A stretch of DNA of 64,000 nucleotides from the NCBI GenBank assembly GCA_964247055.1, contig OZ176057.1:2418001-2482000 (forward strand), in the 5' to 3' direction. The notes under the pieces were generated by a model. The model was not told where the DNA came from and searched no databases. It worked only from the letters and a program-made list of their open reading frames with translations. Made by a program: the position numbers and the translations under genes. Positions within the stretch are counted from its first letter, which is position 1; each line of letters opens with the position of its first letter. Origin of the DNA: Paragordius varius (Eukaryota; Animalia; Nematomorpha). Shown here one piece after another: positions 1 through 64,000 of this stretch.

Positions 1-24
1 GTGTTATCTATAAATTTATTATAG

Positions 25-1054
25 AGACGAGCCCAATATATGAATCTCAAAATAATCTATCATTATTCGATTCCTTCATGGATTCAACAATCAATGACAG
101 CAAAAATGAAACAACTTTAATAAATGAAACAAGTAGTAGTATTGAGAACAAAAACAATAAAGACCAATCCCAAACAACACCAGTTTCAAAAATGATGGTG
201 GATAATAAAGATGGAACCTTGAAATTTAATGCATCTAACCAAGGTTAATATTTTGGGTATTTTGCGTTTTTTAAAAAAAAGGATAAATTTTTCATATATT
301 TCACGTTTTATTCTTTTATATTCGATTTATAATTTATTTATGGCACTTGCAAAAAAGTTTTGGCAAAATAACTTTTATTAAAAAAGTATACGAGAAAAAA
401 ATTTAATTTATTGTGAATATATTTTTTGTTTGAAATATTATCATAATTGAATGGTAAAATACCATTAAATTTAATTTAAATTATCCTGTTTTGATATCTA
501 AAAGAATTTTGGTTTTTTTGAAAAAAAAATAATATCTATATCAGAACGTAACATAATAAATATATATAATTATAGCTCTTCTGAGTGGATTTTTCTTTAA
601 TATTTATCCATTAAAATTATTTTTAAAATAACTTAATAATTATATTTTTTGATATATATATACCATTTACAGTTCAAATTCACCCTTAAACAATTCAAAT
701 TCACCCTCGAACAATTCAAATTCACCCTTGAACAATTCAAATTCACCCTCGAACAATTCAAATTCACCCTAAAAATAAATTATGTGTTTTCGAACTAATA
801 TAACTCATTATTAATATAAAATATATCTTTATGGCATAATTAATTATTTTTTTCAGTATTATTTTAATTTAAAACAAAATTTTATTTTTTAAAAATATAT
901 TAAAATATAGGTAATTTTTAATCTTAAAAAACATGTTATTTATTTGAGGGTGAATTTGAATTGTTCGAGGGTGAATCTGAATTGTTCAAGGGTGAATTTG
1001 AATTGTTTAAGGGTGAATTTGAATTGTTTAAGGGTGAATTTGAACTGTAAATGG

Positions 1055-1086
<32 letters not shown>

Positions 1087-4000
1087 TGTATATATCGTAT
1101 TTCTCTATTACCATTTTGTTTGTTAACTTTCAAACTTTATTAATTTTTTTAATGACCCTTATATTGGGTAAGAGAGTTACATATATATAAAAAATAAATA
1201 ATCCAATTTTTATTAACACATTTTTTTAATTTATTCACCATAATTTTCATGTTATTTGTCTATAATTTTTTTATTTCTTTTGTTTGATAAAATCGCAGGT
1301 CAATCCACCAGTTCAGTTATTAGGAGAGGTGAACTTATGGCTGAATTAGATAAGTTGGCTAATGAAATACCGTTATGGGAAAATGCCCTGGTTGATGTGC
1401 ACGTGACCCGAGAGCACGTGACCCCACATTCAAAGTATGTTTTTGAAATGTATATATGGTGAACATGATTAAATTCTTTGTCTATTGTGTTGCTGATGAG
1501 AATACTGGGCCTGATATTGCTATTTGAGTAACGTTCTATTTTATTGAAAACCATCAAATCGGCTCATTTGTTGTATAAAAGCTGTTAAGTTACATATTTT
1601 TTATTCTTATCGAAGTAAGAAATATATGCAAGTGTGAAAAAACTGGCAGAAATTCATATTTAATAACTATCAATGATTTTTATAAAGATGTAAAAGAGAT
1701 TCTGAAAATTAGCTTAAACGGCCTTGTTAATGAAAAACGCATATATATATATTAATAATTTTTATGAGCCTTTTTAAAAAATATATAATGTTTTTTCAAT
1801 AATATATATATATATATATAATCGTTCTAATAAAGGGTAACGGGTCGCATTTTCAGCTTATATAAGTGGTAAGCCATCTACAGAAAATATATAAACACAT
1901 GGGAATCAATAGATTTTTATTGGATTATTTTACAAATACAATGCATACATATAAAATATTTTTTTAAATTTGAAAAGCGTTGCTAAGCTAACCTTTTGTG
2001 CTAAAATATGGCAAAAAATCGTATTGATATTATATACCATTTGCAATTCAAATTCATCCTTGAACAATTAAAATTCACCCACAAAATAAGTTGTGTTTTT
2101 GAACTAAAATAAGTCATTGTTAGCATGAAATATATCTTTATGGCATAATTTATTATTTTTTTCAGTATTATTTTTATGTAAAACAAAATTTTTATTTTTT
2201 AAAATTTTTAAAAATTAGTAAATTTTTAATCTTATATATTTTATTTGAGGGGGAATTTGTATTGTTCAAGGGTTAATTTGAATTGTTTAAGGGTTAATTT
2301 GAATTGTAAACGGTATATCATGTAGACTTATTCTTTGACACTATTATTAATATTAACCAATTTAACACATAAAAGCATTATTAATTATATATTGTTTACC
2401 TTTGTGTAGTGTTTGGCAATATAAATTTTTATGCCTGCTTTGAAACAGCCTAAATGCTTATTTTTGGTATATCGTACAATAAACCGTTTTTAATATCCTA
2501 AAATCACTTATTGTGGTGAAAAAATCTTATTTTATAAATTATATTTATATGTTACAAAACATTTTTTTGTTATTTTTAATATATCATCTATATATTTAAA
2601 AAAAGTGAAAATGCTGGCTTTGTGATCTGGTACCGGAAAACCGGTAGACCCATTCAAATCCAAACTTCAAAAAAATATAATCATTAATGAATGCCCCGAC
2701 AATAGCTTCGCCATTTTTTGAAATAGGCCCCCAATTCGGGCCCACCCACAGAAGTCCACAAAAATCGTGTCTTTGAGACAATTTTCCGGAGAACGTGTTG
2801 GACCATTCAATTTCAAATATGATTTTTGTTTACTTATTTTCGATTGCGCCGAACATAGTCGTCTCGCTTTTTTAACTTAGGCCCTCTTTTTACCCGCTCC
2901 CCCCGTAAAATGCCATTTTTTTCAAAAAGTCCACAAAAATAATTTTTTAATTCTATTTTTCGCCCTAGGTGTGAGACCGTAAAATTTCATTAAGGATTCT
3001 ACATATTCCCTGTTAAAAGGCAAAAATTTTAGTAAAGCGTTTCTTTGATGATAGCTACTGGGTAAGGACCTACCTGCTAAAAACTGATTCCTCGTGTAAC
3101 TTTGTGATCTGTTTCCGGAAAACCGGTGAACCCAATCAAATCCAAATATCGAAAAAATATAATCATTAATGAATGCCCCGACAATAGCTTCGCCCTTTTT
3201 TGGAATAAGGTCCCCAGTTGAGGCCTACCCCGTGTGAAAAACGGGTTGACAATTTTCCGGAGAACGTGTTCTCCATTCAATTTCAAATATGATTTTTGTT
3301 CACTTATTTTTGACCGCGCCCAACATAGTCCACTCACTTTTTTGATTTAGGCCCTCTTTTTACCCGCTGCCCCCGTAAAATGCCATTTTTTTAAAAAACA
3401 AAATCCACAAAAATAATTTTTTTAATCTATTTTTCCCCCAAGTAAACAATATAGTATGAATGCATTGTTTTAAATCCTATAAAATCATATTTAAATAATG
3501 TGTAGAAATAATCCACATATGTGGATCATTCCCCCAGAAGTCCGAAGGACTTCCTCGTGCTGCGTTGCAGCACGAGATTTACGCTTGTAATAAAATAAAA
3601 TTAAATATTGTGAGAATAGAAAAAATACCTGTGCCACTTAGTTTTTTTATTGACAGGTAGGTTTGTTTTATATTTAAAGTTAAAAGAAATTGTCGAAAAT
3701 TGCATTTTCACAAAAAGAGGTAAAAATGGGTCACTCACAAAATAGTCGTCGGTCAGTTAACGTATCTAAACCCTATATCTATTGAAATAATTTATTTTAT
3801 AATTTTCCGCCCCTGTTTTAGACGCAAAAAACTCACATGTTCACACAAACATGATTACACATTTACAAACCCAAAAGATTCAACTATGACTGCGGACTCA
3901 AAAAAACACCATCTATTTAATAATAATTTTGATACCTGTCTACCTGTTTTGTGTGGAGCTTTAAGACCACCTCCTACATACATATGTCCCGTGGGAGATC

Positions 4001-7000
4001 ATGTAGCCGCTTATGTTAAAGATTTAAGCCCTAAACCCTACAACAAACCTTGCATTCTCTTGCAATGCAATATGGATTCAAATAAGATGCCATCTACAAA
4101 TTGTAACATGTTTAAAGAAATGAATCCTTCTGGAATAATCTCTAATAAAATATCATTGAAGAACGCGTTAGATCGACGTGCCTCTTTGCGTTCCTACAAC
4201 GATGATGAAAGTGGAAAAATTAACAACCCTTCCCCCAAAAATGTTAAAAATTCCATCATTCTAAATAAGGCAAAGTGGGATCCTTTATCTGTGATTTTAC
4301 CCAAAAACATGAACCATAACTTGCAAATAAATTCACCAACCACCAATGCTAAAAAAACTACTAATAATGCCCTATTTGTTAAACCAAACAACTGTGATAA
4401 TGTCCATTTAACATTACCCGTGCGTTTGACTAGGTTGCCTTATTTTTCTATTGTATTAATTAATACCATTTTGAAATATATCATTTACAATTCAAATTGG
4501 CCCTAAAAATAATTTATGTGTTTTCGGGCTAATATAACTCATCATTCATATGTCATATATATCTTTGTGGCATAGTTTATTAGTTTTTTAGGGTTTCCGC
4601 ATTATATTTATTTTAGACAAAATTTAATTTTATACAAATATAAAAAATTATACTTAATCTTAATAAACACATATAGTATATTAGATTTTCAGTATTTAAT
4701 TTAAGCCAAAATTTAATTTTATACAAATTTTTTTATCTTAACACATATTTATTTTTGGGGTAAATTTAAACTGTTTAAAGGTGAATTTGAATTGTTTAAG
4801 GGTGAATTCGAACTGTAAATGTTGTATATATTAATTATATATAGAAGGAGAAAAACTGAACCCCCGAATGATATTCGCAAATATTTGGCCACATCGTTAA
4901 ATGCTTCAGTTTGTAATTCAACTCCAGTGACTGATTTTAAATCACACAACACACGGTATAAAAAATGATTTATTTTATAACCGTAATAAATTAATAAATG
5001 CTCTCATACAATAGACACTTTTCCTTAACGTAATAAATTAATAAATGCTCTTTCTAACATACAATTGATGCTTTTCCTTTAAATTAGCGCCTACGCTGAT
5101 TAGCTTCTGATAATTATCTTGTACTTTGTCGGTTATAAAATATATACAGTAATATTAGATCATGTAAAATTAGGTATATTTTTCCACAAATTTGTGTAGC
5201 TATTTTGGAGCTTTTATCGTAAGTTAAATATGAACCAAGTTTTAATCATAGCTTTAATATATTTCTAAGAAAAATCAATATAATTAAAAAACGATCAGGC
5301 TGTATTTTCCCACAATTAGGATCAATACTCTAATATATTTTTTATATCATTTTATTTAACAATGTTTTCTTTTTTATTGTATTATTTAGCCCAACATCGC
5401 ATTACCACCATCGATCTTTAAAATTTTTAAACGATACAGACAGTACTCAACCAATAATAAATTTTAACTCTCAAACCTCTTTAACAAATGATATTAGCTC
5501 AGGAATGGATAATAGATTAGATTATGGAAATAATTTTATAACTAAAACTAAAAAATCAAAACAAAAGGGTGAATCAAGTGAAACAATCATAAATAGTTTA
5601 CCTAATCGCCTTAGAAACGGATATAAACTTGCTTCACCCCCTAACATTTGCAGCTGTAAATTATTTCATGAATCTCCGCCGGCCATTAATACCACCCATA
5701 ATACTAGGCATAAGAATTGTGCTACATTAACAAGCAAAAAAAGCGTTGAAAATGACAACAATGAAACTTTTAACAATAATACAAAAAGTCGACATGCGAC
5801 GAATTCAGTAAAACGGAAAACCTTTCAAACTTTTGTTAATTCTCCTAACAAAACTACTTATACTTGTAATAATATTGCGGTGAACAGTAATGTAAGTAAT
5901 AATGTAAAAAAGCCAGCATTACTCAAAGACCCAAAATTGAATAGCAACCAGCCTAAAAATGAAATTATAAGTAGTAATGAACCGTACACCAGTACAGAAG
6001 AGGATACCATGAGTAGTATTGATGGGGAAGATAATATATGGATTTTGGGGCAAGTTTTATCGTTTGAGCCAAATAGCCACCTACAAAAAATGCACAATAC
6101 AACTACCATACATTCAGATTACCCTTTTTTTCCTTCAGGAACCAAAAATCAATTTGGAGATAAAAATAGTTATAAGTCAACATCTATCCAAAATCGGAAC
6201 ACAGACATAGAAAGGAATAATAATAATGATAATACTTTTGATGAAAAAAACGCTAAGAAACGTGTGCCTAACCGTAATCTTGGCCTTAAACCTAATGAAA
6301 ATCTGACAAGAATGCATACATTTTTAGCTTCACCGCCAACAGATAAGTTAGATGATTTGACAAAGGATGATTGGAAAAATTATTATAAACAAACCTTGGT
6401 GATAGAATCAGGCACATATGAAATCCTAGATATTGATGAATGTACTGAGTAAGTTTTGTTTTGTCTTTTTCTAAATACCAATATTCTATATGATTTGAAT
6501 AAAACTAGCTACTAATCAATAATTTTTTTTATTTCCATTGTTAAATTAGAAAATATTATGTGGATGCGAGTCATATTATACCACTGCCTAAATATAAAGT
6601 CGATTCAGACCTTACACCCTACGCTGTATACCCAAACGGAACAGTATATATCTATATATATAAAATAATTTAATTTTTCCTCCTATATACAGTAAAATTT
6701 AAAGTATAAAGATAAAATTTAAACACTAAAAGTCATACATTTTTTATTGGGATAAGCTTATTTTTATCCTTTGTTGTAGAGATGTAAATTGGAAACACAA
6801 CACTCTATTATATCTCTTGCGTTTTTTTGTAATCTTAAAGGTTATATATAAGCAAAATTATAAAGTATTGCCTTTGCCTATATTTATTAGTTAATTGTTA
6901 ATTTTTACGTTACATCTTTTTACAGTTAGTTTTAGCAAGGTACCCTCAAACCACATGTTTTTACAAAGCTTTGATTCAAGAACCCCCAAATACCAGTAAT

Positions 7001-7120
7001 GGACTGTGTTACAGTGTAGTTTTTGAGGATACACTTTACCCTGATGGATTTAGTCCGCCCATATATGTACCCCAAAAATATGTTATACCCTACAAACGAG
7101 GCAACGTAACATCCAAATAA
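25..7120 (+). CDS. SGF29: SAGA-associated factor 29 (tandem Tudor H3K4me2/3 reader), 5'-partial, greatly expanded
   Basis: Phase-consistent GT-AG exons 25-243, 1299-1434, 3822-4433, 5390-6448, 6550-6643, 6926-7120 (TAA). Motifs RRGELM..LANEIPLW, LCGALRPPPTYICPVGDHVAAYVK, DGEDNIWILGQVLSF, YEILDIDE, IIPLP and LVLARYPQTTCFYKALIQEPP..YSVVFEDTLYPDGFSPPIYVPQKYV match the order and sequence of animal SGF29/CCDC101 as I recall it. About 770 codons lie in the window. Confidence 0.93.
663..1054. mobile_element. MITE family A copy with 21-bp subterminal tandem arrays (reference copy)
   Basis: TIR CCATTTACAGTTCAAATTCACCC...GGGTGAATTTGAACTGTAAATGG, about five 21-bp units (AACAATTCAAATTCACCCTTG-like) at each end, flanked by (TA)n. 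It explains the 7-aa periodic ORFs at 936-1133 and 944-1126. Confidence 0.92.
2037..2313. mobile_element. MITE family A copy
   Basis: Same termini (ccatttgcaattcaaattc...gaattgtaaacgg) and internal core as 663-1054, with fewer 21-mers. Confidence 0.85.
2587..3587 (+). mobile_element. Non-autonomous Helitron, composite (internal duplication of the core)
   Basis: 5' A|TCTATATATTTAAAA start; 3' perfect hairpin CTCGTGCTGC-gtt-GCAGCACGAG 11 nt before CTTG|T; no TSD; core sequence present twice (about 2610-2965 and 3095-3440); homologous to 41778-42334. Confidence 0.85.
4482..4822. mobile_element. MITE family A copy (degenerate)
   Basis: catttacaattcaaatt...gaactgtaaatg ends and family core; lies in an SGF29 intron. 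Confidence 0.75.
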
Positions 7121-7262
7121 CACGTTAACTTTTTCTAAAAACTAAAACAATTGGTTATATTTTAGGGGATTATAAAGAGGAATTTTATATTGTATAGTAT
7201 CAAAAAATAGGTAGAATTATTATAAATTGCACAAGAAAAACGATTGTTTTAAATTTTTTATA

Positions 7263-7551
7263 CGGTAAAAATTAAAATTATAAGGGACAAAACGTGAAAA
7301 TATAAAGACAAACATTTTTTCAAAAAGACAACCAATTTTTTAATCTTGATTTTTTTGAATATAACTCATTGTTTTAAACTACAATGTATAATATAGAAAT
7401 GTAAATTGGTAACACAATCAATTATGTTTTTTACGATTGTAATTTAATGTTTTTTATAGGATAAATTAAGGTGTAAAGAAGAAGGGTTGTTTTTTGAAAA
7501 AAATTGTCTTTATATGTTTACATTTTCTCCGTATAATTTCAATTTTTACTG
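7263..7551. mobile_element. Tc1/mariner-like MITE family H
   Basis: TA-C(A/G)GTAAAAATT.AAATTATA.GGACAAAACG terminus with inverted counterpart ending TTTTTACTG-TA; related copies at about 38923-39160, 42790-43061 and 52366-52614. Confidence 0.7.
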
Positions 7552-7907
7552 TAATTTAAATATTATACATATATTTTATATATCCATGGCAAGATAATCG
7601 TCTCTTCCAAAGCCCATTTCGAGATATTTCTAAATTAATATTTGCTGGCCCTTAGCCTTAAATATAATGTAAATAATGTTAAATGCAAAATATAAATTAT
7701 GTTTAGTTTGACTTTCTAATCTCGCCCCGCTATTTATTATATAATTTAGATAATAATTTTTAAACATATAATCTAATGTCTATATTCATATATAATATAC
7801 ATAGATAGATCTCTTTTTATCATTATTATTATTAAATAATTGTATTATTAAAGACTTACCATTTGATATTATTCTATTTTCCGCTTTGTAATAATTTGCA
7901 ACAATTA

Positions 7908-8107
7908 CAGTTTTGCATTACAATAATGGTTGCTTATTTCACACTGCTATAGTAGGGGGGCAATTTGCAACACACAGTAGTGTATGGAAAAAACAACAAA
8001 ATGTTTAATATACAATCTTTTCATTAGTTTTTTCAATACACTACTGTGTTGCGAATCGCCCCCTACTATATGGGCGAAATAAGCAATCATTATTGTAATG
8101 CATCCTG
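7908..8107. mobile_element. Tc1/mariner-like palindromic MITE family G
   Basis: Long imperfect palindrome (AATGGTTGCTTATTTCACACTGCTATAGTAG..CAACACAGTAGTGTATGGAAAAA and its reverse complement) with TA flanks; other copies 32228-32397, 59933-60105, 61818-61988. Confidence 0.8.
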
Positions 8108-8273
8108 CATATGATTGAAAATACGCATTTTATGCGTACTAACCGACCAATTATCTCAAATTTTAATGTGAACTACACTAAAAATTATTAACAATGTACT
8201 ATATATATCTTTATTCCTTTTCTATGTATTTATTATAATAAATAAAATTAGGTAGCGTGATTTGAATAATATA

Positions 8274-8534
8274 CCATTTACAATTTATATTCATTCCTGA
8301 ACTATTCCAATTCACTCTAAAAATAAATTATGAGTTTTCGGGATAATATAAATATAACTTATCATTAATATGAAATATATTTTTACGACATAAATTATTA
8401 TTTTTTCAACATTATATTAATTTTAACCAAAATTTCATATTTTACAAATATTATAATATAAAAGTAATTTTTTATCTTAAAAACACAATATATTTTAGGG
8501 TTGAATTTGAATTGTTCCAGGGAACTGTAAATGG
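8274..8534. mobile_element. MITE family A copy
   Basis: ccatttacaattt...gaactgtaaatgg termini with family core. Confidence 0.8.
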
Positions 8535-8685
8535 TATAATATAGAACTGGGTTGCTAAATTGGGTTGTTTAATTGTATAAGTAATTTGATTTGTGTTGAA
8601 TATTTACTTAAAAATAAACCGCTTGCAGAGTGCACAAATCGGGTGGTGTTTAAATCATGATTGCCTATATATATATATATATATA

Positions 8686-9013
8686 CCATTTACAGTTCGA
8701 ATTCACCCTTGAACAATTCAATTCACCCTTGAACAATTCGAATTCACCCTTTAAATTCACCCTAAAAATAAATTATGTGTTTTCGAACTAATATAACTCA
8801 TTATTAATATGAAATATATCTTTATGGCATAATTTATTATTTTTTCAGTATTCTTTTAATTTAAAACAAAATTTTATTTTTAAAAATATATTAAAATATA
8901 AGTAATATTCAATCTTAAAAAACATGTTATTTATTTGAGGGTGAATTTGAATTGTTTGAGGGTGCATTTGAATTGTTTAAGTGTGAATTCGAATTGTTTG
9001 TGAATTTGAACTG
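8686..9013. mobile_element. MITE family A copy
   Basis: Starts CCATTTACAG after (TA)n, carries 21-bp arrays, ends next to a long (TA)n. Confidence 0.85.
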
Positions 9014-9049
<36 letters not shown>

Positions 9050-9051
<2 letters not shown>

Positions 9052-9810
9052 ATTTGCATTTAAGAATAACTTTGAATACTTCAAGTTGGTCCTTTTTCTT
9101 TTTTGTTTTGATTTTACCTTTTATAATTAATTTGTATAATCATCTTTATCATTTTTAACCTATTTTATTTAACATAATTTTTAAATCAATATTAACTAAT
9201 CATTGAGAAACCGTATTTCTTTTTTAATTTCTTAAAATTATATTGGATATTATAAATGTTAACACGTAATTAAAAATATATAAGTTTTTTGGGTTATTAT
9301 TTACAATTTTTCACTGAAAACGTTTAGTTAACAATTTTGTTAAATTGTAAAAAAAATTAGTTTAAAACATAAAAGTGGTTTTTGAATAAAAATTTTTATT
9401 TTTAAATGAATAAATATATAAATGAAGAAATTTAGGTTTATATATAATAAAATAAAAAAATAAATGCAAAAATTATGGTTAAATCAAAATTTAATTTTAA
9501 GGTCCAATTTAAAGTGTTCAAGGACACTCTTGAAGTGTAAATGGTATATACTTACGCTTCAAATTAATCCTAAAATAAATTGTGTTTTCTAAGAAAAAAT
9601 ATATATATTTTTTCAAAAAATGAAATTTTGTATAAAATTATCGAATAGATAATAAACTAAGCCATAATGATATATTTCATATTAATAATGAGTTATAATA
9701 GCCTGAAAACTTATAATTTATTTTTAGGGCGGATATGATTGTTCAAGGGTAATTTGAATTATTCAAGCGCAAATTCGAATTGTTCGAGCTGACTTTAAGT
9801 TGTAATTGGA
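9050..9810. mobile_element. Two adjacent degenerate family A-related elements (about 9050-9544 and 9560-9810)
   Basis: ccatttgcat start and gtaaatgg end at 9544 with a divergent interior; then a reversed family A core ending ttgtaattgg. Confidence 0.6.
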
Positions 9811-11129
9811 ATTTGCGTTCAAAGAAAATTAATACTGATTCCATTTATATCTAAAAATTGTAAATTTAACGCATATTGTGATGAAAATTAAATGCGTTTC
9901 GCCAAAAAAATATTGTTAAAATATCTCATATTCTCTATTTAAAAGGAAAAGCAATTTTTATGTTGGACTCCCAAAAGTCTCAAATTTTTGGCCTCTATAA
10001 TGGGCTAATATTCTTAAAAACGCAAAATTGTTGCAAGTGCCTGATAAAAAAAGTTTTTAAATATATGCTAGATTATGACAGCAAAAAAAAGTTATTTTTG
10101 AAAAATGCATAGAGTTGAACTTCCTCTCTGATTGTGGGGAGATCAATGGCTCAAATGCACCATGACTCCTTTGTAAGAAAGAAATCAAAAATTTTTTGTT
10201 GAAAATATGTTTTTAATTACAGTATAAGTAATTATATATTGTTTGAAATACTATTATTGCCAATAAGTAGAAAAAACAAAAGGCAACAAATTGCTGGTAA
10301 AAAGTGAAAAAGATAACTATTAGCTAATAATACTGCCCTTTGTTTTTGTTACTTTGTGGCAATAATTAATAACTTTATAGCAATATACTCTAACATATAA
10401 AGAATAATTCTTAGGAGGAAACACCAAAGAATGATGTTCAAGTTTTGGTGTCAATATAAGGATTTTTTTATATTTATTGGATTGCCAAAATAAAATGTAC
10501 GAATATATCAAAATTTATACAAATAATACCACATATCATTATTATATGTATCAATCACATTAAAATTATAGTTTTTAATAAACATTATCCTATTTAAGTT
10601 TTAAAAAAATTTTTCAATCTTTAAAGACATACAACTTTAACCAAATAAATTATTTAGAATGTGGCTAATTTTGTGATTTTTGGTGTTAACCAAAAAAGAG
10701 GTCCTAATTTTTAAGTATTCTATCAAAACCATCATGAGAGTATTGATACATTTTTCAGTATATATTAAAATTTCGGGTCTTTTTTGTAATGGAATACACG
10801 CTCTCAAAATTGGAAATATATAATAATATCCTGATAAAATATATATATTCTGATGGATAAATTTATCAAAACTCTTATGGTGCTATTAGTTTTTGAGCTT
10901 ACGTGTGATAAAAGTATATTTACAATTTTAAAATTTTTCATAGCTTAATGTTACATTTTAAAAAATATATTATATAAATTAGGGTAACTAGTGACCCGCC
11001 ATATTTAAATAGATATTAATAAAAAACTACTAAAAGAGTACGCTTTCAATTCGATATGCTTCTCAATAAAAATTATATAAATTAAAAGATCTAAATGAAA
11101 TTTAGTTATGAAAAAAAAGCGCCGTAGCC

Positions 11130-11743
11130 AACTAATTCTACGCCATTTTTATAGTAAAAATTTTTTACAGAATTGTTTATTATAACTCTAAATTAAAGTC
11201 AATTTATATTAAAATCATATCTAACATTGATACAAACAGAAATAGTGGTTTATCCGTATTTTTTTTGGCTAATGTACACATGTCATGTTGGCTAAATATC
11301 TTGGAGTTTCATCCATAAAATAAGTAAAAATTTTTTTGAATCTTTAAATATATTTTAATTCATCAATGTTTGTAAAATTTGGCATTTTCAATTTATTCTA
11401 TCTTTTTAAAATATTTAATTCGTAACAAGCCTCTCCCAACGACTCTTACTAGGAGGACTAAAATGAATGTGTTGCATCAAGTAATAATATACCATTTACA
11501 CTTTATGTTCACCCTAGAACATTTTTACCTTTGAAAAATTCAAATTTACCCTCGAACAATTCAAATTCACCCCAAAATAAATTTCCGTTTCTGAAAATTA
11601 AAAATTACCTGTATTTTTATTTTTAAAAAATGAAATTTTGGTTAAAAACCGAAAATAAATTAAATAAGTTATAAAGATGTATCATATTAATAATATGTTA
11701 AATTAGCTCGATAGAATTTTAGAGTGAATTTGAATTGTAAATA
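11130..11743. mobile_element. Degenerate piggyBac-like family F fragment (to about 11486) followed by a family A copy (11492-11743)
   Basis: F 3' signature aggactaaatgaatgtgttgcatcaag, directly followed by ataccatttac...gaattgtaaat. Confidence 0.65.
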
Positions 11744-12534
11744 ATATGTATAATATATTATATTTAATAATACCTTATTACATTTTCATTTTTTTATGCG
11801 ATGACCTTTTGAAATTTACAACCCCAGAGCTTCAAAACTAATGGTTTAGTTGTTGATTAAACTTTAACCGCTCTTTTTTTGCATTAAATGAAATTTGAAT
11901 TTTAATATATATATGTCTAGACTCCCGAATACAGATATATCTGATAAATCGTGAACACCAAAATTTTGCGGTACATTTGTTCGAAAGTTAATTAATTAAT
12001 TATTTAAATTATAATGTACACTTATATGTATGTTGTAATTCGATTAAAAATATATGAAAATGGCGTTAAAAAGTTTGAGATAGAGTTTATTTACAATTTT
12101 GTTTAATTATTTTATCATGACAAAATAAAGCATATTTTCATTAGCCAATAAAATGTTTTATAAGATATTTAATAATATTTGGTCTTTGGTATAAAACTAC
12201 CCCAAAGGTCTAAGATGTTAAAAAACGAAACGATATTTCTGATAATTTTAATTTATATCTGCTCTTACAAAGTCTCATTTTTTCGGCCTATTTCTAAAAG
12301 GTATTACGATAATCAACATGTGATAGATTATCATGACATAAAAAAAACATTTTTTAAGATATGGCTTTTTTAAAAATTTTTACAATTAGCAAAATTTTGA
12401 TAACAGTATTTTAAAATATATCGGAGCTTAGTCAAAAGGTAAAAACACTTAAAAATATTATAAAAAACAAGTTCTATATATTTTAATGGCACTAAACTTT
12501 TTTATCGCGTCAAAATTTTATTAATACATTTGTT

Positions 12535-13060
12535 CCTCTAAATTTGATTCAAATTGGGATATCTTAAAGCCCAGACTAAATTTAAGTAAATATTTTTAAA
12601 AAACTACTGAAGGAAACGGTACCAATTTAAAATTATGCTTCTATCCAATAAAAATTATAATAAGCAAAAATATCCGAATTATTCATTTTGAAAAAAAAGT
12701 TCCTTGTAATGCTTCGACGCCATTTTGTTTCACAAAATTTTTGCAAAATATCGTGTTCATTTAATATAAATTTAATATTAAAGCTAATTTTTTATTTGAA
12801 TCACATTTAACTAATAGAAATAGAAAAGTGGTTAATTTTGCATTATTTAAATTTAGCCACACTAAATTTTAACCTTTGTTTACCTTAAAATAAGTAAGAT
12901 CAAGTATTCTAAAATAAATATATTCATATATTCCTGTTTATCAATGTCATATAAGTGCAAAATTATGCCATATTTTCGATGCGATGCATTTATAAAGTAT
13001 TTATGCCTGGAGTATCCAACTACCCAGGACTGAAGCGAATATCTTGTATTTAAATGTTAA
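12535..13060 (+). mobile_element. piggyBac-like MITE family F (older copy)
   Basis: Collinear with 13108-13676 over about 500 bp; right end internally deleted. Confidence 0.75.
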
Positions 13061-13107
13061 ATTTAAGCATATAAAATGGTTCCCAAAATACCTATTACTT
13101 AATTTAA

Positions 13108-13676
13108 CACTTCGATTCAAATTGGGGTATCTAAATACCCCAGACTAAATTTACACTAATATTTTTAAAAAACTACTGAAGGAAACGGTCCCAATTTAAA
13201 TTTATGCTTCTATCCTGATAAAAATTATATAAACAGGCCAAAATATATAAATTAAATTTTGTTTTGAAAAAAAAGTTCCATCTCAAACTACTTCGACGCC
13301 ATTTTTATTGTATAAAATTTTTGCAAAATATCGTCTTCATTTAATTTTCAGTGTAAAGTTAAAGCTAATTTTTTATATAAATTACATCTAACATTGATAG
13401 AAATAGAAAAAGTGGTTTATTTTTAATTTTACAATTTGACACATGTCACGTTGACGAAATTTTTACTTTTCGGTTTTAGCTTAAAATAAGTAATATCAAG
13501 TATTTTTGAATAAATTTTTTTATATATTTCGGTTTATTAATGTTATATAAGCGTAAAATTTTGCCAAGGTTTCGATTCCTTCCATACTTTTTAAAGTTTT
13601 TTTTTAAACAGGCCTGGGGTATCCAACTACCCCAATTTGAATCGAAGGACTAAAATGAGTGTGTTGTATCCAAGTG
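13108..13676 (+). mobile_element. piggyBac-like MITE family F (reference copy)
   Basis: TTAA|CACTT-CGATTCAAATTGGGGTA ... TACCCCAATTTGAATCGAAG-spacer-AAGTG|TTAA. TTAA on both sides and an asymmetric subterminal inverted repeat are typical of piggyBac ends. Confidence 0.88.
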
Positions 13677-15198
13677 TTAAAGAACAGCTAATGCTGAATT
13701 ATAAGCCAAGCACAATGATCCTGATATATTTATTTTTTTCATTAGGATATTTTTGTGTCTGTGATCAGTTTACAATTTCAAATATAAGTTCTATTACATG
13801 CACGATAGATATAAATTAACGATAAAGAACCTAAAAATAAGAAAGCTAGAATATGTATTATTTACATTTTTTGAACACGATTACATTTTGGGGTAGTTAT
13901 ATCCCAGAGCAATACTGTATTTTATTTTCTCTTGTATATAAAAAATTTTTTTAATAAAAATTAACTTTTAGACTCCAAAAATAGCTCTAGAACCTGATTG
14001 AAACAACATAATATCCACAAAAAATAAATTAATATAATATATATATTATGATAGAAAAATGTATCAGGATAATCATGGTGCATTTTAGTTTAACGAAAAA
14101 CCTAAGAAAGTTATTCACACTAAAAGCACAATTTGCACACGTTTTTTCATATAAAATCTTTTGGTGAAAGCTAAATTTCTGACTCGATAAAATCACAAAG
14201 ATAAATCATATACTAGCTAGAAAAGCACAACATTAAAAATTTAATTTTTAGCTCTGCCTCCAGTCCTAATTTTTTTCTCTTCTAAAATGGGACATAAAGG
14301 CAAGTATGGCGATGCGAGATAAAAAGGCTATATATATACTGTGTCCAAATTTGGGGTGTATGGAATTAGCTAATCCTTTTAAAATAAACGCATTAACTGA
14401 AATTGCGCGATAAATATTTTATACTCAATTCGATATTAAGCTAAAATATATGCATTTATAAAAATTTGATTTTTAGCAAAATTCTGAAGCAGCTTTTTAC
14501 TATTTAGGGCATGATGAAAACGGCTTAGAAAGGCTTAAAAATATTAAACCTTTTTTCTATATATTCAATGATGCAGATCATTCCTATTACATCAAATTCG
14601 TAATTTAAATATTTGATGTCTTCAAATTTATTTAAACCAATATTGTGTTATTTTGCGAACTTAAATCAATATTAACGTAATGATCATTTAAATTAAAATT
14701 CCTAAGCGATAGAAATACTCAGTATTATTGAATGATATATAGAAGGGTAGCTATAATATTTTAAAGCGTTTTATGCCGATTAATATAAGGTACACTTCAA
14801 CACAATGGTAAAAATTAAATTCTTGAATTAGCATATTCAAAACTTTTACACAATCCCGGCATTTTTGTTTTTTAAACGGATTTGTTCATTTTAGATGAGA
14901 AAATATTTGGGACTTTTAAAGCCGCATTTAATAAATTATTTAGCTTCTTTATAGTTGTTGATATATTTTTGTGATATTTTTAAAATAAAGTTCTAGCTTT
15001 CAAAATTTTAAAAAACGTGCACAAATTTCGCCATTATTTGATATCGAGAATTTGCCACAATAGTGTTCAATTCTTAAATTACTTGTGAGAGTGAATATTA
15101 GGAGGATCATAAAAAGCTTTTATATTTGGCATCTGAATAAAAAAACAAAATCAGATTAATAGTTTTATATCCCAGACCTTTATGCAAATAACGTACAG

Positions 15199-16635
15199 CA
15201 GTGATACTCAAACCGCGGCCCGCATGCGGCCTTAAGTATGATTTAAAAATGCCCTATGACCATTTTGATACTGAACTACTTTTTTTATTGATAAATTTTT
15301 TAAATATACATAAACGAATTTTCGCTTATTTAAATATTAATTTATTTCCTTACTTTAAATTTGGTAATTTATTTTTTACCGAATTTGTAATTTTAAAAAA
15401 TTTCACTACATTAAAGAGATTTCAAAATTTTAGCACACGTTGTTTCTGTATTCTATTTTTTTTGAAGTTTTTTTTTTGCATTCCTTTTATATTTAAGCAA
15501 GCCTTTCACCCAAACTTGCATATACAAATTCTTTTCATTGCTATCCTGCATCATTATTTATAACTCACCCATCAAATATTTTTCAAATCTACATCATTAA
15601 TTTTCGGCCTGTTTTTTTATAGCATAATTCAAATTATATTTCCATTTTGAAAAACTACAAAATATTTAAACATAAATTCAAAGGATGACATCAAATGCTA
15701 AAAAACGTAAATCATCCGATCAAAATCACTCCTTTAAAAAGGAATGGGAAGAAAAAATTTTTGTCGTTTTATATAAAAATGTTGTTACCTGCCTTATGTG
15801 TAAGGACAACTTAATCATAAAAAAATACAATATTGGAAACTTCAACTTTCTAAATCAATATGTGCTCGACGCATGGAATATTCAAGTATTTTTAACAATA
15901 CATTATTGGCTCTGAAAAACTGCAAATATTTTAGTATTGCTATTGATTCTACCACTGATAATAATTCACCACCTCAATGTGCGCTCTTCGCGAGATTTTG
16001 CACAGCATAAGAAATATTTAAAATTTTTACCAATCAATAATACCACGAAAGAAAGTGGTTTTTGGGAATAATTAGCATTTTTTTCGATAAAGGAATATCT
16101 ATGATAAAATTGGTTTCGATATGAACAGATGGATGTCCCTCTATGTTTCGAATAAACAAAGGATTTATTCCTTTTTTAAAAAACAAATTTAATTTGCAAA
16201 ATATTTTATCCTTTTAATGCTTAATTCACAGCAAAACTTGATCTCGCGTGTAATAGATGAATCACACAATTCAGTAATTAAAATCGTTGTGGATATAGTT
16301 GATCACCTCCGTGGCAGATAATTCAACTGCCGTATCAAAAACTTTCTGAAAGATATCCACAATGAGTTTGATGATATTCATTTGTACACTGCTGTGAGAT
16401 GGCTAAGCCTTAAAGTACTAAATAGATTTTTGGACATGAAAATCTATTATTTATAAAAGACAACAGAAAATTCGACGAGGAAATTGATAGTGAAAAATGG
16501 GGGTTATATTAGCCTACCTTTGGAATACTTATAAACTTTAATCAAGTCTTCAAGAGAGCAGATAATTACTTAATTTGCCAATCAAATATTTGCTTTTGAA
16601 AAAAATTTATAATAAAATAAAGATTTTGACATAGA
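15199..16635 (+). mobile_element. hAT (Buster/SPIN/Charlie-type) transposon copy 1, 5' part with decayed transposase
   Basis: TIR CAGTGATACTCAAACCGCGGCCCG preceded by the 8-mer ACGTACAG; fragments MTSNAKKRKSSDQNHSFKKEWEEK..CLMC and LYTAVRWLS; many stops and frameshifts. Confidence 0.88.
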
Positions 16636-16894
16636 GGGAACCAGAAATAAAAAGGCTCAACCATAGCGTGGTAAAATTGCTTTCATTTTTATAACATTGA
16701 TGGCTGTAAATTATAGATTTCGGAATTTTTTGTTATAAGATGATTATAATTTTTGAAAAATATATAAATACTTTTATATTTTACTCCATTAAATGAATAA
16801 TTGAGATTTTGTTTCCACTTCATTATAAATTTTTTATCCATAAATATTTATGGCATATTATTAAAATCTCTTTGCAGTTTTCTACCATGAAAGA

Positions 16895-17200
16895 AAATCG
16901 GGGCCCACGGACCCTAATCAAAAGTACTGAAAACATGTAAACTAAGACCAGCTCTAACCTATGATTCGAGTATTAAACGCAACATATCATACAAGACTCC
17001 AAAATAGTTAAAAACCGAATTAAAAGTTGTTACCGTATATTAGAAATGTCATTCAATAAAAAAACCGATAAATTTGTATACAGTAATTAATGATAATAAA
17101 GATCAACTAGGTAGGTTACCAAATCAACAATTGTAACAAAAAACTAATCAAGAGTTCTGACTTTTGTCTATATAAATTTTAAGAACTGAAGGTTATAACT
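16895..17200 (+). mobile_element. Possible highly decayed RTE-like LINE remnant
   Basis: Weak by-eye resemblance of KVLKTCKLRPALTYDS and CYRILEMSF to the post-RT motifs of RTE-clade ORFs; interrupted by stops. Confidence 0.25.
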
Positions 17201-18166
17201 GGAGGAAGGCCTGGATATCTTTGCATTTTATTATAAGTGTTCTATAAAATATTTATTACTAATTTAATAGCGAACCTAACATTATAATTTAAATATTCAA
17301 TTAATATTAACTTTGTACAAAAAAATAATTTAGTGTTTATTTTGTGACTTTTTTTGCCTATTGACTATTCTTTGTCGAAAACCATCACAAACAACAGATT
17401 TTTCCATATTAATTTCACAACAGTCTAAAATTTTGTTAATTATATCTTTACAGTTTTCTTCTTTAAAATTATTTTCTACAAATTTTATTATAATAGTTTA
17501 CCGTTAAGGCATTTTTGAAGCTTACAAACTAAGTTTTTGCACGGATCATACATACATTACCAATATGATAATATATATAACTGAAATAAATAATTGCATT
17601 GATTACTTTTTACTAAGTTTAAGGGTTGTTTCCTAGTTTCAAAGTTTAATTTTAAAAATTATTGTATCTGCCTAAATTATATTATGGTTTTAGCTTTTTG
17701 TGCGCAGTATTCAAAAGTTTATCTCTTTTTCGCTGCTACTTTCTCATATTATCTTAAAACATTATTACCTTTTAGGGTATTTTTTACCTGAGACATTTAA
17801 AATTTGAGCTACAAAGTATTAAAGGTATTAGGCCGATTAAAATGCGTTTTTTTAGTCTTTTCATATTATAAAAAGTTTTGACTAAAAATTAAAATTGCGA
17901 AAATTTCCTGCCATATTTTTTTAATCGTAATGCAACAGGCAAATATATTGTTTATGATTAAAAAATGTATAAACTTTAAAAAGCTTCAGGATATATTTAC
18001 AAAAATCAAGTATAATTTAATTTTAATATCATCTTATTAATCCAATGATGTGTTGGGGATGTCCCAATGTTAGGCTCTAATTCTCATAACTGTTAAAGAA
18101 ATTTATATCTAATTTATGAAAACAATGTTGTTAGTTAAATTTTAATAAAATAACAAAACTGTACGT

Positions 18167-18917
18167 CAGTGGTCACCAAAAAAATTTGACGGGCCAAATA
18201 AAATATATTTTTTCTCGAGGGCCATGAACCTTATAGTGGGAAAATTCCATAGCTATTTAACACATATGCACATATTTATACTCTTAATCACCACAATGAA
18301 TTTTTTGCGGATCTCATGCACCAACTAAAAACTCGTTTTGCACCATTTATTTTAAATAATAAAATATTTTGATAACATCATTTATTTTGATATTAACCAA
18401 TAATTTTGGACAAATTTGGTTTTGTCTCATGAAAGGCCAATTATACGTCGTCCATAAAATCATCGGTTAATCGATTTCTGTATGCCTTCTTGATACTTCA
18501 TTTTTGAATATGCCGTCTCACGCGTGTTAGTTGAAGGAAAAACTGAGGATAATTTGAGCACATTTTTTATATTTTATATTTATTTGGCACATCTTGCCTA
18601 CATATTTTTCTTCCTTGCGATTCTCATTGAATATAGCCTCTCAATTAGAATCATTTTTAAAATCTAATAATTCTTCAATGATATGCGCCTGATAAACCGA
18701 AATGCTCAAGATGCTCAATATTGGATATATCCATATGCCATGGTTTCAACGTAATTTAAGCAATTTTTAATATTATTTAATACATGAAATCTAAATTTTT
18801 CAACAGATAAAAATGTTAAATGATTGTCTATGATTAAATTAATCTACAGGTAAATTCCATATTTTCTTCATGCATCGGTTTAAGTGTTGAAAAATATAGG
18901 AGAGTTTTATTCATAAA
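18167..18917 (-). mobile_element. hAT transposon copy 1, 3' part in inverted orientation
   Basis: Reverse complement of 47910-48638 (3' end of the intact copy, including the remnant of the C-terminal dimerisation domain); begins CAGTGGTCACC and is preceded by CTGTACGT, the reverse complement of the 5' TSD. Confidence 0.88.
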
Positions 18918-19861
18918 GGGTCGGGTGATAAAAAAAATTTGACTTGACTTGCAAGTCTTTCAAGTCATGGCTTGCTTTCATGTGATAAAAAAATTTAACA
19001 TTCAACTTAAGTCAAGCAAGAAAATTTGATAAGGAGGTGATAAAAAATCATATGTTCAAATAAAACTTAAAGATTTCGCAAGTGTGTAGGGCACACTTGA
19101 CAGATTTAAAAATATGGATAAAATTATTTTGGAAACTATTTATGTACAAAATTTAGGTTTTATATGTAATCAAACCTTTGTTAATGCTATAAATTGTTAA
19201 TTTTATAAATTTTGGCTAATTAATCTATTCATTGGGTGGATACAAAAGAGGATAAATTTATAGAAAAACTCTGCTAATATTAAATAACATGGCATATATA
19301 AATATGCTAAATATATCAATTCCGTGACCGCAAAAAGTTGGATTCTCGAAAATTTCTTAAAATTAATAATTTTATATTAATCTTGAAAAATTTCAAATCT
19401 TCGTTTATTTAAAGCAAAAGGTTGCTTCACTATTAACCAATGTAAAGAATTTATTTCATCATAAATTTAAACATCTTTTCATTATATTTGCAAATGGACT
19501 CCAAACAAAATGTAGTGTGATAAATAAATGGAAAATGTTTTAAGGGTGAATGGTTTCATCAATCTAAAAATTATTAGCAAGCTCAATATTCAAAAAATTC
19601 TATTATAATAAGATACTTGCCAGTAAGTTTGATATACGTTAATAAATGCATATAGTATTAATTGTTTATCTTTTTGTGCTTTATTTCATAAATTTTGGCT
19701 GAAAGTGATCAAAATAATTTCTTTACATTCATAATCAAAAGACTTGACTTAGTGTTTTTTTATCACCGATCTTCAAGTGTACACTTGCTGCCTTAAGTAA
19801 ACTTGCTTAACTTGCCACGCTTGACTTACAAGTCAAGTGCGACTTTTTTATCACCCCACCC
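18918..19861 (+). mobile_element. Unclassified non-autonomous DNA transposon family C, copy 1
   Basis: About 40-bp imperfect TIR GGGTCGGGTGATAAAAAA..ACTTGACTTG / ..TTTTTTATCACCCCACCC; internal GTGATAAAAA and ACTTG repeats; collinear with 43867-44894; no ORF and no matching TSD. Confidence 0.85.
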
Positions 19862-20321
19862 CTGGTTTTAAGATTCAAAATTTTATACAAAACACAAAAA
19901 CTTTCACACAAAAAGAGTGAGATGACACAAAATATACGGGTAAATGTTATTTTAAATAGAAGATGTGCTAATTTTAATGCAACATTTTTTTATTATATAA
20001 TAAATCTTTTTTAAAGTTTCTTTTGTTAAATATCTATTGTTTCAATTATACCAGCTTTCAGCAAGACTCTATAGACACTGATATAAAATAATAAAATATA
20101 ATGCAAATGCTCCATTCAGATACCTCAAAAATGTTAATATTTTAGCGACATCAAAATCAAAATTTCGTATAAAATATTTTCCACAATCAAAAACCGAGGC
20201 TTAACTTATATTTTTTCTTATTTAATAGCTTTTTAAATTAGATGTCCATATAATATCAAATTTATTTATTTCATATAGATAAAATATTTTATATCACATA
20301 TTACATTGCTCTAAAAACTAT

Positions 20322-23300
20322 TTATTGAGGTGGAGTTACTGTATACATTGATTTCGCTTCTTTCTTTTTGATGTAATAGCTTATTACCATGGCCACTCCA
20401 TAAATCTATTATTTTTATAGATGTAATAAAGCATTTAAAATTACAATTACTATCTAAATATAATTATAGATATATATTTTTTAAATACTACATCATTGCT
20501 TTTTGGGGTGTATTTCTACTGCTATTTAAGGTTTAAACCAGAGGTGTCTAACACAAATGGCTTCGAGGGCTGCATTTATCAAATACATATGAGCTGTAAA
20601 AAATATTATATACCATTTACAATTCAAATTCATCCCCTTGAACCATTCAAATTCACCCTTAAACAATAAATTTTACCCTCAAACAATTCAAATTCACCCT
20701 TGAACAATTCAAAATTTCCCTTGAACAATTTAAATTCACCCTAAAATAAATTATATGTTTTTTAAGATTAAAAATTACCTATGCTTTTATATATTTTTAT
20801 ATAAAAATAAAATTTTGTTTTAAATTAAAATAATATTGAAAAAATAATAAATTATGCCATAAGAAATATATCATATTAATAATGATTATATTAGTTTACT
20901 CATAATTTATTTTTAGGATCAATTTGAATTATTCGTGGGTCAATTTGAATTGCTCAAGATTTGAACTGTAAATGGTATATTAGATTACTAACATAAAATT
21001 GTAAAATGCAAACTCAAAAGTGAAATTTTGTTGTAGTTCTTGCCAATTATTGGATAGACTTATTTAGAAAAAAATTCTTAAGCTATAACGATTTTGTTAA
21101 GATTTTGTGAGCATATTTTTGTAAAATCCAAATTTTCGCGGGCCTCACTTAATCCCCTCAGAAGCCGAATGTTGAACACCCTGCTTAAGAATTATAAACA
21201 TCGCCAGTTATTTATTATTGATAGCCGGATTTTATATTCAGTAAAGAAATTCATTATTGAGGATTAACATGAGAAAGCATATTAAATTGAGGGTGTCCAA
21301 CACAAAGGGCCTACTGTGATATATATGGGACATTATTAAATATTTTATTATATATCAAACATAAGGCTGTCAAATACATAATAACATTGTTGATTATATA
21401 AACTTATTATTAGAATATTGATTTTGCTAAAATTTTATGAGCATATTTTTGCAAATTATGGATTTCCAAATTTTTTATTTAAATTTTAGGAATACATTCG
21501 TAATTGAATATGTAAACTAACATATGTCTATATCACTATGTTAAAATAATTGTAATTTTTTTCCAAGATTATAACAATGGGTAGTAAGTAGTTTTATCAA
21601 TCACATTATTAATTAATATGCTCCACTTTGCGGATTAAAGTATTTTTATGAAAGGTTTGATTGATTTATATTGTTTCAAAAATTATTTAATATTCATTTA
21701 TACTTTTTTGAATAAATATTATATATTCAAAAAAGCTTACCAGAATTAGCGCCATAAGGATGCTAGATATACCATTGCCTAAAATGCCAACGGAATCTCT
21801 CTACAAATTATAAAACATTTTTTTTTTCGTAATAATTAATGACTTAAAAAAATAATTTTATATAGTGAGAGGTTAATGCAAAAATTATACCGAATAAATT
21901 AGATTTATGAGCCCAGATATAATCATGATGGTTATTGCTTTGGGTAATGTAACCATCCATGGCATAAATAAGTGTCGCCTATTCTATTTAATAAAAGTAA
22001 TAAAAAAATTAAATTTTAGATGAATTAAATAATCTACGTTTATTAAGTTACAATGTCGAAAATAAAAAGTGTATTTAAAAGTCTCTTTATGGGTGTAGAA
22101 TAAAATGAATTTATAGTTTTTTTGGGCAAATTAATTTATTTTGCGATTTCATCAAAAACTTGTACGTAAACAAATAAGTTTATATGCACCAATTTATATT
22201 CTTTTTAACGAAAATTGATTCTCTGTATATTAAATTTAAAATTGCCATATATAAAATATTCAGACGGCAACTTGTTTTTATATGTTTTTAAGAATCGCAA
22301 CAAAATAGTTTATTTGATTTAACACTTTGTGACTCTTTTGGGTAATTTTATATCCCAGAGCGATTTGAATTCATAAACTTAAAAATATGACTTTAGCCTT
22401 TTAGGCGCCCAATATATTTTTTTGTTAAAAATGTAAATTAATAAAATCCTCATCTCAAACATTTTCAGCTTTAATTTTAAAAAAATTTATATCACTAATA
22501 AAGTAGGCAATAAAATAATGGTTATGATAATTATTAACTCAACTAAGTTAAAGGATGCCTTTTTACCAGTAAAAATTCAATATTTATTAATCTTAAAACA
22601 GCTGTTTAGTTCAATTTCAATCATGTGTGTTGGAACTGTCCCAATTTTAGTCTCTTAAGGTTACAAAACTATAAGCTTTTTTATCTAATACAGGAGAACA
22701 ATGTTTGATGATTAAATTTTATCTAAAACAATTATTAAAATATAATTTCGTTACAAAATTGTCGGATATAAAACTAACTCAATATGTCACCGCGAACAAA
22801 AAAGTTAAAAGGCATTTAGTGTTAAAAAGGCAAACTGAATGAAATGGATACTTCATTAATTATAAATATAAGAATACCTTACTGAATAAATTCCATTGAG
22901 AAGTGCTATTGAAGTTGCGACCATAATGATTGAATAAAACAAGTTTATTGACCATGCTATGTTAAACACTTGAACAAAAAAAACATTAATACATATTATA
23001 AAAATGAAATTTTTTAAACAAAAAAAAATTAAATAATAAATACTTTTTCCCTCTTTCCGGGTCCATAAATTGGGATAATTGTTACGAAGGCGATTATACC
23101 AAACAAGCATAAATATGCGTGTAAACACATCTATCACAAAATAAATCTAAACAGAAATGAAAATTTTTTTAATACAGTCATGTATCCTTCCTTTATTATA
23201 TCAAAAATTTATTTTTTTTTCGTTAAATGACTATATATGGTAAAGAATGGAAAAAACACGAGCTCTATGGTATTAACATCATATTTACAAGAATTACCAT

Positions 23301-24008
23301 AGAGCTCTTATTTTTTCCATTCTGTAACAAATATTTATACCCGTATAACGAAAGAAAATAAATTTTTGATAAAATAAAGGATACATGACTGTAATACCGT
23401 AAAGAGAGCTTTTATTCTTCATTTTGGTATTTTAATTGGTTAGGAGGGGTTATTTATACGTTTGTTGCCATATATGAGATTTTTCGTTTTTATTAGGTAT
23501 ATATTAGAAAATTGTGCAATTTTTTTATTAAAATATATAAAGAATGAAAAAAAAATCTTATTCATTGTAATATATATGCAATTTAAACCCCTTTTACCCA
23601 TTTATAATAACGGAAATGGCTATAATAATAGCTCTCGTTATTATACACTAAAAAATTCAAATTAAACATTATTTAATTTTGAGACGAATTCGTTTCAATA
23701 TTGAAAAAAGTGCGCATAATACCCATATATTACAGTCTAAATTTATATTGCTTGTTTTGTAGTAATTTTTGCCAGACAGCCCTATAAAACAAAGCAGTTA
23801 TTTTTTCACCAATATTAAAGCATCTTGCTATTTATGCCATGTGGCAACATTATTCAATATAAAACCAGCAATGTAAAATTACTCAAACTGTATTTTTTTT
23901 TTAAAAAAATTATAATTGTTATAAAATTACCAGGGTGACATATGACGTCAGAATAGCCCCAAATTTAAGCGGAAAGCAAAAAAGAAATTTTTGTAAACAA
24001 AGGCGCAT
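20322..24008 (-). CDS. Four-transmembrane membrane protein, LAPTM4/DUF4728-like, paralog A (167 aa)
   Basis: Exons 24008-23931, 23146-23044, 22968-22883, 21983-21891, 21800-21741, 20405-20322, all GT-AG and in phase. Protein MRLCLQKFLFCFPLKFGAILTSYVTLIYFVIDVFTRIFMLVWY..IALLNGIYSNRRHLFMPWMV..IYGVAMVISYYIKKKE..PPQ has four hydrophobic spans, an N-terminal CFPL.G motif and a G....R..L.PW motif. Confidence 0.82.
20539..21183. mobile_element. hAT-type MITE family D with a nested family A copy (20613-20975)
   Basis: CAGAGGTGTCTAAC...GTTGAACACCCTG termini; family A inserted in the TA-rich interior. Other D-like copies at about 21288, 25220-25431, 32659-32789 (TSD ttttagaa/ttatagaa), 49087-49325, 50399-50650 and 51307-51595. 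Confidence 0.75.
23175..23391. mobile_element. Tc1/mariner-like hairpin MITE family B
   Basis: TA|CAGTCATGTATCCT...AGGATACATGACTG|TA; nearly the whole element is an inverted repeat with AGAGCTCT in each arm; copies 34251-34496, 37934-38072 (internally deleted) and 48707-48940. Confidence 0.9.
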
Positions 24009-24822
24009 ATTTTAACTAATTAATCTTAGGGGGAAAATAAAATACTAAATCAAAATTAAACATAATAATGGGAAAGATTTATGTGTATAGTTATATAAAA
24101 TAAATGTTAAGATCCAAAATCCTTCCAGGTATATAGAAAATATATGATATTTACCCGTTTTTTTACGTTGTATTTTATTTTCAATTGTTTTATTATTCAT
24201 TACATCATTATTTTAAATAGATTTTAGTATGATTTCCTATATCAAAATAATCTTATAATATAACTGTTACTTCTATTTTCTCGATTAAACCACTATCATC
24301 ATGATTGTAATTATTTATTTTAGCCAGCCTGGGATCACAACCAAAACCGTCAATGTTCCTTGGTTCACAAATAAATTTTTTATGGCAATATCCATATTTG
24401 TGAAAAAAGCAATCTAATTATAACATGTTACATTGCACAAGAATTAGAAAAATGGTTTCAGTTTTCGTAGAGCTAGATAACGTAGTAAAAAAATGATTAA
24501 TATATAAAATCTATATTTTCAAGGTTATAAAAAGTAGAAATTATTTTTTTACGATTAACCGCGATAGGGATTTTACTGTTGGGTTTAAGCCTATATTAAA
24601 ATATATGTTAAGCTTTAAAATGGTAAATAGTCCATTATTAAAAATAACAAATTAGCGCACATATGGTAAATAAAATTCTAACAGGTTCACTTTAATATTT
24701 TAAGAGAAAAACAATATCAATAATTCAATTCATTTATTAGGTATGGAAAAAAATTCAATTTTGTCATATAATTCTTATTTTTCCATAACAATTTTTATAT
24801 GTACAGTGGACCAAACCAGGGA

Positions 24823-24854
<32 letters not shown>

Positions 24855-26444
24855 CGCGCTAAATTGGGAGGTATAACTTATATTCTAGTGAAATAATATA
24901 TAACCTGTTAGATAAATGTATCAAGATTCTCATGATGCCTTTGGTTTAGACGAGTGGTATTTTATTTACAATTTTGTGGCAATTGCTTGATATCGGAGAT
25001 CGAAAAATAAGCCCTCATTATGCTAAATATAATTTTTCTGGTAAAGGCTAAATTTATTTTAAAATTTTATTAAAACATGTCATAAAAAATACTTGAAAGG
25101 AAAACAAATTTTTTTTGTAAAATAAGACGTATGGCAAATTAAAAACTTCCCCTAGCGAAAAAGGACTAGTGCTGATTTAAGATTAATTTTATAATATGTT
25201 AGATTAATGATATTTAACGGAATTCCCGGGCGGCTTTTGGATTTAAAAAATCAGCGGGTGTCATATGAAATATATATGGACATTAATAAAATAATTTATG
25301 AGATTTCAAACACCTAAAACGCGAACACAAATAGGATTTTTGCTAATTAGATAGACTTATTTACATTCCATAATTTTGCAAAAATTATTCCACACATAAA
25401 ATTTTGGAGAGTCGTATGATGGACACCCCTGTGCTAGATCATGGCATTAATTAAAATAATTTTGAAAACATGCATCCAATTTTGCATTTGAGCAAAAACG
25501 TTGAACTGTACTAAATGGTATAGAAACGCTTAAGTTAAAAGCTTATTTCTAATATAAATCAATGCCTCTCTTATCGTTTCAAAATTTTGATTAAAAAATT
25601 GCTTTTAAAATATAAGATAAATATATATTGCGTTTATTCATTATATTTTTAATTTAAAGCTAGCTAAGCATTTTTTAAAAATTCTGAGTGATAGAAATGG
25701 TAAGCATTACCGAATTATATATAGTAAAAGTGTCTTAAATTATCTTAAAACAGTATTACCATGTTCTAATATACTAGGAACCAAAAATATTTAAGGCAAA
25801 CTATGCTTTTCTTAGAAAATTTCTGTATCGCACTATCTCGAAATTGTTACCTTAAAATTTTTTTAGGATTTTAAAAATTGCGACTTTAGGTCGCAATAAA
25901 CATGGCCCTGTTTTTTCAATATATTCCACAATAATTTTAATAATATTATATGAAAGAAATTTTTTAGTTTTATAAAAAAAATTATTTATATAATGTGCCT
26001 TACTTTTGCATATGATCAGCTCTAAAGTATAAAAAATTTTCCTGTATAGCTCGTAATCTGCAATACAATAGCACAAAGAATACTGATGCAGTATCCTATT
26101 AGATTATTTTCAATCATGATTTTTGTTTGGTTGTGCTCTATATTAGGTGGAAACAAACTACGACAAAAATTTTATAACATATTAAAATAATTATGCGGTT
26201 AGATATAAAGGTGCAAATATTTTCTCTTAATTTGAAACAGTTAAATATTTTTTATCTCATTATTATTAATTAATATTTCACCAGATCTTGTTATTGTGTG
26301 AGTTGTCCGTGCTTATTATAAGATCACACAAATTTAAAAAGAAATAAATCTTTAAATATATAAATTATTAATTTTAATTTTTAATGGTGGCAAAAATGCT
26401 TTATCAAACAACATTTATTATCCTTTAATTTCAAACTATTTGAC

Positions 26445-27975
26445 CACTTCGGTTCAAATTTGGGTATGTTAATACCTCAAAAAAATTTAAGTTGGTATTT
26501 TAAAAAAATACTGAAAGAAACGGTATCAATTTATTATGCTTCCATCCTAATAAAAATTATATAATACCGTATTTGCTAAATAAAACTTAATTTTGGTGCC
26601 ATTTTTATTTTACAACATCTTTGCAAAATATCGTGTTTATTTAACACTTCGATTCAAATTGGGGTATCTAAATACCCCAGACTAAATTTGAGTTAGGATT
26701 TTTAGAAAACTACTGAAGGAAACGGTCCCAATTTAAATTTATGCCTATATCCTAATAAAAATTATATAAATATGCCAAAATATCTAAATAAAATTTTGTT
26801 TTGAAAAAAAAGTTCCATGTCAAACTACTTTCCGCCATTATTACAAAATTTTGCAAAATATCATTTTTATTTAATTCTAACGTTAAAATTAAAGCTAATT
26901 TTTATTTAATTACATATAACATTGATAGATATAGAAAAAGCTGTTTATTTAGAATTATTTTTCAATTTTACCATTGCACGCATGTCACGTTGACTATTTT
27001 TTTACCTTTCGGTTTTAGCTTAAAAAAGTAATATCAAGTATTTTTGAAATAAATTTTTTATATATTTGGGTTTGTTAATGTTATATAAGTGCAATATTTT
27101 GCCATGGTTGCGATTCCTTCCAAATTTTTTTAAGAATTTAATTTTGAACAGGCCTGGGGTATTTAACTACCCACATTTAAATCGAAGGACTAAAATGAAT
27201 GTATTGTATCAATTTTAAAGCCAAGAATTAAGATGAATTTTTATTTACACATCCATTGATAGAAACATAAATGTGGTTTAATTTGTATTTTTTATTAGTT
27301 TATCGATTGCGCACATGTCATTGACCAAAATTTTACCTTGTGGTTTTACCTTAAAATAAGTAAAATTAAGTATTTTTGATGGTTTATTAAATACTTTGGT
27401 TTATTTATGTTATAGATGTGCGAATTTTTGCCATGGTTTCAATTCATATATGAATTATTTTTTTTAACACGCCTGGATCCAACTACCCCACTTTGAATCG
27501 AAGGACTGAAATGAATGTGTTGTATCCAAGTAAACCATGGGAAAATTTTGACCCATTAAATCAAAATACATAAAAAATTTTATTGATAATGTAAAACCCA
27601 AAGGTAAAAATTCAGTCAACGTAACATATGTGATTTCGCTAAACGGAAAAATAATACAAAATAAACCACTTTATCTATTTCTATCATTGTTAAATATAAT
27701 TTAAATAAAAAATTAACTTAAAATTTAACGTTATAATTAAATTAACACGATATTCTGCAAAAATTTTGTAAAAAAAAATGGCGTCGAAGTAGTATGACAT
27801 GGAACTTTTTTTTCAAAACAAAATTGTACTTAGATACTTTGGCATATTTATATAATCTATATTAAGATAAAAGCAGAAATTCAAATTGGGACCGTTTTCT
27901 TAAGTAGTTTTTAAAAATGGTGATTTAATATTAGATTGGGGTATATATATACCCTAATTTGAATCGGTGTTAAAA
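26445..27975. mobile_element. Cluster of three family F piggyBac-like MITEs (one nested, one inverted)
   Basis: Copy about 26445-27532 is interrupted at a TTAA by a copy at 26645-27210; an inverted, truncated copy at about 27545-27970 follows tail-to-tail. Confidence 0.8.
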
Positions 27976-28206
27976 TGATTTACTTTAGTAGCTCATATGG
28001 TTTACAGCTGGCTAATTGATTTGTCATATGTTACGGCCTTACTCTCAGTTGCTAGTAGCATTATCGCGCCCACTTTCTTTTTTTGCATAATTAATTAATT
28101 ATCATCCTTATTTCGATATCAAATTATTTTATTTTTCTATTTGTATTTTGGATTTTTTGATCGCCTTACTAAGCAAATCAAGGGTTAGGATAAAAAATAT
28201 TAAAAT

Positions 28207-31200
28207 ATGCCAGTCTCCAGTAATTTTGGAAATTTGTCAAATAATGTTTCATCGGGAGCCAATTGCTTTACCGGATTACCTACCAATACTCCATTATATA
28301 TGGCCGCTGAAAAACCGTTACATTTAACGTAAGTCAAATCTCTATTTAGTTCTTATTTTAAAATTAATTGTAATAGAAATGTTATAAACTTGATCGATAT
28401 CCTTAATTTCCCAATATATATCCTAAATTCATTTTTGTTATATAACCCTTATCCCCAAAATATTTATAATGTATTTATATAGTTACTTATCATACACCAG
28501 TCCATAGCATTTATAAAAGTCATTTTTTTACTTTATTTTGCAAGCAAAAGCTATAATATAAAGCATAACAACATTCCACATTGTTTTTATTTTTTTGCAA
28601 AAATTGTAGTTATTTATTGGATTTTCGTACCGAACAATGCCAACTTTTCTTGAAGCACAAATGTAATCGACACAGACCCTACACCTGTTTTTATTGGCAT
28701 TTTGCCAATCAAAGACGCAGAAGACCGCTTAAACTTATGGTTTCTGGGAATTTTAATTATCACGCTGATATTTATTGCGCAACGTATGACGAGGCCACTG
28801 GCTTATGCCCCACTGGTGACACTTGTCCTTTTTTGCATCGCACATCAGGGGACACGGAACGTCGATATCATTTACGCTACTATAAAACGGGTATGACAAA
28901 GATAAATTTGATAAAAGTTTTTCGATTCGTAACGATAATTTACGGGATGGAGTTTTGATTTCTATTTGCATTGAATTGTGATAAGTTTTTAAATGTTTAA
29001 AGGTGGATTTTTTATGTTAATCTATTAAATAATATATTTGTACATCAAGAATCTTGGTTAATTGTTTAATGTTTTTAACAGTTTTTTAAATTATTTAAAA
29101 TATTGCAATTAAGCGTTTTGTGTGAATTCATATAATAAATAATCAACTTAATATGAAGAAGTTAATAGCTTATGGTTCACATTAATACATAGTTATAATG
29201 CTATTCATAAATATGGCATGATATTTGTGGTATTCAAACGTTAATAAAAAAAGTTTTTTTAAAAAAAGTGTAAAACGAGTATTGTATTTCAAATTTTTAT
29301 ATAAAATTATTTGACAACCTCTTCAATCTATAGCCATTGGTGCTCATAAAGATATAGGGTTGACTAAAAAGGCTAAGCAGAGATTTGGTATCTATAAAAA
29401 TGTAATAAACATAAGAAATTACCTATTTTTTGGTCTCTAGAATACTGTGTTCATGAAACGGATACCAGAGGATTTTGCGTTAAGAATGGGGTTCATTGTG
29501 CTTTTGCTCATGGAACTTTAGATCTTAGAGAACCCGTAATGTCAACGGATGAAATTATATTGGACGAATTTATCCAGCGAACTTTATCGAAACACGTTTT
29601 ACAAAATTGTCTGCTTTTACAACAACAGCAACAAACACAACAATCGTCTGCCCCCGGCTCAACTAATCAAATAAAAGCGATAACAACCCTAACTTCAGTT
29701 TCAGATTCTAATTCAAAGAACGTTCCTAATAATTTTAATTCAAAAAGTTCTAGTAATGATTTTTTGGCCTCTGTACTTTTGAATTCAACACCTGATGGTA
29801 ACGAGTTGACAAACTTTAAAACGCAAAAAGCTAATTTTCAAGCTGCAATAATAACTACAAGAGGTACTAAAGACACAAGCACGATAGAAAATTCAAAATC
29901 TAATTCATGCTTATTGCTCGCAAAATGCGCCCCCAATGATACTTCTAGTCAGCTTTTATCCGTTAGTTTTTCCAATAATTCATTTGCTTTTGCATCATCG
30001 CAACCTTCTTATGCATGTTCTTCTACGGCTCAATCAAGTAAAAATATTAGTTTTTAAATATAATAATCTTGTTACAACTTCATTCATTATTTTATGATTA
30101 AAATATTAACCCAATTAGAAGACGATCCTATTGTTGTCATGAGAAATGCTAATAAATCCACCGTTTTCCCAAATTTCAATAACCTAAATAATGTATTACT
30201 GAGTTGTAATGGATTAAATCCAAATAAAACAAAAGATGACGAAACCCAAAAGTTATTCAATAATGAAAATAAAATGCCGAAACTTGAAACATCAGTATTA
30301 TCTGGAAACGTAACTATTAATGGATGCATATCACGAATTCCAAAGTATTTTAAATTGGCTTATTAGCTTTAGCTTTTTAAGGGCTTTTTTGATTAAATAT
30401 ATTAATTTTCTGATTGAATCCATAATTTATCCAAACGCATTATTTTGGTTAAATATGTATTTTTATGCTTTTTTTCCATATTTGACCATATTAGTATCAA
30501 TGGGAATTTCACTTCAAACTTTTGTAATTTACCAACAACACACGTGAAGCCATTCGTTGATTATGCTCTTACTGATGGTAATAACAATAATAATAATAAT
30601 AATAACACTCATAATAAAAACATTGTTAATAATAATTTATGTAACAATATTAACAATGATAATTTTTTTCTCGAAGACAAACCATTAAATACGATGATGG
30701 CCTTAGACGGAAATTTTCCCATGAAATGTTTAACGGAGAGTTTGGATTTAAGTGCTTTGGTACAAAATTGTTCTCGGCTTTTAATGGCTCAAAATCTGTC
30801 AAATAATTCCGCAAATGCTTGCGTCAAAGAAAATTCCAATATTACTGCAAATAATAATACGACTGAAATTGTAAATGATAATAAATGCCTATCTGGAGCT
30901 TTGGAAACCAAAGGACCCTTTATAAATGGAATTAGTAAAAATTTTAAGCTTCTCTTTTAAAACATTATTTTTTAACCTTATTTTTTTCTGTTTGTAGGTA
31001 AAAATTTTACCGTTGTCGAAAATGGTCAGCTTCCCTTTACATCAACAATGCTTAAAAGATTTGATGGACATTCAACATTACCCGAAAATATGAAGTATAG
31101 AATGGGGTACTTTTAAAAATAATTTTTTGATATCGCCTTCATACCCTATTTTGTTCCTTTCAAAGGAGGTAAGCAAGCCTGTTAGAGTTTTTATTTTTTG

Positions 31201-34200
31201 GTTCGATATTTTTATGGTGTGGTTTAATAACTATTTAGAGTTTGTTAAGGACAGCATTTGATTGGAGATTAAACTAGTAAAAACAAAAATAAATAAAAAA
31301 ACTATATATAATTTTAATTTACTTATAATATTATATGGATAAATTTTAATATTCGAATAAAAAATAAAAAAAACTGCTGAGTACTTCAATCAAAATATGA
31401 AAATGGGAATTGATTATGACAATTATACTTTTTAATTTTTGCGCACATACAATAAATAACCCTTTTATTGTTATATCGGCTTTATAATTGATTAAAAGAG
31501 TGAAAATTATTCAACTAAAATTTTATTCCTTCTTAATCTATACATATTTTTCTTTATTCAGAAAGAACCAACATATATAATTTTTCTAACATCACTAATA
31601 AAAACACCTACGGAGCTAATAAATATTTATTTCCCTTTACACTGTAATATAATATAACTTTAGAATCATTCCACCTTTTTATTTGGATAATTATATTTAT
31701 TACTAATTTACAATGTAATTTATAGAAACAATCAATTATCAAATAATCCAAGTTTATTGCAACAACCCCAATTTTCGCACCAAAAATATTTGCAAAATCT
31801 CAAGCGGCGCCTACAAATCCTTTTGTTAAAGAATACAACGGCCATGTTTAATACACATTCAACTTCGGTTAATGCCTGTGTAAATTTTATAAATGGAAAT
31901 TCGGTGGTTAATGGTATTTTCTTTATTATCACATATAATAAGAAAATATTAGAGTGTTTTACTTTGTGATATGAATAATGTATCAATTATATGTGTCAAA
32001 CCCAAATTTTTACGTGATAATAATGAAGGACATTTTTAAAGCTGTAAAATAATTGAACATTAAAATGCAAATGCAAACTATTTATAAAATTTTTGAATTT
32101 AGAAACATGGAACGATTAAAATGGCTATCTAACACGTTCATTGTGGTTTTACTAAATTATTTAATGTGTATAATCATATTTAATCATTTTTTATAATTAT
32201 ATAATATATAACCATAAATATATATTACAGTATTTAATGGTTGCTTACCGGTATAGTAGGATCGATTCGAGTGTAGGGAAAAAAAGAAAGGAATAATTGT
32301 TTATATTTAACATTTTGTTGTTTTTTCCATACACTACTGTGTTGTAAATTGCTCTACTATAGCAGTGTGAATTAAGCAACCATTAAAATTCATACTGTAT
32401 TTCTTTAACTTCCCCATTAAGTTTTTGGATGTTGGGTTTGTCCATGTGTGCATTGAATTACAAGTTTATGTGGGCCTTTGAATTTAATTTTAAATTTTTT
32501 TTTAATAAATCACATAAATTAAAACAACTCAAATAATTTATTGCCATTTTTCAACTTGCGACATATTTGTGACTTAAGCTTTTTTTAAGTTTTAAATTTG
32601 TAAACAAATTTATAGTTAATTTTGATTAGAATTTTATAACTTATCTTAAATTTTAGAACAGGGGTGTCCAACATACACACTACTTTTTAAAATATTTCTG
32701 CAGCCCGCGGAAAAATTTAAATAAAATATTTTAAGCAATTTAAATAAAAATGTTATTCTTAACAAAATTTTTTTGGTTGGACATCCTTGTTATAGAACAT
32801 ATCTCAACGTTTATGAAGAATTATAAATTTTATAATATATTTTTTATATTAGACAATGCTACCAATGAAAATGGAAGTCAGAATCTGCAAATCCGGTAAG
32901 ATTTTTTTGTTACAAATATACAGTAGCGTATGATAATTAAACATTACATTGGTTAAACATTTATGTAAGGTTTTAATTGGTCAATAATTTTATTTTTCCA
33001 AGATATTTATTGTATCTAATCTAGTTATATATTTTAAAAAATAATAAAATTTATTTGTTTTGGGCCCACGTTATGAAACGTTCAAAAAATTTACAATTTG
33101 CTAAGTTTTGTGGGGAATTAACGAATTTATAGAAGTTACAATGTAAGGAAATAACATGAAAACTTAATGACAACTATTTCTTTAAAAACCACAGTTTTTG
33201 ATTGTTTTAAACCCAATCTTATTTATGTAATTGTTTTAAGTCATTAAGGCATAATAGAGAGTTATTAATAAATATTTTATACTGGATCATTTTAAAATAT
33301 GGGTTGTCTTTCTTTATAATTTTATATCTTTATATAATTGGAATTATGATCTGTATAAGAAAACGCATGAATGACACGAAGAAATTGACGCAATTAAAAT
33401 TAGCAAATTTATATCCCACGCTTTTGTTGGAAAAAGATAGATCTCTCCAATGCGAAGATTATATATGGGCAGGTTAATTTTTTTTTCAATATTTTCGAAC
33501 TTTTAATTTTTACATGTTTTTTGCCTAAATCTCGATAAAAATGCGAAACAAGAAATAATAAAAACATAAAATTTTTAAAATCCTCTTCACATGTATATAT
33601 TGGCCACATTTTTCATTATTATGCCTATGCAACTCCGAAATAAAACAATATTCATAATTTGATGGAATCGCTCATTTTAATATTATTGTGTTGTTTTAAA
33701 GAATTTTATTTAAATAAGATTTTAATTATTTCTAATCACATTTAAAGTCAATATTGGAATTTGTATTTATAATTGTTTAATTTCTTTTGTTTCGCATTTT
33801 TATCATTTATATGCTCTCTTTCTTTTACATCCTGCAATTCATTTAAAAATAATCATATTTTTGATTTTTAACCAACATGCCCAGTGTTGTTATTATAAAT
33901 CAATAGCCTAAAAAATAATTATTTGATAATTTTATTTTTAATTTTTTTTGCCAATTTTAAAGGTGCTCAATTTTGAACAAATAATATAACTCCAAAAATA
34001 GGGCTTTGTATGATAATCAAAGGTAATTTATATCCTATTATAATAAAAAAGGGTTGGGGTGTTCCACTCTAAATGTATTTATTCATTTTTCATTTAAAAA
34101 GTTAAGTAAAAAGCAATCAATATACATTATAAAACGATTTTTGTTTTTCCTCTTCCAAAATATAAAATAATTGTTTGATAATTGACATGATTCATATGTT

Positions 34201-37200
34201 TTGGTTCTCTGTAACTTTCTTTCACAAAAAAATTGTTTTATATCTATAATCAGTCATGTAACCTTTATTTTATGGAAAAAAATTATTTTCTTTCGTTTAT
34301 AAATATTTGGTAAAGAATGAAAAAAACAAGAGCTCTATGGTGATATTAACAATATTACATTCACCAATAATGTATAAGAATTAATTATCATAGAGCTCTT
34401 GTTTTTTCCATTCTATACCAAATATTTATACATACCCATTTAACGGGGGAAAAAATAATATAAATTTTTGATAAAATAAAAAAGGATACATGACTATTTA
34501 ATAAGTTAATTGGACAACTAAAAAACCATTTTATGTTACTCCTTTTTACCATACAATAAAAGCTATTTGAGAGAAAACTTTAATGAAAATAGATTGATTA
34601 ACTAATTTGTGGGAAAAAAACGCTCCTATATGCTTTAAATTTTTGATAAAATAACGGATACATGACTATATAATAGATTATTTATTTCCCTTTTTAAACA
34701 AATTATAAAATATGAATAACCTAAATAAAGATGGTTTATATGTGTTGGTTCATTACAAAACGGAAGTGTGTACGAAACCACCCAGGCTTTGTAGACAAGG
34801 TTATGCATGTCCAGCTTATCACAACGATAAAGATCGTCGTAGATCACCTGCTCTTTACAAATACAGGTAACTTTTTTCCCGCCTTTTAAAAAATCAAAAA
34901 TTGCTACAAAAAAGACTAAAGACACAAATACCTACCTATTATTACTTTTTTTACCTCTATATGATTGCATTTGGAATTTATCACAAATATACTGTATTTT
35001 GTGCAAAATGATAGGTTATTTTTTTATAAAATTTATGCTAAATTATATAATTTAAAAGATTGATTGAACTAAGTGCCCATTAAATGTCTCGCCATAAGTA
35101 ATAAGCGAATCGACCAATTTTTTGCTTTTAGTAATTGTTGATGCTGATTAAGATATTGCCAATCGATTAAGCCAAGCTTGTAAAAAACTCATTTTAAAGA
35201 TAAAACAAAATCAATTATAATATACTGGCGTTGACGGGTCAAAAACTTACTACTAAATAATTATAATAATGGCTCTTTAAAATTACGATTTATAAAAGTA
35301 GAATTTAAGGTCACAAATGCAATATATGTCTTTAAAAATTTGGTTAAAAAATTTAAAATAAGCCTAGAAAATGGTTAATAATTTGTTAACTGCTTGTATA
35401 AAACACTATACTATATTAGTATTTTAGGGGTTTTCTCTGTAATTAAAGTTTCACTCTAAATATATCTTTCATATCTGTTAGATAATATTTGTTTTACATT
35501 AAATCTATTGAAATAAGTATGGATTTTAAAAAAGTATTATATGTATATATACCATTTACAGTTCAAATTCACCCTTAAACAATTCAAGTTCACCCTTGAA
35601 CAATTCAAATTTACCCTAAAATAAATTATCTGTTTTTAAGATTAAAAATTACCTATATTCTTTATATTTTTAAAAAAGAAACTTTGTGTGTGTAATCAAA
35701 ATAATACTGAAAAAATAATTAACTTTGCCATAAAAATATATTTAATTATAATGATGAGTTATATTAGACCGAGATTTCATAATTTCTTTTTTTAGGGTGA
35801 ATTTGAATTGTTCGAGGGTGAATTTGAATTGTTTAAAGGTGAATTTGAATTGTAAATGGTATATATATATATATATATTAAATAAAAAATATATGTTTTT
35901 TAGTTTACACAAAATATTTTCTTGAATTTGATTTAGATCTACACCGTGTCCTATAGTTAAGCATGGGGATGAATGGAGTGATCCTCACACCTGTGAAAAT
36001 GGAGATGAATGCTCGTATTGTCACACTCGTACAGAACAACAATTTCATCCTGAGGTAAAGGGCAAAAAATTAGGTTCTTGAAATTTTTTAGTTGCGGCGA
36101 AATTTTCGTTTCCAAGTCTCTTTCTATGTTATTTTACTTCAGAGGTCAAGGGCAAAAAATTAAGTTTTTGGAATTTTTGGGTTTTGGCAAAATTTTATTT
36201 TCCAAGTTTCTTTCTATTTTTTTTTATTTCAGAGGTAAAGGGCAAAAAATTAAGTTTTTGGAATATTTTAGTTTTGGAATAAATTTTTACTTTTTTTAGA
36301 TTTAGCCGAAATTTTTAGATTAAAGATTGCTGTTTCTTATTGTTCCATTTACTTCCAACAAAGAATTTCATCCAGAGGTAAAAGGCAAAAAATAGGTTTC
36401 TACACCAAAAAATTATAATTTTTTTAGATTAAACTGAAATTGTAAAAATCCAAAAGATCGTTGTTTTTGTCATAAAGTATCTCCCATTTTTTACTTTGAA
36501 TAAATAATTTTACACTGGCAAAGGCAAATATAATACCTTTTTTATTATTTTGCTATAGATTTTTAAAACTACCAAATGCAATGATATGATTCAAACCGGA
36601 TATTGTCCTAGGGGGCCATTTTGTGCTTTTGCTCATTATGAACGTATATATATATATATATATATATAGTTTCTTTTTTTGGATTTTTTAGGTTCATGAA
36701 AATGTTTTACATTCCCCCTTATTTCACATTTATATCTATTTTTTTCATAAAACATATTATATAGAAGAATTATCGACTGAACGCCGATACCTAAATCAAC
36801 TTATGAGTTTGAATGGTTCAGTCGTGCCGGCACCCCTGTATAATATAAACAATGCCAATAATCTAGAAAATGAAACTAATAATAATAATAAAATGAATAT
36901 GTCATTTAATGATTTCTATAAGCGACCATTAGGCTCATTTTACAATTTTGGTGAAGAGAATTTTTTCATCAACAATGATCATAATATAAAATCGGATTGC
37001 GATCATTCGAATTTGCTGGTAAGTATGCAGGAAGCCAGTTTAAACGAAACGATTAATCAATGGTTACAAACTAATGCCCAGTATAATGCTAGTCTTTTAC
37101 AAAATCGCAATAACAATCCTAATCCTAATAAACAGTCAAACGCTGTGAATAGGAATATTTTACAGCAAAATGATTTTAGTAGTAATAGTTATCAAAATGG

Positions 37201-38148
37201 ATATATTGCACCTATTGGTTCCAAGAATCCGACATCATTAAACTTACTTACGGCAAATGATAAAACTATATCTGCTCAAACAAGCTATGCTGCCAGTGTT
37301 AATGTTAATACAAATATAGTTTGTTTAGAAAATAATGCCAATAATCTATATTATTCGCAAATACCTCAGCAAGTTGTCTCCAATCAAGACTTAAAATTGG
37401 GTATAATTTTGTGTCTGTGTGCTTTTATTATCTTGATGACATTGTTAGTTATTTACCATTTCTTCTCAATCATAAGCAACATTTTCTCAACCGATCGCAG
37501 CATTTTTTTAAGCAAAGATTACATATTTTTCAAGCAAACGCAAATGAAAAAATGTTGCATCTTTTTGATAAAATGTTGCATTTAAATGAAATTTTTCTTT
37601 TTATTGGCTAAAAAATCTTGCCTTGCTTAAAAACATGGGGCATTTGCTTGAAAAAATGATGCGTTTGGATAAAAAATGGTAAAAATGATATATATATATA
37701 TATATATATATATTAGTTAATGGAAAACCCAACAACACTGTAACAACAAATGATGACCAAAGTACCAACTGTAATGATCGTTATTTTTATAGTCCAGAGA
37801 TTTCGACTTTCCTTTCGCTTTTTCCATCAGGTATCCAAAACAAACGAACATTTTAAATTATAAATTAGAATGTGTTTTAGCTTATAGCAAAGTTTGTTTT
37901 AGAGTGGTATAATAAAAATTTTTTGGATAGATACAGTCATGTATCCTTTATTTTCTCAAAATTTATTTATTTTTTCGTTAAATTTGTATAAAAATTTGGT
38001 AAGGAATGGAAAAAACAAGAGCTCTATGGTATTAATAATATCATATTCATCACGAAAATATAAGAAAGACTGTAATTTTAAAAGCTGGTTTATATTGTGT
38101 AGCGATATAATGTTGAAGGGCCCAAAAAAACGCTATATATATAAATAG

Positions 38149-38205
<57 letters not shown>

Positions 38206-40141
38206 TAAAAATGAATTGTAAGTTTCTCTAACCAATAAAACATTGTTTAACATTTGGGGTTAAATTGGTGCATAAACAGCCAAGAATAATTGTTTTTTTT
38301 TTGGCCCCTTTTAGAATCTGAAAATTATGGCATAAAGAATGGAGCTTTGGGGGGAGGAAATACATTAGCTTTTAATCCAGAATTCTCTATGAATAATACA
38401 AATAGCTTGGAAGATTGTTTTACTGAACATCATACCAAAAATGAGGCCAATGTTAATTTTACGACAAAAAATATCGCGAATAATGATGACTTTTTTTCTA
38501 AAACAATCGGCGGGGCAATAAAACTAAATCCTTGGTTATCACAACCGAATGTTAAAGCGCCATTAGAAAATAGAGCAGTAAGTTTATATATATTCCATTT
38601 ACAGTTCAAATTCACCCTTGAACAATTCAAATTTACCCTTGAACAATTCAAATTCACACTTAAAATAAATTATGTGTTTTCGTAAACTATTATAAATCTT
38701 TAACTATATAAAAAATATAACTTTATGGCATAGTTTATTATTTTTTCAGTATTATTTTAATTCAAAACAAAATTTTTATTTTTTAAAAACATATATAAAA
38801 TTATATAGGTAATTTTTTATCTCAAAATATAATATATTTTATTTGAGGGTGAATTCGAATTGTTCGCGGGTGAATTTGAATTGTTTAAGAGTAAATTTGA
38901 ATTGTAAATGGTATACTAAATTACAATAAAAATAGAATTATACGGACAAACAGTAAAGATAAAGGGGAATATTATGAAACTCATTTTTTCTTACTTTTGA
39001 ATAACATTCATAGTTGACATAATTAATTTTGTTATCAAGAAAGATAATATATTACTTTGGGCAATATTAAACAACAATGGCAAAGTTTTAAAAAAGTACA
39101 GCAGTCCCTTGAAGATAACATTTGTCTTTATATAATCTTACGTTTTGTCCTGTTTTCTTCATAAAATTTTTATTTAATTTTGTTGCTAATAATGATAGAT
39201 TGTGCCCACAAACATGCCAATACTTAGTATGGATATAAATAATGCCTCACTTTTTTCCAATAACAACGCAATATATTCTGCCGGTTTTTTAAATAATCTT
39301 ACGACAACTACCTTACACGATAATAAACTGTGCGAAAATCAATCCAAAAATTTCATGATAACCAATAAAAAGGATGACATAAATAGGTTTATGTATGAAA
39401 ATCTAAATAATAGCACCCTTAGTCCGACTCAACAAGCCGATATACTAAAGGTTCGAATGGACGAAATAAAGGCAGTCCTTCAACAAATGGAAGTGGTATA
39501 TATATAAATCAATTTTTACTATTGACGAAGGATTGATTCAACAACTTATCATGTCATTTAGTATTTTTAGTTTAAATTTGTAATTTTGCATATCGATTTT
39601 CAGTTAATTTCCAATTTAAGTTTTGTTTATCATCATTACACGGAAAACAGTTGTTAATATACTAAGGTTTATAATTTTACGCATTCAGTATAAAAATTGG
39701 TTTTCTAATTATTCAGTATAACCAGAGTTTTTAAATTTTGATATTTTAAATGGTTAATAGGAGATATTTGGTTACAATTCCGTTGTCATATATGACATTT
39801 TTTATTTTATTAGTTGCATATTTAGTTTGCCTATGTATTTTTTCCTCATAATTTTGACATGTAACTAATAAAATAACGAAAGTATATTAAATTTTCGTTT
39901 AGCTATTTAAAATAATCAAATAATGTATTTTGTAATAAAGTATGTGCATGATTTATTATTTAAAAGTTTTTTTTATTATCAGTTTTGATGGTTATATCAA
40001 TACATAATCAATAGTTACTATAATGCCATGTTTATTAAAAATTTCCGTATATTCATTTAGGCTCTAAATACAGTTCAATCTACGAATGTCGCAAATTTAA
40101 CACCAATAACCACTTTAAGCTCCAATGTGCAAAACTTTTAA
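28207..40141 (+). CDS. unk: Unkempt CCCH zinc-finger RNA-binding protein (about 1278 aa)
   Basis: 17 phase-consistent exons: 28207-28328, 28610-28890, 29441-30037, 30119-30344, 30495-30934, 30998-31094 (or 31106), 31726-31913, 32853-32895, 33360-33472, 34731-34866, 35937-36054, 36559-36643, 36765-37400, 37717-37830, 38315-38577, 39199-39495, 40061-40141. All six unkempt CCCH fingers are intact (FRTEQC..HRPYTCFYWH, GDTERRYHLRYYKT, YKTEVCTKPPRLCRQGYACP, HTRTEQQFHPE, CPRGPFCAFAH). Confidence 0.95.
35552..35859. mobile_element. MITE family A copy in unk intron
   Basis: Full termini, 21-bp arrays, (TA)n flanks. Confidence 0.88.
36052..36400 (+). repeat. Tandem 90-bp repeat that copies the unk exon 11 splice donor
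   Basis: AGAGGT(A/C)AAGGGCAAAAAATT at GT positions 36055, 36145 and 36235 (90-bp period), plus a fourth copy at 36378 preceded by a degenerate copy of the exon end (AATTTCATCCAGAG). Confidence 0.9.
38595..38911. mobile_element. MITE family A copy just downstream of an unk donor site
   Basis: Full termini and arrays; starts 17 nt after the exon end at 38577. Confidence 0.88.
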
Positions 40142-41662
40142 GAAGAAATTGATTAAATGTTTACGAGGCTAACTTATAAACAGTATTATTAATATATTTT
40201 TTTCATTATATTTTGACAATTATATAACACGCATCATACATTGTCAACAAAAAAAGGAATCTTGTGCGTTTTTGCTACTTAATTTTTTTACAAATGTTTT
40301 TGATTATTTACTACAGTATTACAGTTTTTGAGAACCTTCTCTCATTTCAAAAGTATTAACGTTTCCAATTATATTCCTTATTTGATATGTTCAATGCAAT
40401 ACAAAACTTGAATTTACAATTTGTACCTTATTATATAAATCATTTACTAATCACTTTTCATATTTTTACTTGATAACTTTTTAGAATTCAATAACTATTA
40501 TAACCATTAGTAATTATATAGGAATATAGATTAACTTGTGTTAGTTTTGCATTTATCATTGTATACCGTGTTCAACTAAATTTTTATTAGCTCTTAGTTA
40601 CTGACTAAAAAAATTTAATTCTTCATTTCTATCTCATCTTTTAAACTATTCCCTAAGATTTTTTAGGTTAGCTGGATTGATTTAGAATGCGTAACCAAAT
40701 ATTTAGTTATAATTTTGTTTGGAACTAGACACACACTACACACTATGTTCATTTTATTTGAAATTTTTAAATATATACATATATCTAACAAAAAAACAAT
40801 TATTAATATGTATGGAGATGTAATATCGAACGGAATTTATAGGATATTTATGACTTAACATGTAATAAAATTAACAAATTTTTAGTCTAGCTCTGCCCAC
40901 AATAAATGAAATAAATTTTAGCTAATCTTACATTATTCTTCATATTATTATTATTTTGTACACATATATATGACTTTAGCTAATATGCGCCCTATTTTCA
41001 TGTATACTGTCCTATATCCCGATATTTACAATCAATATTTTTATTTACGGTATGAATTAAAATACATTGCTGGTTTTTTCATTCAATATTGATAGATGTC
41101 GGCATTCACAGTAAAGAAAAATATTCTTGACATAAAATTATACATTTTTTCGCCATTTTCCTACTATTAGTCAATAATTATTATTCTCTTTGATGTGCCT
41201 GCTATCATCGGATTATATTTAATATAAAAAAACTAGTAATGTATTTCATACATCTAAACTGTAAATCGAATATATGTATAGTTTTATGTAACACTGGATT
41301 TATATATTTTAGTTTTTTTATAAACAAACCACCCATATTTTACTATTGTGATATTTTTGATTGTACAAAATTATTATAATTAACACCATGTTGTGTAATT
41401 ATTTTTTTTGCAAAATTATTTTCCAAAAAACTCACTTTTTTCCTCTCTCTCTTTTAGCATTTTCACAATTTCATTCTTGTATATATTGCATGCAGTATTT
41501 TATTTCGTCCATCGTTGTGCTTTTTTCATTCATTGTACAAATTAACTACGCATTTTATTTTATGCTAACCCCACACCTTTCATTCAATGTATACTAATTT
41601 GCTTTGCTTGGTGTTTTATTAACTATACCTTTAATAAATAAATGAATAATAATAAAAATATA

Positions 41663-42475
41663 CCATTTACAGTTTAGACTTTAGATTAACCCTTGTACAA
41701 TTCAAATTCACCTTCAAACAATACTAATTCACCCTAAAAAACCATTGTGTTTTCGAACTTATATAACTCATTATTAATCTATATATTTATAAAAATGGAA
41801 AATGCTGGCTTTGTGATCTGTTTCTGAAATCGGTAAACCCATTCAAATCCAAATATCGAAAAAATATAATCCTTAAAGAATGCCCCGACAATAGCTTCAC
41901 CCTTTTTTGAATTAGGCCCCCAGCTCAGTTCCACACCGTGTAAAAACCGGTTTTTTTTATTTGAGACAATTTTCCGGAAAACGGTTGGACCATTCAATTT
42001 CAAATATGATTTTTGTTTACTTATTTTCGATTGCGCCGAACATTGTCGGCTCACTTTTTTAATTTAAGCCTTCTTTCCCTCCCCCCATAAAATGCCTTTG
42101 TTTAAAAAAACAAAGTCCACAAAAATAATTTTTTGTATCTATTTTTCGCCCAAGTAAACAATATATTAGTATAAATGCACCGTTTTGAAATTTCTATGAG
42201 ATCATAGTTATTAAATAATGTTTCGAAATAATCCACATATGTGGATCATTTTATTGTCCCTTTTTCAAATAGTACCCCCACCCCCAGAAGTCCGAATGAC
42301 TTACTCGGGCTGCGTAGCACGAGATTTACGCTAGTATGAAATATTTTTATGGCATAGTTTTTTATTATCTTTTCAGTATTATTTTAATTTTTTAACAAAA
42401 TTTTATCTTTTAAAAATCATAAGTAATTTTTAATTTTAAAAAACACATAATTTATTTGAGGGTGATTATTGTAAA
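41663..42475. mobile_element. MITE family A copy split by a Helitron
   Basis: Family A consensus ..ATAACTCATTATTAA|TATGAAATAT.. is interrupted exactly at the A|T. Confidence 0.85.
41778..42334 (+). mobile_element. Non-autonomous Helitron, full length (557 bp)
   Basis: 5' TCTATATATTTATAAAAATG; 3' GC-rich hairpin followed by ATTTACGCTAG; inserted at A|T with no TSD. Confidence 0.92.
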
Positions 42476-43866
42476 ATAAATGTTATATATAGATATATAT
42501 ATACCAGGGTTTCAAGCGATTCCGCTGGCTTTTGCACAGTTAAAATAGGTAAAATTAATATTAGTAAATCATTATTATAGTTGTCATATTTTTCGAAACT
42601 TAGGATAATCTTGAACCAGGCTGCAGAAGCAAAAATTCTTTGTATCTGGTATTTATTATCGATCAAAAACTAGAAAAAAAGTTTACATATTTATAAATTT
42701 AATAATTAAACAAAAATTTAATATTAGAAAAGAATATTAACTGTTATAAAAGAGAATTTTATTCTCTATCCATTTAAATATATGAAAACAGGATAAATTG
42801 AAATAATACGGACAAAACATAAGAAAAACAAGACAATTCTTTTTAAAAGACAACCATACTTTTCCCTAATTTTTCCTTTTAGGAAATCATAATTACAATC
42901 GTCGTGAAATAAACACATATTTGATTGTATTAATAAATTTACATGTCTATTGCACACTCTGCACAATGAATTATTTTAAAATACCAAAGTATAAAAAGTG
43001 TGGGTTTGTCTTTTGAAAAAATTATCTTTATACGTTTTCGTATAATTTCAATTTTATTGTAATTTACCCATATAATGGTTTATTATAAAAATTGATTTTT
43101 TAAATAGTGCTCTATAGAAATTATTGAGGTTCGACCCATTTATATAGGATATCATGATATATATTTCATCGGAATAATTGCGTACAAGGGTATTATAAAA
43201 CATTTAAGAATAGTTTTCACATTTAGAAATATTATTATAATTTCATTTTTTGCTCTCGCTTCAATTAAACCGAAATTCAAAAATGTCCAATATATGAGGT
43301 GGTTCTAGAGTTGATTTTTTTGACATACATATAAATAGTGATGATATAATTTAACAAAATAATCAATTTATTTTACTTTCTTTTTTATTAAAATAACATT
43401 TGTATAAATTAAAATATTTAAGATTAACTCATAATGTTTTTTGCTTATTATTATATATTGAAGCATGTAACTCTGGTGCACATATTTTAAGATGGCTTTC
43501 ACAGAGGCAGCCCTTCAATATAGTATGTGCGGTGAGCGATTAACTTGGAATTCTAGTATAACTCATAAACTCTTAGTAAAATTGATAATTTACATTAAGT
43601 TTACAAAGAATTAGTGTTATAATAGGTGTGCATTTTACAGTTTTATGTTTAAAAGCTAATAAAGTATTTAGGCATGCTCATATATATGAATAGGCATTAT
43701 TTTTTTGATAATTATTATCTTAAATGCAAAAGGATTTAAAGTAATTTATCAATATAATTCAGAAATGGAAAACAATTGTAAATATATTTTGCCAATATTT
43801 TTTGACATTTAATCCAACTAGTTTCTAGGATATAAAACATTTAATTAAATAAAATCAAGAGATATG

Positions 43867-44894
43867 GGGTAGGGTGATAAAAAATATTTTTTGACTTGAC
43901 TTGAAATTTTCAAGTCATGGCTTGCTTTCATGTGATAAAAAAAATTTAACATTAGGGCACTTAAGTCAAGCGAGAAAACTTGATAAGGAGGTGATAAAAA
44001 ATCATATGTTCAAGTAAAACTTAAAGATTTTGCAAGTGTGGTGTGGGGCACACTTGACAGATTTAAAAATATGGATAAAATTATTTTGGGAATTATTTAT
44101 GTGCAAAATTTAGGTTTTATATGTAATTCAAACCTTTATTAATTCTATAAATTGTTAATTTGATAAATTTTGGCTAATTAATCTATTCATTGGGTGGATA
44201 CAAAAGAGGATAAACTTATAGAAAAACTCTGCTAATATTAAATAACATGGCACATAAAAATATGCTAAATATATCGATTCTGTGACCGCAAAAAAAATTG
44301 GATTCTCGAAAATTTCTTAAATTAATAATTAAATATTTATTTTGTGATTTCAATTCATTTATTAAAAGCAAAACTTCACTTTTATACAATATAAAGAATT
44401 TCTTTCATCATAAATTTATTTCGTATGTAATGTTTATAATCAATTAAAAATAATTATGTTATATTGTATAAACATCTTCCCATTATATTTGCAAATGGAC
44501 TCCAACAAAATGTAGTGTGATAAAGAAATGGAAAGTGTTTTAAGGGCGAATGGTTTCATTAATCTAAAAATTATTACCATGCTCCATATTTAAAAAAATT
44601 CTATAATATTAAATAAGATACTTGCCAATGTTTTATGAAAAAGGTCATTAAATGCATATTGTATTAATTTATCTTTTCATGCCTTATTTCATAAATTTTG
44701 GCTGAAAATGATCAAAATAATTTCTGTAAAATTCGAATTGGGTGGCAAAAAAATGTTACATTCATAAGCTAAAGACTTGACTTAAGTGTTTTTTATCACC
44801 GATCTTCAAGTGTACACATGCTGGCTTAGGTAAACTTGCTCAACTTGCCACGCTTGACTTACAAGTCAAGTGCGACTTTTTATTCACCCCACCC
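43867..44894 (+). mobile_element. Unclassified DNA transposon family C, copy 2
   Basis: GGGTAGGGTGATAAAAAA...TTCACCCCACCC; collinear with 18918-19861; right end abuts the interior of a truncated Helitron. Confidence 0.85.
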
Positions 44895-45270
44895 AATTTT
44901 CCGGAGAACGTGTTGGACGATTCAATTTCAAATATGATTTTTGTTTAGTTATTTCCGTTGCGCCGAACATAGTCGTCTCGCTTTTTTAATTTAGACCTTT
45001 TTACCCGTTCCCCCCGTAATATGCCATTTTTTAAAAAAACAAAGTCCATAAAAATAATTTTTTGAATCTATTTTTCGCCCAAGTAAACAATATATTAGTC
45101 TGAATGCACCGTTTTGAAATTCCTATGAAATCGTAGCTATTAAATAATGTTTCGAAATAACACATATGTGGATCATTTTATTGTCCCTTTTTTTCAAATA
45201 GCCGCCCTTCCTCCCCCCAGAAGTCCGAAGGATTTCCTCGGGCTGCGTAGCAGCACGAGATTTACGCTAA
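44895..45270 (+). mobile_element. 5'-truncated Helitron
   Basis: 3' two-thirds of the 41778-42334 element, with hairpin and CTAA|T end. Confidence 0.85.
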
Positions 45271-45678
45271 TATGTTATAATTAAATAGCTTTTTTAACAA
45301 ATGTGGATATTAAACCATAAAAAAATTTATTTGTGAACCAAGGAACCATTGACGGTTTTGGTTTTGATCCCTAGCTGGCTAAAAAAATAAGTACAATAAA
45401 GATGGTGGTTTTAATCAAGAAAATATAAGTAACAGTTATATTCATAAGATTATTATGCTTTAAGAAATCATACCAACATCTATTTGAAAAAATGATATAA
45501 TGAATGATTGAACAATTGATAATAAAATAAAACGGGAAAATATCATATATTTTCTATATACCTGGAAGGATTTTGGATCTTAACATATATTTTATATAAC
45601 TATACACATAAATTTTTCCCATCATTATGTTTAATTTTTATTTAGTTTTTTTTCCTCCTAAGATTAATTAGTTAAAAT

Positions 45679-48600
45679 ATGCGCATTTGTTTACAAAAAT
45701 TTCTTTTTTGTTTCCCGCTTAGAGTTGGAGCGATTCTGACGGCATACGTCACCCTGGTAATTTATAACAATTATAAAATATTTTTTTTAAAAATACAGTT
45801 TAAGTAATTTTACATTGCTGGTTTTTCATTGAATAATGCTGCCAGATGGCACAAACAGCAAAGAAGCTTTAATATTGGCGAAAAAACTACAGCCAATAAT
45901 ACCCTTTGTTCTGAGCTATCTGGAAAAAATCACTAAAAAAACAAGCAATGTATATTAAACTTTTACTGTAACACATGGAAAGTAAACTAATATGCATACT
46001 TTTTTCAATATTCAAGCGAATTTGTCAACAAATTAATTTTTTAAATGTTTAACATTTAAATACAACACATTCATTTTCGTCCTTTGATTCAAATTGGGAT
46101 AGTTAAATACCCCAGGCCTGTTTAAAATTAAATTCTTCAAAAAATATGGAGGAATCGAAACTATGGCAAAATTTTGCACTTATATAACATTAATAAACCG
46201 AAATATATAAAAATATTTATTCAAAAATACAAGATATTACTTATTTTAAGCTAAAATTGAAAGGTAAAAATTTGGTCTTTGTAACATGTGAGCACTAGTA
46301 AAATTGAAGAATAATACAAAATAAACCGCTTTTTCTATTTCTATCAATGTTAGATGTAATTTAAATAAAAAATTAGCTTTATTTTTACCCTTAAAATTAA
46401 ATGAGAACGATATTTTGCAAAAATTTGTAAAATAAAAATGGCGTAGAAGCAGTTTGACATGGAACTTTTTAAAAAAAAATTTTATTTAGATATTTTGGCA
46501 TATTTATATAATTTTTATTAGGATAGAAGCATAATTTAATTGGGACCGTTTCCTTCAGTAGTTTTTTAAAAACCTTAAATCAAATCTAGTCTGGGTTATT
46601 TAGATACCCCAATTTGAATCGAAGTGTTAATATGAATTTTTTTATTGCAGTAACGAGAGCTATTATTATAGGCATTTCCGTTATTATAAATGGGTAAAAG
46701 GGGTTTAAAATTGCATATGTATTGCATGCATGAGATTTTTTATTTCATTCTTTATAAATTTTAATAAACACTTTCCAAAATTTTTTAATAATATACCTAA
46801 TGAAAGCGAAAAATATCATATATGGCAACAATCTAAATCAGTGATACTCAAACCGCGGCCCGCGGGCCGCATGCGGCCCTAAGAGTGCCTTAAAATTGCC
46901 CTATGACCATATTGATACTTAAATTATTTTTTTAACAAAAATTTTTTTCAATTATTTTAATATTGATTTATTTTCTTTAGATTTAATTTTGGTAGTCTTT
47001 ATTTTTTACCCAATTCGAAATGTAAATTTTTTTTCCATGATTTCAAAATTTTGGCACACGTTGATTCTGTATTCTATTTTCTTTTCTTTGAAATTTTTAT
47101 TGCATTCCTTTTTTGTATTTTAACAAGCCTTTCTCAACTTGCATATACATATTCATTTCATTGCTATCCTGCATCATTTTTTATAACTCATTCCCATTAA
47201 TTATTTTTCAAATCAACATCATTAAATTTCGATCTGTTTTTTTAATAATTCAAATTATATTCCAATTTTTTTGAAAAAGATTTACATAACATTTAAACAT
47301 AAATTCAAAGGATGACATCTAATGCTAAAAAACGTAATTTATCCGATGAATATCGCTCCTTAAAAAAAAGAATGGGAAGAAAAATTCTTTGTCGTTTTAG
47401 TAAAAATGTTGGTATCTGCCTTATATGTAAGAGCAACTTAAAAAATACAATATTGAAAAACATACAATTGAAATATACAAAGGATTTATTCCTCTGTTGA
47501 AAAACATATAATTTACAAAATATTTTATCCTTTCAATGCTATTCATAAAACTTGATTTCACATGTAAAAGATATATCCTTCAATTCAGTAATTAAAACAG
47601 TTGTTGATATACTTAACCACATCCGTAGCAGAGAATTCAACTGCCGTAAATTCAAAAACCTTCTGAAAGATATCCACAGTGAGTTTGATTATATTACATT
47701 GTACACCGCTGTGAGATGGCTAAGCCTTAGCAAAGTATTAAATAGATATTTTGTTTTAAGATATCTATTATTCATAAAAGATAACAGAAAGTTTGACGAG
47801 GAAATTAATAGTGACATATGGTGGGTTTTATTATCCTACCTTTGCGACATTACTCATAAACTTTTTTAATACGTCGTCAAATTAAAAAATTAATAATATA
47901 AACTAGATTTTATAAAATAAAACACTCCAATATTTTCCTGAAGAAAATATGGAATTTACCGCGGAGATTAATTTAATAATAAATCACATAACATTTTTAT
48001 CCAATGTTATAATCAGATTTCAAAAATTAAAATATATAAAAATTGCTTAAAACTCGCTGAAAATCCATGGCATATGAATATATTCAATATTAAACAACTT
48101 GAGCATTTCGGTTTTGATCAGGCGCATATCATTGAAGACTTCGTAGGTTATAAAAATTCCAATTTGGATATTTAAAGAGAAGCGTAGAGAAGAAAGATAT
48201 GTAGAGTTTCGGTGAGATGTCCCAAATAAATATGAAAAAAATTTTCTCAAATTATCCTAACTCTTTTTGCCTCAACTTATACGTGCGAGACGTTATATTC
48301 AAAAATAAAATATGTCAAGAATACATACAGAAACTGCTTAACCGATGATCATATGGACGACGTATAAAGATTGGCTCATGAGGGTAAACCAAATTTGTCA
48401 AAAAATATTGGTTAATATCGAAATAAAAATTGTATCAAAATATTTTATTTTTTTAAACTAAATGGTAAACCAGTTTCTAGCTGGATTTACATGCGATCCG
48501 CAAAAAATTCATTGTGCTGATTTAGAGTATAAATATATGCATATGTGTTAAATAATATTTGCCATTATAAGGTTCATGGCCCTAGAAAAAAATATATATT

Positions 48601-50841
48601 TTATTTGGCCCGTCAAATTTTTTTGGTGAGTACCACTGATCTAAATTATCCCTCCTAACCAATTACAATACCAAAATGACCAATAATAGCGCTCTTTACT
48701 GTATTACAGTCATGTATCCTTTATTTTATTTTTTTTCGTTATACGGGTATAAATATTTGTTAAAGAATGAAAAAACAAGAGCTCTATATGGTATTAAAAA
48801 TATCATATTCATATAAAAAGTATATAAATTACCATACGGCTCTTGTTTTTTCCATTCTTTACCAAATATTTATACATGCCCATTTAACGAAAAAAAATAA
48901 ATAAATTTTTGATATATAATAAAGAAAGGATACATGAATGTATTAAAAAACTTTTCATTTTGCATTTAGATTTATTTTGTGATAGATGTGTTTACACGCA
49001 TATTTATGCTTGTTTGGTATAATCGGCTTCGTAACAATTATCCCACTTTATGGACGCGGAAAGAGGGAAAAAGTATAATTTAATTCAGGTGTTATCAATC
49101 CAAATGGCTTTGCGGGTCGCATTCGAAATATATATAGGCATTCATAGATAATTTATTAAATTTTAAACATTAAACATCAAAAAAAGCTGACAACAATTTT
49201 TTTCGTTCTTGCTATTTGAATAGACTTATCGAAATTCTAGATAAATCAATTTTACCAGATTTTATAAACATGTTTTTCAAATTACGGTTTCCAAATTTAT
49301 AACGGGCCGCTTGTTAGTCACCCTAGATTTAATCTTTTGTTTGAAAAAAAATTAAATTTTCATAATTTGTATTGATGTTTTTTTGTTCAAGTGTTTAACA
49401 TAGCATGGTCAATAAACTTGTTTTATTCAATCATTATGGTCGCAACTTCAATAGCACTTCTCAATGGAATTTATTCAGTAAGTTATATTTATTTTTATAT
49501 ATTTACAAATACTTGCCAGTTTCAATCTTGTTTAAATATTGGGTTTTGTGAAAGATCTAATATTATATTTGGTGTCATCTTAAAAAAAATTAAGAGTATA
49601 TATTGCAATAAAAGCGAGTTGTCGTCTTAAATATTTTTTCATAAGGCAATTTTATATTTAATATACAGAGAGTCAATGTTGGTAACAAAGAATATTAAAT
49701 TGGTGCATATAAAATTATTCTAATATTTGCTAAGAGCAGAAAAATTATAAATTCCATATACCATTTTTTTCCACATCCATAAAGAGAAATTTAAATAAAC
49801 TTTTTACTTTCGACATTGTCACTTAATAAATTTAGATTATTTAATTAATCTAAAATTCAATTTTTTGGTTACTTTTATTATACAGAATAGACGCCACTTA
49901 TTTATGCCATGGATGGTTACATTACCCAAAGCAATAACCATCATGATAATATCTGGGCTTATAAATCTAATTTATTCGGTATAATATTTTGCATTTACCT
50001 ATTATCATATAAAATTATTTGTTCAAGTCATCATTACGAAAAAAAATGTTTTGAAATTTTTAGAGAGATTCCGTTGGCATTTTAGGCAATGGTATATCTA
50101 GCATCCTTATGGCGCTAATTCTGGTAAACTTTTTTAAACATATTACATTTATTCAAAAAAGTATATCAAACCTCTCATAAAAATACTTTAATCGCATAAG
50201 ACGCATAGTAATCAATAATGTGATTGATAAAACTACTTACTACCACCTATTATTATACTCTTGGGAAAAAATTACAATTATTTTAACATAGTGATATAGA
50301 CATATTTTTGTTCACATATTCAATTACCTGATGTATTCCTAAAATTTATTAAAGAAAAATACATTTTGGGTTAGTAGAAGTTATTCTAAACTCTAAAGCA
50401 GGGGCAGCCAACACGCGGTTTGTGAAAATTTGGAAATCCATAATTTCAAACATATGCTCACAAAATCGATATTGCTCACAAAATTTTTTTATATATAAGT
50501 CTATCCAATAATTGGCAAGAACTACAAAAATTTACTATATTACGTTTGCATTTTACAATCCTATGTTGGGAATCTAATATAATAATTATTACTACCCATA
50601 TGTATTAGACAAATGCGGCTCTCGAAGCCATTTGTATTAAAAGCTGTGGAAATCGACCACCAAAAAGCAACGATGAAGTGTTAAAAATATATTTCTATAA
50701 TTATATTTAGATATTCATTGTAATTTTAAATGCTTTATTTCATCTATGTAATAGATTTATGGATTAGCCATAATGATAAGTTATTACATTAAACAGAAGG
50801 AAGCGAAATCAATGTATACAGTAACTCCACCTCAATCATAA
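45679..50841 (+). CDS. Four-transmembrane membrane protein, LAPTM4/DUF4728-like, paralog B (168 aa)
   Basis: Exons 45679-45756, 48970-49072, 49392-49477, 49886-49978, 50064-50123, 50755-50841, all GT-AG and in phase with no stops; same exon lengths as paralog A except one extra codon in the last exon; about 9 amino-acid differences. Confidence 0.82.
46053..46626 (-). mobile_element. piggyBac-like MITE family F in intron 1 of paralog B
   Basis: TTAA on both sides; the equivalent site in paralog A has a single TTAA. Confidence 0.88.
46839..48638 (+). mobile_element. hAT (Buster/SPIN/Charlie-type) transposon copy 2, internally deleted, decayed transposase
   Basis: Perfect 8-bp TSD ATCTAAAT (46831-46838, 48639-48646); CAGTG..CACTG termini; fragments VIKTVVDILNHIRSREFNCRKF..LYTAVRWLSLSKVLNRYF and LFASTYTCETLYSKIKYVKN..LTDDH. 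Confidence 0.92.
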
Positions 50842-53006
50842 ATAATTTTTTTAGAGCAATGTAATATGTGATATAAAATATTTTATCTATATGAAAAAAA
50901 ATAAATTTGATATTATATGGACATCTAATTTAGAAAGTTATTAAATAAGAGCAAATATAAGTTAGGGCTCGGTTTTTGATTGTGGAAAATAATTAATACC
51001 AAATTTTGATTTTATGTCTTTAAAATATTTACATTTTTGAGGTATCTGAATAATGGAGCATTTGCGCCAAATTTATTATTTTATATCAAAGTCTTTAGAG
51101 TCTTGCTGAAAGCTGGTATAATCGAAGCAATAGATATTAAACAAACCAAACTTTAAAGTAGATTTTATTATTTAATAAAAATGTAATATTGTATTGAAAT
51201 TAGCACATCTTCGATTTAAAATAACATTTACCCGTATATTTTGTGTCATCTCCCTCTTTTTGTATGAGAGTTTTTGTGTTTTGTATTAAATATTGAATCT
51301 TTAAACCAGGTTCCAACACGCGGCCCTCTAAAATATTTTTGCACCCCGGATATATTATATGCAAAATTTTAGAAAATCCAAGTTAAAATTGAATCTCTTA
51401 AACAAACTTTCTGAATAATTCTTTCCGAATTTCGGCAATGAACAAGCAAAAATTGTTAAAATAATACTAGTTTTTACAGTTTTATGTTCAAAATCTAATA
51501 AAATATTTTTAAATTCCGATATATCTTGCAAATGCCATTCGTCGAATTTGATCCATAAATGCGGCGCGCGAAACCATGTGTGTTGGACACTCTTGATTTA
51601 ACCATTCTTACACGGGCCAACTTAAATTAAATGTATTTTTACAGATATTACAAACAGTTTTTAAAGCAAAATTTTGGTAAATTTAATAAATATGTGTCTT
51701 CTCTTAAATACCTTTTAGTTACCAAAAAAATGGAATTAATATTTAATGCATATCTCCAAGACAATTAATTCCACTGTGAAACCATAAAATTATGCAAAAT
51801 CAATCTATGATTTGTTGAAAAACAATTAATGTTATAGCAACAATGCATGAGTTGGAACCTAAACCAACATTATAGTACGATTAAAATTAAACCTTACATC
51901 CATAATATTAAAAAAATTTCTACATACTCTTATATTTTCATACAATTTACAATAAAAAATCAAAATTACTTAATTTTAAATTTACAGAAGGATGTTTAGC
52001 TTTGAAGCAATTTTTCAGGGATCATTTAAAGTAAGTACTTTTATACAGGGCGTGTTCCACTTTACGCTATGATATTAATCTTGCTATTTTTCGTTAAGGC
52101 ATATGACAATAAAGATGTATCTTGAAATATCCCTTATAAGTCTATTTGAATCATAATCGTTTTTTTCGCTAAAACTAACACCAAAAATATTTAGTTTTTT
52201 TCGGAAATCCATCACATGAATTCAAAGGTTATAACTTTTTTTTAACTTAATTCTAAGTTAAACCCATTATAAATTTTTAAAGGTGTTTAGGTTTAATAGC
52301 ATAATTAATCGATTTGTGAAACGTGCGTAGGCCATAATCCTTCTATTTTCATAGAAAAATGGAAACAATAAAAATTAAATATGCACGGACAAAACGTAAA
52401 AAAATAAAGACAAATATTTTTTTAGGACAATAGATTTCTATAAATATAACATATTGTGTAAAACTCCAAAGTATGGTATAGAGATGTATATTGATATCAC
52501 AATCAATTACATAATTTTACGATTGTTTTTAAATGATTTTAATAAGTTAAATTAAGGTTGATAAAAAATTGTCTTTAAATCTTACGCATTGTCCGTATAT
52601 TTCAATTTTTACTGTAATTCTACATATGTTTTCATTTTATTGAAAATATCAAACTATTTCCAACATAAAAATTAATTTAAAATAGGCAATTAAATTGTTT
52701 CATTTAACCCTGAAAAATTAAAATAGATAAAATGTAAAAATATCGTACTATGGCTTAAAAATGAGGCCATATTTACCCTTATAGGTAATAAAATTTATAT
52801 GCTATGTAAAGTAAAATATTTGATAATTAAATTTTTTTATTGATCACATCGTATATATCCAAAACAAATTCCGATAGTTTCCAAATTATTTCACACATCA
52901 TTCCTAAATTTGAATATATCAGTTTCATCTCACTAGCTGCTAATTTCTGCCCTCTGATTAACTTATAAAGTAATCTTAAATTCAACTTTTATCTTGGAAA
53001 ATTACT

Positions 53007-53237
53007 TTGCAAATGCGTGTATTGCTTTGCATTGCAATAATTTTGCAAATTTGTATTTTCGCCATACATGGAACTGGACTCGACACAGAAAACGTTGAAA
53101 AAGTATGTCACAGGAATAAAGCCCATGGTGGCGGGTTGGGTAATTCTTTTCTGAGTCAAATGTTAACCGAAGACGATGATACTGAAAACAATGCATGTTG
53201 GATTTATAAAAAACCTAACCCAAGAATTCTGAAATAA
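53007..53237 (+). CDS. Candidate small secreted peptide (74-76 aa)
   Basis: MRVLLCIAIILQICIFAIHG looks like a signal peptide; ORF is visibly more GC-rich than its flanks; TATA-like TTATAAAG near 52963 and AATAAA near 53272. No recognised homolog. Confidence 0.4.
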   Translation: MQMRVLLCIAIILQICIFAIHGTGLDTENVEKVCHRNKAHGGGLGNSFLSQMLTEDDDTENNACWIYKKPNPRILK

Positions 53238-53690
53238 TCTATATGCTTAATTTTTTCTTTGAATCACAAAAAATAAATGAAAATACCGGTTTTTATTTAT
53301 GAATCATTGTAGATATATTCTCAAACTAATACATCTGCTAATAAACTGTGAGGTTTTTTTAGGTTTAAAAAAATAAATATAATATTTGATATGTTTTCAT
53401 TACGTAATCATTGTGGATGTTGGATTTAAAAAACCAGACCTAAGAATTCTGAAATAATTGATACGCTTGGTATATTTTTAACATAAAACGCATGAAATAT
53501 ACGTGGTTTACAATAAGTTTTAAAAAATAAAGAGAACATTTGATTTTTAAATAAGTGATCATTGTGGATATTTTGATTTAAAAAAACAAACCCATGAATT
53601 CCGAAATAATCAATGTGCTCTTTATTTTTAAAGTACGCATTGCAAGGTTCTTTTGAAAAACATAAATAAAATATTTGATACTTTTTTAAA
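53190..53690. repeat. Degenerate tandem repeat, three units of about 150-220 bp
   Basis: TGGATTT..AAAAA.C..ACC.A.GAATTC.GAAATAAT recurs near 53198, 53420 and 53572. Confidence 0.7.
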
Positions 53691-53968
53691 CAGGTATTAT
53701 GCTTTGAGAAATTGTCAATAAGGGTCATTTACAGAAAACTGTTAGACAATATTTCACTAACGAGCCCCGGTTTTTGTGGCTCAAGTGGTTAAAATTATTA
53801 TGGAATTTTAAACCCTTATTTTTTGGCTATAGTTTTATTTAAAAACATTTAGAATTTAAAAGTAATAAATACAATACCAGAAATTCCGAGCTGGCAACAT
53901 ATCATTGCTCATTCAAACCCTATATTTTAAGGGGTGATTTTAAACGCTATTAATATGGAATAGTTATC

Positions 53969-54017
<49 letters not shown>

Positions 54018-54874
54018 TTACAAAGTGGATATTTCGCGTGTTCAAATATACCATATAAATGTGGTGAATAAAAGATTATTATATTACCCTTCTAATAGAA
54101 TCATCCAGCTTTGGAATAAAACTAGAATTAAGTTATATATTTTTTATAAAAATCAATATCTATTATCCTCTTTTAATTTGTTAAATTTGGAAAAGATTAT
54201 AGCCATTTAAAAATAATATATCTCGTATATACAATAATTGTAAGTTTTTGTAAAATTTAATGCCAATATACTTTTTTAATCTGCTCGATAATGCAATTTA
54301 ACAAATTTCAATCAAATAGATAAAAATAATAAATAAAGTGTGATGTTAAAAGTAATAACAAGTATTACGATTAACATTAAGATTATACAGACAAAATGCA
54401 AAAACCAAATCAAAAATATTTTTAAAACAACATATATTTTTATCTCAATTATATTACCAAAAATGCTTTCCAACACAAATATAAAAAAACTTATGGAAAA
54501 AATATATGCTGATAGGAAAAAGTACCAAAATTATCATGGTTCTTATTTTGGTTCTTATGAGTGATTTAGGAAAGTTAGTGTAGAAAATGGGGAAATCCGA
54601 TGACATTTTGTTAAATAAAACTTTATTGATGAAAACCAAATGCTTCATTTAAATATTAAAATGTATATCTATCATAATATATTTATCCATTGGATTTTTC
54701 GGTTTGCGTTTTATATACTTGAAAATAGCAAAAAATATGCAAATTGGAAATTTCACAACTTTATCATATCAAAATAACATTTTGTCACGAGTATATATAT
54801 CATCGCCCAATCTCGGCACTTGAACTTGGTAATTGACACTTACAAATTCTACATACAATACTGAATTTTTTTAC

Positions 54875-55388
54875 CACTTCGATTATAAATACCCCAGACT
54901 ATATTTAAGTGAAATTTTTAATAAACTACTGAAAGAAACGGTCCCAATTTAAATTTATGCTTCTATCATAAGGAAAATTATATTAAAACGCCAAAATAAA
55001 GTTAATTTTTTTAAAAAAAATTCCGTATCAAACTACTTTATTAGACAATTTTTTGCAAAATATCGTGTTTTTTGAATTTTAGAGCTAAAATGAAAGTTAA
55101 TTTTTAATTTACTAACATCTAACATTTATAAAAACAGAAAAAGTGGTGAATTTTTATTATTTTTAAATTGAGCTATGCACACATGTCATGTTGACTAAAC
55201 TTTTATCTTTATCAAGTATTTTTGAATGAAAATATTTATATTTTCGGTTCATTAATGTTATAAATGCTTCTTTTGCCATGGTTTTAATTCATTCCATATT
55301 TTTGAATCATTTAATTTTAAACGGCCTGAAGTATCCAACTACCCCAATTTGAATCTAAGGACTAAAATGGATGTGTTGTATCCAAGTG
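54875..55388 (+). mobile_element. piggyBac-like MITE family F
   Basis: cacttcgatt start, AAGTG|TTAA end, collinear with 13108-13676. Confidence 0.82.
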
Positions 55389-56017
55389 TTAAAAAAGAAT
55401 TTAAATTATATTTATAATTTTGATAAATTAAACAATAAGCTTCTTTCAAAATATATCACTAAACACTAGTGCATACAAATTTTTAAATTAGATTGCAGTA
55501 CACCAAGTAATACCTGTAATAACCATGTATAAAAACCATCATAAAAGTTTGAGCCTATTAAAAAACATCAAATTATAAAGAAAAACACGATTTTTAACTA
55601 AAAATATTAAAAATGGCACCGTTCTATGAAAAAAAATTTATTAAAAAATATTAAATTAATAATATTGCCTTTTCATAAATTTTTTTGAAGGAGAAAGTAT
55701 TAAAATTGTGGCCGCTCATTCGGCTAGTTTTCTAAAAATTACTAGCCTGGATAGTTAGCCTAAATTATATCTGAGGTGTTAGCATAAAGCGCTTATTTTG
55801 CGATTTTATGTGGGACACATAGATGAGAATTTTTGCGTATATCCTTAAACTATAAATATTTACTTGCCTTATGCAATTTACTATTTATTGAAATGGTAGA
55901 ATTGATTTTAATCTAATTAATATGTATTATTTTTTTTATTAAATTATTCGCATAAAATAAATATATCAATTTTCAAAACAGCTCTTACATTTTTGTGATA
56001 AACTAGAGCTGCATCAT

Positions 56018-59000
56018 ATGTCAACTCAAACTGATTCCATTTTAAAACCACAATTTCAAACACAAGCCTCGATTCCTAAAAAATGCCCCTCCGATTTTAT
56101 ATTTTTAAAGATTGTAGGAGAAGGAAGCTTTTCAACAGTTTTAATTATTTTTTTATCTTACTTTTAGGTATACAAAGCAAGAGATGTCACCTCAAAACGT
56201 GTTTATGCAAGTATATTATATTTTCCTTCCATATGTATAATTATCGGACATCAAATAATTCTTTTAACTTTCATATATTTATCATTCGTTTAATTTATTT
56301 TTAAAATTGATTTTCTGTTCCATATGCCCTATGAAATTTTGTCAATTTATCTCCTAAATAAAATTATATAGTTTTTAAAATTGTGTTTTTTTTCAACAGT
56401 TAAAGTTATGGACAAACGTCACATATTAAAGTTTCGAAAGCAAACTAATGTTCGCCGTGAAAAGGAATGTTTACAATTATTAAACAAACATCCAAGTCCA
56501 TTTTTCGTGAAACTGTATGCCACTTTTCAGGACACTGAACGATTATGTACAATTTCTTTTTATTTTATATAATTTTCTATCCCAAATTGGTTATTTTTAG
56601 TTTAATTGAAATAATTTAAAAAGTATTACTTTTTTGACCGGCCTTTTTTGTCTCTTTTTACCTCATTTTTCGGGTAATACCACCATAATATTCAAATTAA
56701 CAATAGGATATTCTGCTAATAAAATCAAATTATTATATAGAAAAACATGTCGAAGGTTTTACATGCTTTTACATTATTTATTTACAAATGTTTAAAATTC
56801 TATTCACGCGTCATTTTTAATAAAAGATATATTTAAAATGTATTTTTATTTTCACCGATTACTTATGATGGTTGTAATGTAAATTTGATAATTTGTGATT
56901 TGTGTTACACACGTTAAATAATAATTTGAAATAAAAAAAATATTAATTTAAAATTTTTGGAGTTGGTGATATATCTTAAAATTTTAACATAATTTAAATT
57001 TTAAAAGATATATGGGTTAATAAAAAGTGATTTTTTTTATTTAAAATTTGGTATTAATTTTACAAAAAAATTTTTTTTGGAGGAAATTACACATCAAACC
57101 GCTAATACAGTAGCGTAAACAAATAAATGATGATAATAATATTGTATAATTTTTTGCGAAAAGAATTGGTAAAAACTGATTAAATTTAATTTTTTTAATG
57201 GTTGGCTCATTATAAGCCATAATAACAAACTAGTCAGTTTATAGAACGAATTCCTAACTTCAAACTCGTTTATAAATCGGCAGAGTGTTTAATGATCAGC
57301 ATAAGCTATTGATTTATAGATATGGTTTTTTTAAAAAATTATAATGAGGGGGTGGTCATGGGTTACTCCGAGACTTCCTGTGCGACCCGCCAAAAATTTA
57401 GTAATCCATAATTTGTAAAATTAGGCTCACAAAATGATAGTAAAATGATATTTTTTAAAATTTTTAAATAATTCAACTCAAATGACAGAAACTAGAAAAA
57501 ACTGTTAGATAGTGTCGGCATTTTACAGTTTACGTTTCTAATGTATTTGATTAAGAATCTTATATATATCAAATTGCGAAGACATTTGTGTTAAATAGGT
57601 TTTTTGATAATATATATGCCTTTGGTATTAAACTGGTAAAAATTAGCCAAAAGAGATAATAAAATATACACTGTTTTAAGTGTTAATATATTTATGTCAA
57701 AGCTTTTTTGTGTTGAGAGTTTATGTTAGTGCATAATATATGAAATTCCTATATACATGCAATTTATAAATATTTGTTTAAAAATATATTTATATATATC
57801 CTTTTGTTTTAGACATAGTTACAACCTATGCCCTTAGGGGTGAAATTTTGGCCTACTTAAATATTAGAGATATTTTTATTCCCAAAGATTTGCCACAAAA
57901 TGAAAATGATACGTCATCATCATCATCAACCAGTTATGATTCATTGCTAGTTTGTCGCTTTTACGCTCAACAATTAATTTTAGCCATAGAACATTTATAT
58001 CGCATTGGAATTATACATCGTGACATAAAACCTGAAAATATTTTGCTGGATGATCATTTTAACATACGACTCATTGATTTTGGTTCGGCCGCACTTGTGG
58101 ATAAAAAATCGTCTGCCCCACCAAACTTGGAAACTTTATCGGAAAAATCTTGTGTTTCAAATTCTTATCACACATCTCCGGGTTTTATTAAAAACAGCAA
58201 CAATAATTCTGCTCATGTATTATCAAATTCGGTAGGAGGACTCACAGAAATGAAAATCTCAAAATCTGCTAATGAACTTGAAACAATATCGAATGGTGAT
58301 GATATTCCCGTTGATAACTCCAACATTGGTTTAACTGCAAAACAGCCACAAATAACTTTAAAAGATGAAATCACAAACGAAACGCCTAACAATGCTCTGG
58401 ATGAAGAATTGAGTCACGAAACTCAACTTTTGAATTTGTCATCAAGGCTTCATATTAGTAGTATTACTACGACTACATCCAAACCTGATACACTGAAATC
58501 TGATGATTCGGGTTACAAGTCATCTGAAACTAAAACTGTTTTATCACACAACACTGCACATCTGTTTGAAAAACCATGTCACATTGATGGTAATTTAAAT
58601 AGTAGTGAAAATGCAAATACAAACAATAACCGTAACCATAACAATAATGAAAATATTCATTGTCAAGAGAACAAAAAGAATGTACGTCGAGGCTCGTTCG
58701 TAGGTACGGCACAGTATGTTAGCCCTGAAGTGCTGACCGGGAAAACTGTGGATTATATGTATGCATATTTTAAATTTCATTTTCGAATAATGAGATTATT
58801 TAAGAACATTTTTTAAAATTGAATACAGTTCGCTCCATGGCCCTTTAAAGAAAAACGGCCTATTATTTGCTGACCCATATTTAGTATTCTTTGTGATGAT
58901 AGGATAAACTATTTTTATTTTAATTAACAATCACAGTTAAATAGAAAATGTTAAATTTAATTTTTAGATGATTTTCGGCTTATTAGAGTTACATATGAAC

Positions 59001-62000
59001 GATTACTTGCATGATAACCAGCATAAAGAGTTTTATTATCGCTTTTATTTTCGAAATCGTTTTCAAAACAATGCATTCATTGTATTATTAATATCGAATT
59101 TTATTATAATTTAGGGTAGATATCTGGGCTTTTGGATGTGTTTTCTATCAATTTGTGACGGGTTACTTTCCATTTCATGCAAGGTATATAATTTTATATA
59201 AAATAATTCCTTATCTAATTTAAGTTAATTGTCTTAAGAATGCAATTTTATACTTATAAAAAGCTTGATTCAATTATGATTACAATATTTTAATAATATA
59301 TTATTCACACATTAAATTTTTTATTGAGATTTTAAATTCATCCTGAAAGTATTTTTTGTGCTTTTGGGCTAAATATGATTTTTTATGTGGCATATTCATC
59401 ATTTCTTTTTCTGTGTTATGTATATTTTAGACAAACTTTTATTTTTTAAAAATATTAAAAATATAGGTAAATTTTAATTGCTAAAAACCTAATTCATTTT
59501 TAGGGTTAATTTGAAATGTTTATGGATAAATTTGAAACGTTCGAGGAATTCAAATTGTTTTAAGGTGATCAGTTAAGTATATAATAAAGTGCTGCTTTTT
59601 AACAATAAATTAATATATATATATCCACATTATTTTTAGTAATGAATATCACATATTCCAAAAAATTATGAAATTACAATATGATATCCCCGAAAGTTTG
59701 GATGAAAGAGCACGTGATCTTATAGAACAAATTTTGGTATATTATAGATATCATTAAACTATATAATTTACAATATATACATTGCTATTTTTTTATTAAT
59801 TCCTGTCACATAACATATATATGTATAGCAAAAAGCATTTTTTTTTTGTTTTCTGAATCGATTTTTGTCCGTCAATATTTAAGAAAACAATATAGTAACT
59901 AACAACATCTATGCATTATAAACACGTTAATACAATATGCATTTTAATGGTTACTTATTTCACACAACACAGTAGTGAGTATGGAAAAAAAACAAAATGT
60001 TTAATATACAATTATTTACTTTCTTGTTCCTACATAAACTACTTTGTTGCAAATTACTTGCCCCTCTATGTAGTGTGTAATAAGCAACCATTAAAATGCA
60101 TACTGTATATTTTTAAACACACTCAACTGAACCTTTTATAACTGTTAAACCAAAAGTTTATATGTTCCTTTAAAATAATATTTATATGTTTTTAGAAAAT
60201 ACAACCGGAAGATAGATTAGGTTCGCCACAAAGGGGTGGTTTTCACACCCTTAAAGAACATGCCTTTTTCCGGAAACCTTTTGTCGAAACAATAATTGGC
60301 GGCCACGAAGGAGAACAAACTTTAAAAAATCAACCATCTAATTTATATTACTATGATTGGGATTTGTTAGCTACTGGTACATATTACATTTCACCCCTGG
60401 CAAACAGCTGTGCGGGCACACCAAAAACAGACGATAATACCGGTCCATATGTAACCGAGGAAGAAAGTGTGATTACAGATGTTGGATTAACGGATCGATC
60501 TTTGGGTCGACTTCATGGCTTGTTTAATAATTCGTTTGTCACAAGTTCATTTACCTCAAATATTTCCAATCACAATGAAAATAAAATTAATACTATTCAT
60601 CAAACAAGAAATTTTGCGGATACTAATCCAAAGAGTTTGAAAGATCTACACAAAGGTAAAGCATTTTTATTTCGGATAATGATTTTTTTCTGTAAATAAT
60701 TTAAATGTTTCTAACTGATTTTTAATTTTTGGACCTATTACCATGTGTTTTCTCGCAAAATATATACATTCCAAATCCAAATTATACACTTAGAAACTAA
60801 AAAATTAATTTCCTTAACAAAAAAAACATATTTTCCAAATACAGTATGAGTAAGTATTGATTTCTAGAAAGTTATTAATTATTGCCAAATAGCATATACA
60901 ACAAAGGGCAGTATTATTGGCTTTTTTCACCTATTACTATTGTCAGCCAATAATAATTCTCTTTGATTTTAGTATTTGGCAAGAACTAATAACTTACTAG
61001 AAATATATACTTACTCATACTGTATAACTCCACGTTTTGCTTTGCTAAACAAGAGAAATAGTAGTATAACTTACGTAGAAAAAGATCCAAGTTTTAAAAA
61101 ATATGGTTGATTTTATAAACATATTTGCCATTACTTGAGTTAATTTCAAATTTTACTCTATGTTGTGTGATCTAATAATATATAATTTTTCTGTTTAATT
61201 ATCACAAGAATCGGTTGTCACACATGAAAACAAAAATGTTACCAATACTAAACCAAATACGTTGCTGACACAAAAGAAAAATGATGGCGCTTTTTCACAA
61301 GCCAATGTATTATCCCCAACACAAAAAGTTTATTATAAATATACATTAATTTAAAACATTTACAATTAAAATTCACCCTAAAATAAATTATGTGTTGTCC
61401 GGCTAATATAACTCATTATGAATATGAAATATACTTTTTACGACATATTATTTTTTCAGCATTATATAAATTTTAAACAGTATTTCATATTTTTAAAAAT
61501 ATTATAAAATATAAAGGAAATTTTCAATCTTAAAAAACACATAATTTATTATAAGGTGAATTTGATTTGTTCAAGGGTAAATTTGAACTGTAAATGGTTT
61601 ATATGATTCATTTTTTAATCAAAATACATAAATTGAGTAATAATATTTGAGTAATATACTAATTTTACTATTTTTTCATTAATCCACACATTATAGAAAA
61701 AACTCAGTCTGGCTTTGGTTAACAAATATATGTTGCGAACACCAAAGAAAAAATTATCAGCTATTCTCTCCCTAAATCCTTATAAGAATTCTCCATCATC
61801 TCCAGGTAATTGTATTACAGTATGTATTTTAAAGGGGTTCAATTTGTAACACTACAGTAGTGTATGGAAAAAAACAACCAAATGTTGCATAAACAATTTA
61901 TGCCTTTCTTTTTTTCCATACACTCCTGTGTTGAAAATTACTCCCTACTATAGCAGTGTGAAATAAGTAACCATTAAAATGCATACTATTGTATATTTAG

Positions 62001-62459
62001 TTTTTTTATCATATAAATATTGAAAATGTAACTAAAGTTTTAATTTTTGTGAATTTGAAGATGTAGTATATTTTTAAGAAGGGCGGTAGTTTTATTATAA
62101 TTAATATCAAGGTTGTGAAATATAAATCGATCATAGGATAGGATGTATTGAAAGAAATAAAAATTTAAAAGTTGTGTTGTTTATTTTAAAATTGACAGTT
62201 ATTTTTGGGTTATGTTTATCGTTTTATTTATCAAATATACCATTTACATTTCAAATTCAACCTAAAAATAATTTATGTATTTTTTAGGCTTTAACTTCTT
62301 ATTAATATAAAATTTAGTTTGATGGCATAGTTTATTATTTTTTCAGTTATTTTAATTTTACACAAAATTTTATTTTTTCAATGTATAAAAAAATATAAGT
62401 AATTTTTAATTTAAAAAACACTTAATTTATTTTAGGGTGAATTTGGAATGTAAATGATT

Positions 62460-62528
<69 letters not shown>

Positions 62529-64000
62529 GAGAGAGAGAGAAATTTAAAAAAAATCCATTTAAATAAAAATGATTTTTATAAAATCTACTTAATTACAATT
62601 GTAAAATGTGAAGTTATACCAAATTTAATTCCCTATTCATTCTTATAGGCTATATCCCAAAAGATTAATTTCTATGGTTTTCTTGATATAATTTTAATTT
62701 TTACTTTTTTATTTTTTTAATTATATAACGTTTACTGTTTAATGAATGATGACACAATGTCCATCTAATATATTTATTTGTGAATTTGATATATAGGGTT
62801 AAAAATATGGTTTTATTAATAAACCTTTATGTTTTTTGTTTATATTATTTTTATGTTTTAAGTAAGTTTAATAATTATAATTATGACAATGTCTAAATAA
62901 GTATTATATTTATATCTGGATCTGATAGATTCTAAAAAAATATCAAAAGAAAAATTGAATGCAACCAAATCATCGCCAAGTTTAAAGGCCTTACATGTTT
63001 TGAAACGTCGCCATTCTCATCACAAAGGTAATGCCTGTTTTTGACTTTAATAATTAACTTTTTTATTTTTTAATATTTAAGTCTACATTCTATAAGAGAG
63101 TAATTTCTTGCAAATAAATAATATGTATTAAAAGATAACATTAAAATTTTAATATAACTTAATCAGTGCCTGTTTTTTTTGAAAAATAAATAATTTTGAC
63201 TTCGGTTCGAAACGGCCCTATAAAATATTATATAAAGTTTTATACTACTAGCCGTATAAAATTTATGAAAAGTTCAAAAACAACAATCAGACGATATATT
63301 ATTGTTAACCTTATTAGGATGTTATATATATATATATATATATATGTATACTTATTATTTAACAAAAAAACTATTTAATTTATAATTTTATTGCTCACCC
63401 CATATATTTACCATTTACAGTTTAAATTCACCCTTGAACAAATCAAATTTACCCTAAAAATTATATGTTATAAACTTATATAACTCATATTAGTATGAAA
63501 TATATCTTAATGGCATAGTTTATTATTTTCAGTATTATTTTTATTTAAAACAAAATTTTTATTTTTTTATATTAAAATATTGGTAATTTTTAATCTTAAA
63601 AAACATATATTTTAGTTGAGGGTAATTGTTTTACCGTGAATTTGAATTGTCCAAGGCTGAATTTGAATTGTTTAAGAATGAATTTGAATTGTTCAAGGGT
63701 GAATTTGAATCCTAAATGGTATAATACATATGATAAACAATTTTTTAGAAATATTTTAATTTTGATAACTGACTTTAGTTTTAATATATATTATATGTAT
63801 ATATATAGTGGAAACGCCTGAAAACAGTAACTGCTCTATGAATGAACAAAAGACAAATTCCTCAAACATTCTTATATCACCTAATGACAATCTTGAACTC
63901 ATAAATGAAAATGGACACCCTAAAACTCATGATTTAAACCCTAAAACTCATAATAACAATAATAATAATCATCAAAATCAAAGATGTTCCAGTATAACAT
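56018..64000 (+). CDS. PDPK1: 3-phosphoinositide-dependent protein kinase 1, 3'-partial
   Basis: Exons 56018(acceptor 56007)-56137, 56168-56210, 56400-56546, 57813-58758, 59115-59183, 59640-59736, 60196-60655, 61209-61306 (or 61327), 61697-61805, 62929-63027, 63809-end, all in phase. Motifs KKCPSDFIFLKIVGEGSFST, YAIK, PFFVKLYATFQD, HRDIKPEN, DFG, SFVGTAQYVSPE, NEYHIFQKI. PH domain not reached in the window; an upstream coding exon is possible. Confidence 0.93.
60842..61022. mobile_element. Tc1/mariner-like MITE family I
   Basis: TA|CAGTATGAGTAAGTAT...ATACTTACTCATACTG|TA; related degenerate sequence at about 10240-10510. Confidence 0.8.
61357..61597. mobile_element. MITE family A copy in PDK1 intron
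   Basis: cattta...gaactgtaaatgg termini with family core; a partial copy is also present at about 59400-59570. Confidence 0.8.
62240..62456. mobile_element. MITE family A copy (arrays collapsed)
   Basis: ccatttacatttcaaattc...gaatgtaaatg, followed by long (TA)n. Confidence 0.78.
62466..62540. repeat. (TA)n then (GA)n microsatellite
   Basis: Direct reading; other long (TA)n runs near 1055, 9017, 24826, 38153 and 53972. Confidence 0.95.
63411..63719. mobile_element. MITE family A copy in PDK1 intron
   Basis: ccatttacag...taaatgg termini with 21-bp arrays; source of the periodic ORF 63636-63821. Confidence 0.85.

Follow-up and report, generated by a model that had tools for sequence, protein, structure and literature searches.

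Large asparagine-, serine- and threonine-rich inserts in the SGF29, Unkempt and PDK1 genes of the nematomorph Paragordius varius

Introduction

How do loops and linkers that are short in other animals come to be huge in three genes of one AT-rich animal genome, and do the extra stretches belong to the encoded proteins? The question is raised by a 64,000-nt stretch of the Paragordius varius genome (GenBank assembly GCA_964247055.1, contig OZ176057.1, positions 2,418,001 to 2,482,000), referred to here as the window. Three genes were found in it, SGF29, Unkempt (UNK) and PDK1, and a genome search for marker domains found each to be the sole copy in the assembly. In all three, loops or linkers with short counterparts in other animals hold huge stretches rich in Asn, Ser and Thr. 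The GC content of the window is 20-31% per 2-kb bin; 17 of 20 random 10-kb loci fall at 23-29% GC, and the other three reach 33-42%. One of these GC-richer loci contains a retrotransposon-like open reading frame (ORF).

Results

The PDK1 gene encodes an AGC kinase core in which HRD, DFG and the SFVGTAQYVSPE activation loop are present. Named PDK1 orthologues were its best matches in a word search, and human PDK1 structures were the top PDB matches. One match to PH_3, the C-terminal domain, lies 3.5 kb past the end of the window on the same strand as PDK1, and scores only just above the Pfam cut-off. The gene also contains a 30-nt intron. Its features in the window are as follows.

57813-58111, plus strand: start of the PDK1 C-lobe with the alpha-E helix, HRD and DFG (Pfam Pkinase, E=3e-21; best PDB match human PDK1)
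57860-57919, plus strand: second PDK1 insert of about 20 aa (a 20-21 residue gap in alignments to orthologues)
58016-58024 and 58076-58084, plus strand: HRD and DFG, respectively, inside ORF 57782-58813
58112-58672, plus strand: activation-loop insert of 187 codons (N 16, S 14, T 10%; codon log-odds +0.36)
58673-58729, plus strand: activation-loop serine and P+1 motif, RRGSFVGTAQYVSPE, aligned to human PDK1

The stop-free ORF 57782-58813 (344 codons) contains HRD, DFG, the 187-aa insert and then RRGSFVGTAQYVSPE, a motif region that is nearly invariant in the PDK1-like alignment, so that the insert sits between DFG and the activation-loop serine within one exon. Residue 186 of the human PDK1 chain is aligned on either side of it in the PDB sequence match, which makes it a pure insertion, and 25 aligned PDK1-like fragments show a gap at this place. 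The span from DFG to SPE covers 218 residues; in 93 PDK1 orthologues its median is 41 and its highest value 92, and the PDK1-type matches of a library-wide search reach at most 146. None of the other PDK1-type spans, measured in the 163 sequences found with both motifs, is as long. The insert is single copy in the genome, and a search of 1.84 billion representatives returned no homologue. AlphaFold2 modelled it as coil without secondary structure (pLDDT 36-50), compared to pLDDT 76-93 for the kinase core.

In SGF29, two inserts interrupt the first of two Tudor domains.

3934-4023, plus strand: Tudor 1, first conserved piece, PVLCGAL...GDHVAAYVKD (human SGF29 PDB matches)
4024-4433, plus strand: insert 1, first part, about 137 codons, N 18%, in the 260-codon ORF 3724-4503
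4434-5389, plus strand: putative phase 2 intron within insert 1, donor AG|GTTGCC at 4434
5390-6023, plus strand: insert 1, second part, about 211 codons, in the 372-codon ORF 5334-6449
6024-6077, plus strand: Tudor 1, second conserved piece, IWILGQVLSF, placed by eye
6078-6413, plus strand: insert 2, 112 codons (N 14, K 11, T 11%), within the 372-codon ORF
6414-6449, plus strand: Tudor 1, third conserved piece, TYEILDIDE, placed by eye, followed by a GTAAGT donor
6923-7117, plus strand: Tudor 2 exon, compact, with aromatic-cage positions kept (Pfam SGF29_Tudor, 48.9 bits)

Tudor 2 matches human SGF29 in the PDB with E=1e-17 and a 1-residue gap, and the genome has no other such locus. Tudor 1 was not detected by Pfam and is barely recognisable in profile searches. 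The top four PDB matches of its first piece, which is collinear with the Tudor 2 exon, are all weak matches to human SGF29 (chain residues 14-40 or 29-55). IWILGQVLSF, which we take to be the second piece, was matched by eye to human SGF29, and the two middle pieces, too short for HMMER, have no HMMER support. The frame runs unbroken from the first conserved piece into insert 1 (codon log-odds +0.19 in frame for its first part). The proposed intron is the only donor/acceptor pair that joins both long ORFs in frame with the strong acceptor at 5389; its donor, GTTGCC, is weak and was picked partly for frame fit. The second part of insert 1 (N 16, S 13, T 11%; codon log-odds +0.22) is single copy in the genome and without a homologue in the word search. 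Split by this one intron, insert 1 would total about 348 aa. The codon log-odds of insert 2 is +0.27.

Unkempt was identified by four Unkempt-specific Pfam models that match ZnF1, ZnF3, ZnF4 and ZnF5 with E values of 2e-18 to 7e-23.

28569-28890, plus strand: ZnF1-2 exon (Pfam zf_CCCH_5, Unkempt Znf1, E=1.8e-18; donor CGG|GTATGA)
29441-29538, plus strand: ZnF3 (Pfam zf-CCCH_UNK, E=2e-18)
29539-30037, plus strand: linker part 1, 166 codons, in the same 219-codon ORF as ZnF3
30119-30344, plus strand: putative linker exon 2, 75 codons, N 20% (codon log-odds +0.23)
30495-30934, plus strand: putative linker exon 3, 146 codons, N 25%, in a 180-codon ORF
30998-31913, plus strand: two weaker, uncertain putative linker exons, 30998-31094 and 31726-31913, separated by an intron
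34731-34866, plus strand: ZnF4 exon (Pfam zf-CCCH_UNK-like_4th, E=7e-23; only such locus in the genome)
35937-36054, plus strand: ZnF5 exon (Pfam zf-CCCH_11, E=9e-20)

Linker part 1 (S 19, T 10, N 10%; codon log-odds +0.29) ends at the donor CAA|GTAAAA at 30038. Exon 2, whose ORF length alone is not significant, is preceded by an 81-nt GT-AG intron that keeps the frame, and exon 3 (codon log-odds +0.18, with a run of nine Asn) by a 150-nt intron that keeps the phase. The splice sites of the two weaker exons were selected to make the phases fit, and the piece at 31726-31913 has a codon log-odds of only +0.04. The linker between ZnF3 and ZnF4 is at least 166 aa long, and one exon chain with consistent phases would bring it to about 484 aa, though the last two pieces of this chain are weak.

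An earlier note on this DNA had described giant inserts in all three genes, and ORFs, domain matches and alignments bear this out with corrected lengths. Its activation segment of about 200 aa in PDK1 corresponds to the 187-aa insert in the 218-residue span, and its SGF29 inserts of about 345 and 110 aa are now about 348 and 112 aa. Its figure of about 555 aa for the Unkempt linker could not be matched exactly. Retention of reading frame and of catalytic or binding motifs was likewise confirmed: the motifs of PDK1, SGF29 Tudor 2 and the Unkempt fingers are intact, the long ORFs are open, and flanking motifs are kept around the in-frame inserts in all three genes (by eye for the two middle Tudor 1 pieces).

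Judged by their sequence statistics, the inserts behave like coding sequence. All seven plus-strand ORFs of at least 150 codons in the window belong to SGF29, Unkempt and PDK1, and the minus strand of the window has no ORF of more than 100 codons, which excludes a chance origin of the long frames. At a stop frequency of 7.4% per codon, 187 open codons would arise by chance with a probability of about 6e-7. GC content at codon positions 1, 2 and 3 of the inserts is about 0.35, 0.37 and 0.25, as in conserved exons. Under a codon model that had been trained on coding sequence outside the inserts, their in-frame scores are +0.18 to +0.36 bits per codon, a range that leaves out the weak Unkempt piece; chance ORFs score -0.2 to 0. 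Among the matches of the word and homology searches there was no transcript-derived protein of this species.

Composition was determined for nine low-complexity stretches (1,360 codons), including the PDK1 C-terminal and post-ZnF6 regions. These contain 16.8% Asn, 11.0% Ser and 8.4% Thr, compared to 3.2, 4.9 and 6.3% in the conserved parts. Among the Asn codons in the inserts, 77% are AAT; the accompanying enrichment of Ser and Thr is not what AT bias alone predicts. The share of order-promoting residues (W, C, F, I, Y, V, L) is 26% in the inserts, compared to 37% in the conserved parts and 49% in translated non-coding DNA. The sense strand of the inserts is A-rich and its reading hydrophilic, whereas translated non-coding DNA is rich in I, L, F and K. 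Profile, structure and word searches found no Pfam domain, no Atlas look-alike and no homologue in the inserts. The low-complexity stretches of the three proteins are probably disordered ("floppy"), and with no homologue found, the inserts appear to evolve fast.

The earlier note had proposed that local duplication and AT bias drive the expansion. Duplication finds no support: apart from a single (AAT)19 run in Unkempt linker exon 3, the inserts contain no tandem repeat and no homopolymer or tandem-repeat signature of slippage, there are no internal repeats at the protein level, and in eight of nine segments, the SGF29 and PDK1 inserts among them, local 8-mer repeats do not rise above the codon-shuffled level. 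AT bias fares better, as the genome is very AT-rich and Asn is enriched, but on its own it would yield sequence rich in I, L, F and K rather than hydrophilic sequence.

Evidence from beyond the window suggests that inserts are common across this genome and not confined to the three genes. In a random 200-kb sample, 25 plausible coding ORFs contained 9.3% Asn and had 11.6% of residues in N/S/T-rich windows, which occurred in nine of them. The corresponding baseline, a crude one drawn from a single protein family, is 4.2% Asn and 1.6% of residues (120 PDK1 orthologues from other organisms, animals for the most part). Judged from table coordinates, inserts of at least 50 aa lie within the ORF at 14 of about 104 kinase loci (about 13%) and at two of about 30 loci for DEAD helicases. 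No inserts were present in the two Hsp70 genes that were read in long open frames, so the expansion is not universal. The genome-wide tendency proposed earlier finds some support from the random ORFs and the kinase and helicase loci, in small samples, but not from these Hsp70 genes. The proteostasis system suggested alongside it found no support, since there are about five to six Hsp70-family loci and one AAA_2 locus in the genome, none of them expanded or Hsp104-like.

Discussion

We consider it likely that the inserts are lineage-specific, hydrophilic, disordered expansions of surface loops and inter-domain linkers, driven by AT bias and nearly neutral, in three single-copy and presumably functional regulators. 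The sites of expansion would be the segment between DFG and the activation-loop serine in PDK1, two hairpin loops of SGF29 Tudor 1, and the region between the zinc-finger triplets of Unkempt. Because the conserved folds and motifs persist on either side of it, each insert would be expected to loop out of an otherwise normal domain. Extreme AT mutational bias would favor codons rich in A, AAT for Asn among them; insertions that keep the frame could then build up where length is unconstrained, and selection may purge only stop codons and hydrophobic, aggregation-prone residues. Such a process, assumed to be nearly neutral, would be genome-wide but uneven, frequent in regulatory proteins and absent from the examined Hsp70 genes.

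An alternative interpretation is that the inserts are selected modules: a regulatory or autoinhibitory segment in the PDK1 activation loop, comparable to those of NDR/LATS or Greatwall kinases, platforms for docking or phosphorylation, or condensate-forming regions in SGF29 and Unkempt. Frames kept free of stops for hundreds of codons, in genes present only once, Ser/Thr-rich sequence with potential phosphorylation sites, and the independent expansion of the PDK1 site in several invertebrate lineages are consistent with selection. We nevertheless find this unlikely, given that no search found a domain, repeat or homologue, that composition tracks the genome bias (and, in other species, each lineage's own bias) as expected of tolerated filler, and that many of the unrelated ORFs in the random sample contain the same type of sequence. 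It is also quite improbable, in our estimation, that the stretches are spliced from the mature mRNA as introns or exitrons, always or in some isoforms, leaving proteins with normal loops. Constitutive introns are not expected to remain open for 112-211 codons at the observed stop frequency, the codon statistics are of the coding type with an A-rich, hydrophilic reading, and a splice-site scan found no strong in-frame donor/acceptor pair flanking the PDK1 insert, SGF29 insert 2 or the Unkempt tail, and no polypyrimidine acceptor inside the PDK1 insert. Against this stand the unusual introns of the genome, including the 30-nt one in PDK1, gene models built from sequence alone, and the fact that SGF29 insert 1 and the Unkempt linker pieces are separate, skippable exons. 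That the three genes are decaying pseudogenes or assembly artefacts is highly improbable: SGF29 Tudor 1 is hardly recognisable by profile searches, but each gene is the sole copy in the assembly, catalytic and binding motifs are intact in long open frames, and the inserts are unique sequence rather than repeats.

A broader possibility, which we put forward tentatively and regard as doubtful, is that this animal lineage has undergone a proteome-wide, Plasmodium-like inflation of loops and linkers that splits domains or hides them from profile searches and gene predictors. Inflation of this kind could conceal conserved domains, as the SGF29 Tudor 1 missed by Pfam and the PDK1 PH domain near the cut-off may illustrate.

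The likeness to Plasmodium and Dictyostelium drawn in the earlier note stands, with an AT-rich genome, in-frame Asn-rich inserts and retained motifs. Dictyostelium discoideum is AT-rich, and many of its proteins have tolerated N/Q-rich low-complexity regions, mostly trinucleotide-repeat homopolymers; P. varius shares the AT-richness and low complexity but has no tandem-repeat signature except (AAT)19. With Plasmodium falciparum it shares extreme AT-richness and hydrophilic Asn-rich inserts within or between domains whose motifs are retained, inserts that are unconserved, predicted to be disordered, and perhaps proteome-wide, though uneven. Asn makes up about 14% of residues in P. falciparum, above the approximately 9% of our random sample. 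Unlike in P. falciparum, the host is an animal, the inserts are complex N/S/T-rich sequence rather than homopolymers, and Lys is not enriched. Asn-rich low-complexity insertions within conserved proteins are documented in P. falciparum (PMC3749963, PMC7534687, PMC13438671), where poly-Asn repeats are reported to exceed 100 (PMC13438671), compared to nine residues for the longest Asn run here.

The insertion site in PDK1 also appears to be length-tolerant, as it varies in other invertebrates. Low-complexity inserts occur at the matching site in fly and other invertebrate PDK1s, with DFG-to-SPE spans from a minimum of about 30 to 146 (81-146 in Drosophila jambulina, Megaselia scalaris, Anopheles farauti and a metagenome eukaryote). 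The earlier description of such inserts as unusual in animals was therefore overstated for PDK1, although the insect expansions at this site are smaller. The insertion point, after DFG and before basic-basic-x-Ser-Phe, and the low complexity are shared; the composition of the spacer is lineage-specific, acidic in one Drosophila and S/Q/N-rich in Megaselia, and the 218-residue span here is Asn/Ser/Thr-rich rather than acidic or Gln-rich. In the Greatwall/MASTL and NDR/LATS kinases, a large non-conserved stretch separates DFG from the activation-loop phosphorylation site; these inserts are family-wide, with known or suspected regulatory roles. The PDK1 insert likewise lies between DFG and the phosphosite and spares the AGC fold, but it is lineage-specific, in a normally compact kinase and without an indicated function. 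The inserts of PDK1, SGF29 and Unkempt are thus a real animal example of an already known kind of expansion.

Results

Three single-copy genes in AT-rich DNA

The window (C8:2418001-2482000, in a 110.5-Mb assembly) has a GC content of 25% throughout. A scan of ORF length and codon log-odds found three plus-strand genes in addition to repeated-element fragments. SGF29 was identified by a Pfam SGF29_Tudor match and by its match to human SGF29 (E=1e-17), and Unkempt by four Unkempt-specific CCCH models (E from 2e-18 to 7e-23). For PDK1, the best PDB matches were human PDK1 structures, and the top matches in a word search with its exon were named orthologues from insects, spiders, molluscs and amphioxus. 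Each gene is the sole copy within the assembly and thus not a spare pseudogene.

ORFs containing GEAIVGAFINDYIF mark fragments of a repeated element, one of them within an SGF29 intron; at a random 10-kb locus, L017, the same element (509-1979, minus strand) holds two near-identical 138-codon ORFs in tandem. A 21-bp satellite with the unit ACAATTCAAATTCACCCTTGA is present at 13 sites within introns or between genes; its arrays hold 2-6 copies, occur in either orientation and often adjoin (TA)n runs. This satellite could be a minisatellite that has dispersed, or an array carried by a MITE.

Repeats in the window
2599-3346, minus strand: GEAIVGAFINDYIF element fragment
41782-42064, minus strand: GEAIVGAFINDYIF element fragment
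669-770, 947-1048, 2254-2307, 4759-4816, 8692-8751, 8934-9000, 11524-11572: ACAATTCAAATTCACCCTTGA satellite, first seven sites
20619-20742, 35558-35621, 35794-35853, 38601-38661, 38852-38905, 63636-63710: ACAATTCAAATTCACCCTTGA satellite, last six sites

Probable coding inserts in the three genes

N/S/T-rich inserts lie in the activation loop of PDK1, in the first Tudor domain of SGF29 (two inserts) and in the Unkempt linker between zinc fingers ZnF3 and ZnF4.

Predicted frames and inserts
57782-58813, plus strand: PDK1 stop-free frame of 344 codons, with HRD, DFG, a 187-codon insert and the RRGSFVGTAQYVSPE motif in that order
4024 to donor 4434, and after a strong acceptor 5389 to 6023, plus strand: SGF29 insert 1, about 348 aa
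6078-6413, plus strand: SGF29 insert 2, 112 aa, within a 372-codon ORF

Several properties of these stretches are those of coding sequence. All seven plus-strand ORFs of at least 150 codons in the window fall inside the three genes, and no minus-strand ORF exceeds 100 codons. The GC content of the inserts by codon position (0.35/0.37/0.25) has an asymmetry resembling that of conserved exons. Scored with a codon model whose training set was coding sequence from outside the inserts, they reached +0.18 to +0.36 bits per codon, whereas chance ORFs scored -0.2 to 0. The inserts are A-rich on the sense strand. As the earlier note had claimed, they are rich in Asn, Ser and Thr (16.8, 11.0 and 8.4%), with few I, F and Y residues; non-coding DNA, when translated, has the opposite composition.

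The 187 PDK1 codons between DFG and RRGSFVGTAQYVSPE are without counterpart in other PDK1s. On either side of the gap the aligned residue is number 186 of the human PDK1 chain, and the stretch is therefore a pure insertion, as it likewise appears when the exon is aligned with 25 short PDK1-like fragments. From DFG to SPE the span measures 218 residues, compared to 30-92 (median 41) in 93 orthologues and a maximum of 146 among PDK1-type matches of a library-wide search. The inflated activation segment, previously put at about 200 aa, is thus borne out, in frame and with HRD and DFG kept. AlphaFold2, run on the alignment with the 25 fragments, gave a pLDDT of 76-93 for the kinase core and of 36-50, without secondary structure, for the insert. 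The insertion site is a recurrent soft spot: low-complexity spacers occur there in Drosophila jambulina, Megaselia, Anopheles and one metagenome eukaryote, each with a different style of composition. Helices D and E of PDK1 are separated by a further insert, about 20 aa long. A 30-nt GT-AG intron (56138-56167) separates the glycine-loop codons (GEGSFST) from VYKARD. The only match in the genome to PH_3, the PDK1 PH domain, is at C8:2485519-2485611 (28.1 bits, where the cut-off is 25), about 3.5 kb past the window end, so PDK1 extends past 64000. The roughly 7 kb of DNA between the kinase and PH domains may hold more low-complexity exons, for example an N-rich ORF at 63769-63999.

In SGF29, Tudor 2 is compact and pieces of Tudor 1 are scattered across exons A (ORF 3724-4503) and B (ORF 5334-6449). 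Human SGF29 was the top-ranked PDB match of the first piece; the short pieces gave zero matches in PDB and Pfam searches, and the two middle pieces, which HMMER cannot reach, were placed by eye. With the insert-1 junction as predicted, the inserts of about 348 and 112 aa agree with the 345 and 110 aa claimed before.

The mammalian Unkempt linker is about 30 aa long. Here, the frame remains open for 166 codons past ZnF3, after which GT-AG introns of 81, 150 and 63 nt (within 29398-31113) join more N-rich ORFs in phase. The length of each of these introns is divisible by three, so that a single frame runs through four consecutive ORFs, with short patches containing stops as the sole interruptions. 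The pattern could be coincidental (a probability of about 1 in 27) or the relic of intronisation in a once continuous exon. The chain can be closed to the ZnF4 exon via two weaker pieces, giving a putative linker of about 484 aa. Good coding signal is confined to the three leading pieces, about 388 aa in all, and the 555 aa proposed in the earlier note is therefore an upper-range estimate. Just past the ZnF5 exon are 2.6 copies of a 90-bp unit (36052-36287), and every unit copies the donor end of that exon (GAG/GTAAAGGG...), creating a row of duplicated donor sites.

Occurrence across the genome

Twenty random 10-kb loci (200 kb) yielded 50 ORFs of at least 120 codons, 25 of which were kept after dropping repeat-element loci and hydrophobic junk. 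These had 9.3% Asn, and N/S/T-rich 40-residue windows, of which 9 of the 25 had at least one, covered 11.6% of their residues; in a rough baseline of 120 PDK1 orthologues from other organisms, mostly animals, the two values were 4.2% and 1.6%. In the three genes studied here, 41% of long-ORF residues lie in such windows; these genes are in the upper tail of the genome's insert tendency.

Conserved domains elsewhere in the assembly are also interrupted, as read solely from domain-match coordinates rather than from sequence: 11 of about 104 kinase loci had two collinear matches in one open frame with 50-135 extra codons between them (in the activation loop in 7 of the 11), three further kinase loci had 50-70 extra residues inside a single match, and 2 of about 30 DEAD-helicase loci had in-ORF gaps of 150-200 codons. 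By the same coordinates, one 739-codon frame at C1:3208571-3210061 holds a kinase domain in the form of three collinear matches, which implies that it carries two inserts of about 110 aa, and a DEAD-box domain at C4:8920070-8921194 has about 200 extra codons past profile position 40 in one 737-codon frame. The two Hsp70 genes whose frames are long and open correspond to the profile residue by residue. Together, this small sample of random ORFs, kinase and DEAD loci and insert-free Hsp70 genes suggests a real tendency that is unevenly spread, and the suggested genome-wide expansion would hold in that restricted form.

Discussion

On the best reading of these sequences, the inserts would be tolerated and largely neutral, an expansion of loops and linkers that are free of constraint. 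The setting would be a strong AT bias, with selection acting solely against stops and hydrophobic residues.

Other explanations were considered. Cryptic splicing could remove the inserts from transcripts; none of the flanking in-frame splice-site pairs is strong or convincing. A hidden domain was rejected, as neither Pfam domains nor Atlas look-alikes were found in the inserts. Homologues among public proteins were likewise absent from word searches and library-wide HMMER: the SGF29 exon had no word match, the PDK1 exon retrieved ordinary PDK1s and no insert relatives, and no HMMER match covered the PDK1 insert. The top HMMER match (245 bits, first by summed score) was a 1069-aa protein of the plant Tagetes erecta (KAK1434786.1) in which a fragment of a kinase catalytic loop occurs 15 times in tandem, and the remaining high scorers were multi-kinase proteins. 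The Tagetes protein reflects either an oddity of annotation or an array of tandem exons; it has no bearing on the inserts.

A repeat or mobile-element origin was also rejected, as each of the two inserts tested occurs just once in the genome, without a paralogue. Local duplication, which the earlier note had invoked, has left no trace in the present insert sequences: no internal repeats were found, the only tandem repeat is one (AAT)19 run, and local 8-mer repeats are not in excess in the SGF29 and PDK1 inserts. The tolerant proteostasis system proposed in that note finds no support in chaperone numbers, which show no expansion: in this genome the Hsp70 family has about 5-6 loci and AAA_2 has one.

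Inserts of this type disrupt both profile matches and gene models, an artefact that needs to be checked for in estimates of gene content and gene loss in this lineage and in orthology pipelines generally. As a phenomenon, such inserts are well known from Plasmodium (PMC3749963, PMC7534687, PMC13438671); we found no paper describing them in horsehair worms. If transcripts agree, Paragordius varius would be an animal that tolerates disordered inserts of hundreds of residues in single-copy signaling and chromatin proteins, at sites including a kinase activation loop (one insert) and a Tudor barrel (two). It could then serve to address the extent to which mutational bias shapes proteomes, which loops absorb extra length, and how aggregation is avoided without an obviously enlarged chaperone set, as a metazoan counterpart of the Plasmodium and Dictyostelium cases.

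Follow-up and report, generated by a model that had tools for sequence, protein, structure and literature searches.

An inverted duplication around unkempt in the hairworm Paragordius varius and its two predicted four-pass proteins of the DUF4728/pasiflora family

Analysis of a 64,000-nucleotide stretch of the Paragordius varius genome (hereafter, the window) revealed a pair of genes, designated L and R, that flank unkempt in mirror orientation and are both transcribed away from it. The reading we favor, at a probability of roughly 0.8, is a young inverted duplication in which L and R are both intact under purifying selection and encode a predicted DUF4728/pasiflora four-pass protein. In the proposed history, a single-gene unit of ~4.6 kb would have been duplicated in inverted orientation, its copies now lying on either side of unkempt; ~10% divergence at unconstrained sites and different intronic repeat insertions in each copy would have followed, with both copies kept intact by selection.

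A repeat search and BLAST disclosed that the left arm is the reverse complement of the right arm outside copy-specific repeat insertions (Table 1), with boundaries in agreement with those given by an earlier sequence-only reading of the same DNA (19862-24428 and 45272-51306). The BLAST segments form one collinear chain of 84-93% identity. The arms share 90% identity in noncoding sequence, and no identical run exceeds 98 nt. The duplicated unit consists of one gene with ~420 nt upstream and ~460 nt downstream, and the right arm is longer than the left because of the three R-only segments listed in Table 1. Among the best-kept noncoding stretches are the ~400 nt upstream of the gene, which are 92% identical. 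Only these two copies of the gene occur in the 110.5-Mb assembly (genome G+C ~25%), and no relics of further DUF4728-family copies were detected below E 0.05 in the rest of the window beyond the two arms. Scans of the full window for Rfam families and tRNA genes returned no matches, and no unkempt RING exon was found in 39.0-45.4 kb.

That the pair is an assembly artefact, with haplotypes collapsed or misplaced or a contig folded back on itself, is hardly credible. The arms are ~10% diverged and have several repeat insertions acquired independently; their arrangement is inverted rather than tandem, a unique unkempt gene stands in the 21 kb between them, and the 6.35-Mb contig has no N within the window. 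Fold-back errors instead yield adjacent, near-perfect palindromes.

Each arm holds an intact six-exon gene, as the sequence-only reading had proposed, with ends at 20322 and 50841 matching those in that reading: L encodes 167 aa on the minus strand and R encodes 168 aa on the plus strand. All predicted introns (10/10 over both copies) are bounded by GT..AG; the ATG, the stop and all ten splice sites are kept in L and R, and there is no frameshift. The frame of exon 2 was picked by phase continuity and by its differences between the copies, two synonymous and one replacement. An alternative frame, giving a more hydrophobic peptide, was rejected, since it is out of phase with exon 3 and would make each of the three differences a replacement.

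Table 1. Positions of the duplicated arms, gene models, repeats and neighboring features in the window.
Feature	Position	Strand	Basis or remark
Left arm (whole gene, ~420 nt upstream, ~460 nt downstream)	19861-24430	-	Repeat search, BLAST, alignment
L exon 1 (ATG, 26 codons; N-terminus and start of TM1)	23931-24008	-	Gene model
L exon 2 (103 nt, ends in phase 1; remainder of TM1, loop 1)	23044-23146	-	Gene model
L exon 3 (86 nt; TM2), identical to R exon 3	22883-22968	-	Gene model
L exon 4 (93 nt; loop 2, PW motif, TM3)	21891-21983	-	Gene model
L exon 5 (60 nt; first half of TM4), identical to R exon 5	21741-21800	-	Gene model
L exon 6 and stop (second half of TM4, V-x-S-Y-Y motif, C-tail)	20322-20405	-	Gene model
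L-only insertion, intron 5, short dispersed repeat	20612-20975		Also at 35558-35864 and 38601-38905
L-only segments	~21098-21431; ~22282-22857		Arm comparison
Dispersed repeat abutting the outer edge of the left arm exactly	18918-19860		485 first-look candidates genome-wide; copy at 43867-44894
unkempt exon, zinc finger 1, between the arms	28581-28955	+	Pfam zf_CCCH_5, E 1.8e-18
Right arm, lengthened by repeat insertions	45268-51310	+	Repeat search, BLAST, alignment
R exon 1	45679-45756	+	Gene model
R exon 2	48970-49072	+	Gene model
R exon 3	49392-49477	+	Gene model
R exon 4	49886-49978	+	Gene model
R exon 5	50064-50123	+	Gene model
R exon 6 and stop (one added codon, Ser)	50755-50841	+	Gene model
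R-only insertion, intron 1	45887-46626		Kin of repeats at 13104-13681, 26641-27209 and 54886-55393
R-only dispersed repeat, intron 1	46832-48641		Many contigs; at least 40 scored copies, 733 first-look candidates
R-only segment	~49077-49326		Arm comparison

Comparison of the two copies showed 23 differing codons. The proteins differ by nine replacements and by one extra terminal Ser in R, the result of a 3-nt indel before the stop; synonymous changes number ~15. Exons 3 and 5 are nucleotide-identical, and exon 4 carries four synonymous changes and no replacement, just as had been read from the sequence. The clustering of replacements in the terminal exons, noted there too, was also found, with four in exon 1, one in exon 2 and four in exon 6, and so were the many intronic indels: 117 gap columns are intronic and 35 lie in the flanks, the only exonic gap being the indel at the stop.

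The ratio dN/dS between the copies, a comparison put forward in the sequence-only reading, is 0.16. There are ~9.5 nonsynonymous and ~15.5 synonymous changes, against a neutral expectation of 78% nonsynonymous (binomial p = 5e-5), and a model in which one copy drifts freely (average omega ~0.55) is rejected (p = 0.002-0.007). These values and the intact frames support the earlier suggestion that both copies are maintained, and the coding sequences point to purifying selection on L and R alike since the duplication. We consider it improbable that one of the copies is silent or has become a pseudogene too recently to have gathered disabling mutations. Such a reading could draw on the 2.5 kb of repeat insertions in intron 1 of R and on the distribution of derived residues, which, with paralogues as outgroups, lie at positions 15, 16, 22 and 144 in L and at 147 in R. 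It is opposed by the preserved start, stop and splice sites, by the rejection of free drift and by the well-kept upstream sequence.

The clustering of 8 of the 9 replacements in exons 1 and 6 (compared with the internal exons, Fisher p = 6e-4), together with the additional C-terminal residue of R, could instead be taken to mean that L and R have acquired different functions and join as unlike subunits, each with its own cytoplasmic ends; cis oligomers are frequent in tetraspan families (PMC4582180). However, all nine replacements are conservative (L/I, K/R, F/V, S/A, N/T, V/L, M/I, V/M and K/Q), and at least four of them lie within TM1 or TM4 and another two where TM1 begins, not in the tails. 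The terminal exons are also high in synonymous change, and their omega of 0.21 indicates weaker constraint rather than positive selection. Because conservative exchanges within or next to TM1 and TM4 make up most of the replacements, the proposal of hetero-oligomerizing subunits with diverging cytoplasmic ends finds no support, and we regard it as quite improbable. Most likely, L and R would be redundant or would differ in expression rather than in biochemistry.

A further proposal held that the likeness of the exons is kept by gene conversion between the inverted arms and not by selection on the protein. Two observations favor it. Synonymous divergence is lower in the internal exons (6 changes over 76 sites) than in the terminal exons (9.5 over 35; Fisher p = 0.008), and exons 3 and 5 together (146 nt) hold no synonymous change where ~4.8 would be expected (p = 0.003-0.004, a post hoc value). 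The remaining data oppose it. Nowhere do the arms diverge more than in introns 2, 3 and 4 (JC 0.128-0.159), whose neighboring exons are the most alike, and the identical runs over exons 3 and 5 (98 and 67 nt) stop 3-7 nt outside the exons, although a conversion tract has no reason to track exon borders. Moreover, synonymous sites of the internal exons (7.9%) and noncoding DNA (9.9%) show no difference in divergence (p = 0.70), and exon 4 holds its four synonymous changes. Exon-biased conversion is not needed, and it is improbable as an account of exon likeness. Plain purifying selection on the protein, in turn, does not explain why exons 3 and 5, next to fast-diverging introns, are free of synonymous change altogether. 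A second layer of constraint could account for this, as either splicing signals in the short exons of a ~25% G+C genome or a transcript-templated conversion limited to exons; the combination of either with occasional flips of the 21-kb unkempt segment, leaving both orientations in populations, is a long shot.

In agreement with the four-TM character predicted earlier, hydropathy alone (Kyte-Doolittle) places four hydrophobic segments in L and R, at residues ~16-42, 63-85, 98-118 and 127-150. Loop 1 (~20 residues) is larger than loop 3 (~8 residues). Lys and Arg residues number ~9-10 on the proposed inner side (three in the N-terminus, two to three in loop 2 with the TM3 start, four in the C-tail) and six on the outer side, five of them in loop 1; the positive-inside rule thus weakly favors an orientation with both termini inside.

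The same genome contains at least four more paralogues, giving a family of at least six members. P3 (C8:1761477-1768057) encodes 159 aa, 38% identical to L, and its exons of 78, 103, 86, 93 and 60 nt have the same lengths as those of L and R. P4, on contig C1, encodes 166 aa with exons of 75, 103, 86, 93 and 60 nt. Exon phases in both match those of L and R, so that the four fully modelled genes share one exon-intron plan through exon 5. P6, on contig C9, has an exon 2 of 106 nt with the same end phase and exons 3 and 4 of the same lengths; its exons 5 and 6 are fused, and its exon 1 was not found.

A profile of exons 2 and 3 searched against 5.8 billion clusters recovered one protein (E 6e-9), a 139-aa sequence from the hairworm Gordionus sp. 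m RMFG-2023 (P0001) that carries the Pfam domain DUF4728 (PF15860). Against DUF4728 it scores 37.6 bits, above the gathering cut-off of 26.7 bits. It is the orthologue of P6, not of the L/R pair, and its sequence spans the exon junctions predicted for P6. In a 133-aa alignment with this protein, L is 35% identical (E 1.8e-24), the sole gap being a 1-residue indel; the Smith-Waterman score lies 28 SD above 1000 shuffles. The blocks I-Y-F..TR, W-N-[RK], F-N..W, N-R..F.P-W-M, L-G.G-I and S-Y-Y follow in the same order in the Gordionus protein and in L and R. In a tblastn search of the 64-kb window with this protein, significant matches fell only on exons 2, 3 and 4 of both arms. The last exon of P6 by itself has DUF4728 as its best Pfam match (E 0.0015, 19.6 bits, profile positions 59-90 of 91), and in the ESM Atlas it recovered a weak DUF4728-containing cluster (rank 4, score 0.77), which we treat as a lead only.

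Direct searches with the pair were less productive. Pfam gave no meaningful match for L, R or P3 exons searched singly (60-103 nt); for L and R, the exons are too short to score one by one. A 96-aa query made of L exon 2, the in-frame 75-nt intron 2 and exon 3 had no match in a protein homologue search, in HMMER of 1.84 billion proteins or in Pfam, and its only ESM Atlas matches were weak bacterial DUF1345 clusters, taken for noise. With the Gordionus protein as query, the database search returned that protein alone; no orthologue of the L/R pair itself appeared in the protein databases searched with the 96-aa stretch, the exon 2+3 profile or the Gordionus protein. A six-frame search of the whole genome with DUF4728 gave no match, but its controls were silent too, so this search is uninformative. 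Because the single exons and the 96-aa stretch are matchless, membership rests on transitive homology through the orthologue of a paralogue. By this route, the predicted L and R proteins belong to the DUF4728 (pasiflora) tetraspan family.

DUF4728 has been tied to the pasiflora family (PMC4582180; bioRxiv 10.1101/2024.04.13.589362), whose hallmarks are four TMs, a PW at the start of TM3 and VxSQYQ at the end of TM4, with no signal peptide and a small size (PMC4582180). The last of these motifs spans the TM4/C-tail border in Pasiflora1 orthologues and is shortened to VxS in Pasiflora2; the termini are intracellular, and the first extracellular loop is the larger (PMC4582180). We compared L and R by eye with the Pasiflora1 (CG7713) and CG13288 sequences in the supplement of that study. 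The proteins are alike in size (169 aa for Pasiflora1 and 167/168 aa here) and in their four TMs, and they share a PW at the TM3 start after a basic N-[KR]-R-H-L-type stretch, a V-x-S-.-Y at the TM4/C-tail border and, ahead of TM1, a Cys-rich N-terminal segment with R/K-x-G after it. The first outer loop of L and R, by comparison, is short. In both copies P97-W98 directly precede the third hydrophobic segment, and the PW motif recurs in P3, P6 and the Gordionus protein, with G-Y in its place in P4 and P5. The TM4/C-tail motif matches VxSQYQ only in part: it reads V-I-S-Y-Y-I in L, M-I-S-Y-Y-I in R, V-N-S-Y-Y-H in P3 and V-V-S-Y-Y-Q in P6 and the Gordionus protein. Its S and second Y are kept in every aligned member; both Qs are absent from L and R, and V is lost in R.

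The sequence-only reading had called the proteins LAPTM4/DUF4728-like. Its DUF4728 part is upheld by the match of L to the Gordionus protein, and its LAPTM part, in the strict sense, is not. The Mtp profile (PF03821) matched no L, R or P3 exon searched singly (E up to 10), nor the Gordionus protein (E up to 1); the only genomic match lies on contig C6 (C6:1747813-1747965). LAPTM4/5 C-terminal tails carry PPxY/LPxY motifs. In the C-tails of L (final residues ..T-P-P-Q) and R (..T-P-P-Q-S), the prolines are not followed by Tyr, and neither motif is present. LAPTM4A and LAPTM4B resemble L and R in their four passes and in having, ahead of TM1, an N-terminal region rich in Cys, whereas the L and R proteins are ~65 residues shorter. 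In one preprint, the LAPTM4 proteins are placed with the pasiflora family, and fly CG15098 is reported to have an Mtp as well as a DUF4728 domain (bioRxiv 10.1101/2024.04.13.589362). The label "LAPTM4-like" thus appears only loosely supported for these predicted proteins.

The pasiflora family, distant kin of LAPTM4, includes core proteins of the Drosophila septate junction; of its nine members in that fly, only Pasiflora1 and Pasiflora2 have been demonstrated as junction components. By analogy with these two, the L/R protein probably serves as a small hydrophobic scaffold, packing against other membrane proteins in cis. A role in septate-junction-type complexes is plausible on the same analogy, if tentative; some other role is conceivable though doubtful, and a LAPTM-like endolysosomal role is unlikely.

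The pasiflora family is present across protostomes and deuterostomes, in a list that does not include hairworms (PMC4582180), and a comparative study lists DUF4728 among arthropod-type novelties (bioRxiv 10.1101/112664). Our analysis indicates that DUF4728/pasiflora tetraspans exist and have multiplied in hairworms, adding a previously unannotated gene pair and a family of at least six members for a poorly studied phylum. Genes built of 60-103-nt exons are invisible to ORF-based annotation, and the L/R pair is a warning case. The pair itself is an ordinary gene duplication, a textbook young duplicate retained by purifying selection, that contributes new members to an already known family. If hairworm septate junctions use DUF4728/pasiflora proteins, these genes would offer a handle on epithelial barriers in a parasite.

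The left (L) and right (R) arms, whose letters also denote the gene copy and protein of each, pair as one collinear inverted chain in both the repeat search and BLAST (84-93% identity per HSP), and a repeat comparison of the whole window found no homology past the arm ends in its remainder. The window is very AT-rich (G+C 20-31% in 2-kb bins) and contains no N. The R arm exceeds the L arm by ~1.5 kb, and each carries segments absent from the other, so the sequence-only reading was right to pair the arms after discounting TE insertions. At least 40 scored copies of the 1.8-kb R-only segment, a dispersed repeat, occur across many contigs, and an 815-nt high-copy repeat ends flush with the L arm's outer edge. 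Two copies of a high-copy repeat of ~0.8-0.9 kb lie in the window in direct orientation, one directly adjoining the L arm's outer end, the other 370 nt inward of the R arm's inner end. Because these copies sit at or near the arm ends, the present boundaries may have been set in part by later repeat insertions. The halves of the 1.8-kb repeat are ~600 nt further apart in most other genomic copies, so the R-arm copy looks internally deleted; it includes a 105-aa ORF that had no Pfam match.

Exons were identified by reading the gap-free conserved L/R blocks in three frames, followed by phase joining. This predicted one six-exon gene per arm from the genomic sequence, with GT..AG introns in 10/10 cases across both copies and the 5' ends directed towards the 21-kb middle segment, such that the two genes are divergent. 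Two frames of exon 2 are open, and we chose the one that is phase-continuous with exon 3, in which two of the three L/R differences are synonymous; the other breaks the phase and turns all three into replacements. Hydropathy disclosed four hydrophobic segments at ~16-42, 63-85, 98-118, and 127-150. The predicted models are strongly supported, since paralogues at 35-40% identity share their exon plan. The inverted four-transmembrane gene pair bracketing unkempt was described accurately from the sequence and is real; it arose by recent inverted duplication of a unit holding one gene. Intron 2 of L (75 nt) is in frame and stop-free, forming a 96-aa open frame with exons 2 and 3, and its retention would add 25 residues to loop 1; the R equivalent (319 nt) contains stops.

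Features of the inverted duplication and related loci (window positions unless a contig is named)
Feature	Position	Strand	Remarks
L arm	19861-24430		pairs with R arm
R arm	51310-45268		pairs with L arm
L gene, exons 1-6	24008-23931, 23146-23044, 22968-22883, 21983-21891, 21800-21741, 20405-20322	minus	167 aa
R gene, exons 1-6	45679-45756, 48970-49072, 49392-49477, 49886-49978, 50064-50123, 50755-50841	plus	168 aa
L exon 2 + intron 2 + exon 3	22859-23146	minus	open frame
R-only segment	45887-46626		absent from L arm
R-only segment	46832-48641		absent from L arm; 1.8 kb
R-only segment	in intron 2		absent from L arm; ~250 nt
L-only segment	~20612-20975		absent from R arm
L-only segment	~21098-21431		absent from R arm
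L-only segment	~22282-22857		absent from R arm
High-copy repeat	18918-19860		outer end of L arm
High-copy repeat	43867-44894		inner end of R arm
ORF in 1.8-kb repeat	47552-47869	plus	105 aa
unkempt zinc finger	28581-28955	plus	Pfam zf_CCCH_5, E 1.8e-18
Mtp exon	C6:1747813-1747965	minus	26.2 bits
P3	C8:1761477-1768057		159 aa; 38% identity to L; exons 78, 103, 86, 93, 60 nt, as in L and R
P4	C1:14681000-14690999		166 aa; exons 75, 103, 86, 93, 60 nt
P5	C9:2391000-2400900		near-copy of P4
P6	C9		exon 2 106 nt, same end phase; exons 3 and 4 of same lengths; exons 5 and 6 fused
P6 extra exon-end copies	2870-2935, 3183-3338, 3549-3599 of locus L023		tblastn; 2454-3599 = C9 ~499450-500600

Comparison of L and R revealed no nucleotide difference in exons 3 and 5, four synonymous changes in exon 4, two synonymous changes and one replacement in exon 2, and four replacements each in exons 1 and 6; a 3-nt indel gives R its extra final Ser. 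By the Nei-Gojobori method, the joined models differ by 15.5 synonymous changes over 111 sites and 9.5 nonsynonymous changes over 390 sites (dS 0.154, dN 0.025, omega 0.16). Given this synonymous excess, neutrality is improbable (p = 5e-5), as is one copy drifting freely since the duplication with an average omega of 0.5-0.55 (p = 0.002-0.014). The noncoding alignment (2550 nt, 90.1% identity, JC 0.106) holds 152 gap columns, while the exons are gap-free apart from the indel before the stop. L and R are each intact and under constraint, and the synonymous excess, together with practically gap-free exons against gapped noncoding DNA, shows that selection on the protein has kept both.

The similarity of the internal exons had been attributed to possible exon-biased gene conversion, which is not needed to account for it. 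Synonymous differences in exons 2-5 (6/76 sites, 7.9%) are comparable to the noncoding 9.9% (Fisher p = 0.70), and divergence within the arms peaks in introns 2, 3, and 4 (JC 0.128-0.159), the stretches that separate the exons of highest similarity. Exons 3 and 5 are covered by the longest uninterrupted identical stretches (98 and 67 nt), which end 3-7 nt beyond the exons. These two exons show no synonymous changes where ~4.8 are expected; the post hoc p of 0.003-0.004 becomes ~0.05 after allowing for picking two exons out of six. Terminal exons 1 and 6 have a dS of ~0.33-0.34, roughly threefold the noncoding value of 0.106 (Fisher p = 0.002). This heterogeneity among exons may stem from constraint on synonymous sites where exons are short, or from the low counts involved.

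The nine L-to-R replacements (L3I, K15R, F16V, S22A, N52T, V144L, M146I, V147M, K154Q) are all conservative and fall mostly in or beside TM1 and TM4, which lends no support to the suggestion of diverging cytoplasmic ends. Position 22 lies in TM1 and 144-147 in TM4, positions 15 and 16 mark the start of TM1, and 52 belongs to loop 1, which leaves 3, 154, and the added Ser as the sole changes clearly at the termini. Omega is 0.21 in the terminal exons versus 0.05 in the internal ones. The difference reflects weaker constraint at the ends rather than adaptive divergence, and the idea of hetero-oligomers with distinct ends finds no support.

Searches of Pfam, protein databases, and the Atlas used single exons or contiguous stretches as queries; joined models of L, R, and the paralogues were built from coordinates for dN/dS, hydropathy, local alignments, and tblastn, including on the window. 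Single window exons had no Pfam match, the 96-aa L stretch retrieved nothing from two protein databases, Pfam, or the ESM Atlas, and the DUF4728 profile had no match in the six-frame genome, where control profiles likewise had none. Exon 4 weakly matched a locus on its own contig at a distance of 650 kb, which led to the paralogue P3, and profiles of exons 3 and 4 yielded three more members (P4-P6). P4 and P5, on separate contigs, form another near-identical pair, both with G-Y instead of P-W before TM3. Exon 1 of P6 was not found at its locus. The 3' part of P6 exon 2 (~17-22 codons to ..R-I-R-G plus donor site) recurs three times downstream at ~330-420-nt spacing, giving the predicted intron 2 a tandem series of repeated exon ends with their donor sites.

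A family profile of exons 2 and 3, built from every member with the 96-aa L stretch as alignment reference, matched one protein among 5.8 billion clusters (E 6e-9): P0001, 139 aa, from Gordionus sp. m RMFG-2023 (genome paper: bioRxiv 10.1101/2023.06.26.546503). P0001 carries a precomputed PF15860 (DUF4728) domain and scored 37.6 bits on DUF4728 against a 26.7-bit cut-off (E 3.7e-9); as a database query it found no further relative. It is the P6 orthologue, with 94% identity to the last exon of P6 and a sequence spanning the predicted P6 junctions. For that exon by itself, the top Pfam match is DUF4728 (E 0.0015). Across 133 aa, L and P0001 share 35% identity (E 1.8e-24), with a Smith-Waterman score 28 SD above 1000 shuffles, and a tblastn query with P0001 covering all of the window matched significantly only exons 2-4 of both arms. 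The match also supports assigning the genome to a horsehair worm with kinship to Gordionus. The L/R product is a DUF4728-family four-pass protein.

Of the original label, LAPTM4/DUF4728-like, the DUF4728 (pasiflora) half therefore stands, while LAPTM proper does not. According to a preprint, fly CG15098 combines Mtp and DUF4728 domains and is grouped with human LAPTM4A and LAPTM4B in a "tetraspanin-pasiflora" family (10.1101/2024.04.13.589362). Pasifloras, with nine fly members and reported orthologues in arthropods, molluscs, echinoderms, and hemichordates, conserve a PW motif where TM3 begins and a VxSQYQ motif on the border of TM4 and the C-tail (PMC4582180). L and R have P97-W98 directly before TM3 and end TM4 with V/M-I-S-Y-Y-I; V-V-S-Y-Y-Q-E-L-G-G in P6 and P0001 nearly matches, by eye, the deuterostome ending C-L-L-C-V-I-S-Q-Y-Q-E-L..G-R-G (PMC4582180 supplement). 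Neither P0001 nor the window exons, searched singly, matched Pfam Mtp (LAPTM family), the genome's only such match is one exon on contig C6, and the L/R tail contains no PPxY motif, which places the pair outside LAPTM proper. The C6 exon presumably represents the true LAPTM orthologue, distinct from the DUF4728 family.

In the middle segment, the unkempt locus is marked by its zinc finger 1; a RING-type Cys/His exon for the C-terminus was not found on either strand in 39000-45400. A strongly negative GC skew (-0.217) marks 40001-42000. The arms are ~88-90% identical overall with a longest identical run of 98 nt, and recombination flipping unkempt, as had been envisaged, is possible in principle and should be inefficient.

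Pasifloras have been proposed to associate in cis in septate junctions (PMC4582180), and by analogy the L/R protein is probably a small hydrophobic scaffold associating in cis with other membrane proteins; a LAPTM-like endosomal role seems less likely. The ~400 nt upstream are shared at 92% identity, and L and R probably started out under a common promoter. The simplest reason for keeping both copies would be redundancy, dosage, or expression divergence.
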